Below, one piece after another: positions 1 to 64,000 of a stretch of DNA of 64,000 nucleotides (position 1 is the first letter of the stretch; every line of letters begins with the position of its first letter). Origin of the DNA: Malacoraja senta (lineage: Eukaryota); the NCBI GenBank assembly GCA_038087875.1, contig CM075978.1, positions 175,088,001 to 175,152,000 of the forward strand, given 5' to 3'. A model generated the notes under the pieces. That model was not told where the DNA came from. It was given only the letters and a program-made list of their open reading frames with translations, and did no database searches. The position numbers were made by a program, and so were the translations under genes.

Positions 1-321
1 TGAATCGTGGAACATGCCATGCACTTCCGACAGGGTGATTCCAGAATTTTACAGAAGCTCATTTCTGAACAGCTGCAATTGTGTCATTTCGTATCGGACG
101 TGATTTCCTTCAGTCCACGTCAGACCCTGTACCCTTTTTTTCACAGCAGAGATATGGTAATGCATTGTGCAACATGTTCCATTTGACCAAGTCTTTCGAA
201 CAGAAAGGTTAACTCTATTTCTCTTTACCAAGATCATACTTTACTTACATGTAGAGTTCAGCAATTACTGAGTGCATTTCAGACTTCCAATACTTAGGAC
301 GTATGATTTTTATAGTTCAGT

Positions 322-376
322 ATGCTTTTTCGCGATGTGGTTCTGTTATTATCGTCGCTCTTGTTTATAAACGCAG
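322..376 (+). CDS. Gene A leader (signal peptide) exon
   Basis: ATG at 322, 18 mostly hydrophobic codons, ends NA-g|GTATTT in phase 1. The gene C leader has the same length and ending. Confidence 0.85.
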
Positions 377-3300
377 GTATTTTTCGATTTTTCTTTTGTT
401 TTCATCTTCTTACTGACCTACACCCTCTGTGATCTGCACCCGTATATCGAACGCACATCCATTTTCATGCATCTTTTAAAAGTGCGATTAATTGTGTCTG
501 TCCTCGTCTGTTATGGGATAATTTTTGATTTTCTTCTGCTACAGTTGCCGTTGATGCTCACTACCAAATCGATCAATCTCCGACGATCAAACACGCGATC
601 TTACATTCAAATATCACTCTCTATTGCATTATTGGACTATCGCACAATAGTCAACCTGTGGAATTTTATTGGTGGAAACTTGGCGAACAGAACGTTCTGC
701 AAACAGCTTCTGACAGTAGGAAGATATTTCTTCGTTTTAAACAAGGTGGAGCTTCCTTGCATATATTGAATATCCATGCAGATGATGCTGGAGTCTATTA
801 CTGCGGAGTAGGAATCCAGGGAAGCGAGATTGTGAATGGATCTAGCTCCAGAATTAAAGTCTTCGGTATGTGTAACAGTAAAAGCAAATGTGCTGCAAGA
901 TGGAGATGTTATTCTATTACTGTTCAATTCTATACTTCGGGAAAGCAATGTGGCCAGGTTTTCCATTGGAAGTACCCATGTTATATGTAATATTGTGTCT
1001 TAAGATCCCAGGACAACTGTCTAATTGGTTGATTTTCGGTTGTTAGTATGAGGATGTTGCTCCAAATTCACTGAAACATAGATTCCAACACAGTTACTAT
1101 CTTGACTAGTACTTCCCGAGGACGATTAATGCGGTCTAATATCTGCTTGTAATTTATATTGATCTTCTTTAAATCATTCAGAATTACGCGCTGGTGTTAT
1201 TTTAACACAGGTGTATCGTAAACCTTTTTCTTCACCAAATATTCAATGAAATTCCAAATACACAAAGGAAGAAATATTGCTGGAGTAGCTCAGCGGGTGA
1301 AGCCGCAACTCAGCAGACCATGAATAGGCGACGTTTTGGGTTGGGACCCTGCTTCAAATTGAAGCGACGGACGGGGTGGGGGTAGAGAGTTGGAAGAGAG
1401 GAGGGGGGGGGAGCTTTGGGTGTAATAGACCGACACAGTTGGGAAGCATTTCTTTGGACCATTTTATTTACAACTGCCGGTGCGGCATCAACCGTCACCC
1501 TGTTCCGGTCACTTCTCCCGTCTCTAACATTCCCCCTCATCATGGACCCGCCCTGCCGGCCTTCTGCTCTAGCTGGATCTTTTTTTATATCCAACGCGGT
1601 TTCAAATTGCAGGAGCGGTATCAAACGTCTCCTCCTCTCCCGCAGTAAACATAAAAGGCTACACCTGATATTCCTATGTTGTTTTTTTAATTTACCAATT
1701 AATTTAGAGTTCTTACTTTAAGAAAACTAAATAATATAGGGCGCTCATTCTGAGGTTTGAAAACAGAGCACATCTGTAAAAGTTGCGAATTAGTTAAAGA
1801 TAAACTGACCAATTGTTATTAAAAAATTAAACAGAGGTAGCAATTCACACTATTCGAAACAGTGGGCAACGATTGGAAACGCTAAATAAGTTTTCATTCT
1901 CCTCGGATGCTTGCTGTCGTGGATGTGTATAGAATCAGATTGCACGGCTGAGCACGATTTATTTTGTTGATATCCGAAAAACCGGCCGAAGTTGTGCTAA
2001 TCGACTGAACGTTTCCATAACCGTGCAATTATGAGGTCGCCGACCAGTATTGTAAAACATAGTTATGCTCGTGTAGTTGTGTTCCGGATCCCAAATACAT
2101 TTTCTGCTTTACATTTGCAGTTCCGCCAGCTCAGCTCAGAATCTCAAAACTGCCTGATGAAAACTCAACCACATTGAATCTCTTGTGTAAAACGGATGAA
2201 TTTTTCCCGGAGTCATTAAATCTTACTTGGTACCGAAATGGTATTGAGATTTTCGAGGACATAGATAGAACAGTAAAACTGACTATGAATGGATTATATG
2301 AAGTTTCCAGTCATTTAAAGGAAACAAGGACACTCCAGGGCGGATCGGTCTATACTTGCCAAGTTGCGCACCTCACTCTTCCTACACCATTGACTGGACA
2401 CTGGATACTCCAGTATCATGTTCCGGATTCCAAAACAGGTAACGAAGAAAACATTAGAATGTTCGATTGTAGCGGATTCAGATCGTCGTGTTTGGGAAGC
2501 GAACTGGCTTTGAAGGAGAGGATGATTGCTAAGTTGCAAAAGTATGGTATTTCTACCTTGCTCTCTTAATTATATTGTTAAAATTGTACTAAGATTTCAG
2601 ATTGTACTAAGTTGTAGTTGGAGCAGATAAAGCCCTTAACCGACTTGGTTAATCCATTTAGAGTATTAAGTCAATTTAAGTATAATACCTATCAGGAGAG
2701 ATGAGCCAGTGCAATGTTTATCCTGCGTTTTGTCGGAGATCAGCAACAAGTTTAATGTCGCTCGCGGCCATTTCTTCAGGAAATGCATTAAACTTCAGAT
2801 CCAGACTGACGTTCTTGCGCATCTGGTATTTAGAATGGATTCGCTGTGTAGCATCTCCGATGTTGACGACGGTATGGATAGCTTGTTTACTGAATTCATA
2901 ATGTGACCAATATTGATCGCTTTGGAAAAAAGGCGTTTGGTACGCTATGGCCAAAGTAGTACCACAATCGGAAAGCGTGGTTGTGCACTGGCTTTGGATA
3001 ATCAAAGTTTAAGGAGCAGGACCCCTTAAGTTGTTAAATCCAGATTTGTTCCAGCAGCACTTGCGAATGAAGATAGGAATAGGAGGATAGATCTGTGGAA
3101 TACTTGGCTAAAGATATAGTGGAAAAGGGGGATCGTAACATTTCTCAATCCCCGGGAGTAGTAGGGACATGGAGTGCTTTGCCAGTGATGGTGATGAAGA
3201 TAACTGGAAGTACGGCAATAGAGGAAGTTGGATCATGTACAGGAAGATGTGTTCGGCTTCACTTGGCATTTTTAGCACAAATATTGTGGCCCGATGGGCT

Positions 3301-6300
3301 CGTCCCTGTGCTGTTAAGTTATATGCTCTAACGATCACTTTGATGAAAAACTGCAAATTTATCAGCCCTATTATTATCGGGTGTTTGCCCATTGATGTAG
3401 GCAAATCCGAATGATTTAAGATTAATACTGTTTTAGTAGTTGGAGATTTCATGTAGAGTAATATTAATTCTGAAAATGTTAGTATGAAAGACAAATTGTG
3501 TCTAGGAAAGCATTTTGAGCCAGAATGCACGTAATCCAACCGCAACGTTGCTGCGCCGAATCTTAGGGCAATTTACGGCAATTATTTCGTCCAGTGGTTG
3601 GGGCTAACATTTTCTATAGCGTCCATTTCTTTAGGTATTAGGGCTGGTCGTGGATCGGGATTACATTCGTGTGGAAGTTAAGATACTGAATTGGGGAGGT
3701 TGCAAATCTATCGTAATATATGACCTGTCAAATTGAAACTGTGTTTACGGTTTGGCGAATCCTGTAAGTATGAACAACTGAGAGTTGGGGGCCGACGTGT
3801 CATTTCAGGGTGGAAGGAAATGGCAACGTTAGGGGATATCAGACTGTTTGGTGAAGCGCATGAAATCAGATGGGGCTCTTCGGAAGGTACATACAAGTGC
3901 TCAGGGTGGTTAAACGGAAATGAAAGATCACCAGTTCGCAGGATTAAATAAAGCACCAAGCCACATAATAACGACAATACGGAAGACGGTCTGTTCCAGA
4001 TCAAAAGGGCAATCTGTAACTGAAGCTGAAATGCGCATACCATTTTCTGTATAAAAATAACGTCACCCGCACATCTCTGATTCTTTCATATTTTAACCAT
4101 AGGAAAAGGATTCTGATTATCTATCCTGACTATGTCCCATTAATTCTAGAAAACATTCTAACTGCCCACAACCTACGATGCCCCAGAAAAAAATCCAAGG
4201 TTGGCCAAGCTCTCTTGATGGTCAATATCCTCTCATGCAGCCAGCATTCAGACAGTCATCGGGCACGCGGAGAGGCTATAATGTCCAACTTTCCCATGCC
4301 GACCTCGATGCCCCATCCACACAGGTTACACCTGCCTGCGTTCATCTCTCATCCTTCTAACCCTTTCCGAATATGTACCTGTCCAAATGTCTTTTAAATG
4401 TTGTTTTAGTAAATCTGTTCTACACTCTGTCAAAAGTCTCCACATTCTTGCCGTAATGGGGCGATCTAAACGGCAGACAACATTCCACACGCGGACTATT
4501 CAAAGTTTTTTAAAGCTGCAACATGGCTCCCACTCAGCACATGGTTCTTGCACTCAGTGCCACAACCGATGAAGGGAAAAGTATACCAAATTCATCCTTT
4601 ACCATGCTATCAATTTGTGTTACCGTTCTTAAGGAGCTATGTCCTTCGACCCAAGATCCAAAAATTCATCAGTGCTGTGGAAAGTTTTGCAAAACGTAAC
4701 AGAACACACTTGCTCAGATTAAACTGCATTTTCCACTTCTACACATACGTCCCTAATCAAACTGGACCTTTCCCTGTTTAGACTGGGAGTGCCATAGTGT
4801 CATGGACGTTGATCAGCTGGAATTTGTCATATATGTTCAGGACAACACAAGTGAGAGGTGTTGCATTTTCTGAGGTCAAACAGTGTGAGGACGCAGACAG
4901 TGTAAGGCAGGGCTCTACGGAGTGATGGGGAGCAGAGGGATCTAGAAGATGCAAGCATGCATACTTTCTTAAGAGTGTTTTCACAGGTAGATAGGGTGAG
5001 CAAGAAGGCGTTCGGCACATTGGGCTTCATCATTCAAAATATTTAGTATAGAAATTAGGAGGTCGTGTTACAGTTGTACGGGGCATTGGCGAGGCAACAT
5101 TTGGAGTATTGTATTCAGTTTTGACCACCCTGTTACAGGAAATATGCTGTTAAGCTGTAAAGGGTGCAGAGAAGATTTACGACGATGTTGCCAGGACTCC
5201 AGGGCCTGACGTATAGGGAGAGATTGAGCAGGCTAAGACTTTATTCCTTGTGCTACAGAAGGGTGAGGGGTGATCTTATAGAAGTTCGTCGCAAGAGAGG
5301 AACAGATAGGGCAAACGCACAGTATTTTGCTCAGTGTAGGGGAATCATAAAACAGAGGGCAAAAGTTTAAGGATGGAAAGATTTAATAGAAATCTGTTAG
5401 GGCAACTGATTTAGACAAATCGTGCTGAGTATATGGAAGGAGATGCCAGAGGAGGTAGTTGAGCCAGGTGAAATAACAACGTGTAGATGATATCTGGACC
5501 GGTGCATGGATAGGATAGGTTTAGAACGTCATGGGCAACGCGCAGGCACGTGGAACTAGTGAATGTTGGTCCACGTGGGCAACTTAGACAGACTGGCCTG
5601 TTTCCATATTGAACAACTATTTGATTTCATAAATGTTGGTGGGTGAACATTTAGGGACCAGTATCTACAGTTCTATTTGCTTGAAAATAATTTTGAATAC
5701 GCACAGGGCTGGTCCACAAGGTTGAAGTTCTAAGCCGTGCAAGGCCAACTTTAATGGTATTCGACAGGAATTTACAAACGTTTGGTGGAGGCTTGGAACA
5801 GACACAACCATCTGAAGAAGTGTCCCGACCCGTAAAATCACCTATCAATGTTCTGCAGAGATGCTGATTGATCAGCTGAGTTACTACAGCACTTTGTATC
5901 CTTTTATCTTACAAATCTTCAGTCGTGTAGGTTATTTGCGGCCAAAGCGGCTTCAGGTAAGTGGACTGCTCTTCAAAGTGTAATGGCGAGAGTTGCAAGC
6001 ATGCATGTTCATGTTAAAGTGGGTAAAACAAATGGGATTAAGGAAGACCAGATCACGTGCAAATTTGTGTCTCTGGTCAGGAAAAAAGGAGGCATGGGCC
6101 AGTTATAGGCAGTTGGGATGAAATGTATCCCCGAAGGGATTTAGGGGATTGAGGAGCATAGTTAAGAAGCAAATCAAACGGGCAGGAAGAGGCAATGGAT
6201 AATTATGGCAGATAATATTAAGTAAAATTTGAAGACATTTCGGGAGTACATAAAGGTGAAAAGGGTAACTAGACAGTGAGATAAAATCCGCTGTAACCTT

Positions 6301-7095
6301 TGACAGCCTTCCCTCCAACTCCAGCAATTTTATTAAAGTTAATTCGACCATTAGGCAGATCCATTTACATTTTCGCCAGAATCGCCTTCGGAAAATTCAA
6401 ATGTCACTTTTTTCTGTTTGCTTTGCACAAACGTTGAAATTATTTGTAGATTTCTGGGCTTACAATATATTACATCAGATTCAAGGGAGGGTGATTTTCC
6501 GAATTCAGGAGCTTCGATTTTTATATGTATCCTATGCTTTTCAATCTTACAGGTACTAAAATCATCAATTGCGTCAGGATAATATGCGGTTTAGTAACTT
6601 TACTACTGCCGCTTGGCATTGCAATGTGTTGTATTGCAAGAAAAAATAAAGGTAAAGAATAATTTAACACAATTAAGCATTTTGTTCAGGGGGCTAAAGC
6701 TCCAGAAAGGGAGGCACATGAACTCTCTATTCTCGGGGAATATAGCTTATTCTATCTTATCATAATGTTCGGCAAACATATTGTGCGCCGAGGGACCTGT
6801 TCCTGTGCTCTGTATTAATGTTTTATGTTACAATGAGTAGCCTTCATATTGCATCTGCGAAAATTAATTACCTTTCATGAAAGCATTCATATTCGCTATT
6901 CCGCACATTTTTAAGTGCACTAATATCCTACTGTCACGTGCTGTTCCCTCAGAACTGAAGATCTCGTCCAATTATGTATTCCCGAAAAAACACTGACTAG
7001 AATTAAATGACTGACGACATCAGCGTATTAATATCGATTCGGGATATAGCCATGTCTTTGCAGATGATCCATCGATCTATATTAACCACCAATGA
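322..7095 (+). CDS. Gene A: non-rearranging VJ-C1 Ig-superfamily receptor, activating type (SIRP/NKp30/B7-H6-like architecture), 274 aa; exons 322-376, 545-865, 2121-2438, 6553-6651, 7064-7095
   Basis: All introns are GT-AG and phase 1, and the joined frame is open. Leader [18 protein letters not shown]; V with [27 protein letters not shown]; C1 with [28 protein letters not shown]; [26 protein letters not shown] then RKNK; candidate tail [10 protein letters not shown]. The last exon is the least certain. Confidence 0.85.
545..865 (+). CDS. Gene A V-set exon including J-like G strand
   Basis: Acceptor ttttcttctgctacag, donor g|GTATGT, 321 nt. Has B-strand Cys, C-strand Trp and DxGxYYC. Confidence 0.93.
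1260..1640. mobile_element. Degenerate Penelope-terminus-derived element in gene A intron 2 (mirrored at about 26860-27240)
   Basis: tgctggagtagctcagcggg...gacgttttgggttgggaccctgcttca resembles the abundant PLE terminal repeat seen elsewhere in the window. Confidence 0.5.
2121..2438 (+). CDS. Gene A C1-set exon
   Basis: Acceptor tttacatttgcag, donor g|GTAACG, 318 nt. C1 hallmarks Cxxxx[18 protein letters not shown] and YTCQVAH. Confidence 0.92.
4790..5625 (+). mobile_element. CR1 LINE 3' fragment (RT C-terminus and 3' UTR); mirrored at about 22880-23710
   Basis: HLEYCIQF-like segment and [29 protein letters not shown], followed by a CR1-type 3' end. Confidence 0.85.
6553..6651 (+). CDS. Gene A transmembrane exon with intramembrane Arg
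   Basis: Acceptor ttttcaatcttacag, donor aaag|GTAAAG, 99 nt, phase 1/1. Encodes [33 protein letters not shown]. Confidence 0.85.
7064..7095 (+). CDS. Gene A candidate short cytoplasmic terminal exon ([10 protein letters not shown])
   Basis: Acceptor gtctttgcag, in frame with the TM exon, TGA at 7093-7095. No transcript support. Confidence 0.5.
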
Positions 7096-8420
7096 ACCGC
7101 TTGTGAACCGCTTTTTTTCGGGTGACAAAATGCAATTTTTGTAACTTGATAACGAATTAATATTATTAATTTACCTGGTACCCAAAAGAAAGGAGAAATA
7201 TCTGATATTAATGGTATATACTCAAAATCCATGGAATTATTTTTGAAATATAATATAATATATTATACAAAATTAGCAGTAGAGCCGATTGAACAAAAAT
7301 GCAGCATTGTCTTAAAAAGAACCTTCGCAAGTCTGCGATGTATTTAATTGCCATCAGAGTAATCTGAAGAAACATTTCACATTTGCATCCCCATGAAAGA
7401 AGTTAAGATGAAATATTTGCCTTTGCCTTCCATACAACAGAAATTGGTTAGCAGGTTTACTGCTACCAATACCTCTTGGTACCAGCCGTTCAAAGTGTTT
7501 TGTCCGTTAACACGAATGCTAGATGAAAACCCATCTTGCCAAGCTGATATATTGAAAATCACTTCTAAAAATCGTACCTGTTGTCAACAAAATGCCTCAG
7601 GTCTATTGAATGCTCTTACCTACAGAGCAAAATCATGAATGCCTACCACGGATGCATATTTGCCATTTTTGCCTGGCACGTATTGCTTGCCCAGTATTTA
7701 CCCTGTCAAGCCCCGAAGACAGTAGTAGGACGTCCAATCAGTACAGGATCAAGCTGCCCTCTATTTGCGCTTAAAGCGAACCCCCAAGGAACCCGCAGTC
7801 ATCTCAGTGGACCTTCTCTGAACTGTGTCGTGTAACAGTGTTCCTTTCTTTAAGTAAGCGCATCGAAACAGACGACGTTTTTAGTTGTAGTTCAAATAAC
7901 GCTTTGTAAATTTGAAGTAAGAGTTATATATATATTTGCAGCATCCCCCCAGAAGATGACAGGCCAATGCCGCTGTAGCACAGCCTGACAACAACTTGGA
8001 AACAGAAGTTGAATTTTGATGTGAAATGAAATGAAAAATCGGCTACTGGATTACTTCTGTTCCATCGGTTGGCTGTAATTTGCTTCTTTGCGTTTGAAAA
8101 TTCTAAACTAAAGCAAATTAGACGTTTTCGAGGAAAATAAAGGTCATTTACGGGTTAGGAAGCCTTCCCCCGCCATTCCCACACTGCGAGTTCTTTAGCT
8201 AATCAGATCTAACTTGCTTTTTAGGGTATTGTTAGAGCAGCAGAAGTGATAGACATCGTGCCTATAGGTTACTGGCATTGGAACTATTCATGTAATGGGT
8301 CCTCGAAACCATTTCAGAGCCTGATAGTATCGTTCTGCGCAAGAATCAATGTACCATTGTTTAGAAGATGTATACTTTTCTCGTTTAGTCTATGCAATGT
8401 GTCGGTGAAGCGATTGTGTC

Positions 8421-8680
8421 TTAGTTTAGTTTAGTTTAGTTTAGTTTAGTTTAGTTTAGTTTGGTTTAGAGATACAATGCGGAAACAGGCCCTTCGGCCC
8501 ACCGAGTCCATGCCGACCAGCGATCCCCGCACAACTACTATATCCTACACAAACTAGGATTTTTTTTACAATTATACCAAACCAATTAACCTACAAACCC
8601 GTACGCCTTTGGAGTGTGTGGGGGGCGTTTCTGGCTCTATGAGGCAGCAACTCTCACGCTGTGCCAACTTGTCGCCCCTA
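8421..8680 (-). mobile_element. tRNA-type SINE (HE1-like) remnant with (TTTAG)n tail
   Basis: (TTTAG)n at 8421-8469 then gatacaatgcggaaacaggcccttcggcccaccgagtcc. Same family as 33700-33990, 44520-44775 and 51520-51790. Confidence 0.65.
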
Positions 8681-8966
8681 ATGTGCGCTAAATCTGAGTA
8701 AAACAGGAAAATTCCAATGCCGGTGCATGAAGAAAGGACAGGTATATATATGAATTCAGGCTAGATATCGATACCTCCACCCTTCGGCATGCTCCGTCGT
8801 TTAATGTGACGATTGACCTTAGCTCTGCATTTACCACTGCCAACCGAACGATTGACGGCTTTACTTATCTAATATATATTTCATCTCCTGATAGAAAATA
8901 TAAAAGGGAGAAAAAAGTCAATTTATTGCGCCTGCGCATAATGTATCAAATATATTGATGGCAAAG

Positions 8967-10830
8967 TTAGACACAAAATGCTGGAGTAACTCAGCGGGTC
9001 AGATAGCATCTCTGGAGAAAGTGGATAGGTAACATTTCGGGTCGGGACCTTTCTTCAGATTGAATGCAGCAGGGAGAGTAGAGAGGAACATTTGGAAGCG
9101 AAGAAAATTAGGAAAAATCGGGGCCCGCAACAAATGATCTCAAGTAACGTGGTTCCACGATGGGCTGACTGTGGGTCAGGGACAGACGTGAATCCAAGAG
9201 GGGTGCATAGTTGCGAACTGCCGAATTAGTTAACCAGCTTTTTGTAGAGGCTGGGGGGTTGGGGGAGGTGGGGGGATGGGTAGAGCGGGAGGTGTAGCGA
9301 AGTCACTAAAATTGGAGAGTTCAACGTTCATACCATTGGGCAGCACAAACGAAATATGAGGTGCTGTTCCACCAATTTGCGTGTGGCACTTTTGCAAGGG
9401 AGGAGGAGCAGGACAGAGATGTCAGTGTTGAATGGAATAGTGACAGTGGTTAGCAAATGGGCGATCTAGTAGACCTTGGCGGACCGAGTGCATGTGTTCA
9501 GTGAAACGGTCGCCGAGTCTACGCTTGGCCTCGCCGTTGCACAAGAGACCATATCGGGAACACCGGGTGCAGTAGATGAGGTTATATGAGGTGCCCGTGA
9601 AGCTCTGCCTCACCTCGAAGGGCTGCTGGGGTCCCTGGATGGATGTGAGGGAAGAGGTATAATAACAAGTATTACATCCCCTGCAGTTGCTGGGGAAGGT
9701 TCATAGAGAAGGGGTGGTTTAAATGGCAAGGGAAGAGTTGCAAAGAGTTACCAAGGGGCGTTCTCTGCAGAAGGCATAAAGGGTGAAGACGGGAAGATGT
9801 GATTAGTGGTGGGATCATATCACAAAGTGGAGGTGGCAGAAATTTCAGATGATGATGTGTTGGATGAGGAGGGCGAAGGGGTGAAAGACGAGGACCATGG
9901 AAACTCTCTCCTTGTTCCACCTGGGGAGAGAGAAAGAGCGAATAGAACTGCAGGACGCAGAGGTAATGCGTTCGAGGGTCCTATCTGTGACAGAAGGGGG
10001 GGGGGTAACCACGTTCACTAAAGAATGAGGTCATTTCAGACGTCGTTGTATGGAAAGCATCTTCAGAGCAGATGTAGCGGAGACGTAGGAGTTTCTCGGT
10101 AGGTTTGTCATGGGCATATGTCGGTAGTCTGGCTCATGTGATTGAGAGCGAGATCAGGAAAAGGGGAGGTGTCAGAGATAGTCCAGGTAAATCTGAGGGC
10201 AGGGTGGAAGTTAGTGGTGTAGTTAATAAAATCCACGAATTCCGGAAGGTAACCCGGATGTAGTCATGGACGTAGTGGAGAAAGATGGGGGATCTGGCCA
10301 GTGTACACACGTAACAAGGACTGTTCGATGTAACCAACACAAAGGCAGACATAACTAGGGTCCATACGAGTGTTCATGGCTACTCCTTTAACTTTAAAAA
10401 AATGAAAGGACTCGGAAGAGACGTTGTTGAGCCTGAGGACAAGTTCTGCTAGGCAGACAAGTGTGTTAGTGGTGGGAAATTAGTTGCGTCTTTGTTCAAG
10501 GAAGAAACGTAGGGCCCGAGACCTTCCTGATGGGGGTTGAAGGTGGTGAAGAACTGAGCATTCGCGGTAAAGATTAATGAACCGGGACTAGAAACTGAAA
10601 GTTATTGAAGAGTTGAAAAGCATATGCGGTGTCCTGGGGGCGTAGGTCGGATGGGAATCGGGTAAATTCTACGTGTATTGAAATGAATACTTGGATTAGG
10701 AGCAGGCAGAAACAATGGGTTTGCCAGGGTAGAGTCCACCACACCACAGCCACACCACCACTGCACCACACAACCCCCCCACCCCCGCCATACCTCCACC
10801 CCCTTCCTCAACTGCAAGTCGGTTAACTAG
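8967..10830 (-). mobile_element. Penelope-like retroelement (RT and GIY-YIG), degenerate
   Basis: Minus strand reads AMNTRMDPSYVCLCVGYIEQS and FLHYVHDYI (RT) and NLIYCTRCSRYGLLCNGEAKRRLGDRFTEH (GIY-YIG). Terminal repeat at about 8967-9062. Confidence 0.85.
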
Positions 10831-11024
10831 ATCCACAGTTCGCAATTATGTATCCTTGTTGAGTTCACCCCTTGACCTCCTTAGCCGACAGTCAGCCTAT
10901 CAGGGAACCACCCTGCCCGAGGTCATCTGTCGCCGGCCTTGATCTGTCCTGTTTTCTCTTCACCTCCAGTTGCGCCTCCTCCCCCCCGCCCCCCCCACCC
11001 CCGTCACCACACACACACACAACA

Positions 11025-11393
11025 CATCATCATCATCATAGAAACTAGTATGACTGTCCTCTTTTGAGGTTGATGCCCGTGCGTGACTTTGTTTAACGTG
11101 GGGAGTCTGGTGCACAGACAGCCACCACACGGTTCTTGACAGATCTGGGTCAGGATCCAGTGGCTTGGAGTCCAAGCCCTTTTCTGCTGCAGCCTTCATC
11201 CGCCTTCCCAGCCGTTGTGACGCTCCACTAAATTCAGCCATCATCCTCTGCCTGTTCTACCGTTGAGGTCTTGGTTGGATTGCTCTTTCAGTCAGGGACC
11301 TCCCCCTCGACCTTGCCGCCATGGGTGGACCTTCCAACAGCATAGCTGCAGACGGCATCGCTCTCAGGATCTCAGGACCACACAACCTTCTCC
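11025..11393 (-). mobile_element. Probable RTE-type LINE 3' fragment with (CAT)n tail, cut by the gap
   Basis: catcatcatcat tail at about 11026-11038 followed by a retroposon-like body. Family assignment is from memory only. Confidence 0.3.
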
Positions 11394-11638
11394 NNNNNNN
11401 NNNNNNNNNNNNNNNNNNNNNNNNNNNNNNNNNNNNNNNNNNNNNNNNNNNNNNNNNNNNNNNNNNNNNNNNNNNNNNNNNNNNNNNNNNNNNNNNNNNN
11501 NNNNNNNNNNNNNNNNNNNNNNNNNNNNNNNNNNNNNNNNNNNNNNNNNNNNNNNNNNNNNNNNNNNNNNNNNNNNNNNNNNNNNNNNNNNNNNNNNNNN
11601 NNNNNNNNNNNNNNNNNNNNNNNNNNNNNNNNNNNNNN
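11394..11638. other. Assembly gap (245 N)
   Basis: Run of N. Confidence 1.
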
Positions 11639-11877
11639 GTCCCGACCCCAAAAGTCACCTGTGCATTTTCGTCATAGATGCTGCCTTACCCGCTGACTCA
11701 CATCAGCACTTTGTATCTGTCTTTGGTATAAACCAGTATCTGCCGTTCATTTTTATTACTTTTAGTCGGAAGTCTTTTATAATAATTTCTGATCCTGCGA
11801 TGCTCTCGTGCCTGCATGAGATTTAAAGCAACTTACAACATGAACTAATGTTCTTCCTCCTAATTTTCATCTCGTAG

Positions 11878-11994
11878 ACCAAGCAGAAACCGATGCATGC
11901 TAAAGTGATCTACGCTCCGCTCTTTACGGCAGGAAACAAGAAAAGAGAGCAAACAATTGTACGGATAATGCCACTGACAACTAACAGCCAATAA
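11878..11994 (+). CDS. Orphan terminal cytoplasmic exon with ITIM (TKQKPMHAKVIYAPLFTAGNKKREQTIVRIMPLTTNSQ*)
   Basis: Branch-like actaat plus ttcttcctcctaattttcatctcgtag acceptor. VIYAPL resembles the gene C LAYAPL, with Tyr at a similar exon offset (12 vs 13). AATAAA overlaps the stop codon. Confidence 0.55.
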   Translation, partial: TKQKPMHAKVIYAPLFTAGNKKREQTIVRIMPLTTNSQ

Positions 11995-14499
11995 AGCAAA
12001 TGCGAGGTGCAGATATTATCTATTCAAAATGGAATCCCGTAGTATCCTTGCTCAAAGTGATGTCTTGTTATTTGTGTAATTACTTAACAGCTCGTCCATT
12101 CTCTGACAAAAAGCTGCAACAGCCCTCAGAGAAAGTGCGAGATGTACTATTTTGCACGCATGAAGCACTGATTTTACGTTAAAACTTCTAACCAACTGAG
12201 CCCTTCACTTTCAACACTTGGGGCGAAATGGGTTGCAACTAATTGCCCAAGTTTTGTTCAAGTAAGATTCGGTGTCCATGCGTTTGACAACTGCGCTCTT
12301 TGTCATTGAACATGTTTTGTAAAGGTAGGCAACTAAATTATGATTTCAACCCGAAACAAAAAGACCCATGCAAAATGCATAGCGTTTAGAGGGGATCCAA
12401 AAGTGACTTTACTCCGACAGAGATTGCTTGGCATCTGGAATACACTGTCGGACGAGTGGAGTAATGTACTTTTGCAACATTTATGAAGCGTCCTTACAAG
12501 CACCCGAATTGCCAAGATATAACAGACCACGAAACGAGTGCTAGAAAACTAAATTAGGATGGATCATTTCTTGATGGTTCGCATATCAATATAGGCCGAA
12601 AGGTCTGTTTATACGCTGCACCGCTCTGCGACTCAATGAAACGAGCAGACTGACAGCATCGTAATCTCCATAGAAACAAAGCGTCGTGCATCATGGAGTT
12701 AGGGCTTGAGACGAACTCGTCCACATAGAACAGTGAGCACCCATCCGTATTAGGGCCATCTCCCATCACCTGCCCCTTTTCCTATCTCGAGCTGTTTACA
12801 AGTAACTTGAATCGGGTATATTACTTTATTGATGTATACTTTGGTCTTGGGTGCAGTCCAGTTTATTTTATTCAATTGAAATCGGGATTGAACAGTGACC
12901 AAACTGCGCAGAAAAGCTGAAAGGCAGCTTTAATTGATATATTATGCATAAAATCAGCATTTCGGCGTAATCACTTGACGCCACAAAGTTGATATTCTAC
13001 TCAGTATTCTACTCAGAAACGTAGGAAGGGCGCAAACTATTATCTTTTAAACATAGTAACGATTAAGACTCGGTGAAATATTCCAGGTCATTCTTGCAAG
13101 AATGGAGTTCCTAGATGGCAGGAGGGGCAGGACGGGCAGGGGAAATTGAAAAAGTGAAATGTCACGCCCCCAGATCTAACGACATGCTGGTTGACATTGC
13201 AGTTCAATGCGATTTTTCTTTCCGGTCTGCACAGCCTTGATTCGGCATTGTCTAATTATCCAATGATTTCACCTTTAACGGTATTCAGCGACTGACGATC
13301 CACAGCACTCTGACGTTGAAATCTCCAAAGATACCGAACCGTGTAATACGTTGGGAGAAATGTTATGAACTCTGCCTATAACAGCTATCTCTTTATCGTA
13401 AAACGATATTCCTTGCTCTTAACTAAGAGGAACGGCATTAATTTAGAAATACTATATTCCGTTAAATAAAAAAAACAGATTTAGTATCTGTCAAGTAGAA
13501 ACATTACGAACCAAATATCGTTCGTGTTTTAGTGCTAAAGTCGGGGCCGGATGGGAAGTGCCAGCAGTTAAATCTGAGGGCTTCTAACTCGAGAGATTGG
13601 AATGCCGCTTAAAAGAAACCTGCAGAAAAGTTACCATAATAGCCCAACCGGATAGAACTTTTGCTCGCCTGCTCGGCTTCAGCGGGACCTGCTACTTTTC
13701 TTTGTTATTTTATTTGTGATCAACGTTCCGAGATAACAAATCACGTCTGTCAATTGATTGCACAGGCGGAAAAACCTAACTGAATATGGATATTTTCCTT
13801 TTCCCATCATACTTACACGTTCACATTCTGTAAAATAATATGCACTTCCAAGCGTGTGTTTACCGCATTCTTTCCAGTCACCTTGCAATCGCTGAATGTT
13901 ACAAGTGTACGGACAGATTAAAAACAAACATGATCAGAAATAGAAATACTGTACATCATATGAATAAATATCGAAACGGTCAGAGACCAATCCGTCTTGA
14001 CCGGGTTGTGAAAAAATAAACATCGTTTAGTTTAGTTTAATATTGTAACGTGTGCTGGGGTATATTGGAAAGTCTTTTGTTGCATGCTATCAGTCAAAGA
14101 CTATACATCATTACTATCAAGCCGTCCACAGTGTACCATTAAAGGATAATAGCCTTCAAATATCATTAAATGGGAAGGGCTGGAGCTTCGGGATTGCGAA
14201 ATCTATAATATTGCAATGGTCGGTGTGCACGTAATAAATGCTCCGCGTGTATGGATGGATCCGTAAAATCGGAAGTAAAGTAAGCATATCATTTTCATGG
14301 CCTTATTTCAGAACAGCAGGAGGGTAGAGAAGCGCAGGTGTTCATGCAAGTACAGAAGCAGAGAATAGGAAGTGGAGGGGTAATGGACTATAACAGAGAC
14401 TGGCGATACGGTGTATAGCCAATCGAAAGACAATTGATAATAACATGATCAAACTCTATTTGTTAAAGATATAGAAGAAAATGAACTGCAGGTACTGGT

Positions 14500-15400
14500 T
14501 TAACAAGGAAGACAAAATGCTGGAGTAAATCAGCGGGCCAGACAGCATTCCTGGAGAACTTGGGATAGGTTACGATTCGGGTCAGGACCCTTCTTCATAT
14601 TGATGACGTTTCGGGTCGAGACCCTTTCACTTGGAATATCTCCGACACCTCACTTCATTTTTTTGATTTCTCTGCCTCCGTCACAGGGGGTCAGACTAGG
14701 GACTGACGTCTACTACACGCCTACAGACTCCCGCAGTTATCTGGACCACACTTCCTTCCACCATGGCTCATGCAAAGACGGTATCTCCTATTCTCAATTG
14801 CACCGACTGCAACACATCAGCTCCCACGATGCGGCTTTTTCAATCTAGGACATTCAAGACGTCCTCTTGCTTTAGTAAAGTCAGTTATTTCTTTCTGTCA
14901 TAGATGGATCCCTGACTCGCGTCCTTTCTGTGCCCCGTAGCTCTGCTCCCGCTCCCATTCCCCCCAAACAGAACAAGGATAGGGTCCTCAACTTTAACCC
15001 CACTAGCCACTGAATCCAATACATCAGCCTTGGGTATTTCTGTTACCTCCAATGCGATCCCACCACTAATCACATCCTCCCACTTTTGTCTACCTTCGAT
15101 TTTCCAGCAGCAGCAGTTCCTTCTTGAATATTTTATCTACTCCACTGCGATATCTCCTCAAGGTATGCCTACTTTGAAGAAGTTCTCCTCCTCCCTCCGA
15201 AGACAGTTTCACAACCTCCTCTCTGACTGCCCCACCCCCTCTGTGTCCTCCTCTTCCTTTCTCCTGCCCACCCCCGCCCTCCCCCGCCTCCCCACCCTGC
15301 ATCAGTCTGAAGAAGGGTTTCGGCCCGAAACGTTGCCTATTTCCTTAGCTCCATAGATGCTGCCGCGCCCGCTGAGTTTCTCCAGCACTTTTGTCTACCT
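14500..15400 (+). mobile_element. Penelope-like element fragment with terminal repeat
   Basis: TDVYYTPTDSRSYLDHTSFHHGSCKDGISYSQLHRLQHI matches the PLE RT C-terminal region. It is flanked by the terminal repeat in both orientations. Confidence 0.75.
15307..15334 (+). ncRNA. Minimal type I hammerhead ribozyme core in a Penelope terminus
   Basis: CUGAAGA-A-GGGU(UUCG)GCCC-GAAA-CG-UU: conserved core, stem II and palindromic ACGU stem III. Stem I is weak. Confidence 0.45.
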
Positions 15401-15689
15401 CCCATCTCCATCCATTTCTACCTTCTGAAGAGACTGTTCCCTTTGCAACTCATTGGTTGAGGCAATAAAGGTAGAGTTCCCCTGTTCCTTACCTTTCACT
15501 CTACTAGCCTCCGCATCCACCACATTATTATCCTACATTTCCGGCATCTCTGATGTCATCACTACAGCAGTCATATCTTACCATCACCCACTCTGCGTTT
15601 GCAGCGATCACTCCTTCTACAATGCCATGGTTTGTTCATCCCTTCCCACCCAAATCACCTCCTCCCGATTACTTCCCCATGTCCCCTAA

Positions 15690-16480
15690 TGCATGGCGCA
15701 TTGAGGTTAATATAGAGAAGTGTGAGCTATTGCTTTTTTGGAACTAAAACCAGGGCAGGGCGACACAGTGAATGGCAGAGCCCTGGGGATTGACAGGGCA
15801 GAAGGATGTGGGAGTACACGTACATAGTTCCTTGAAAGTGGAGTCACGGGTAGATAGGGTAGCCAAGAAAACTTTCAGTATATCGGCCTTCATCAGTCAG
15901 AGTATTTAATATAGATGTTGGGAGGGCTTGTTACAGTTATGCATGACATTGGTGTGGCAACGCTCATAGTATTGTGTTCTGTTTTGGTCACTCTGTTGCA
16001 GGAAATATGCTATTAAGATGGAAAGGTTGCAGAGAAGTGTTACGATGATGTTGCCAGGACACAATGCCCGGGCTATAGAGAAATTGAGCAGGCTAGGAAT
16101 TTATTCCTTGGTGCAGAAGAATGAGGGGTGATCTTATAGAAGTTACAAGATCATGAGAGGAATATGGTACTTTTACCCAGAGATGAGGAATCGACAAGCA
16201 GAGGACATCGGTTTGAAGTGAGTGTGGACATTTTTTATAAGAACCTGCGGAGCAACGTTTTTCCACAAAGGGTGGGCGGTGTGTGGAGCGAGCAGCCAGA
16301 GGAAGTAATTGAAGCAGGTACAATAACAATGTTTACAAAACCATTAGAAAGGTACATCGACGATAGGTTTAGATGGACAAGGGCCAAACACAGACAAGTG
16401 GGTCGAGTGTAGATGTGGCATGTTGGTCGGCGCGGGCAAGCTGGGATAAAGGGCCTGTTTACACGCTATGTGACTCTATG
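15690..16480 (+). mobile_element. CR1 LINE 3' fragment
   Basis: tattgtgttctgttttggtc...RGHRFEV...FPQRVGGVWSEQPEEV then the 3' end tatgactctatgactc. Confidence 0.8.
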
Positions 16481-16484
16481 ACTC

Positions 16485-16880
16485 TCCCTAAGTCTAACCG
16501 CAGGAAATGCAACACCTGTCCTTATACCTCCACCCTCGCCTCCATTCAGGGACCCAGGCAGTCCTTCCAGGTGAGACATAAGTTTACGTGCACCTCCACC
16601 AACCCCATGTACTCCATCCGCTCTTCCCTATGTGGCCTCATGTACATCCACTGGACTGAATGTCGCCTCTGCAACCATTTCGCTCCTAACACTTGTGTTT
16701 GATCGCCAAGGCCTGGTTAACTATTTTAGCCCCGCTTTTTATTCCCATACTAACCCTTCTGGCCTGGGCCTCCTCCATTCCCAGAGTGAGTCCACACGCA
16801 AACTGGAGAACAGTGCCTCATATTCTGCTTGGGTTAAAACCCAACACTATTAAAATTGAATTCTCCAATTTAGCTAACCT
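16485..16880 (+). mobile_element. Penelope GIY-YIG fragment
   Basis: CNTCPYTSTLASIQGPRQSFQVRHKFTCTSTNPMYSIRSSLCGLMYI. Confidence 0.8.
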
Positions 16881-17289
16881 GTAACGACCCCCCCCCCCTC
16901 CCGCCATCACATTCCCCCCCATAAACCCTCACCTCTTTCTCACCCCCCCCCCGCACATCCTTGAGCCTGGCTGACCATGCACCTACCTCTTCCTTCCCTT
17001 CCTTCTTTACTCACAGTCTTACACAATTTTCTACTTGTCAATCCTCCAGCTCTACAGTTCGCAACTCTTAAATTATTTCGTCCCACAAATTGGTGTGTGT
17101 ACACCATGTGTAAATATATTTATACCCATTGTCCAATCATCTGCTTATCACCACCCCTCCCGCCTCTGATCACCTATGACCTGTCATACTTTCTCCTGCC
17201 CCTCCACTCAAGCGACAAGTAAGCATAATTCCCAGACGAGCTCAATTACGCACACTTTGATCGGGAAAACACTGATGTGGGTTCCCGAG

Positions 17290-18709
17290 GCCCCATAGCC
17301 CCGATGGTATCACAATGTCCGTCACATTCTGATACCATTCTGCCTGCCATTCTGAAAGGGACCCATTAATCCCTACACTTTGTTTCCTGTCTGCCAACCA
17401 ATTTTCTATCCATGTCAATACATTACCCCCAATACCATGTGCTCTAATTTTGCCCACTAATCTCCTGTGCGGGGCCTAATCAAAGGCTTACTGAAAGTCC
17501 AGGTGCACTACGTCCACTGGCTCTTCCTTGAACATTTTACTTGTTACATCCTCCAAAATTCCAGATGATTAGTCAAGCATGATTTCCCCTTCGGAAATCC
17601 ATGCTGACTTGGACCGATTCTGTCACTGCTATCCAAATGCGCCGCTAATACCTATTTAGTAACCAACTTCAGCATCTTCCCACCACCGATGTCAGGCTAA
17701 CAGATCTATAATTCCCTGCTTTTTCTCTCCATCCTTCTCAAAATGTGGGATAACATTAGCTGCCCTCCAATCCACAGGAACTGACCCAGAATCTATAAAA
17801 CATTGTAAAATTATCAGCAATGCGTCCACAATTTCTTGAGCCACCTCCTCGGGTACCCTGGGATGCAGACCACCAGGCTCTGGGGGTTTATCAGCATTCA
17901 GTCCCATCAGTGTACCCAACACCATTTCCTGACTAATGTGAATTTCCTTCAATTCCTCCATCACCCTAGTGCTCAGTACATCTGGGAGATTGGTTGTGTC
18001 TCCCCAGTGAAGACAGAACCAAATTACCAGTTCAACTCGTCTGCCATTTCCTTGTTCCCCATAATAAATTCACCTGCTTCTGTCTTCAAGGGATCCACAT
18101 TTGTCGTAACTAATTTTTTACTCTTCACATACCTAAAGACGTTTCACTATCCTCCTTTACATTCTTGGCTAGCTTATCTTCGTACCTAATTGTTCTCCTT
18201 TTCTCCTTTTTAGTTACCTTATGTTGAAATTGGCTTTTGATTTTTTAATTTATGTATGTACATATATGTTATGTATATGTGTATGTGTGTATATGTGTAC
18301 ATGTATGTATATATATAATTTTCCTTTATATATTATTCATTTTCATCTTTTCTTTTCTTCTTTTTTTAATCGTTCGAAATAAAAAGATATCATATCATAT
18401 CACCTCTGTTGATCTTTAAAAGTGTCCCAATCCTTTGGCCTTCCGCTCATCTAAACTATGTTATACATCTTATCTTTTATTCCTATACCGTACTTGACTT
18501 CCCTAGTCAACCACGGTCGCCTCTTACTCCCCTTAGAATCTTTCTTCCTCTTTGGAATGAAAAGATCCTGCATTAACTGGATTATTCCCTGAAATACCTG
18601 CCATTGGTGCTGCTAGGGTCCCTTTCCAGTCAACTTTGGCCTGCTCCTCCCTCATGCTTACATAGTCCCCTTTGTTCAACAGCAATACTGACACTTCCAA
18701 TTTTACTTC
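17290..18709 (-). mobile_element. CR1 ORF2 internal fragment, degenerate
   Basis: EELKEIHISQEMVLGTLMGLNADKPPEPGGLHPRV...VPVDWRAANVIPHF and KIRAHGIGGNVLTWIENWLADRKQSV. Confidence 0.88.
18227..18411 (+). mobile_element. 185-bp AT-rich retroposed 3' tail inserted in the CR1 fragment
   Basis: It interrupts CR1 homology, ends AATAAA+(ATATC)n and is flanked by a TGTTG direct repeat (18222-18226 / 18407-18411). Confidence 0.5.
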
Positions 18710-21110
18710 GGAGTCACGTGACTGACCACGTGAAGAGCCCGCCAGCACGCATGCGCGTCATACGCATTGCGCAAAGACGGCTGGTGGAAGCGCTGCTCCA
18801 CCAGCGGTCAAACCTGAAGATAAGTTTTTAACTCTTTTCCAGGTCTGTTTTCTCCTTGCAGGAAGCTCTTTACAGAGTCTCAGCTGGAGACGTTCCGGGG
18901 TCGAAATCCCGGCTTCACCCGGCTCCCTTCTACATGGACCACGGGGGGGGGGTCCCGGCTGCGAAAACTGCGGGGATCCGGTTCGGGGGAAGCCCGACCA
19001 CAGATATCGCGGGGAATCCCTTCTACAGGGACCGCAGAGGGAATTTCGGCTGCGAAAACCGCGGCTGGGGGGGGGGGGGGGGGGACCCGACATGGACCTT
19101 GCGGGGAAACCCTTCTACAGGGACCGCGGGTAACCCGCTACGGAGACCGTGGAATGCGGGTAGCGGGCGGCGGTCGAATTTGCCTTTTCGAGTCGCTGGC
19201 GGTGGAGCCAGCGGCTTCAGACTGGTGCCGGTAGCACCCAGGCAACCCCGCTTGGAGGGTAAGCCGTCGGGATCGCACGGTGGTGCGGGACTCAGGGTCA
19301 GCGACTTCGACTTGGGCAGCCCAAAGGTAGGCAACCAAACAAAGTCGGAGAGGCCCGGTCTGGACGAGCCTGGCCAGGAGGGTTCCCCTCCGACTTACTA
19401 GGGTACGTCCTCGGACGTCTTACCCAGCCTGATATGGTCCACTAAAGCAGGGCCATATCAGTACAAGGTCCACGGAGGTTTACGGCAGCACCTGTGTACA
19501 GGGCTGCTCACAGATCTCCCTCTCGATAGAGAGGCGTGCATGGGTCAGTGTGTGACTGACCCCAACCCCGGAGGAATGTCCATGGCACATGTTGCTATTT
19601 ATGAGCGTTACTAACGGCATAAACACCCCTACGCCTCCATGGCATTAGCAGTTATAGTGTATTCTTTCAAGTATATGGCTATACATGGTAGGCACTGATA
19701 TCCTCTGATTAATTATTTCAGTTCAGGGGTTTTGTTCTTGGTATCATACATGTATCATCATGCCAGTGGAATGAAACCTGCCATGTCGATCTAGATCCCT
19801 GGCCTGGAAAGCCTGTACCGATAAGCCACCTGTGCGAGCTACACATAGTGGTGTCATGGTAATACCGCTCATTAAAGGGACTGTGGAAGATTCTTCCCCG
19901 AGACGCCGAGTTTATTCCTATCAATTAAGTACTCAAATCTTTGATTTAACTGGGTGGGCGTCTTCGTTTATGTAAACGTCTTTGCCCATGACAAATAACT
20001 GGCAGGTTTTTCCAGCATTTCTCCCACTATGTCTGGCATACGGGGGCCAGAGGCGCTCCAGTCCTTCTCTGTAGACTGCATTGGCATCGGAAAGGAGCAA
20101 CTAGTCCTGGCGGCTGCTGAAGGAAGCAACCTGACAAACGCAACTCAGAGTGAGTGCCAAGTCTTGGGCATCTATGTCAGACAAGATTGCGACTCGTCGC
20201 AGTCAAGAACGCTCCATCCTAAGGCAAGTCAGGCAGCAGCTCCTAGTTCAGGGTTGCAAATTTCCTCCCACTCAAAGCAACGGAGTGCTAGAGGGTGCTA
20301 CAAAAGTGCACATGTGCCTGAAGCGACACCTGTTTCAGGGTTGCAATTCCTCCCACTCGATCGAACGTAGTGATGGAGATGGTGCTAAAATACATGCACA
20401 CATGCCTGAGGCAGCTCCTGGGTCAGGTTGCATAAGTCCTCCCATTCGGATGTAGGAAGGATGAAGCTGGTTGAGGCAGCTCCTGGTTCAGGTTGCATAA
20501 GTTCTCCCATTCGGAGGTATGAAGGATGAAGATGGAGCCATATGGTGCCTTCTGTCACGGATACAAGTTGGTAATATTTACACTTGGTTTTTGTACAGAT
20601 GACAATGATGACATGAGATAAGTTTATACTGCACAGCATACGAGCAAGGGAGTTGCCTTTCAAGGCAGGCTCGTAATTGTGGCAGATATGGCCTGTTCAT
20701 TGTCAACAGGTTCAACTCGCGTGTGCAGTATATACATTTCTGAATAGGAAACTTCGTGACTGTTTAACTTCCATGGGATCAGTTTCCATTCACAGGGCAC
20801 CGGAGATATTTGAAATTTAGCTGGATGGGGCAATGATACAGTTAGAAGCGTTGCAAAATGGGCTAACTTCAGCTCCCAGGTTATTTACCAAATTACTACA
20901 ACCAGTGCTTCGGCTGCTCAGAGCTAAAAAACAATTGTTATGGCCTAACTGGATGATATTCTAAACACTGTATTTTGCTAAATTAGCTGTATCAGCCACA
21001 AAACTATATTTGAGAAATTGGGTTTCATCCATCCAGTTAAATTTAAGTTAAATTTAAGTTGATACCAACTGAAATTATTGATTATTGGGATTTACAATTA
21101 ACTGTATTAT
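18710..21110 (+). mobile_element. Degenerate DIRS-type (tyrosine-recombinase class) retrotransposon
   Basis: Frameshifted RT: HRRYLKFSWMGQ / QLEALQNGLTSAPRLFTKLLQPVLRLLR / VMA*LDDIL / FEKLGF. CpG-rich 5' end. No recombinase ORF is visible. Confidence 0.72.
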
Positions 21111-21309
21111 TTGTCTTGGACTCTATCTGAAACTATCAAAGTCACAATAGTGGACGAACAGTATTCAGCATTGCTCCACTAAATTTTCATCAGTAAATCT
21201 TCAGTTGATTACAAACTGATGCTATTGCTCAAAGATGGAAAATTACTAATACCATCTCTAGTTACGGAGGCGGATGGGATTTGCATAAGTTACCAATTGT
21301 TCAGTTATA

Positions 21310-21509
21310 NNNNNNNNNNNNNNNNNNNNNNNNNNNNNNNNNNNNNNNNNNNNNNNNNNNNNNNNNNNNNNNNNNNNNNNNNNNNNNNNNNNNNNNNNNN
21401 NNNNNNNNNNNNNNNNNNNNNNNNNNNNNNNNNNNNNNNNNNNNNNNNNNNNNNNNNNNNNNNNNNNNNNNNNNNNNNNNNNNNNNNNNNNNNNNNNNNN
21501 NNNNNNNNN
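21310..21509. other. Assembly gap (exactly 200 N, probably an arbitrary scaffolding join)
   Basis: Run of N. The right arm of the inverted duplication begins on the first base after it. Confidence 1.
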
Positions 21510-21854
21510 GTCAGTATTTTTTCGGGAATACATAATTGGACGAGATCCTTCAGTTCTGAGGGAACAGCACGTGACAGTAGGATATTAGTGTACTTAAAAA
21601 TGTGCGGAATAGCGAATATGAATGCTTTCATGAAAGGTAATTAATTTTCGCAGATGCAATATGAAGGCTACTCATTGTAACATAAAACATTAATACAGAG
21701 CACAGGAACAGGTCCCTCGGCCCACAATAGGTTTGCCGAACATATGATAAGATAGAATAAGCTATATTCCCGAGAATAGAGAGTTCATGTGCTTCCCTTT
21801 CTGGAGCTTTAGCCCCCCTGAACAAAATGCTTAATTTGTTAAATTATTCTTTAC

Positions 21855-21953
21855 CTTTATTTTTTCTTGCAATACAACACATTGCAATGCCAAGCGGCAG
21901 TAGTAAAGTTACTAATCCGCATATTATCCTGACGCAATTGATGATTTTAGTAC
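21855..21953 (-). CDS. Gene B TM exon with Arg
   Basis: Protein identical to the A TM exon, with one synonymous change. Confidence 0.82.
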
Positions 21954-24900
21954 CTGTAAGATTGAAAAGCATAGGTTACATATAAAAATCGAAGCTCCTG
22001 AATTCGGAAAATCACCCTCCCTTGAGTCTGATGTAATATATTGTAAGCCCAGAAATCTACAAATAATTTCAACGTTTGTGCAAAGCAAACAGAAAAAAGT
22101 GACGTTTGAATTTTCCGAAGGCGATTCTGGCGAAAATGTAAATGGATCTGCCTAATGGTCGAATTAACTTTAATAAAATAGCTGGAGTTGGAGGGAAGGC
22201 TGTCAAAGGTTACAGCGGATTTTATCTCACTGTCTAGTTACCCTTTTCACCTTTATGTACTCCCGAAATGTTTTCAAATTTTACTTAATATTATCTGCCA
22301 TAATTATCCATTGCCTCTTCCTGCCCGTTTGATTTGCTTCTTAACTATGCTCCTCAATCCCCAAAATTCCTTCGGGATACATTTCATCCCAACTGCCTAT
22401 AACTGGCCCATGCCTCCTTTTTTCCTGACCAGAGACACAAATTTGCACGTGATCTGGTCTTCCTTACTCCCATTTGTCTTACCCACTTTAACGTGAACAT
22501 GCATGCTTGCAACTCTCGCCATTACACTTTGAAGAGCAGTCCACTTACCTGAAGCCGCTTTGGCCGCAAATAACCTACACGACTGAAGATTTGTAAGATA
22601 AAAGGATACAAAGTGCTGTAGTAACTCAGCTGATCAATCAGCATCTCTGCAGAACATTGATAGGTGATTTTACGGGTCGGGACTCTTCTTCAGATGGTTG
22701 TGTCTGTTCCAAGCCTCCACCAAACGTTTGTAAATTCCATTAAAGTTGGCCTTGCACGGCTTAGAACTTCAACCTTGTGGACCAGCCCTGTGCGTATTCA
22801 AAATTATTTTTAAGCAAATAGAACTGTAGATACTGGTCCCTAAATGTTCACCCACCAACATTTATGAAATCAAATAGTTATTCAATATGGAAACAGGCCA
22901 GTCGGTCTAACTTGCCCACGTGGACCAACATTCACTAGTTCCACGTGCCTGCGCTTGGCCCATGACGTTCTAAACCTACCCTATCCATGCACCGGTCCAG
23001 ATATCATCTACACGTTGTTATTTCACCTGGCTCAACTACCTCCTCTGGCATCTCCTTCTATATACTCAGCACGATTTGTCTAAAACAGTTGCCCTAACAG
23101 ATTTCTAATTTAAAAATCTTTCCATCCTCCCTTAAACTTTTGCCCTCTGTTTTATGATTCCCCTACACTGAGCAAAATACTGTGCGTTTGCCCTATCTGT
23201 TCCTCTCTTGCGACGAACTTCTATAAGATCACCCCTCACCCTTCTGTAGCACAATGAATAAAGTCTTAGCCTGCTCAATCTCTCCCTATACCTCAGGCCC
23301 TGGAGTCCTGGCAACATCGTGGTAAATCTTCTCTGCACCCTTTAACAGCTTAACAACATATTTCCTGTAACAGGGTGGTCAAAACTGAATACAATACTCC
23401 AAATGTTGCCTCGCCAATGCCCCGTACAACTGTAACACGACCTCCTAATTTCTATACTAAATATTTTGAATGATGAAGCCCATGTGCCGAACGCCTTCTT
23501 GCTCACCCTATCTACCTGTGAAAACACTCTTAAGAAAGTATGCATGCTTGCATCTTCTAGATCCCTCTGCTCCCCATCACTCCGTAGAGCCCTGCCTTAC
23601 ACTGTCTGCGTCCTCACACTGTTTGACCTCAGAAAATGCAACACCTCTCACTTGTGTTGTCCTGAACATATATGACAAATTCCAGCTGATCAACGTCCAT
23701 GACACTATGGCACTCCCAGTCTAAACAGGGAAAGGTCCAGTTTGATTAGAGACGTATGTGTAGAAGTGGAAAATGCAGTTAATCTGAGCAAGTGTGTTCT
23801 GTTACGTTTGCAAAACCTTCCACAGCACTGATGAATTTTTGGATCTTGGGTCGAAGGACATAGCTCCTTAAGAATGGTAACACAAATTGATAGCATGGTA
23901 AAGGATGAATTTGGTATACTTTTTCCTTCATCGGTTGTGGCACTGAGTGCAAGAACCATGTGCTGAGTGGGAGCCATGTTGCAGCTTTAAAAAACTTTGA
24001 ATAGTCCGCGTGTGGAATGTTGTCTGCCGTTTAGATCGCCCCATTACGGCAAGAATGTGGAGACTTTTGACAGAGTGTAGAACAGATTTACTAAAACAAC
24101 ATTTAAAAGACATTTGGACAGGTACATATTTCGGAAAGGGTTAGAAGGATCAGAGATGAACGCAGGCAGGTGTAACCTGTGTGGATGGGGCATCTAGGTC
24201 GGCATGGGAAAGTTGGACAGTATAGCCTCTCCGCGTGCCCAATGACTGTCTGAATGCTGGCTGCATGAGAGGATATTGACCATCAAGAGAGCTTGGCCAA
24301 CCTTGGATTTTTTTCTGGGGCATCGTAGGTTGTGGGCAGATAGAATGTTTTCTAGAATTGGTGGGACATAGTCAGGATAGATAATCAGAATCCTTTTCCT
24401 ATGGTTAAAATGTGAAAGAATCAGAGATGTGCGGGTGAAGTTATTTTTATACAGAAAATGGTATGCGCATTTCAGCTTCAGTTACAGATTGTCCTTTTGA
24501 TCTGGAACAGACCGTCTTCCGTATTGTCGTTATTATGTGGCTTGGTGCTTTATTTAATCCTGCGAACTGGTGATCTTTCATTTCCGTTTTAACCACCCTG
24601 AGCACTTGTATGTACCTTCCGAAGAGCCCCATCTGATTTCATGCGCTTCACCAAACAGTCTGATATCCCCTAACGTTGCCATTTCCTTCCACCCTGAAAT
24701 GACACGTCGGCCCCCAACTCTCAGTTGTTCATACCTACAGGATTCGCCAAACCGTAAACACAGTTTCAATTTGACAGGTCATATATTACGATAGATTTGC
24801 AACCTCCCCAATTCAGTATCTTAACTTCCACACGAATGTAATCCCGATCCATGACAAGCCCTAATACCTAAAGAAATGGACGCTATAGAAAATGTTAGCC

Positions 24901-27900
24901 CCAACCACTGGACGAAATAATTGCCGTAAATTGCCCTAAGATTCGGCGCAGCAACGTTGCGGTTGGATTACGTGCATTCTGGCTCAAAATGCTTTCCTAG
25001 ACACAATTTGTCTTTCATACTAAAATTTTCAGAACTAATATTACTCTACATGAAATCTCCAACTACTAAAACAGTATTAATCTTAAATCATTCGGATTTG
25101 CCTACATCAATGGGCAAACACCCGATAATAATAGGGCTGATAAATTTGCAGTTTTTCATCAAAGTGATCGTTAGAGCATATAACTTAACAGCACAGGGAC
25201 GAGCCCATCGGGCCACAATATTTGTGCTAAAAATGCCAAGTCAAGCCGAACGCATCTTCCTGTACATGATCCAACTTCCTCTATTGCCGTACTTCCAGTT
25301 ATCTTCACCACCATCACTGGCAAAGCACTCCATGTCCCTACTACTCCCGGGGATTGAGAAATGTTACGATCCCCCTTTTCCACTATATCTTTAGCCAAGT
25401 ATTCCACAGATCTATCCTCCTATTCCTATCTTCATTCGCAAGTGCTCCTGGAACAAATCTGGATTTAACAACTTCAGGGGTCCTGCTCCTTAAACTTTGA
25501 TTATCCAAAGCCAGTGCACAACCACGCTTTCCGATTGTGCTACTACTTTGGCCATAGCGTACCAAACGCCTTTTTTCCAAAGCGATCAATATTGGTCACA
25601 TTATGAACTCAGTAAACAAGCTATCCATACCGTCGTCAACATCGGAGATGCTACACAGCGAATCCATCCTAAATACCAGATGCGCAAGAACGTCAGTCTG
25701 GATCTGAAGTTTAATGCATTTCCTGAAGAAATGGCCGCGAGCGACATTAAACTTGTTGCTGATCTCCGACAAAACGCAGGATAATCATTGCACTGGCCCA
25801 TCTTTCCTGATAGGTATTATACTTAAATTGACTTAATACTCTAAATGGATTAACCAAGTCGGTTAAGGGCTTTATCTGCTCCAACTACAACTTAGTACAA
25901 TCTGAAATCTTAGTACAATTTTAACAATATAATTAAGAGAGCATGGTAGAAATACCATACTTTTGCAACTTAGCAATCATCCTCTCCTTCAAAGCCAGTT
26001 CGCTTCCCCAAACACGACGATCTGAATCCGCTACAATCGAACATTCTAATGTTTTCTTCGTAACCTGTTTGGAATCCGGAACATGATACTGGAGTATCCA
26101 GTGTCCAGTCAATGGTGTAGGAAGAGTGAGGTGCGCCACTTGGCAAGTATAGACCGATCCGCCCTGGAGTGTCCTTGTTTCCTTTAAATGACTGGAAACT
26201 TCATATAATCCATTCATAGTCAGTTTTACTGTTGTATCTATGTCCTCGAAAATCTCAATACCATTTCGGTACCAAGTAAGATTTAATGACTCCGGGTAAA
26301 ATTCATCCGTTTTACACAAGAGATTCAATGTGGTTGAGTTTTCATCAGGCAGTTTTGAGATTCTGAGCTGAGCTGGCGGAACTGCAAATGTAAAGCAGAA
26401 AATGTATTTGGGATCCGGAACACAACTACACGAGCATAACTATGTTTTACAATACTGGTCGACGACCTCATAATTGCACGGTTATGGAAACGTTCAGTCG
26501 ATTAGCACAACTTCGGCCGGTTTTTCGGATATCAACAAAATAAATCGTGCTCAGCCGTGCAATCTGATTCTATACACATCCTCGACAGCAAGCATCCGAG
26601 GAGAATGAAAACTTATTTAGCGTTTCCAATCGTTGCCCACTGTTTCGAATAGTGTGAATTGCTACCTCTGTTTAATTTTTTAATAGCAATTGGTCAGTTT
26701 ATCTTTAACTAATTCGCAACTTTTACAGATGTGCTCTGTTTTCAAACCTCCGAATGAGCGCCCTATATTCTTTAGTATTCTTAAAGTAAGAACTCCAAAT
26801 TAATTGGTAAATTAAAAAAAAACCATAGGAATATCAGGTGTAGCCTTTTATGTTTACTGCGGGAGAGGAGGAGACGTTTGATACCGCTCCGGCAATTTGA
26901 AACCGCGTTGGATATAAAAAAAGATCCAGCTAGAGCAGAAGGCCGGCAGGGCGGGTCCATGATGAGGGGGAATGTTGGAGACGGGAGAAGTGACCGGAAC
27001 AGGGTGACGGTTGATGCCGCACCGGCAGTTGTAAATAAAATGGTCCAAAGAAATGCTTCCCAACTGTGTCGGTCTATTACACCTAAAGCTCCCCCCCCCT
27101 CCTCTCTTCCAACTCTCTACTCCCACCCCGTCCGTCGCTTCAATTTGAAGCAGGGTCCCAACCAAAAACGTCGCCTATTCATGGTCTGCTGAGTTGCGGC
27201 TTCACCCGCTGAGCTACTCCAGCAATATTTCTTCCTTTGTGTATTTGGAATTTCATTGAATATTTGGTGAAGAAAAAGGTTTACGATACATCTGTGTTAA
27301 AATAACACCAGCGCGTAATTCTGAATGATTTAAAGAAGATCAATATAAATTACAAGCAGATATTAGACCGCATTAATCGTCCTCGGGAAATACTAGTCAA
27401 GATAGTAACTGTGTTGGAATCTATGTTTCAGTGAATTTGGAGCAACATCCTCATACTAACAACCGAAAATCAATCAATTAGACAGTTGTCCTGGGATCTT
27501 AAGACACAATATTACATATAACATGGGTACTTCCAATGGAAAACCTGGCCACATTGCTTTCCCGAAGTATAGAATTGAACAGTAATAGAATAACATCTCC
27601 ATCTTGCAGCACATTTGCTTTTACTGTTACACATACCGAAGACTTTAATTCTGGAGCCAGATCCATTCACAATCTCGCTTCCCTGGATTCCCACTCCGCA
27701 GTAATAGACTCCAGCATCATCTGCATGGATATTCAATATATGCAAGGAAGCTCCACCTTGTTTAGAACGAAGAAATATCTTCCTACTGTCAGAAGCTGTT
27801 TGCAGAAAGTTCTGTTCGCCAAATTTCCACCAATAAAATTCCACAGGTTGACTATTGTGCGATAGTCCAATAATGCAATAGAGAGTGATATTTGAATGTA

Positions 27901-28180
27901 AGATCGCGTGTTTGATCGTCGGAGATTGATCGACTTGGTAGTGAGCATCAACGGCAACTGTAGCAGAAGAAAATCAAAAATTATCCCATAACAGACGAGG
28001 ACAGACACAATTAATCGCACTTTTAAAAGATGCATGAAAATGGATGTGCGTTCGATATACGGGTGCAGATCACAGAGGGTGTAGGTCAGTAAGAAGATGA
28101 AAACAAAAGAAAAATCGAAAAATACCTGCGTTTATAAACAAGAGCGACGATAATAACAGAACCACATCCCGAAAAAGCAT
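21855..28180 (-). CDS. Gene B: inverted copy of gene A; exons 28180-28126, 27957-27637, 26381-26065, 21953-21855; terminal exon expected inside the gap; 1-bp deletion at the C1 donor
   Basis: L, V and TM exons are intact with the same splice sites as A. The C1 exon is 317 nt instead of 318 (aaacag|GTTACG vs aaaacag|GTAACG). It could be a frameshifted, secreted or alternatively spliced copy, or a sequencing error. Confidence 0.75.
26065..26381 (-). CDS. Gene B C1-set exon
   Basis: [21 protein letters not shown]...YTCQVAH. Confidence 0.88.
27637..27957 (-). CDS. Gene B V-set exon with GxG J motif (NGSGSRIKV)
   Basis: Open 321-nt exon with 6 substitutions relative to A. Confidence 0.92.
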
Positions 28181-28874
28181 ACTGAACTATAAAAATCATA
28201 CGTCCTACGTATTGGAAGCCTGAAATGCACTCAGTAATTGCTGAACTCTACATGTAAGTAAAGTATGATCTTGGTAAAGAGAAATAGAGTTAACTTTTCT
28301 GTTCGAAAGACTTGGTCAAATGGAACATGTTGCACAAGGCATTACCATATCTCTGCTGTGAAAAAAAGGGTACAGGGTCTGACGTGGACTGAAGGAAATC
28401 ACGTCCGATACGAAATGACACAATTGCAGCTGTTCAGAAATGAGCTTCTGTAAAATTCTGGAATCACCCTGTCGGAAGTGCATGGCATGTTCCACGATTC
28501 AAACACATATTTGCCATCCATCCAGACGAATCTTGTCTTTGCTGAGTTTACCAATGATCTTCATGCTAATGGCTGCAGTTTTATGTCAGAACAGAAAGTT
28601 AAAAGTCTTCCACATATGTAGAAACTAAAAGGAGTCGGACATCCGAAAATACTAGTAACCAGATAGAAAATGAGGTAAATGCGAAAATGAAAGCTTTAAA
28701 TATTTCTATCGGCCATTAATTGTTTGGAATGTGCCACCAACGTCCCAATACGTATTTAATATATAAATTATATCACTCTTGGGACCAACTGCACCAACGC
28801 TTCTCCAATGTACTATGTCCCATTCTTGACATATTCGTGGTAAAATTAAAATTCAAACCATGGATGCTGTCTGT

Positions 28875-29365
28875 GTATAAGAAGGAACTGCAGATGCTGG
28901 TCTGCACCGAAGATAGACACAAAATGCTGGAGTAACTCAGCGGGTCAAGCAGCATTTCAGGATAGAAGGAATGTGTGACGGTTCTGGTTGAGACCCTTCT
29001 TCAGACCTGTGTGACGTTTGCACACATTCCCTGTGCGTGGGTTTCCTCCGGGTGCTCTGGTTTTCTACCACACCCACAAATGTACAGGTTTGTAGGTTAA
29101 TTGGCCTTTGAACTGTGAGTAGAATCGGCACGTTGATGAAAATTCTCTCAAACGTCTACAGTTATGCTATAGAAGGTATTCTGACAGGAGTCTCAGCCTG
29201 GTAGGGCAACTGCTCTGCTTTTGACTGACTGACCAGCAGTCTGAAGAAGGGTCTCGATCCGAAAAGTCACATATTCCTGTTCACCAGAGATGCTGTCTGA
29301 CCCGCTGAGTTACTCCACATTTTTTGTCTATCTTCAGTTTAAACCAGCATCTGCAGTTCCTTCCT
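28875..29365. mobile_element. Fold-back pair of Penelope terminal repeats with an internal SINE fragment
   Basis: aaggaactgcagatgctgg...acccttcttcagac on the left and agtctgaagaagggtctcg...ccagcatctgcagttcctt on the right, in inverted orientation. Confidence 0.7.
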
Positions 29366-30309
29366 ATATAGAGAATGATGAACACAGCTCAGTCCATCAG
29401 AGTCTCTTCACTTCCTCCCTCCATCCAGTCCATGTAACAGTGCGTTGCATCAGGAAGTCTGGAAGTATTGTTAAGGATGCCTGCAACCCTGGCAAATCCC
29501 TTTTTTCTGTTCTATCTTCCGGAAAAGGTATGGGGATTTAAAAGCCTGGCTTAAGAACAGCTTCTTCCCCACTGTTGTCAGACTCCTGGACCAATCATCT
29601 CTTTCACACCCCATGCATGGAGCTGCCACCATGTACAGCTAACTCCTAAGATAGACACAAAAGCTGGAGTAACTCAGCGGGACAAGCAGCATCTCTGGAT
29701 AGAAGGAATGTATGACGTTTCGGGTCGAGACCTGCTTCAAACTGAAGAAGCTGAGTTATTACAGCTTTTTGTGTCTATATGTGGTTTAAAACAGCATATG
29801 CAGTTCCTTCCTATACTGTTTGAACTGTTAGCAAAAAAAAACCCCGAAACATATAGATGGTTATAGTCGTATCAGATAATCGCTGAATCGTACCACAGTG
29901 CAACAAGCCTTGGTGTAGCTGTGCCAGCAGCTATGTCATGTCTTCGTAAACCCAGTTGCCTGCAAATCCCATGTCGCTTTCTATTTTTCCTTTCTGTATA
30001 CCTGTCGAAATGTCTTCTGGATGTTGTAATTGTATTTGCCTCTTTCCATCATGTTTGAAAGAAACGTGCTTCTCTCCCATCCATTACATATTAAATGTCC
30101 CTATGTTTTGTAATTATCATCCAGTGACTGCCTTATGGTCGTCTACGAATACCATATTCTCAAATATGCCCCATCATTTTAATCTTAAACACAAGTGCAT
30201 CGGCCGTTTCTTCGTTGTTGCTAAAACTGCATCACATGTCCCTTTTTGATGTAACATCTGGCACTTGCTATTCAGAAGGGTGCCGTGATATTTGCTAAAC
30301 TCTCCTCGA

Positions 30310-31200
30310 TTACAATACAATACAATACAATACAATATTTTTTAAATCTCATTTGAATCTCAGTGAGGCTCAAACGAAACTCTGTTTCTACAGCCATACA
30401 AACAAAATAATTCCTACAAGACACACAAACAATTCAATTCACACAAACATCCATCACAGTGAATCTCCTCCTCACTGTGATGGAAGGCAAAGTATTTTCT
30501 CTTCCTGTGCACCATTTTCTCCCGATGTTGAAGCCCAGGCGGGCAATGGTAAGTCCCACGGCCATTAAGGCCAGGCCGGGCGATCAACGGCCCCGCTCCA
30601 GGTCTAAATGTCGGAAAGTTGGAGCCCCTGGCGGGCGTTGGAATGTCCCGCGGTCATTAAAGTCGCGCCGGCGATGTACGGCCCCACTCCGGGTCGTTCC
30701 AACCCCGCGACACGGGCTGGAGAAGTTGCGTTGCGGGAGCTCCGAAAAGCGGTCTCCCACCCGGACCCGCGAGATCCCGATATCACAGTCCACCGGACCT
30801 GCGGCTGGAACCTCCGAGCTCCGGAGTCGGGCCGCAGCAGCGAGCCACCACCGCTCCCCACGCTCTGAGGGCGGCCAGCCCCACGATGGTAAGTCCGCAG
30901 CTCCGCAGGCTCCGCGACTGGAGCCCCCAGGTCGTTTCGGTTGGAGGCCGCTCCACGGTGCTAGGCCCAACGACAACAGAGACCCGACAGGGAAAAGGTC
31001 GGGTCTCCCGTGCAGGGAAGAGATTTTAAACGTTTCCCCCCCCCCCCACACCCCGCCCCCCACATATACACAGTTAAAAACAGTAATAAAAAAACACAAC
31101 AACTACATTTAACTAGACAAAAAAATACAAAAAAGACAGACAGGCTGCAGGGTCCGCTGCAACGTGAGTCGCGCCGCCAACCGGAACCGATTCTATACCT
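30310..31200 (-). mobile_element. GC-rich non-autonomous retroposon with (TACAA)n tail
   Basis: (TACAA)n at about 30311-30335, tail region shared with 54310-54490 and 56540-56710, CpG-rich body and no recognisable protein. Confidence 0.6.
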
Positions 31201-31918
31201 GGTCACGCCGACGTACAGGAGGAACATCGGATACAGTGGACGAGGTTAGAGGACGTGCACGTCGCACTTTACTCTAGCACAATGTGTCTTTTTATTTATT
31301 TTGCTTCGAGCCATGGCCGATTAGGCGGAAACGGAACCCTTTAACGTTTTACGGCCCACGCCTTTCATTTGACTAGAAAAGAGTATTTCTATCGATGGCG
31401 GATAAGCTGGAGGACTTGTAGATAGCTCTGAGACGTTTCCAGTATGCTATGGCATATCAACAGAGAATGAAAAGAGAGACACTGTGATGCGAGGCAGATT
31501 GGGCACTTATGGTACACGCGAAAATAAAGTCTCAATTACCTAAGTTGACGATGTCTGCATAATGCCTAGATGACTGAGCGTTCTTATAGCAGTTTCATTC
31601 GGATTTGGATGCGTAAACAGAATAGTCAATGGGACAGGGAGAACGAATTAAAGTGGCACGCAACCCGATGCTTAGGGTCTCTCTGAAAAGTCATCAAACA
31701 ATCTAGTTTCTGTTCTCCAATGCAGAGTAGAACGATTTGTGAACCAAATTTCAACGTGAAACCGGAGGAAGTACAAATAAATCGCTGCTTAACATGGATA
31801 AAAAGTCTCAGTCTCTGCATGTTGGGAAAAATAATTGTTCCTCCTATGGTGATATGCAAAAATGCTATTTTTGAATAAAACGAATCTATTCAAGTGAACG
31901 TGATTGAGCAGACCTTTG

Positions 31919-32088
31919 ATTCACGAAGAAGGTAATTATTTTAAAACACTGAAACGTAGAGGAATACATCACTGATTTACGAGCATGTTGCCAGGACGTT
32001 GGATTCACGAAGAAGGTAATAATTTCAAAACACGGAAACGTAGAGGGATATTGTATATCTCTGATTTACGAGGATGTTGCCAGGACCA
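31919..32088 (+). repeat. About 85-bp imperfect tandem duplication at the 5' edge of a CR1 fragment
   Basis: gattcacgaagaaggtaat...aaacgtagagg...ctgatttacgag.atgttgccaggac occurs twice. Confidence 0.75.
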
Positions 32089-33240
32089 GAGGGTGTGGGC
32101 TCTAGGGAGAGGTTGAGTAGCCTGGTTCTTCATTCCATGGAGCGCAGGAGGATGAGGGGAGATCTTATAGAGGTATACAAAATCATGAGATGAAAAGATC
32201 GGGTAGATGCACAGAGTCTTATGCACAGAGTAAGGGAATCGAGGACCAGACGACGTAGGTTCAAGTTGAAGGGGAAATATGTAATAGGAATCCGAGGGGT
32301 AACATTTTCACACAATCATTTTTCCCAACATGCAGAGACTGAGATATGTTTTCCATGTTAAGCAGCGATTTAGTTGTACTTCTCCGGTTTGACGTTGAAA
32401 GGGTGGTGAAAGGGAACAAGCTGCCAGAGGTGGTAGTTGCGGCTGGGACTATCCCATCGTTTAAGAAACAGTTAGACATGTACATGGATAGGAGAGGTTT
32501 GGAGGGATATGGACCAAGTGCAGGCAAGTGGGACTAGTGCAGCTGGGACATTGTTGGCCGGTGTGGGCGAGTTCGAACGAAGGGCCTATTTCCACACTAT
32601 CACTTTATGATTATGGTAGGGGGATCTTATTAGCGCTTCTATTAATTACTTTGCGTGACCCTTTGGATGTGGAGGCTGGTGTGGTGGAAAGTAGATGAGA
32701 TTCATGCAAGGGTTCCACCTACTCTTGTGGGGGGAAAGCCATAGGACAGAAAGGATGAGAACCATTCAGATATACCTGTGCGAATCATTCCATTGTCAAC
32801 CAATGCGTCATACTGTAGATTGGGAACTGATGGCATGGAATAGATGCACTGCAAGAGACGGAATAAGAATATCTAGACTCATGACACCTGAGGTGAAATC
32901 ATGAGATAAATAGATAGGGTGAATGCACAGAATATTTTTCACGGCATTGGGCAATCAAGAACTAGATTATATGGTTTTGTGTTGAGAGGGGAAATCTTTA
33001 ATAAGAACCCAAATCGGAACTTTTTCACAGAGGGTGGTAGGCATATGTAACGAGCTGTCAGATTAGGTAATTGAGGCAAGTACTCCAACAACATTTTTTA
33101 GACACTTGGCTTGGCCAGGCGCATGGATCGAATGGTTCTGAGGTATATTGGTCAACCGCGGGAAAATGGGGCCAGTTTACATGGGGCATATAGGTGGTAT
33201 GGACGGGTTGGCCAAAAAGCCCCTTTCCCTAATTTGTGAC
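32060..33240 (+). mobile_element. Several stacked CR1 3' fragments
   Basis: GDLIEVYKIM-like segments and ttttcacagagggtggt...ggatatgg 3' ends. Confidence 0.7.
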
Positions 33241-34865
33241 TCCATATCTCCATGAATATATAACTTTGGGAGTTTCATATTCTGCATGGATTTTGCTCCC
33301 TGCTTTATCCACTGATGTAGACACAGAGCAAACTAAAAGCGTAATGAAGAATCATAGATCATCCACGTGAAGATTAGAGCACGATGGAACGAAGCCAAAA
33401 ACTGACGAAACTGCATTTCTCTACGGATGCAGCTATACGCACTAATGCAACTGTCGATGTAGACAATAGACAATAGGTGCAGGAATAGGCCATTCGGCCC
33501 TTCGAGCTAGCACCGCCATTCAATGTGATCATGGCTGATCATCCCCAATCAGTGCCGACATTCAAGCGCTGAGGATGCCAGTTGGAATGCAATAAGGACT
33601 TTCTCATGCTTCCTACAGAAGGCAAGCATAGATTTGGCCCAAGTCATTTGTAGTAGTTTCTCGGAAGAAGGAAGAAAATTGCAAGGAAGTTAATTACAGG
33701 GCGGCCCAGTGGTTTAGCTGGTAGAGCTACTATCATTCAGGGCTAGAGACCCGGGATCAATTCTGCCCTCGTTTACTGTCTGTGTGGAGTTTGCACATTC
33801 TCCATGTGATAACACAGGTTCCTACCGAGTGCTACTGTTTCTCCCCACATCTCAAAGACTCGTATGCTTGTTGGTAAATGTATATTTGAATTCCCCCCGA
33901 GTGGGTAAATCCGAATGTGGGATAATATAGAACTAGTGTGAATCAATGCTCGGCATGGCCTCGGTGGGCGAAGGGCCAGTTTCCATTCTGTATTTTGCAA
34001 TCTAATCAAACCTATGTGGATAGATTCATCATGGGAGAAAATGCGACCGTTTGAGGTGGGATCCATTGAATGATGCCTCGGGATGGAATCCCATATCAGA
34101 GCGGCAAATAAGTTTATGGTTTCCTGCAAAGCCGAAACGAATATTTATCCTCACTGTATTTACCGGTTTACATGGCTGTTGTCATCTTAAATCTCAAACC
34201 AGAAATTATATGTTCAGTCCTATTCTCACACTTTATTTGGGAGATAACAGACCGACAATCCCCCCATCTTATTCCACACTTTCTGATCGACATCAATGCT
34301 CGGCATGGCCTCGGTGGGATGAAGGGCCAGTTTCCATTCTAAAAGTCCACTACATCAACTGTTTTGTTTTTATCTGCCGTGCCTTTAAAAATGCGAATAA
34401 ACCTCAATGGTGACCTTGCTTTTGTACATCGACATAGAGTCACACAGTCTAGCAGCACCAAGAAAGTCCCCTGGGCACAACTAGAACACTTGAACACTGT
34501 GTGTAGCACAAGGTCAGACCCTGCTGCCTACGATGTCTGCACCGAACATGATGAGCAGTGCAATTGCTATCTACCTACATATACTGTAATACATACAATT
34601 CCTTTCCCTGCACACCCACACACATAGGCAAATTCTCTTTTATAGGCTGAAGAGAAAACTGAAGGGGACTAGCCCCCAAACCAGCATAAGCTAAAGATGG
34701 CTGCAATACAGGTCTGGCATAGCATCACCAGAGAAGACACCCTGCATGAATCGCAGACTTCAAGCAGTCATTGCATACAAAGGGTATGCAAGAAAATACT
34801 AAACATGACTACTTTCATTTACATGACATTGCTGTGTCTCAAACATTATGGTGCCCTGAAAGATC

Positions 34866-36585
34866 AAGTTCAAGTTCAAGTTCAAGTGAGTTTATTGTCA
34901 TGTGTACCTGATAGGACAATGAAATTCTTGCTTTGCTTCAGCACAACAGAACATAGTAGGCATTGACGACAAAACAGATCAGTGTGTCCATATACCATTA
35001 TATAAATATATACACACATGAATAAATAAACTGATAAAGTGCAAATAACAGATAATGGGTTATTAATGTTCAGAGTTTTGTCCGAGCCAGGTTTAATAGC
35101 CTGATGGCTGTGGGGAAGTAGCTATTCCTGAACCTGGTCGTTGCAGTCTTCAGGCTCCTGTACCTTCTACCTGAAGGTAGCAGGGAGATGAGTGTGTGGC
35201 CAGGATGGTGTGGGTCTTTGATGATACTGAAAGTCTTTTTGAGGCAGCGACTGCGATAAATCCCCTCGATTGAAGGAAGGTCAGAGCCGATGATGGACTG
35301 GGCAGTGTTTACTACTTTTTGTAGTCTTTTCCTCTCCAGGGCGCTCAAGTTGCCGAACCAAGCCACGATGCAACCGGTCAGCATGCTCTCTACTGTGCAC
35401 CTGTAGAAGTTAGAGAGAGTCCTCCTTGACAAACCGACTCTCCGTAATCTTCTCAGGAAGTAGGGGCGCTGATGTGCTTTCTTGATAATTGCGTCAGTGT
35501 TCTCGGACCAGGAGAGATCTTCAGAGATGTGCACGTCCAGGAATTTGAAGCTCTTGATCCTTTCAACCATCGACCCGTTGATATAAACGGGACTGTGGGT
35601 CCCCATCCTACTCCTTCCAAAGTCCACAATCAGTTCCTTGGTTTGGTTGGTGTTGAGGGCCAGGTTATTGTGCTGCCACCATATGGACAGTTGCTCGATC
35701 TCTCTTCTATATTCTGACTCATCTCCATCAGAGATATGTCCCACAACAGTGGTGTCGTCAGCGAACTTGATGATGGAGTTCGCACTATGACCGGCTACGC
35801 AGTCATGAGTATAGAGTGAGTACAGCAGGGGGCTGAGCACGCAGCCTTGAGGTGCTCCCGTTCTGATTGTTATCGAGTCTGACACATTTCCACCAATACA
35901 AACAGACTGTGGTTTGTGAATGTGGAAGTCGAGGATTAAATTGCTGAGGGATGCGCAGAGACCCAGTTCTGCGAGTTTGGTAACCAGCTTGGAGGGGATG
36001 ATAGTATTAAATGCCGTGCTGTAATCAATGAATAACAGCCTGACATATGAGTTTTTGTTGTCCAAGTGGTCCAGAGCGGAGTGGAGGGCCAGCAAGATCG
36101 CATCCACCGTTGATCTGTTGTGGCGGTAAGCGAACTGCAGTGGGTCCAGGTTTTTGTCGAGGTAGGAGTTGATTTGCGCCATGATCAACCTCTCAAAGCA
36201 CTTCATCACCACAGGCGTTACTGCCACAGGTCGATAGTCGTTGAGGCACCTCACCTTACTCTTCTTGGGCACTGGTATAATTGATGCCCTTTTGAAGCAG
36301 ATGGGAACCTCAGACCTCAGAAGTGAGAGGTTAAAATGTCCGTAAAAACTCCAGCCAGTTGGTCCGCACAGGTTTTTAGAACACCAGGTATACTATCAGG
36401 TCCAGGCGCGTTTCGAGGGTTCACCCCTTTGAAGGATTTCCTGACGTCGGCCTCTGTCACTGAGACTGAAATACCATCACAGCGAATGGGGGCTCGGGAA
36501 GGTACATCGGTGTTCTCTCTATCAAAGCGTGCGTAAAACGCATTGAGCTCATCAGGGAGTAATGCCTCGCCGACATTCGAGCTGT
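34866..36585 (-). mobile_element. Rex1/Babar-clade LINE, 5'-truncated, 400-codon open RT frame (35070-36272)
   Basis: [73 protein letters not shown]. (AAGTTC)n tail at 34866-34887. Confidence 0.9.
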
Positions 36586-36589
36586 GAAA

Positions 36590-36787
36590 AGAGGTGACTA
36601 TGCATAAACACTGCAGTCATTTCTACACGGTGAAACAAAAAAGTATTAAAATACCCTATAATAACATCTGCTGATGTGCAATTTAACCACATGCGATTTT
36701 TTCAATCACAATTCTCAAATTGTGGAGTACAGAGGCAAATAAATAAATGATGGGTCAGTGTCCCAAACATTGTGGAGAGCACGGTAA
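36590..36787. mobile_element. Possible Tc1/mariner terminal inverted repeat remnant
   Basis: ctcaaattgtggagtacagaggcaaataaataaatgatgggtc..gtcccaaacattgtggagagcacggta resembles a Tc1 end. Recognised from memory; no partner end was found. Confidence 0.4.
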
Positions 36788-36949
36788 TCCATACAATTCC
36801 TTTCCCTGCACACCCATATACTAAGGCAAAGTCTCGAAAATGCCACTATCGTACCTGTCTGGATCGCTACCCAGGCCTCTTTATTACTCAGTCCTTTGAT
36901 TCCTGGCAGAAATCTCTGCACTCTCTCTCTCTAGTTTAATTTTATCTTT

Positions 36950-38130
36950 TCTATGGCAGGGTGACCAGAAATTAACATTTCACGCCTGGCATGAACAAGT
37001 GAAACATAACTTCCCGACTTCTATTTGCAATGTCCTTTCAATAGAAGGCCATCGTGCAAACACCTTCCTTCCACCCTAACAACCCGAGACGCACTTTACA
37101 GTGAAAGAGGTGCTCGACTTCCGAGTACCTCTGTTGCAAAATACTCCCAAGGTCCCTACGTTAAATCTTTAAAGGTCTTACACTATATTGACATCCCAAA
37201 GTGCAACACTTTGCACAGCTGAAATAAACTCCATTACATATTCCTTGGTCCACATGCTCAGCTGACCAAAATCCTGCTCTCATCCTGATAATCTTCTTCA
37301 CAGCTAAGATGCCACGTCATTTCGTGACATCTGCAAAATTACTAACAATGCCATATACATTTTTTTATCAAAACGATGATGTGGATAACAAATGCAAATA
37401 TGACCAGCTCCGACTCTTTAGCTACCCCTCTTGACTGCAACAGGCCTCAAGTCCGAGAAACATTCTTCCACGATAAGTCCTTGCTATATTCCCATGGGCG
37501 TATTGCCTATCTAATTAGTTATTTCTCCCTGAATCCCATGCAATCTAACTTTGCAGAGTGATCTACCATGCAGATCCTTGTCAATGGCCTTGCTGAAGTC
37601 CAAGTAGACCTTCTCTCGTCTACCTTTTTCGTTAATTAATCACCAAACTCAACCAGGTTCGTGAGACACATACTCCCATGCATAAGTTATGTTAAGTATC
37701 CAGAATGCATGCCTACATTTACAAATGCTGTAAATCGTATTCCGCAAAACGATCTCCCAGAACACCAAGCTTACTGGTCTATAGTTCCCAAGTTTTTATT
37801 GTCTAGCTTACTGGTCTATAATTCCCACATTTTCTTTCTGCAGCCCTTCTCAAATAAAGGCCGAACATTAACCACACCCCAGAGGAGAAACATTCATTGA
37901 GCACCTTGCCCATCTCATGCAGCTCCAAGCATAGACATACAATTTGTTATTTGAAGGGGCATATGTTCTCCTTAATCAGCCTACTTAATATACTTAAACA
38001 ATATTTTTGGAGTTTCCTAAATCTTCTCTACAAAAGTTGTTTCATGCCCACTTCATGCCTTCCCGATTTCCTTCTTAATTATTCTCAAACTCTCCGTTTA
38101 CTCCTCCTGAGTCCGGTCAAGAAAAGTCTA
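36950..38130 (-). mobile_element. Old CR1 ORF2 remnant
   Basis: Degenerate reverse-strand RT-like text (gtccaagtagaccttctctcgtctacc; aaccaggttcgtgagaca). Confidence 0.6.
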
Positions 38131-38149
38131 AGGGACATCGGAGGTAGTA

Positions 38150-39990
38150 GTTAAGCACTGCTCTCTGGTTGTGGTGGGATGATTCAGTTGCCTGATAACA
38201 GCTGACAAGAAACTGTCCATGACTGGTGGTATGCATTTTCACACCTTTTGCCTGATGGGAGAGGGTAGAAGAGGGAGTGGTCAGGGTGCGACTCGTCTAT
38301 GATCATGCTGCTGACCTTGCCAAGGCAGAGTTAAGTATAAATTGAATCTATAGAAGGGTTTGTTTGAGTGATGGCCTGGGCTGCATCCACAATTTGCTGC
38401 AATTTCTTATGGTCCTACATGGAGCTGTGACGCATCCTGATAAAATGCTTTCTATGGTGCGTCTGTAGAAGTTGTTGAGTGATGTAGGGGACATGCCAAA
38501 CTTCCTAAGCCTTCTAAGGAAGCAGAAGCGTTGGTGTTCCTTCTTGCACGTTGCTTCAATATGGGTTGTCCAGGAGAAGTTGTTGGTGGTATTGACTCCC
38601 AGGAAATCCAAGTTTTCGACCATCTCTACTTCGGCACCATCAATACAAACTGGGGTATGTGTACCACTTTGCTTCCTGAAGTCGATCACTATCTTGCTGA
38701 TGTTGAGAGAAAGCTTATTGTCTCGACACCAGGACACGAGGTTCTCAGTCTCCTTCCTGTACTCTGTCTCATCATTATTTGTTTATCGGCACACAATGGT
38801 GGTGTAATCTGGGGATTTGCAACTTGAATTAGGTTTATTCATGGCTGCACAGTCGTGGGTGTACAGGGAGTATAGACGGGAGCTGAGAACACATCCTTGC
38901 AAAGCACCAGTGTGGAAGATTATCGTGGAGGATGATCTGTCCCCTATTCTCACTGATTAGGGTCTGTTGGTCAGAAAGTTGAGGATCCAGTTGCAAAGAT
39001 GAGTGCTGAACCCGTCCTTCGAGTTTGGTGATAAGCTGGGATGGTATAATGGTATTAAAGGCAGAGTTGTAGTCTATGAATTAGGAGTCTGATGTGGGTG
39101 TCTCTCTTCTTCAGGTGTTGTAGGGATGTGTGTAGGGCTCGGGCGATGGCTTCATCAGTGGACCTGTTGTGCCAGTAGGGTCAAATCCACTGGGTGGACT
39201 GGATTAAATGCGTTTCATAACTAGCCCCTCAAAACATTTCATGACGGTGGACGTGAAGGCCACATGACGGTAATCGTTTAGGCATGGGGTCTTGCTTTTC
39301 TTTGGCAATGGGATAATGGTGGTCTTTTTGAAGCAGGTGGGTACCAGAACGGAGTAGGAAGAGATTAAAGATGTTCGTGAATACTCCGCTAGCTGAACTG
39401 TGCAGCTAATGAGGACACGGCTAGGAACTCCGTCTGGTCCAGTTCCTGTTTGTGAGTTTACCATCAGGAAGGCCGATCTAACCTCTGCTCCAGTCACCCT
39501 GCGGAGAGGCACAAAGGAGTTTGATGCGCCATGTGTCACCGCTCTGTTGGCGTTCTGCTCGAAGCGAGCATAGAAAGCATTCAGTTCATTAGGTAAGGTC
39601 GCACTATCACCAATGATGTTGCCTGACCTAGCTTTGCAGCCAGTTATCTTATTCGGAACATGCCACATTCTCTGTGTGTCCGAGTGATTATACCTGGATC
39701 AAAGTTTGTCCCGGTAATGTCTGTTGGCATCCTCCACGAATATGATAGCAGGCCTTCTTGTACTGCTCTGGGTTGTTTGACTTGTGTGCAGGAAAACTGG
39801 CCTTGACCTGTGAATGCACCTCGCGTTTCATCCATGGTTTCGAGTTGGGGAACACTCGGATTGTCTTCGTCCATACACAATCTTCTATGGACTTGCTGAC
39901 GAAGTCAGTCACGGTGGTGACGTACTCATTCACGTTAGCTGCGGAATGCCTGAATATGTACCAGTCCACTGACTCAAAGTTTGTTTAGTT
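38150..39990 (-). mobile_element. Second Rex1/Babar LINE copy, degenerate
   Basis: LPNELNAFYARFEQ, TGPDGVPSRVL, VPTCFKKTTIIPLPKKSKTPCLNDYRHVA and SWCRDNKLSLNISK. Confidence 0.88.
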
Positions 39991-42018
39991 TGTGAACAGT
40001 GTGTGGCCGACAAGTACAAAATGTGTGAGTGAATGTGTGTCGAGGCGGGAAGTGGGAGTGGAGAGTCTTTGTCCTGAAACTGGGGAAAATAAAATGGTCT
40101 CAATGAAGGAATATGACAAAGAAGCCGATGGTCAATGCCAATTAGATTGGCCTTTTCGTGTTGTGTATTTCTATGACTCTCGCTTATCTAATATTTTTCC
40201 ATTGGTAAGGCCATTGAGTTTGGGATTTTTTGCAGCGTCATAAATAATCTTGTTGTGAATATGCATTTTGTGAACTTTTGACCTGGAATCATATCTCCAA
40301 AACAAATCACACAGCAGAATTGTGACATATAAGTTTTAATTATTTGACAAGGGAAAATGCGATGTTGTCCTCCAAAATATGGTTTCGAAAAAGGATAGCA
40401 AATATTTTATTCCGAAAACTTGATTTGCTTAGAAGTCACGGTGCACATTTCAGAATGTTTGATTCAAATAGAAAACCAAATATTTCAGACCTCTAACATT
40501 CATTCCACTGTTCTAAGGAACAACATGATTATCATTGAAAATAGTATGTGATTTGCAGGTTTTCTTAAATTTAAATTCAAATATACAAATGTTAAAGATG
40601 TTAATTCAAAAATAATATACGGAAAACATTCATTTGGTTTGATAACATGCCTGGAAAGAAAAGCGGTCTATGTTTCAACCACGAGCTTCCGCCGCAACTG
40701 GGAAATAAAGTTTAAAAAGGTAAGTGTAGGTGTCGGAGAAGGTTGCAAGAGAGATGGATTGCCACCGTTCAGCAATTCTGCAATTTCAATTTCTCTTTTC
40801 CAGTTCTACTGAAACAATCTCCGACGTGAAACATGAAAGCTATTTCTCGTTCCACACATGCTGCCAAGTTTGCTGAGCATTTTCCATAATTCCAAATCTT
40901 GTGTATCTTTCTAATGGAGTATACAGGCCAGTTTGGTTCCGCTACAAGACATTAATAATGTACACTCAGAGCCGATGTTCACGGCCAAATGCATATAAGC
41001 CCACCCCTGCAAAAAATAAAAAGCGTAATGGTTGCAAAGAGAATTGAGACACAGAATATTTCACCATATTCAATTAGATATCTAAGAGTCCTGCAATGGG
41101 GAACTAAGGACACCTGGTGCCGAAAATTCCTTAGCTTATCGGTGGATCAAAAGAGGAGGTGATAAGTGGGTCTCTAATATCGCGGCGCGAAATTTGCATG
41201 TGCTTACAGTTTGACGAGAGTAATCCAGTGAAATAAAAATGATTAACATTTGAAAACCACAAGTCGTACGATTGAGGGATTATGGATGTATAAAATATCG
41301 AATTCACTAACATTCACTAATCGGAATCTTGAAATAATTATTTGGTATGAAAGAAAATAATCAATTGATAACCACATGCACCAAGCTTAATAAAGGAATA
41401 AATGGAATTCGGAATGCCAACTCACGCAATCGAAGGTAAACATAATGGGGAATAATGGAATTGTAATAACAATGAGATGGTCTTAAACAAATTATAAGTT
41501 AGCCATGATGTGTGAACCCCCTCAATCAAGAAGGAAACGTGCCTATTATAACTTCACAGTACATAAAAGAGTAGGTCCGCGGCAATGAAAGTTAAGAATT
41601 ACATTTTGGGAATAGATAGGACGAATGCACAGAGTATTTTACCCAAAGTACGGGAATAAAAAACTAAAGGACACATGTTGAAGGTGAGAGGAGAGAGATT
41701 TAATTTTTTTTTAAACTGACGGGCACTGCTTTCACATAGCGGGTGTCTGCAACGAGTTGAGTCAGATTATATAACAGCATGTATTGGATTTTTGGGAAGG
41801 TACATAGATAGGAAACGTTTAGAGGGATATGGGTCAAACGCGGGTAGGTGTGATTATTGAGGCATATTGGACGGCATGAAGTTTGGCCTAAGGGCCTGTT
41901 TCCATGTTGTATGACACAATGATACTATGAATATACTAAATTAGAATCAAATTAGCGAATAATTCATTTCTAGCGTAACTGACAAATTTTCGATTCACTG
42001 CCATATAGCCCGACGAAT

Positions 42019-42150
42019 TTAGTTGTTATTTTTCACCCCGCTATATATTACACTTATTTCTTTATGTTGCCGTTTCAAATTCTTTGTCGAGCTTGACGTG
42101 TTCAAGGGAGCGTATGCCAGTTCATTATCAGCAGCAGCCACAATTGCGAT
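42019..42150 (-). CDS. Gene C terminal exon with two ITIMs
   Basis: IAIVAAADNELAYAPLNTSSSTKNLKRQHKEISVIYSGVKNNN*. Confidence 0.82.
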   Translation of the reverse strand: MAIVAAADNELAYAPLNTSSSTKNLKRQHKEISVIYSGVKNNN

Positions 42151-45100
42151 CTGTGCACAAATGTATGCTATTGTTAATTGGACAAGAAAATGACTAATTT
42201 CTCCGAGTACGACGTATCTATATTCTCAGATGTGTAGAGTAAAAGCGTGAAACGAACTTTACCTTTGCATACACAGGGCTCTCCACATGCTCTTCAGGTT
42301 TCTCATATTCTTTGCAGCGGACAAGATCCAAATGTGCGTACATCGGATTGCGGCTAACGTTCTCACCTTCTTCCTGGAAATTCATGAACTTATTTTAAGA
42401 TTAGTTATACTACAGATAAAGCTTTCGCGTGGAATGCACTGGCAAGAATAAACGAGGGACAATTATTTTTTGTTTGTCTCGAATGACTTATCGCACGGAG
42501 ACCAATTTCCAGAGTCTAATCGACTGCGGGGCAAACAGTCGCAACTGGACAGATCAATATGATAATTGCACATAATATGGAACATAGAACAGTACAGCAT
42601 AGGAACGCGCCCTTGGCATCGTGTTCAGCCCAAAATGTTTGTGCTGAACACGATGCCATTTTAAACTGATCTCATCTATCTGTACATGATCCATATCCGT
42701 TTTTCCTTGTGCATATGTCCATCTAAATGTCTATTAAACGCCACTATCGTGTCTGCCTCCACCAGCACACCTGGTAATGCCTTCCAGGCAAACAACAATA
42801 GCTATGTAAAGAACTTACCCCGTATACCTCCATCAAACATTCTCCCACACACCTTATAGCTATGCCCTCTAGCATTAGACATTTCTGTTCTGTGGAAAAG
42901 GTTCTGACGGTCTACCCTATCTATGCCTTTCATTCTATCAATTCTGCCCTCATGCTCCGAATTTCCAGAAAAAAACAATCCAAGTTTATACAACCCCTTC
43001 ATTTACTTGCACCTCTCTAAGCCAAGCGCACCTGATAAACCTCTTCTGCACCCTCCCCAAAGGCTTTCTGTAATGAGGCTACCAGAACCGCACGGAAATC
43101 TCCAAATGGGCCTTAACCAGAGTCTTATAGAGCTGTATCATGATTTATTGACTTTTATATTCAATGCCGTAGCAATGAAAGCAAACATATCATATGCCAT
43201 CTTTACCAGCCTATCTCTTCGTGCTGCCGTCTTCAGTGAGCTATGAGCTTGGACTCCATGACCTCCCTGCACATCAATTCACTTTAGCATCTTGACATTA
43301 TCCTTACATGCGCCATTCTAAGGTGCAACAGCTCAGACTGCTCGGGTTAATCTCCATCATGCTCCGTCTGCCATTTCTCCACCCACTTCTATCGATGATC
43401 TATAACCCTCTGTATCTTCCGACAGCCTTCCTCGCTGTCTGCAACTCCTCCTGTTCTGTTGTTCAGCAAATTTACTCAACAACCCATCTAGGTTTATGTC
43501 TACGTCATTTATATATATCACAAATAACAGAGGTCCCTGTGGAATTCCACTGATCACAGACCTTCAGGCAGATCTTCCTTCGACAAACCTCTGTCGCTCT
43601 GAAGAAGCCAGTTCTGAATTCATATCACCAAGTTACAGTGGATCATGTATATCTTGATCTTGATCTTTTGGATCAACCTATCATGAGGAACTTTATCACA
43701 AGCCTTCCTTAGATTCGTGTTTGCAGCAGCTACTGCCCTGCCTTCATCAATCTCCTTTGTCATCTGTTCAGAAAACTCAATTACATCAGTAAAACGTGTT
43801 AGACCGTGCTGGCTATCGCTAATTCGTCCATTCTCTTCCCAATGTCAGTAGATCCTCTCTTGACGAAGTCTTTCCAATCGGTACCCAACCACTAACGTGT
43901 GGTTAAACGATCTATATTTAGATCCAACTGGTTGAGCCTCGGATTCCCTCTACTTCCCTTCTTAAACAAAGAAACAGCATGGCCACTCTCTAGTATTCCG
44001 AAATCTCGCCTGTGGCTGGACAGGAAACAGTAAGGTGCAAATGAAAATATTCCTTTCACTACGCCTGGTGTAAACAATATATATGATATCTATAATAAAT
44101 GCGAACTCCTGTAAATGCATTTGTATTGTTCTTTATGTCCTCCTTTGTGTAGTGTACTGTGAAATTCACGGATTGGGAATACGTTCAAACAGAATAAGAC
44201 GTGGTCTCATTAAAACGGCTTGGTTTCAACAAAGGCACAACCCTGTCTCTACTTTCACAAATGGAATAGTCATATATTAAATTAGCCTTACCCAACTTTG
44301 TGTCCGATTTGTATTTACTGTATGCTTCTTTGCACCTGCTCGGAAAAATAAAATAGTGATAAAAGGCCGTGCGACATGGTGGGGGGTTTTGCACGCCAAG
44401 AACGTAATATCATGTGATAATTGCACGATAGAGTTTCACTGTATACGGCTTCACTACATATGTGTGAAGGCTTAAACCACGTTGTTTGTGCCACGCTTTT
44501 TCCAAAGTGTTGGACGACACAGTGGTGCAGCAGGTAAATGCGGAGTTTGAGGCATGTTCTCCCTGTGACCACGTGGGTTTCATCCGTTGCTCCGTATACT
44601 CCCACATCCCAATAATGTGCGGGTTGTGGGTTAATTGACCTCTGTAAATACCCCCACTGTGTATTGAGTGGATGCGAAAGTAGGTTAACGTAGAGCTAGT
44701 GTGAACGGATGATCGATGGCCGGCTTGGAATCGATGGGTTAAAAGGCCGGTTTCTCTGCGCTATCTTTCAACCAATGAAACACATTTTTATCACAAAATT
44801 CACAGATGTTCAACAGGTACAATTAAATGCTGGCTGCTATATGATAATGTGTCGAAATAATACATATAATTCAAAATATGTGATCATCAAACATTAGTCA
44901 CATGCAAAATGTAATATCTTCGTTAGTCGGTGCTGTTTATTATAATCATAATTTTTGCCCATACAAATGTTTCATTTCCTTTATTATCAAGAGAATCGCG
45001 TAATTACCAATATTATTATATTATAATATTATACTGAGATGATAATGTTAAAAAATGGATGAGAAACATACCTCTAAATATAATTGCCATCACGATGATA

Positions 45101-48100
45101 ACGATGCACATTAAAATTAACACTGCACCTCCGATACTTCCAGCGATTAGAGAAGCAGATAAACCCTCGACAGCTGTGGGAGGTTAAACCGATTACCAAA
45201 CGTTTATATTTAATTAAGTTATTTCAAAGTAGACTTTGCGGAAAACAAAGCAAGATATTTCAAATGTTCACTCAATGGATTTCACCAGAACCGCGTGGAA
45301 GGCGGCAGAGCCAGCAATTTCGCTTTATGGCGCGATTACGAGTGAAATAAATAGATCTTAAGTGAACCTTGTGGGATATTGACCGTTAGGAAACAGGAAT
45401 TGTAGAACATAATACATTAATTTGGATATATTCTGTTCACCAAATTTTGAAGGAGATGTTAATGTTACTGACGCTGGTCAGGAGTGAATCATTGCAGACG
45501 TCTTCTCCCCACTAACAGTCCCCAATTAATGCAAGAGCCAACAAGTTAGTTCTCATAGATAGACTGAAAATGCTGGCGTAACTTAGCGGGTCAGGCAACA
45601 TCGTTGGAGAAAATGGAGAAGTGACGTTTTGTGTCGGGACACTTCTTCAGACTGATTGTGGGGGGTGGGGGCAGAAGCAAGAAAAAAACGGCAGCAATCG
45701 GGACTACCACGATATGACCCCACGCAGGGCGGTTCCCCGTTAGGCCGACTGTTGGTTTGGGACGACGTTATCCCAAGAGGGGTACATCGTTGCGAATTGT
45801 GGGACTGGTAAATCGACATTTAGAGGAAGGGGGCAAATGGGAGGGGGCGGGACGGGGTGGGGGAGATGGAGAGAAGATGGAGCTGCGTGCTTGTGGACAT
45901 TACTAAAATGAGAGAATTCAACGTTCATGCCGCTGGCTTGTATGCTATACAAGTGAAATATGAGGTGCTGTTCGTCGAATTTGCTTTCGCCACTCTGTGC
46001 AAGGCAGGTCCTCGGACAGAAAGGTCAGTGTAGGAATGTAAAAGGGGAAGTAATATACTTAGCTACCGGGAGATCCAGTAGGTCTGAGCATGCTCAGCTA
46101 AATGGCCGCAGAATCCACACCTTTTCACACTATTGTACAGGACCCCGCATCCAGACCATCCGATGCAGTAGATAAGATTAGAGAAGGTGCATGTGAACTA
46201 CTGTCCAACCTGGAAAGACTGTCGGAGTCCGTGCATAGAGGCGAGGAAAGAGGTACAGTGGCAGGTATTACGTCTCCTGGCAGTTGTAGAGAAAAGTACA
46301 TCGGGTTGGGGTGTGTGTGTTTAAAGGGATGAATGAAACATAGTTGTGGAGGAACAGTCTGCAAAAGGCGGAAAGGCATGGAGATGTAAATATGTGATCA
46401 ATAATGGGATCAGGTTGGAGGCGACAGAAATGTCCGAAGATGATGTTTAGTATTGCGGAGGCTGGTGGGGTGAATGGAGAGAGAGAGAAAGGAAGGATAA
46501 AGCGGTATCAGAGATAGTCCAGGTACATTTGTGGGCATGGTGGAAATTAGTGGTGAAGTTGAGTTCTGCACGGGTGTAGGATGTAGTACTAATTGTCGAG
46601 GACTGGCCGTACTGTATCGCAAAGGAGGTCAGGGGGTGGTGAAAACACGACAGAGGTGAGGGGTGGGGTCAGGGGCGAGCAGTGGTGTAGAAGCAGGCTC
46701 GGGCGTGGGGACCAGAGACCTTCAGAGAGGAGGGGTTGGGAGGAGCTGTGCATGGGCGGGCAGGGGAGGGCTATTAAGGTCATAAGGAATGGTAGAATTA
46801 GGCAATTCGGCCCATCATGTCTACTCAGCAATTTTATCATGGCTGATCTATCTCTCCCTCCTAACCCCATTCTCCTGCCTTCTCCCAATGACCTCTGACA
46901 TCTGTAGTGGGTGTAGAGTGGTTAGGATCAGGACAATGTCATGGCCTCCGTTTCTTCCTTGAAAAGAGACCAACGATATCTACGAACAATCTCCTGTGTC
47001 TAGAGGAATTTGTCGTCACCCTCAATAACTTCTCTTTTGACTCCACTCACTTTCTCCAAGTTAAAGGTGCAGCTGGACACTCACATCAGCCACAGCTACA
47101 GGCTACCATTGTGTTGGTTACATTGTGCAGTGCTTGTTTAAAACATACGCTGTCGTTACCCCCGAACCCCTCCTCGAATACATCGTCAACTACGCTGGAG
47201 CTACTTCCTGCACTCGTGCAGAACTTATGGCCTTTATTAATTACTCCACTAACTTCCACCTTGCTCTCATTCTTTAGTGAACGTGATCCCCCCCCCACCC
47301 CTCCTCCCTCCCCCCTCCCCCACCCACCTCCCATAACCTTATCTACTGCATCCAGTGTTCCTGATGCGGGCTACCGTACAATAACGAGACAAAGGTAGAT
47401 TATGCGGCCGTTAAGCTAAAAACATGCATGAGGTCTGCCGAGGCCTATTGGATTTCCCGGTTGCTAACTATTTTAAATCCCCTTCCCACTCGCACACTGA
47501 CCTTTCTGTTCTGGGCATCCTGCGTTACCAGAGTGAGGCCACAGACACATTGGAGGAGGAGTACTTCATATTTCGGTATTTGCGCAGATTATTTTTAGGT
47601 AGCCTCTGTGTCTGTGTTGCAATTGGTTATCCATTTCAGCCATAAACGAACAAAAACAAAACCTTCACCGAGTTAATGGTGCAGCAATAGTGTTATCGAT
47701 TCACAACTCCAGATATCCAAGCTCAGGCCTGGCTTCGGAAACTGTCTGCATGGACATTGTACTTTCTCTGAGATTTTACCAAGGAACTGCTTGGTGAGTT
47801 AATTGATTATTTTTACATTATTCCTCGGGAAAGTGTGATGTTTGAGGGGGCATCAGAGTGGACTTGTAGATCACTTGAAAGGGAATGAGCTACAGGTGCG
47901 CGATCGATTGCGGGAACGGTATTGATGGAATCTTCTGGGAGGCAACATAGGCTGAATGGACTGTACAGCGTCCGTCTACGCTGGCATAAAATAGGAAAAT
48001 TGCACAAGTTCTAGGAAAATAAATTTGCTGCAGAAAATACGGTCTTTTAAAAATCCTCACATTTTATTTTTACTATTAATATTATTATTCAGTGGACTAT

Positions 48101-50029
48101 CCATTATACTATGTTATATTCATTATATCCATTATACTACGTTACCTTCATGAGGAACCGTGTAGTTGGCTGTTGCTGGAGTTAGCATAGAACGGTGAAT
48201 AATTTTACATGTGTAAACGGTTCCTTCTTTGACTGCCCGTTTCTCCTCTAAAGAGCTGATAACTTCATACAATCCGTCTGCCGTTGAATTTTGTTCATGC
48301 CGAAATCCAGATTGGATGACGGAACCATTTCTATGCCAGGTGAGATTAAATTCTTTCGGGTAAAACGCAGCCGTTCTGCACTGGATTTTCAGGAAATGAG
48401 TCGCAGCATTTCTAGATCGAACAGATACAATCTTCAGAGGAGAAGGGACAGCTAGGTAAAGAGAAATGGAATTAAAAGAAAGGGGAAAAGTCGATTACAT
48501 CATCCAATAGCATTTGTTCCAACGCTACTTAATTCCATCATAATTTTTAAATCGGGAGCCCAGATGAAGGTGTTCTTCAACGCAATTGACCCCCCCCCCC
48601 CCACCCTCCTTCCCTTGACATGCATTCCCTTGACATTTAATTTAAGAAAAGTGCACTAATTTGCACACTTGTTTCCTGTGCTAACATGCGCGAATCAACT
48701 TTCAAGTTTCAACTCTTCAAAGGCACAGTACTGTTGTGAATATTTCAACTTCCCAATATAATCAGTCATAAACAGTTGCAGACTTTGGCTTACAGAGAAT
48801 GCTATCACTAAAATTTCTTGTTTCTCCAATTCGGCGCAAGAAATCTAATTTATATTTCAATTAATTTGTGCAAGTAAAAACCTCGCTCTTTCAATTCACA
48901 GGATTATATGTTGATAACATTATCATTAGGAAAACATCAGGAGGATCCCCGCCTCGGCGTTCAGTGTCAAATTGAGTCCGTTGTATTTATTCATCTTACA
49001 CTCACTACCTTCAATATACTTCAACTCAAATATCATTGCAGTCATGCCCTCTGACCTACATTTTCAAACGAATCAATCTAGAATAATTTTCCAACGTTTT
49101 GCACATTTGTATTCTGGATTAAAGACTTTTGTGAAGCAAAATCCAAATTTGAGCTGCAACTAAAGTACCTAAGAAGGAACTGCAGATGCTGGAAAATCGA
49201 AGGTATACAAAAGTGCTGGAGAAACTCAGCAGATGCAGCAGCATCTATGGAGCGAAGGAAATAGGCAACGTTTCGGCCCGATACGTTGCCTATTTCCTTC
49301 GCTCCATAGATGCTGCTGCACCCACTGAGTTTCTCCAGCACTTTTGTCTAGCAACTAAAGTACCGTTCGCTCACCATATACGATCAGTTGCTCTCCTGTT
49401 CCCTCCCCAACCGTTCGGCCCGCTTGTTTTGCAAGACAATAGTATGTTCCGGCGTCCGAGACCGTGACATTCAGCAGGTGAAGGTAGGCGCCTCCTGCCC
49501 TTATGATGAAGATTTTCCTGCTATCTTCTTTCAGGAAGCCTTTATTTCCATCTTTCCACCAGAAAACCTTTAGGTTTGACAGATTTACATTGAAGGGGAA
49601 GGAACACCGACAGGTAATGTTTATGCCACTGATCACCGTCTTCTGAACAACATTCGATATCGTCTTGCCCGACCTGTTCTCAGCAGCTGTCAATAGATGG
49701 TGCACAATCCAGTTTAGTCATTGATATACAGCAATGGAAATTTAACACTGCTGGCAAATATCTTATTGCACGCAGAATAAATATATACGTTGAATTGAAC
49801 CGAATTATTATGCCCGCCTTTTGTGTCCTCGTAAAGGTTTCGTAAATTGCACTCCTTTCCAGAACTCATACAACAGCAATGACTTTATGGACAATTCAGC
49901 ATGACATTATAAGGTACAACTATCATATGAATTTGAAGACCCATAAATAAAAAGCAATAGAAGCCCTAGTTTACCCGCATTCAAAATTCCAAGGAAATAC
50001 ATCGTCCAAGGTGACACTTTCAGAAACAT
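42019..50029 (-). CDS. Gene C: non-rearranging VJ-C1 Ig-superfamily inhibitory receptor (SIRP-alpha-like tail), 353 aa; exons 50029-49975, 49686-49375, 48451-48146, 45173-45072, 44335-44292, 42373-42263, 42150-42019
   Basis: All introns are GT-AG, with phases 1,1,1,1,0,0 giving a 1062-nt open frame. Leader MFLKVSPWTMYFLGILNA; V ..WWKDG..DAGTYYC..GEGTGEQLIV; C1 QCRTAAFYPKEFNLTWHRNG..YTCKIIH; uncharged TM; tail motifs PMYAHL, PVYAKI, LAYAPL, VIYSGV. Confidence 0.88.
42263..42373 (-). CDS. Gene C cytoplasmic exon 2
   Basis: 111 nt, phase 0/0. EEGENVSRNPMYAHLDLVRCKEYEKPEEHVESPVYAK. Confidence 0.82.
42580..44020 (-). mobile_element. CR1 ORF2 remnant in a gene C intron
   Basis: HAVSLFKKGSRGNP, SGIPQGPLLFVIYINDV and NARGHSYKV. 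Confidence 0.85.
44292..44335 (-). CDS. Gene C cytoplasmic exon 1 (GAKKHTVNTNRTQSW)
   Basis: Acceptor ttttatttttccgagcag, donor GTAAGG. At 44 nt it supplies the required phase 1 to 0 switch. Confidence 0.7.
44520..44775 (+). mobile_element. tRNA-type SINE (HE1-like)
   Basis: gacacagtggtgcagcaggta...gtttgaggcatgttctccctgtgaccacgtgggtttc...gggttaaaaggccggtttc. Confidence 0.7.
45072..45173 (-). CDS. Gene C TM exon (uncharged)
   Basis: Acceptor cctcccacag, donor g|GTATGT. AVEGLSASLIAGSIGGAVLILMCIVIIVMAIIFR. Confidence 0.88.
45560..47640. mobile_element. Penelope-like fragments on both strands in the gene C C1-TM intron
   Basis: Terminal repeat at about 45560-45655; LEEFVVTLNNFSFDSTHFLQVKG (RT) and FKSPSHSHTDLSVLGILRYQSEA (GIY-YIG C-terminal part). 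Confidence 0.8.
48146..48451 (-). CDS. Gene C C1-set exon (not in the ORF track)
   Basis: Acceptor tttctctttacctag, donor g|GTAACG, 306 nt. AVPSPLKIVSVRSRNAATHFLKIQCRTAAFYPKEFNLTWHRNG...GLYEVISSLEEKRAVKEGTVYTCKIIHRSMLTPATANYTVPHE. Confidence 0.92.
49170..49350. mobile_element. Palindromic (fold-back) Penelope-terminus element with 14-bp target-site duplication
   Basis: TSD gcaactaaagtacc at 49156-49169 and 49351-49364. Internal inverted arms ..aaataggcaacgt / acgttgcctattt.. Confidence 0.85.
49375..49686 (-). CDS. Gene C V-set exon with J-like motif
   Basis: Acceptor ctattgacag, donor g|GTGAGC, 312 nt. Confidence 0.93.
49975..50029 (-). CDS. Gene C leader exon
   Basis: 55 nt, ends NA-g|GTAAAC like the gene A leader. 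Confidence 0.8.
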
Positions 50030-50190
50030 ATCGACGACGAAGCAGGCCTGGCTGGGAAAGATGAAGGTCTGGTTAATAATCGTCACGGTATCTTCTACAC
50101 TGACTCCTAATCACGTCGGTCACCCCATGACATGGCCGAGAAATGCGTTGCTTTTAATATAGGGCTTGCTGAGTGCCTGAAGGCGGAAAT

Positions 50191-50203
50191 TGAGTCAGGA
50201 AAT
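50191..50203. promoter_or_regulatory. Possible AP-1/ETS composite site about 160 bp upstream of the gene C ATG
   Basis: TGAGTCA directly followed by GGAAAT. This is a motif match only. Confidence 0.25.
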
Positions 50204-51519
50204 AGAAGGCTGTTTTATTTGAGGACATCAAACAGTCCGCACATCGATCATTTCTCGATTTTCCCAATGAGAGGATCTAATTAAAATAAGATGCCAAATA
50301 AGGACATTGCCTCCCCCCTCCCCCCCACCACCTCGAGAATTTGATAAGGCCATGAATGAACCAATCTTGGTTTAAAACGCCTCTTTTCTGTTCTTTTCCC
50401 CTTTAACGACCCTCAAAGGTCATTTATTTCCTCAGATTTTGCCTTGTATACATTCAATAACGCCCACCCAGATCCTTCTATTTTCTGTTTAGTATGTGTT
50501 CCACCCTTTAGTTTCCTTACATTTCGTTCTAGAAACCCTAATTAAAAAGTACGTTCCCGCAATCAACCTGACCGCCCACAACCCGGAGAATTTATATATT
50601 TCAATATGATCACCTCTTGTTTTATATAGTCCATCACGACATAACTATAGATTTAAGTAGTTATTCCTGGGTACCTTGCTGTGGTATTCCGCCATTCACT
50701 GTTCGTCAATCTGGCAATCATCCATTCATCCCATTGCCCTTTTCAGATAATTAACCAACATATCATCCATTTCCTTATAAATTATATCGATAACAAGTTC
50801 GCGTGTTCCTGTCTTGATCAGATATCTTTTATAGGGAATACTATAAAGTGCTTCAGGATATCCATATACAGGTTCTCAGAGTTCCCTTTTATTCACATTG
50901 CTCCCTCCATCGTGAAATAATGCTAGCAAATATATCAAAATATGTGTGTTTTTCATAAACCCACTTGGACTCTTGATAGACTGATAGTGTCATCAACGTC
51001 CCGCTACTCTTTAATCAGTAATGGATTTGGACACTTTCCCACTAGCAGTTGACAGAATAACTTGCCAATAGTTTCCTCCTATTTGTGCCCCTCTTGTCTT
51101 CACTTTCATGACATTTACAGTTTCCCCAGATCTATTCAAAATTCATGGAGTTTTATTTCAGTACAAAATAGAATCCGCCACATCTAGAGTCACCCCATTG
51201 GCTCGAAGTTAAACCACCGAAAACTTTCTTCTGTCGCCATAGCGTCTCCTTAGTTATTATTGTTCGATGTTCCTAGTTTCCTCTACCGTGAAAACCAGAT
51301 ACTAAGCAATTATTTATAATCCTTGGCACATTTTCCCCCATGAATAATATAATACACATATTCGTTATGGGGCAAAATGTTTAATTTAGTTACTCTCTTC
51401 CTTGTTATCTATGTGAAGAATATCTTGCTCTCTGCTTCAATGTTATTTATTGCATTACGCACAGGCTCCGTCTCGTTCTCGTTATTTTAGTTTACCTCTC
51501 CGATCTTATTTTAAATTAG

Positions 51520-51790
51520 CTTAGATACAGCGTGGAAACAGATCCTTCGGGCCGCCGAGTCCGGCCGACCAACGATCACCTGTACATTCTATTCTACACA
51601 CCAGGGAGAATTTATAGAGGTCAATTAATCTACAAACATGCAAGCCTTTTGGGATGTGGGACGAAAACGGAGCAGCCGAGGAAAACCCAACGATCACAGT
51701 CAGACCATGCAGACACCACCGGTCGTCAAGATCGAGCCCGCGTCCCTGGCGCTGTGAGTCGGCGCATAGTCTGTGCCACCCTAAACTTGT
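51520..51790 (-). mobile_element. tRNA-type SINE (HE1-like)
   Basis: gatacagcgtggaaacagatccttcgggccgccgagtcc...gatcgagcccgcgtccctggcgctgtgag. Confidence 0.7.
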
Positions 51791-52087
51791 TGGAAGTCGA
51801 CATAATCCTGTTGGCAGTCCACATACGAAGACAATGCCATAGGGCCACTGGATAAATCATGCTCTTTTGTCAACGCTGTCGGGATAGCAAATTGTGAAGT
51901 CTGCGACTCCATGTCATTTCTGTTGAAACAGCGATAATATTTTCCCACTAAATCGAATGAGTCGATCTTGAAGATTTGAATCGATTCGTGAGACCGGTTT
52001 CGTCCTCGTCATTTCCACAGTTCTAAGTATGATGTCTGAATTACAGGTATTATGAGCAGGCCGTATATATAGCTGAACATAATGTGG

Positions 52088-52281
52088 AGGAAAGAACTGC
52101 AGATGCTGGTTTAAATCGAAGGTAGACTCAACATGCTAGAGTAACTCAGCGGGTCAGGCAGCATCTCTGGAACGAAGGAATGGGTGACGTTTCGGGTCGA
52201 AGAAGGTCTGAAGAAGGGTGTCGACCCGAAACGTCACCCATTCCTTCGCTCCAGAGATGCTGCCTATCCCGCTGAGTTACT
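52088..52281. mobile_element. Fold-back Penelope-terminus element
   Basis: Inverted arms gagtaactcagcggg..gggtgacgtttcgggtcga / tcgacccgaaacgtcaccc..cccgctgagttactc. Confidence 0.8.
52208..52235 (+). ncRNA. Minimal type I hammerhead ribozyme core
   Basis: GGU-CUGAAGA-A-GGGU(GUCG)ACCC-GAAA-CG-UC-ACC: intact core, 4-bp stem II, palindromic stem III, 3-bp stem I and a GUC cleavage triplet. Confidence 0.55.
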
Positions 52282-52431
52282 CCAGCATTTTGCGTCTACC
52301 TATTGTTGGACAGTTTTTTAAAAATATCAGTTACGTAAATAATATGTACAATTGACTATTCATGCTAACGCGTGTTGTTTACATTCGAAATATATTAGTC
52401 TCCGTGATATTTATTTTATTATCCTTCATAA

Positions 52432-53690
52432 GGAGGGCAGCTAATGTAACCCCACTTTTTAAAAAGGGATGGAGAGAGAAAACGGGGAATTACAGACCAG
52501 TTAGTCTAACATCGGTAGTGGGGAAACTGCTAGAGTCAGTTATTAAAGATGGGATAGCAGCACATTTGTAAAGTGGAAAAATCATTGGACAATGTCAGCA
52601 TGGATTTATGAAAGGTAAATCATGTCTGAAGAATCTTATAGAATTTTTCGAGGAGGTAACTAGTAGAGTGGATAAGGGAGAACCAGTGGATGTGTTATAT
52701 CTGGATTTTCAGAAGGCTTTCGACAAGGTCCCACATAAGAGATTAGTATACAAACTTAAAGCACACGGTATTGGGGGTTCAGTATTGATGTGGATAGAGA
52801 ACTGGCTGGCAAACAGGAAGCAAAGAGTAGGAGTTAACGGGTCCTTTTCAGAATGGCAGGCAGTAACTAGTGGGGTACCGCAAGGCTCAGTGCTGGGACC
52901 CCAGCTATTTACAATATACATTAATGATTTGGACGAGGGAATTGAATGCAACATCTCCAAGTTTGCGGATGACACGAAGCTGGGGGGGGGGGGGCAGTGT
53001 TAGCTGTGAGGAAGATGCTAGGAGGCTGCAAGATGACTTGGATAGGCTGGGTGAGTGGGCAAATGCATGGCAAATGCAGTATAATGTGGATACATGTGAG
53101 GTTATCCACTTTGGTGGCAAGAACAGGAAAGTAGACTATTACCTGAATGGTGGCCGATTAGGAAAAGGGGAGATGCAACGAGACCTGGGTGTCATGGTAC
53201 ACCAGTCGTTGAAAGTAGGCATGCAGGCAGTGAAGAAAGCGAATGGTATGTTAGCATTCATAGCAAAAGGATTTGAGTATAGGTGCATGGAGGTTTTACT
53301 GGAGTTGTACAGGGTCTTGGTGAGACCACACCTGGAGTATTGCGTACAGTTTTGGTCTCCTAATCTGAGAAAGGACATTCGTGCCATAGAGGGAGTACAG
53401 AGAAGGTTCACCAGACTGATTCCTAGGATGTCAGGACTTTCATATGAAGAAAGACTGGATAGACTCGGCTTGTACTCGCTAGAATTTAGAAGATTGAGGG
53501 GGGATCTTATAGAAACTTACACAATTCTTAAGGGGTTGGACAGGCTAGATGCAGGAAGATTGTTCCCGATGTTGGGGAAGTCCAGAACAAGGGGTCACAG
53601 TTTAAGGATAAAGGGGAAATCCTTTAGGACTGAGATGAGAAAAACATTTTTTACACAGAGAGTGGTGAAGCTCTGGAATTCTCTGCCACA
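52432..53690 (+). mobile_element. CR1 RT fragment, truncated at both ends
   Basis: [52 protein letters not shown] and KFADDTKLG. It has one stop and a frameshift in a G run. Confidence 0.95.
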
Positions 53691-54309
53691 CCCATGTGTT
53701 TTACATTTGAAATTCAAACGCCCCTCACAGTATATGATAGGTTCTTGACTGGTTTCATTTTAAACCGTTTAACCCGCAAGTTTGTGGAATGTGGAAGTAC
53801 ATTCTACTGTCAGCACGCTCACATGCAGCAGCAACAACGGTTGCGCCCCCTACCCGTAATGTTCTGCTATCTCTTCTCAGGAAGTTCTTATTTCCGTCTC
53901 TTTGCCAGTGCACCGTTACGTTAGGTTGATTAAGATCGAAGAGGAAGGGAAATAGGTGTGTAACGTTTATTTTGTTGAGCGGCGTCTTCTGCGCAGCATC
54001 GGATATCGCTTCCCCCCCATCGGTCCAGAGTAATAGACAACAGAAATTACATACTCCACTAAACTAATCTTCTCGTGGTTTATCAACACTAGCAACAAAA
54101 AGTTTCTGATTCAAGTTGTATTTGCTGACTTTAAAGTAGTTGTAAGCTTTTTATTGGTTCTTGTATCTTTCTCATTTACAACTTCTAAAATGTTAGGGTG
54201 GAAACGATGCAAATGTCTTTTCAAATTTGAAGCTCTTGTTGGAGCATTGTTCCACACAATCTTTCATCATCATCATCTTCTATCATACACTGACACACAA
54301 AATGTTTTT

Positions 54310-54490
54310 TCATCAATACAATACGGTTTTATTCGTCACATTGCACATAAAGTGCATGTGAAATGAATTTGCCAGCAGCGGTACAATGAGAAAGAACACA
54401 CAAAAACACAATAACAATTTAACACAAACATCCACCACAGCATTCATCACTGTGGTGGAAGGCACAAAATTTGGCCAGTCCTCCTCCATT
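54310..54490 (-). mobile_element. Isolated 3' tail of the GC-rich retroposon family
   Basis: Near-identical to 56550-56710. Confidence 0.7.
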
Positions 54491-55384
54491 TTCATCTGTA
54501 ATTATTGTAAAATAATCAAAAACAGCAGGATCTGGTTGGAGTTTTCTTTGCCATTGAGAAAGGGGCTTTAGATTTCAAATTGGCTAACTTGGGTAATTTT
54601 GAATGAACTCAAATGTTTTTCCTGAATAAGAAAATAATGAATGACATTACTGATTCATTCCGTGCCTGAAATGGAATTATTAACATCTTATATACATCAC
54701 AAAATACGAGGTTCAAGTACAGTAAATACCGGTGGAAGAACGGGCATACTTTACTAACTCACTTTAGTAGTCTCTATTCATTGGTAATAATTAAATAATT
54801 TAAGGAAACTTGTTTTAAGGGATTACGGCGGTCACAGGGACGCAGCCCCCAACCCGTTAGGTTAGGTTAGCCTGTATTTACTAAACTTTTAGCTAAATGA
54901 GCCCTAACCTTTTTTTCCTTCATTACCCAACCCTTTACTAACCTTTTAACCTAGAATATTGTGTCAAGCATCCCACTGAAAGTAGAAATTAAGGTTTGCA
55001 TTGACGAAAAATCACCACATTTTTTGACGCTTTTCCAAGACTAGTATGTACTGCTGTTTAGACGGAATTAATCATCACTGACGATTTATTTTGCAGTAAA
55101 TCATGAACATTCGTAATCTGTATTCATTTATAATATATTCCACATAAATGAATGTCTAAATTTTCCTTTTGAATTCAGAAATTATCCAGACATGATCACT
55201 CAGTAGTAGGTGGAGGGAAATCAGCTGGTGATGGCGTTTGTTTACGTTTTGTTTCTGGTCGTTCTGCCGCCAGATGGCTGCACCGATGTGATTTCTCATT
55301 CTCTCGGGTGGAAATAAATGTGTGCGGCATGTTTAAAAAGTGGGATTTTTTCCGATTTAAGTAGTCTCTGAAATTTATGTGGAG

Positions 55385-55480
55385 GTCGGAGACGGGACTT
55401 TTTTTTACCGACTCCGACTCCAGCTGCATCAAAATTGCTCCGATTCCGACTCGACGACTCCCACTCCGACTCCACAGCCC
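55385..55480. mobile_element. Possible non-autonomous DNA transposon end with (CCGACT)n subterminal repeats
   Basis: ccgactccgactcc...ccgactccacagccctg. The partner end was not found. Confidence 0.4.
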
Positions 55481-56539
55481 TGGATTCAACAATGTATCAT
55501 TATTTCAAAAAGGCGAAGTAACAGATTTATTATCCACCTCATTTCCCTGGTGGACCCTGTATTGATTCTCACCCTACCGTTACTACTGACGATGTGCACC
55601 TTATGCGCAAGATCTTATTTAGCAATGAAGATGTCTGTGTTTCTTGTCGATTATGAATTTAATCACGGACTCGGTGTTGAAGATATCGGAGAATAAACAA
55701 TACAAACCGAGCAGGTAAAGTGAAGGCGCATTCTTATTCAGCTCATCATCTAGTAAGGGCTCGGTTCAAATTTCGCTATGGAAACGTGGTGCGTTTAATT
55801 ATATTTTGTTTAAAATTGAGAATTTTGTCATAACGATAACAAAATTGCGGGGTTGTTCTTGAAATCTCGTGTAGCTCAATGAAGCCCTTCATAGGATAAC
55901 CTTGTCCCAATCGAGGCTATGTAATTCCAACGCATTAATGTGGTTCGTTTTCAATGTCACCTGAAACATACTAGTAATAGGGGTGAGCTACCCATTAACA
56001 CAAATTGAAACTATGTTTTGTAAAAAAAAAAGCTGTACCTGCATGCAAAATCCGCAGAGGAAACACGCCTAAAGTTGTGATGAGTTGAAATAAATCGACG
56101 ATGAATTTTCTGATCTGAAAGGAAAGAATGCGTCAATCATATCGCTCTACGTCTGCTAGAGTGAACGCCTTCATGTGCAATCACAGAACATTTACGCGCT
56201 TACTTGCAGGGACTTTGAAGAATGGAAACTAAAGGCGTGGCTGTATCCGGAACAGGTCAGGCAACAATTAGACCGCACGAAAGTAAAATAATGTAGGAAG
56301 CGTAATCATTCACTCAAACAAATGTCCTTATTTTTATACTCCGCCTGAAACGATTAAACTAACAGGTCTTCATTACCGGCTGCATATAATCTAATTACCA
56401 GACCTTACATGAACTAAAGCGGACCTGCCGAGTACATTTTTTCCTCATTTTAGGAAGGCTTATATTTAAGATGTTAAAAGGGCCACCGGTTCACAGATTA
56501 ACGGCAAGATTATATTAGAGTAAGTAAATGTAAAGCCAT

Positions 56540-57480
56540 CAATCAATCAGTTTTATTCGTCACTTGCGCATAAAGTGCAAGTGAAATGAATTTGCCAGCA
56601 GCGGTACAATGAAAAATAACGCACAAAAACACAATCAAAATTTAACACAAACATCCACCACAGCATTCATCACTGTGGTGGAAGGCACAAAATTTGGCCA
56701 GACCTCCTCCATTCTCCCCCGAGGTCTGGACCTCAACCCTCCGCAGCCGCCGCTTCAGGCGTCCAGATGTGCAGACAAGGTAAAAAGTCCAGGTAAGTCC
56801 TGAATCGGTGCTCCCCTACCGGAGACCGCGGCTTCAGGTTGGTGTAGGCCGCAGGCCGGCGGTCGAAGATTTAAAGTTCCCGCCACGCCGCAGCCAGAAG
56901 CACCGCAGACCTCAGGGCCGGCGGTCGAAGCTCGTCTCCAGGGGTCCCCGGCGAGGGACCCCGCTCCTGATGGTAAGTCCCCGCAGCGCTCGCGGTCGAA
57001 GTTGGCCGCGGTCCGGCAGTTGGAGCTCTTCTCCTCCCGGGTCCCCAACGTGGGATCCCAGGCCCAGGACGCCGCGCCAGCTGGAGCTCCGCAGACCGCG
57101 GCTTCAGGCTGCCGCGAGCCAGTGAACGGAGCGTTCCCCTCCGGCGAGCGCCGGCGAGGGCTCGCCCGCTCCACGCCGAGAGTCCGCGCTGCGCCCACGG
57201 CTGAAGCCCCGGGCACGTCTCCGGGAAAGGCCGCACCGATCCTCGATGTTAGGCCACGGGGGAGGCGACATGGAACAAAGTCGCCTCTCCGTGGAGGAGG
57301 CGACCGAAACGGTTTCCCCCTTACCCCCCCTGCACCACCCCCCCACACCACCACCCCCCACACAAGACACACAGAGGAACATCAAAAACACAAATTTAAA
57401 CACACTAAAATAAACAAAAAAAAGTAGAAAAAACTGACACGCTGCTGGCAGGGCGCCCGGCTTGCAACGCCCCCACCGAC
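56540..57480 (-). mobile_element. GC-rich non-autonomous retroposon with (ATCA)n tail
   Basis: Shared tail, CpG-rich body and poly-purine/T linker, with the same layout as 30310-31200. Confidence 0.65.
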
Positions 57481-58649
57481 TGCATTGTTCATATTTATCT
57501 TCAAATTTATGTTCCAGGTTGACAAACGTCGTGTAGTTAATGCTATGAGGTATTTTGTTGAAAGCTTCACAACTAGTTCGATTACGAGCTCATATTGGTT
57601 GCACGATTATTCTTCAAATTGTAATGTGAAAGTGAGTTTTAACTGTTCTCAACTTCGAATTGCAACTCGGAATGATGTGAAGCCGCATTTGAAATGACCG
57701 CAATTTAACAAAGGTATTTGATTAGAATAATTAACTTAAATACATGGATTAAATTAACCTACTTGCATTAAAACCCATTATGGATGTATTGTCGTTTGGC
57801 GTTTATGGATTGATCAAGTCTGCTTTGGGTTGAACTGGACTGTTGTATCTGTACATAGAACTGTTTAATTCCGTCCGTTTCCATGCACTGTCACAAAATA
57901 ATACCTGGCGTCGCAGTTTGTTTGATCCAACGACCTCGTGCGTCAAGCAAGGATGTACATTAATACCGGTTTATTCTCTCTAAATCCATATAAATTCATT
58001 CTCCCGTTCCATCACCCACCAACACAACGCGACACCTTATCCAATTATCCTATCGACTCTCAATTTTTCGATATATGTGAATTACCGGAGCACGTGGTTA
58101 GTATAGGTGTCAGAGATTAGTTCTTGAATAATACAGGTGTCAGAGGTTAAGGGGAAAGAATAGATCAGCCATGATTGAATGACGGAATGTACTTAATGGG
58201 CCATATGGCCTAATTCTACTCCTATCGCTTATGACCTCATGACGTGGTCAAATGGAGAACGGAAAAAAAAAACCACGAGCGGCCAGATTCAACCGGGGCT
58301 TCTAGAGTTGAGGTAACACATCTGTAAGCTGCACGCATCTCCCGTCTTACTACATCACTGTGCCAATCTAAACAGTAATCTTAAAGCTTCGTCATTTACA
58401 TCAGTTGGTGAAGACGTGATAGACGTGAACTATCTGTGAAATTAGTGAAGCGATGGATACATTTCCATCAGGCAGAGACATGCTCAATGTTAATTCATTC
58501 GGCATATTTCTGATCAAATATTTGTGATTTAGAGAAGAAATAAAAAGTACGAAAACATCTTGTTTATCTAAGTGTTGAATGAACGTCACTGTTAAATTAG
58601 TTCAAATGAAATACTAATAGTCGACTCCAGTCAATGGTTTCACTAGCAG

Positions 58650-60139
58650 CAAGAGATACTCGAGAATGCTCTCTCCTCACTCTATTGTCTGGTATTACGA
58701 ATGTCACGTGGCAGACACGGAACATTGTGAGACGGGAGGGTGAGAAGCCATATCTCGTGCTCCATAATAGTATCAATGCCATATGTGGAAAGGGACACGA
58801 GAGCCTGCAAAGAGAATTCAGGGAGTTCGGTATTCGGTGAAAAAAACAAGTCCTCCATGATTGCGATCTCGGGATTAATAAACGGTATCGATAGGAATAG
58901 CAGAATAATCCAAGTGAACACTTGGCTAAGGCCCTGGTGTAGGTGGATGGGCATAAAATATATGGATTGTTGGGTTTTCTTACAGGACGAATGAGACCTA
59001 TATAAAACGGACGGGGTGCAATTGAACTGGTAGGTAAAGGCGGTGTCCTTGCAGTTACTTAGGAGGATTAATGCCCGAGGGATGAGCACGGCCGGGGGGG
59101 GGGGAGTGGTGGGAGCAGCAGGTCAGCCCATGGAACAGCTAGTGGCAAGATCGGGGCTATGATCCATTAGTTTGAAATGGAGGTGTGGCGGGAAAAGGTT
59201 AATTAAAAAAAATTAAGATGGATGATCTGAGGTGTGTTTTGAGTGTGGTTCAAAACGTTGAAACAGGTCGGTTGAGGTGTTTATTTTAAGGAGTATTATA
59301 GATAAAGCGGATTAGGAGTATTATGGATAAAGCGGTAGGCTGCTAACTCAACATTTATGAGTTTTGATGTTTCATACATTCTGGGAATGGGGTACAAGAG
59401 ATACAGGAATTGCATTACAAATCAGGAAATGTCAGCGGCACTCACATACTCATCAATTGAGGCAATAGGGGTGGAACGCAATATAAAGAGAGGTGCAACA
59501 AAAATGGGATTATACCATCCCTTTCGCCGGTGAATGGCAGAGAAACAGATATGTGGGGAGATTAGAGAAAGATGTCAAAACATCAAGTTTCTGGTATCGG
59601 TGACAAATCCCCATTATTGACTGTGACTTCCTTCGTGCAGAAGATCTAAAGAGAGCAAGCTTGGTTAGGTGTATCCAAGGTAGTTTCTTGAAACAGTCTG
59701 TGGATATTCCAACTCGAGGCCGGTCCATGTTACACCTTACTTTGGGAAATGAGCTTGATGTTTCAGTGGAAGAGTAATTTGGGATCCCTGATCATAAATC
59801 CATAAGTTTTAAGATAGCTACGAATAAGGATGCATCTAGATATTGGGGGAGATGAAATGGTGAGCAGATGTTGTTGGGTACGTTTACATTGGACATGGTG
59901 GTCGATTAAAGGCCAACTGATCAGAAATCAGGACCAGTATGCACCAGTAAGGAGGAGGAATTACGTTATATAGGCGAGGAATGATTGGATGATCTGAGAT
60001 ATTGTAAATTAGGTGACAATTTGCTGGTGCACTTTGAGAACCAGAAAGAGTTGGTTCTCTTCAAAAGCCTTAAGGTGCCCCTCTTTTATTGAAGTAGGCA
60101 AGGGAGGAGATGAGATTGCAGCGCCTTTGATGAGGACCT
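58650..60139 (+). mobile_element. Old CR1 (ORF1 esterase and ORF2 remnants), resuming at 63870-64000 after a nested insertion
   Basis: REGEKPYLVLHNSIN..LQREFREFG..IAISGL..NTWLRPWC..DLYKTDGVQLN, then ORF2 remnant ..DEIAAPLMRT. Confidence 0.75.
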
Positions 60140-63100
60140 AAGGTACTGGAAGAGAGAAGGTGGGTGACGGTGAGAAAGGGAGGGAATCATGGAATGCAAA
60201 CGTCCCCGGGTGTTGTACCTCTTGTGAACAGGTTCACCCACTTAGAAGCTGACGGGACAGAAGACGTTATCACACTGAGCGGCGGACTGGCTTGCGAAGC
60301 AAAAAGGGCTGTTGAGTCAAAACCAAAGCGGCCAACGTCAAGCAACGCCATTGTAGTTGGAGACTCCATTATGAGAGGTACGGACAGGGATTTCTGCGGC
60401 AATAGACGGGATTCGAGGATGGTGTGCTGCCTTCCTGGTGCCAAGATCCAGGATGTCACGGACAGAGTGCAGAAAATCCTCCAGGGCGAAGGTGAACAGC
60501 CGAAAGTGCTAGTGCATGTCGGCACAAACGATGTCGGAAAGAAGGGGATGAATATTCTGCAGCGTGACTTTAGAGAGCTCGGAAAAATGCTGAAAAGCAG
60601 GACCTCCAGGGTTGTTATCTCGGGTTTGCTTCCAGTTCCTCGTGCTGGCGAGAGCAGGAACAGGGAGATACGGGACCTGAATGTGTGGCTGAGGATCTGG
60701 TGCAAGGGGCAGGGATTTAGATTCTTAGATCACTGGGATCTGTTTTGGAGTAAGGGGGAACTGTACAAAAGGGACGGATTGCATCTTAACAGGTGGGGGG
60801 CCAGCATTCTGGCAGGCAGGTGTGCCACTGTTACACGGGTGGTTTAAAACTGAATAAGGGGGGGTGGGGTGTCAAATGGGATAGTCGAGGACGGAGTTAA
60901 AGGGAAATAGAGCTCACAAAGGGATAGGAAAGTATGGCCAAGTGTAATAGGGATCGATGTGAAAGGTGAGATGCGTAAGGAATTAAAAGTATTGTTATAT
61001 GAATGCGCAAAGAATAAGAAGTAAAGTAGATGAGCTTGAGGCTCAGTTAGAGGTTGGTAGATATGACATTGTGGGGATTACTGAGACGTGGCTGCAGGAG
61101 GATCGGGCCTGGGAACTTAATATTCAAGGTTATACATCCTATAGAAAGGACACGCAGGTGGGCAGAGGAGGGGGGTAGCTCTGCTGGTGAGGGATGGAAT
61201 TCAGTCCCTTGCGAGGGATGATATAGGGACACGAGGGAGAGTCACTGTGGATTGAGTTGAGGAATTGTAAAGGCAAGAAGACACTAATTGGTGTTATTTA
61301 CAGACCCCCAAATAGTAGCCCGGATGTAGGGTGTAAGTTGCAGCAGGAGTTAAAACTGGCATGTAACAAATGTAATGCCACTGTGGTGATGGGGGATTTC
61401 AATATGCAGGTAGACTGGGAAAATCAAGTTGGTTCAGGACCCCAAGAAAGAGAGTTTGTAGAATGCCTCCGAGATGGATTCTTAGAGCAGCTTGTAATGG
61501 AGCCGACCAGAGAAAAGGCAATTCTGGATTTAGTGTTGTCCAATGAACCAGATATGATAAGAGAACTTGAGGTAAAGGAACCGCTTGGAGGTAGTGATCA
61601 TAATATGATTAGTTTTAATTTGCAATTTGAGAAGGAGAAGGTTAAATCGGAAGTGGCAGTGATGCAGTTGAACCAAGGGGACTATGAAGGCATGAGAGGG
61701 GAGCTGGCCAAAGTAGATTGGAAAGGGATCCTAGCAGGAATGACGGTGGAACAGCAAAGGCAGGAATTTACTGGGCATAATCCGGAAGACGCAGGATCAT
61801 TTCATTCCAAAAAGGAAGAAAGATTCTAAGGGGAGTAGGAGGCAATCGTGGCTGACAAGAGAAGTTAGGGATAGAATAAAACTAAAAGAAAAGATGTATA
61901 ACACAGCAAAGAGTAGCCGGAAGCCAGAGGATTGCGAAACTTTCATAGGACAACAGAAGGAAACAAAACGGACAATACGGGCTGAAAAGATGAAGTATGA
62001 AGGGAAGCTGACCAGGAATATAAAGAAGGACAGTAAAAGCATCTTTAGATATGTTAAGGGAAAAAGAGTAGCAAAGTCAAATGTGGGTCCCTTGAAGGCA
62101 GACACGGGTGAAATTATTATGGGCAACAAGGAAATGGCAGAATAGTTGAATAGGTACTTCGGATCTGTCTTCACTAAGGAAGACACAAACAATCTCCCAG
62201 ATGTACTGGAGGACAGAGGATCTAAGGGTGTAGAGGAACTGAAAGAATGTTTCATTAGACGAGAAATACTATTGGGTAGGCTAATGGGACTGAAGGATGA
62301 TAAATCCCCTCGGCCTGATGGTCTGCATCCCAGGATCCTCAGGGAGGTGGCTCTAGAAATAGTGGACGCATTGGTGATCATTTTCCAATGTTCAATAGAT
62401 TCAGGATCAGTTCCTGTGGATTGGAGAATAGTTAATGTTATCCCACTTTTCAAGAAAGGAGCGAGAGAGAAAACGCGGATTTACAGACAGTTAGCCTGAC
62501 TTCGGTGGTAGGATATATGCTGGAGTCAATTATTAAAGAGGTAATAATGGGGCATTTGGATAGCCGTAAAAGGATTAGTCCAAGTCAACATGGATTTATG
62601 AAAGGGAAATCATGCTTGACTAATCTTCGCTAAATTTGTGAGGATGTGACAAGTAAAATGGATGAAGGGGTGCCAGTGGATGTAGTGTATCTAGACTTTC
62701 AGAAAGCCTTTGATGAGGTCCCGCACGGGAGACTGGTGACTAAAATTAGAGCACACGGTATTGGGGTAGGGTGTTGATAGAAAATTGGTTGGCAGACCGG
62801 AAGCAAGGAGTAGGAGTGAACGGGTCCTTTTCAGAATGGCAGGCAGCGGCGAGTGGAGTGCCGCAAGGCTCGGTGTTGGGGCCGCAACTGTTTACCATAT
62901 ATATTAATGATTTGGAAGAGGGAATTAGGATCAACACTAGCAAGTTTGCGGATGACACAAAGCTGGGTGACAGTGTGAACTGTGAAGAGGATGTTACGAG
63001 GTTTCAGGGTGACCTGGACAGGTTGGGTGAGTGGGCAGATGCGTGGCAGATGCAGTATAATATATATACATGTGAAGTTATCCACTTTGGCGGCAAAAAC

Positions 63101-63871
63101 AAGGGGGCAGATTATTATCTCAATGGGGTTAGGTTAGGTAAGGGGGAGGTACAGCGAGACCTGGGTGTCCTTGTACACGGGTCACTGAAAGTTGGCGTGC
63201 AGGTACAGCAGGCAGTGAAGAAAGCTAATGGAATGTTGGCCTTCATAACAAGAGGATTTCAGTATATTAGTAAAGAGGTTCTTCTGCAGTTGTATAGGGC
63301 TATGGTGAGACCACATCTGGAGTATTGTGTACAGATTTGGTCACCTAATTTGAGGAAGGACATCCTTGTGATTGAGGCAGTGCAGCGTAGGTTCACGAGA
63401 TTGATCCCTGGGATGGCGGGATTGTCATATGAGGAAAGATTGAAAAGTCTAGGCTTGTATTCACTGGAGTTTAGAAGGATGAGGGGTTATCTTATAGAAA
63501 TATATAAAATTATAAAAGGACTGGACAAGCTAGATGCAGGAAAAATGTTCCCAATGTTGGGCGAGTCCAGAACCAGGGGCCACAGCCTTAGAATAAAGGG
63601 GAGGTCATTTAAGACTGAGGTGAGAAAAAACCTTTCCACCCAGAGAGTTGTGAATTTATGGAATTCCCTGCCACAGAGGGCAGTGGAGGCTAAATCACAG
63701 GATGGATTTAAGAGAGAGTTAGATAGAGCTCTAGGGGCTAGTGGAGTCAATGTATATGGGGAGAAGGCAGGCACGGGTTATTGATTGTGGACGATCAGCC
63801 ATGATTGGCGGTGCTGGCTCGAATGGCCGAATGGCATCCTCCTGCACCTATGTTTCTATGTTTCTATGTTT
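60140..63871 (+). mobile_element. Younger near-complete CR1 LINE: ORF1 SGNH esterase (60164-60847), ORF2 APE endonuclease and RT (about 60990-63784) with stops/frameshifts, (ATGTTTCT)n tail
   Basis: VVGDSIMRG..VHVGTNDV..KRDGLHLN; [33 protein letters not shown] and KFADDTKLG. Tail tatgtttctatgtttctatgtt. Confidence 0.96.
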
Positions 63872-64000
63872 GGTATCCACTTAAGCCACAATCGAATTCC
63901 CGGATGGCTGAAGAGTAGCGAATGTTGCCCTTTTCTTTCTGAAGGAAATAAGTAAGCAAGGAAATCACAAGCTGTTGAGGTTCATGTCAGTCATCGGGAA

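Follow-up and report, generated by a model that had tools for sequence, protein, structure and literature searches.

Two intact loci, genes A and C, in a 64-kb stretch of the Malacoraja senta genome (hereafter the window) are real members of a large family of non-rearranging receptors of cartilaginous fishes. Members of this family are built from one antibody-like V domain, one C1 domain and a membrane anchor, and both activating-type and inhibitory-type forms occur. The family is already predicted in public gene sets, mostly under the label "SIRP-alpha-like". Its closest characterised relatives appear to be the SIRPs, and it is probably no simple orthologue of any SIRP gene. The layout points to type I membrane receptors, and the window is likely a piece of their multigene cluster.

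Gene structures and domains

Three loci in the window share the order leader, single V plus J-like exon, C1-set exon and TM exon (Table 1). An earlier note on this DNA had counted them as a set of three genes; the layout is indeed present at three loci, but these amount to two distinct genes and a recent, apparently broken copy. The phase-1 introns that it described are found throughout this layout. Every ectodomain exon is of phase 1-1 with AG/GT borders, so that skipping of the C1 exon preserves the frame. No modelled exon spans or abuts an assembly gap, and the last exon of gene A ends 4.7 kb ahead of gap 1.

Pfam assigned the V exons to V-set/Ig_3 (E 1e-8 to 1e-10; for gene A, V-set 1e-8 and Ig_3 1e-9) and the C exons to C1-set (E 2e-12 and 4e-10; 1.9e-12 for gene A). 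AlphaFold2 models of the gene A V and C1 exons reached pLDDT values of 87.8 and 91.9. The AlphaFold V model is without C' and C'' strands and has 59 residues between the cysteines, which suggests a short V domain. The J-like strand lies within the V exon, and no heptamer-spacer-nonamer RSS was found in the 64-kb window. Because V and J share one exon that has no RSS, the genes do not rearrange, in agreement with the germline joining proposed earlier. Genes B (GSG) and C (GTG) have the GxG motif of the G strand that was described as a feature of these genes, but gene A reads GSS.

Gene A combines a TM arginine with a short predicted tail, as had been claimed: read-through of the donor after its last exon adds GKE and then a stop at 6660-6662, leaving a very short tail. 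An orphan exon-like ORF with an ITIM lies 240 bp after the gap at 11394-11638, and any link between it and gene A would cross that gap.

Gene C is a clean ORF of 353 aa in seven exons. The uncharged TM and ITIMs attributed to it are confirmed, its tail carrying four tyrosines in the motifs NPMYAHL, SPVYAKI, LAYAPL and VIYSGV. The leader is 78% identical to that of a Pristis pectinata protein (P0166). The small cytoplasmic exon (AKKHTVNTNRTQSW), for which an alternative tandem acceptor 3 nt upstream is possible, resembles KGRETKNSRNPTQ of Stegostoma (P0161).

Table 1. Positions of the receptor genes, their exons and related features in the window.
Feature	Position	Strand	Remarks
Inverted duplication arm 1	1..6997		holds gene A; may reach left beyond the window
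Gene A, intact	322-6651	+	canonical AG/GT sites
Gene A leader exon	322..376	+	55 nt; ATG 322; GT donor 377; ends in phase 1
Gene A V exon including J-like G strand	545..865	+	phase 1-1
Gene A C1-set exon	2121..2438	+	YTCQVAH; phase 1-1
Gene A stalk/TM exon with Arg	6553..6651	+	GT donor at 6652 may be used
Orphan exon-like ORF	11878..11994	+	phase 0; VIYAPL and stop
Inverted duplication arm 2	21510..28501		holds gene B; cut off exactly at gap 21310-21509
Gene B TM exon	21855..21953	-	peptide as in A if in frame; 346 bp from gap 21310-21509
Gene B C1 exon	26065..26381	-	317 nt; 1-nt deletion; donor +3 A>T
Gene B V exon	27637..27957	-	6 substitutions relative to A, 5 non-synonymous
Gene B leader exon	28126..28180	-	copy of that of A
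Gene C, intact	50029-42019	-	canonical AG/GT sites
Gene C leader exon	49975..50029	-	MFLKVSPWTMYFLGILNA
Gene C V exon with J-like strand	49375..49686	-	GEGTGEQLIVY; phase 1-1
Gene C C1-set exon	48146..48451	-	YTCKIIH; phase 1-1
Gene C TM exon, uncharged	45072..45173	-	LIAGSIGGAVLILMCIVIIVMAIIF; phase 1-1
Gene C small cytoplasmic exon	44292..44335	-	AKKHTVNTNRTQSW; phase 1 to 0
Gene C cytoplasmic exon	42263..42373	-	NPMYAHL and SPVYAK(I)
Gene C last exon	42019..42150	-	LAYAPL and VIYSGV, then stop
Decayed C-type V exon	53758..54021	-	lacks the two canonical Cys; stop codon ahead of the G strand

A receptor family of cartilaginous fishes

An exhaustive HMMER search with a V profile recovered dozens of single-V proteins of 220-450 aa that share the V-C1-TM layout, from sharks, rays and Callorhinchus. 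The shark matches come from Mustelus, Heterodontus, Heptranchias, Carcharodon, Chiloscyllium, Hemiscyllium, Stegostoma, Rhincodon, Cetorhinus and Scyliorhinus, and further matches from Pristis, Hemitrygon, Mobula and Callorhinchus. A Callorhinchus locus (L001) matches the window genes in exon layout, its V domain being a single exon. Members divide almost evenly between a basic TM with a short tail (13 of the 27 that could be classified) and an ITIM tail (14 of 27), and the signalling type switched at least nine times on the V tree. A chondrichthyan family that joins a single V(J) to a single C1 domain and includes charged-TM, short-tailed as well as ITIM-tailed members, as the earlier note had envisaged, is thus seen across the cartilaginous fishes.

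RefSeq naming of these proteins is inconsistent. Beside the prevailing SIRP-alpha-like, the automatic names include SIRP-beta-1-like, SIRP-gamma-like, NCR3LG1-like, Ig lambda-like, tapasin-related-like, TCR-beta-like, MHC class II beta-like and uncharacterized. No paper describing the V-C1 family was found in the literature that was searchable, which together with this jumble of names fits the suggestion that it is uncharacterised or mis-annotated.

Gene C clusters with sequences of rays at 100/99 support, and together they fall in a clade of 14 members (100/100); gene A groups with sequences of Heterodontus (P0026) and Mustelus (P0029; support 98/88). The two genes sit in different ancient clades whose lineages are older than the split between sharks and rays, and their V domains are 35% identical; on both grounds A and C cannot be regarded as a closely matched pair of receptors. 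The activating/inhibitory set proposed for the window therefore holds at the level of the family, which has both types, but A and C form no classical pair.

The loci could also be read as decaying, unexpressed relics, with the intact ORFs of A and C merely left behind as the cluster turns over. Gene A has a branch length of 0.94 in the C1 tree, which is long, gene B is broken, and the window contains a dead V exon and the orphan exon. The sequencing runs containing the sequence all behave as genomic DNA, their contigs continuing through introns, and lend no RNA support. Such decay is nevertheless very unlikely in view of gene C, which keeps all splice sites intact across its seven exons, is 66-70% identical to ray proteins in its V and C1 domains, and has a V exon retained in the DNA of several related species.

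Relation to SIRP

The genes had been described as different from SIRP, a distinction that is not clear-cut: SIRP-alpha is the best match outside cartilaginous fishes, and its domain 3 and tail can be aligned. In two profile searches, both run with a word prefilter that limited which families were scored at all, the best matches outside cartilaginous fishes were rodent SIRP-alpha (131 bits) and a turtle SIRP-alpha-like protein (103 bits). In BLASTP, the C1 domain of a Callorhinchus member (P0086) aligns with domain 3 of SIRP-alpha, followed by the TM and then all four tail tyrosines. When tails alone were aligned to SIRP-alpha, four members gave z-scores of 6.8-8.6, none of 500 shuffles reaching the score, and the clade containing gene C gave 2.7. 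Among single-domain matches in PDB, the C1 exon of gene C scored highest with domain 3 of SIRP-gamma and SIRP-alpha (41.8 and 39.7 bits), ahead of an Ig light chain (36.9 bits) and MHC II beta (35.9 bits).

The V domain is less SIRP-like: its profile scored 13 bits on SIRP-alpha domain 1, lower than on the V domain of a NITR or on multi-V proteins from reptiles. Foldseek placed CD79b, Ig kappa V, TCR V, VNAR, NCAM and NKp30 about equal for the V model and ranked MHC class II beta2/alpha2 first for the C1 model; SIRP was absent among the top 30 or 50 matches listed for the two models. Many ITIM receptors have tails of the form xTYAxL...xxYxxV, and the resemblance to the SIRP tail may therefore be generic. 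A tail-only search of a 5.8-billion-protein set returned a Callorhinchus paralogue as its sole match. On balance, a deep common origin of the family with SIRP is slightly favoured.

In both groups a C1-set domain follows a V domain that does not rearrange and contains a J-like strand, both include ITIM-tailed inhibitory and basic-TM, short-tailed activating forms, and the tails of several V-C1 members align with that of SIRP-alpha at four tyrosines. The V-C1 family differs in having one C1 domain where SIRP has two, a TM Arg in place of the Lys of SIRP-beta, a V domain with weak resemblance to that of SIRP, and a far larger and more divergent membership, with many clusters at 50% identity.

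Comparison with other receptor systems

Nurse shark NCR3 is reportedly a multigene set of highly divergent, non-rearranging VJ receptors. The window genes might represent a shark and ray NCR3 (NKp30) family in which the C1 exon is an optional or lineage-specific addition and the likeness to SIRP is secondary. NKp30, like the V-C1 family, encodes its non-rearranging V and the J-like strand together in a single exon, and shares a TM Arg and short tail with gene A; the family's G strand NGTGSxLxV presumably resembles its J-like strand. NKp30 of three primates appears at Foldseek V ranks 5, 12 and 25 (E 4e-7 to 1e-6), and C1-less relatives exist (P0090 'isoform X4', P0094 and P0116), as in-frame C1 skipping would allow. 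Eight nurse shark NCR3 genes (MT914154-914161) also count in favour (PMC12227049). Yet this assignment appears improbable, since in Foldseek NKp30 does not outscore Ig kappa V, TCR V or CD79b, does not occur among the top 60 PDB sequence matches of the V profile and is by its defining architecture without a C domain, and no named family member is called NCR3. Its V fold match is on par with those of antigen-receptor V domains, and its similarity to the family no stronger than that of Ig/TCR V.

That the genes encode B7-H6-like or other B7-family ligands rather than signalling receptors is extremely unlikely. The V-C1 ectodomain agrees with B7-H6, some members are automatically named NCR3LG1-like, and the V profile has the V domain of PD-L1 (42 bits) as one of its best single-domain matches in PDB. 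However, ITIM-rich tails and basic TMs with short tails are marks of receptors, the family has a J-like GxG strand, and the top PDB sequence matches of the two C1 exons include SIRP domain 3 but not B7-H6.

The V(J)-C1 ectodomain of the receptor family recalls TCR and Ig light chains. In fold, its V domain matches those of Ig kappa, TCR beta/gamma and VNAR, and gene A resembles a TCR chain in its juxtamembrane Cys, its basic TM residue and its minimal tail. In contrast to these chains, V and J occupy one exon without an RSS, the V domain is predicted to be short and without C'/C'' strands, and some members have ITIM tails. Teleost NITRs and skate MDIRs are likewise multigene, fast-evolving innate fish receptors with activating and inhibitory members, and a carp NITR is a distant match (6.5e-14). 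NITRs have a V-I or V-only architecture and MDIRs a V domain of the CD300/TREM type, and neither is known to include a C1-set domain.

The elasmobranch genes UrIg and UrIg2, which are non-rearranging and antigen-receptor-like and also found only in cartilaginous fish, have a split leader and a single-exon VJ followed by C1-type domains; UrIg is secreted, with three C domains after its VJ, and UrIg2 has nine to eleven (PMC12227049). UrIg2 C domains occur among the PDB matches, but the UrIg2 V domain is not among the top V matches, and an activating/inhibitory split is reported for neither.

Gene B and the apparent inverted duplication

Read as its reverse complement, arm 2 (28501-21510) is 98.2% identical to arm 1 (1-6997), the two differing at 127 places. 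Gene B is probably a recent inverted duplicate of A and not an independent gene. Divergence between them is alike in exons and introns, with a pN/pS of 1.0. One A is missing in gene B from an A-run just before the C1 donor, so that with the exons of A the frame, as assembled, is broken before the TM Arg. The TM Arg that the earlier note had assigned to both genes therefore stands for A but not for B as assembled. Loss of the frame to the TM exon could mean that B is a pseudogene or encodes a secreted V-C1 form, or it could stem from a sequencing error in the homopolymer. Extending gene B to its 3' end would mean crossing an assembly gap.

Alternatively, A and B may be one locus assembled twice, through two haplotypes or a mis-join at the gap, in which case the window would hold two family genes only and the frameshift would be an allele or a sequencing error. 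The near-identical arms are inverted, arm 2 terminates exactly at an assembly gap, the frame-breaking change is 1 nt in a homopolymer run, and the uniform divergence and pN/pS of 1.0 are compatible with this. It is nonetheless the unlikely option, because 1.8% divergence, distributed evenly along 7 kb, appears high for two alleles, the 14.5 kb between the arms is unique, and receptor clusters commonly carry recent inverted duplicates.

Putative signalling and turnover

The receptors would consist of a signal peptide, a short germline-joined V(J) domain, a C1-set domain, a stalk/TM and a signalling end. We infer that gene C, if expressed and engaged by a ligand, would be inhibitory: once phosphorylated, its tail tyrosines (YAHL, YAKI, YAPL, YSGV) would draw in SH2 phosphatases, on the model of SIRP-alpha and other ITIM receptors. 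Gene A would be of the activating type, its TM Arg and near-absent tail permitting coupling to an ITAM adaptor with a TM Asp, of the FcR-gamma, DAP12 or CD3-zeta type. Turnover of the family may proceed by birth and death, the window also having LINE insertions, an orphan exon with an ITIM and a V exon that is dead. The decayed V exon adjoins a LINE reverse-transcriptase ORF.

Receptor genes in the window

Ig-like exons occur at only three loci in the window, gene A on the plus strand and genes B and C on the minus strand, when the draft gene A protein is used as a tblastn query. Their receptor-gene features are real and lie far beyond chance. The layout drawn in an earlier note on this DNA, in which a leader, a joined V and J exon, a C1 exon and a TM region are separated by phase-1 introns, was borne out in gene models with AG/GT borders, and the proposed anatomy is largely right. 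Gene A encodes, in order, a leader, a V domain (LYC...FYWW...DDAGVYYC), a C1-set domain (VYTCQVAH) and a stalk/TM end. As had been predicted, its TM carries an Arg and is followed by a tail of 8-11 residues; if the GT at 6652 is not used as a donor, translation runs on through GKE to a stop and the product is 267 aa long. None of the modelled exons spans or touches an assembly gap.

Gene C is an ORF of 353 aa in seven exons, and the uncharged TM and ITIMs claimed for it were recovered, with four tail tyrosines in NPMYAHL, SPVYAK|I, LAYAPL and VIYSGV. The small exon at 44335-44292 was located through its resemblance to KGRETKNSRNPTQ of a Stegostoma relative and is the sole piece that bridges phase 1 to phase 0 in this gene. 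Four sequencing runs over 44250-50040 represent DNA, because their coverage is even and their contigs continue through the introns. The V-C1 intron of gene C holds a very high-copy repeat at 49157-49351 (word depth in millions); a contig from a related species (run X12, record 13) connects 49156 straight to 49352, so that this insertion is absent there.

Genes A and B are inverted copies of one 7-kb unit, since window positions 1-6997 match the reverse complement of 28501-21510 at 98.2% identity in self-comparison. The 127 differences between the arms are evenly distributed. The B arm stops exactly at gap 2, an assembly gap at 21310-21509, which masks the true length of the inverted duplication. 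Gene B has the exons of gene A minus one A in the A-run right before the C1 donor, whose position +3 is T, and its product stops before the TM if the splice sites of gene A are used. Its exons have diverged from those of gene A to the same extent as the introns, with a pN/pS of 1.0 (seven non-synonymous and two synonymous differences). Because the frame is lost before the TM and the exons have diverged like introns, gene B is a pseudogene, a secreted V-C1 form or the product of a homopolymer sequencing error, and the data fit all three. The three genes first proposed are therefore reduced to A and C as separate genes, with B a copy of A.

An exon-like ORF lies beyond gap 1 (11394-11638). It could be joined to gene A only through a further exon between them, which may lie inside that gap; the ORF may be an alternative inhibitory tail of gene A or the remnant of a different gene.

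Features of the window with coordinates in window positions
Feature	Position	Strand	Description
Gene A exons	322-376, 545-865, 2121-2438, 6553-6651	+	AG/GT borders, all phase 1
Exon-like phase-0 ORF	11878-11994	+	Encodes TKQKPMHAKVIYAPLFTAGNKK..., VIYAPL, stop; good acceptor, 240 bp past gap 1
Gene C exons	50029-49975, 49686-49375, 48451-48146, 45173-45072, 44335-44292, 42373-42263, 42150-42019	-	Clean seven-exon ORF
Decayed V exon, gene C lineage	54021-53758	-	Both canonical Cys lost (NVTHLFPF, MYFHI), stop ahead of G strand
LINE fragments	60164-63784 (+), 35070-36272 (-), 52608-53748 (+), 17340-18706		Copies 76-79% alike in window
G+C-rich stretches	18758-19401, 30459-31112, 56755-57427		Long overlapping ORFs on both strands, Pro/Gly/Arg-rich

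Domain types and fold

Pfam assigns the V exons to V-set/Ig_3 and the C exons to the C1-set. In all three genes the V region and its J-like strand form one ORF in a single exon, which ends in NGS(G/S)SRIKVF in A and B and in GEGTGEQLIVY in C, and a search of the window for the RSS pattern CACAGTG-N12/23-ACAAAAACC found none. The earlier reading that V and J are germline-joined thus stands, and a rearranging Ig/TCR receptor is rejected on the same two observations. The GxG motif attributed to the G strand holds for B (GSG) and C (GTG), whereas gene A has GSS. No further Ig-like exon was found by tblastn between C1 and TM, which leaves one C1 exon per gene.

AlphaFold modelling from 14-row alignments was confident for both domains (V, pLDDT 87.8; C1, pLDDT 91.9). 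Strands A, A', B, C, D, E, F and G are present in the V model and C'/C'' are absent; only 59 residues lie between the cysteines, and the domain as modelled is a short V. Shark VNAR and NKp30 are among its fold matches, on a par with Ig kappa, TCR V, CD79b and NCAM d1, in searches that do not discriminate between them (all top E-values ~1e-7).

A family across cartilaginous fishes

Homology queries consisted of single exons of the window genes and proteins of relatives. Searched exhaustively with HMMER, the V profile retrieved many single-V proteins of 220-450 aa, together with giant multi-Ig proteins. All single-V members whose sequences were inspected share the V signature YWWK.GE...DSRK...LLNV...D(A/S)GVYYC...NGTGS.L.V, and the C1 signature VPPTPL.I...C.TA.FYP..LNLTWYKNG...GLYEVSS...VYTCQVSH is common to all of these. 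Past C1 they have one of two types of end: an uncharged TM followed by a long tail built of LTYAALDL...TVYAETK repeats, or a TM that bears an Arg towards its outer end and is followed by a short tail. Hosts include at least 10 sharks, three rays and Callorhinchus, whose locus has the same layout (leader, one-exon V, C1, TM and several tail exons). The flanks of that locus, 10 kb on either side, hold nothing but family members.

Public databases already contain predicted proteins of the family, mostly under SIRP-like labels. RefSeq automatic names are mostly SIRP-alpha-like and inconsistent, the others being SIRP-beta-1-like, SIRP-gamma-like, NCR3LG1-like, Ig lambda-1 light chain-like, tapasin-related-like, TCR-beta-like, H-2 class II beta-like, CDON-like and uncharacterized. 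A literature search, itself incomplete, found no paper characterising the family. The suggestion that these receptors may be uncharacterised or mis-annotated fits their inconsistent names and the papers searched, but the proteins themselves are not new to the databases.

Some members or isoforms (P0090 of Heterodontus, P0094, and P0116 of Scyliorhinus) are without C1 and have the layout V-TM-ITIM tail. As every ectodomain exon is phase 1-1, a transcript that skips C1 stays in frame and takes on an NKp30-like layout. Proteins of turtles and a lizard (P0015, P0025, P0042, P0123 and P0142) are made up of three to six tandem V domains. Each of these proteins scores 26-50 bits with the family V profile, more than SIRP domain 1, and they are automatically named pIgR-like, titin-like or FcRL5-like. 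By sequence, these may represent an uncharacterised multi-V family related via the V domain.

Phylogeny and signalling types

Maximum-likelihood trees were built for V and for C1. In the V tree, gene C groups with Pristis, Hemitrygon and Mobula (100/99), and this ray group is nested in a clade that also contains shark genes (100/100). That placement makes a ray or skate the most likely source of the window. Gene A, on a long branch, groups with the Heterodontus protein P0026 and the Mustelus protein P0029 (98/88). On these trees, the A and C lineages predate the split between sharks and rays. Their products are only 35% identical in V and 36% in C1, and a classical pair with near-identical ectodomains is ruled out by these values and by the placement of A and C in different ancient clades. 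The earlier description of the cluster as a paired set was therefore overstated.

The 27 classifiable members divide into 13 of the activating type (basic TM residue and short tail) and 14 of the inhibitory type (ITIM tail), and both types are present within clades. For instance, the ray proteins nearest gene C, itself inhibitory, belong to the Arg-TM type. At least nine switches of signalling type fall on the V tree, according to which signalling ends have been swapped often, as a birth-and-death receptor cluster would predict.

Relation to known receptor families

Outside cartilaginous fishes, the best match in searches with two independent family profiles is amniote SIRP-alpha or a SIRP-alpha-like protein (131 and 103 bits), and carp NITR is next in the 131-bit profile search, with 70 bits. 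Aligned with rodent SIRP-alpha by BLASTP, the Callorhinchus protein P0086 places its C1 on domain 3 and, further along, its TM and each of its four tail tyrosines on their SIRP-alpha counterparts, in the same order. For four members, alignment of the tail alone to rodent SIRP-alpha gives z values of 6.8-8.6, above all 500 shuffles, but the value is only 2.7 for the clade containing gene C. ITIM pairs of the form found in the SIRP-alpha tail occur in many ITIM receptors. A database search with the tail alone (residues 262-406 of P0086) retrieved only a Callorhinchus paralogue and no SIRP. Among PDB sequences, the best single-domain matches of the gene C C1 exon are SIRP-gamma and SIRP-alpha domain 3, and both SIRPs are within the top ten chains for the gene A C1 exon, matched through two C1 domains. 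PDB searches with family profiles are dominated by multi-domain heavy chains and titin-like proteins, and their ranks carry little weight.

The window genes resemble SIRP in their non-rearranging one-exon V-set domain with a J-like G strand (A, B and C) and in the presence of an activating-type member, gene A with its TM Arg and short tail. The TM residue of SIRP-beta is Lys, not Arg. SIRP has the layout V-C1-C1, whereas the window genes and their relatives are V-C1. SIRP domain 1 scores just 13 bits with the family V profile, and fold searches with V and C1 do not favour SIRP among the matches listed. The single C1 and the low V score agree with the earlier separation of these genes from SIRP, but the ranking of outside matches and the C1 match of gene C speak against a clean distinction. 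SIRP is the closest characterised family and, judged from these comparisons, probably a deep relative rather than an established orthologue.

A serious rival affiliation for the V domain is NKp30/NCR3. NKp30 is among the top fold matches to the V model, but level with Ig and TCR V domains, and it is absent among the best 60 PDB sequence matches of the V profile, a ranking of little weight. NKp30 has a single VJ domain that leads straight onto a stalk/TM, whereas all three window genes have a C1-set exon. Loss of C1 by skipping would yield an NKp30-like protein and C1-less forms do occur among relatives, but this layout is limited to some relatives or isoforms of the family.

Neither NITRs nor MDIRs are known to have a C1 domain, and identity with either is rejected, as the window genes carry one. 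Their claimed distinctness from both groups holds on this point. UrIg and UrIg2 consist of a VJ domain followed by three or more C1-type domains (PMC12227049), and membership is rejected since the window genes have one C1 exon. The family is not mentioned in the UrIg/UrIg2 paper (PMC12227049).

It is improbable, in our judgement, that the family is a surviving membrane-bound non-rearranging relative of the ancestor of antigen-receptor chains and not a SIRP side branch. Gene A has the full layout of a TCR chain without RSS: a split leader, a germline VJ, one C1, a juxtamembrane Cys, a basic TM residue and a minimal tail. If the family did descend from that ancestor, this layout would make gene A a closer model of the receptor that preceded the RAG transposon than the secreted UrIg or the C1-less NKp30.

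Proposed signalling and significance

By analogy with ITIM receptors, SHP-type phosphatases would bind the gene C tail once its tyrosines are phosphorylated, and activation would be dampened. What is known of basic-TM receptors suggests that both surface expression and signalling of gene A would depend on an ITAM adaptor whose TM bears an acidic residue. The gene A Arg would lie near the outer leaflet, as in FcR-gamma-coupled receptors, and its C1 domain and juxtamembrane Cys suggest lateral pairing.

Non-rearranging VJ-C1 genes are raw material for ideas on the origin of antibodies and T-cell receptors, a debate that now cites SIRP, NKp30 and PRARP and, in sharks, UrIg and UrIg2. A large family in sharks, rays and a chimaera with germline-joined V, a single C1 and TCR-like or ITIM-type ends would add a new, experimentally tractable group to it. 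The oldest living jawed vertebrates would then already show a diversity of paired activating and inhibitory signalling on a V-C1 scaffold. The inconsistent automatic names can also distort immune-gene counts in cartilaginous-fish genomes.

Other elements in the window

The G+C-rich stretches probably represent either a family of repeats or a CpG-rich element; that at 30459-31112 has no Pfam match. The decayed V exon of the gene C lineage directly adjoins the LINE reverse-transcriptase ORF at 52608-53748 (+). Domains in the LINE fragments are GDSL-esterase/OSK-like, endonuclease (Exo_endo_phos_2) and reverse transcriptase (RVT_1).
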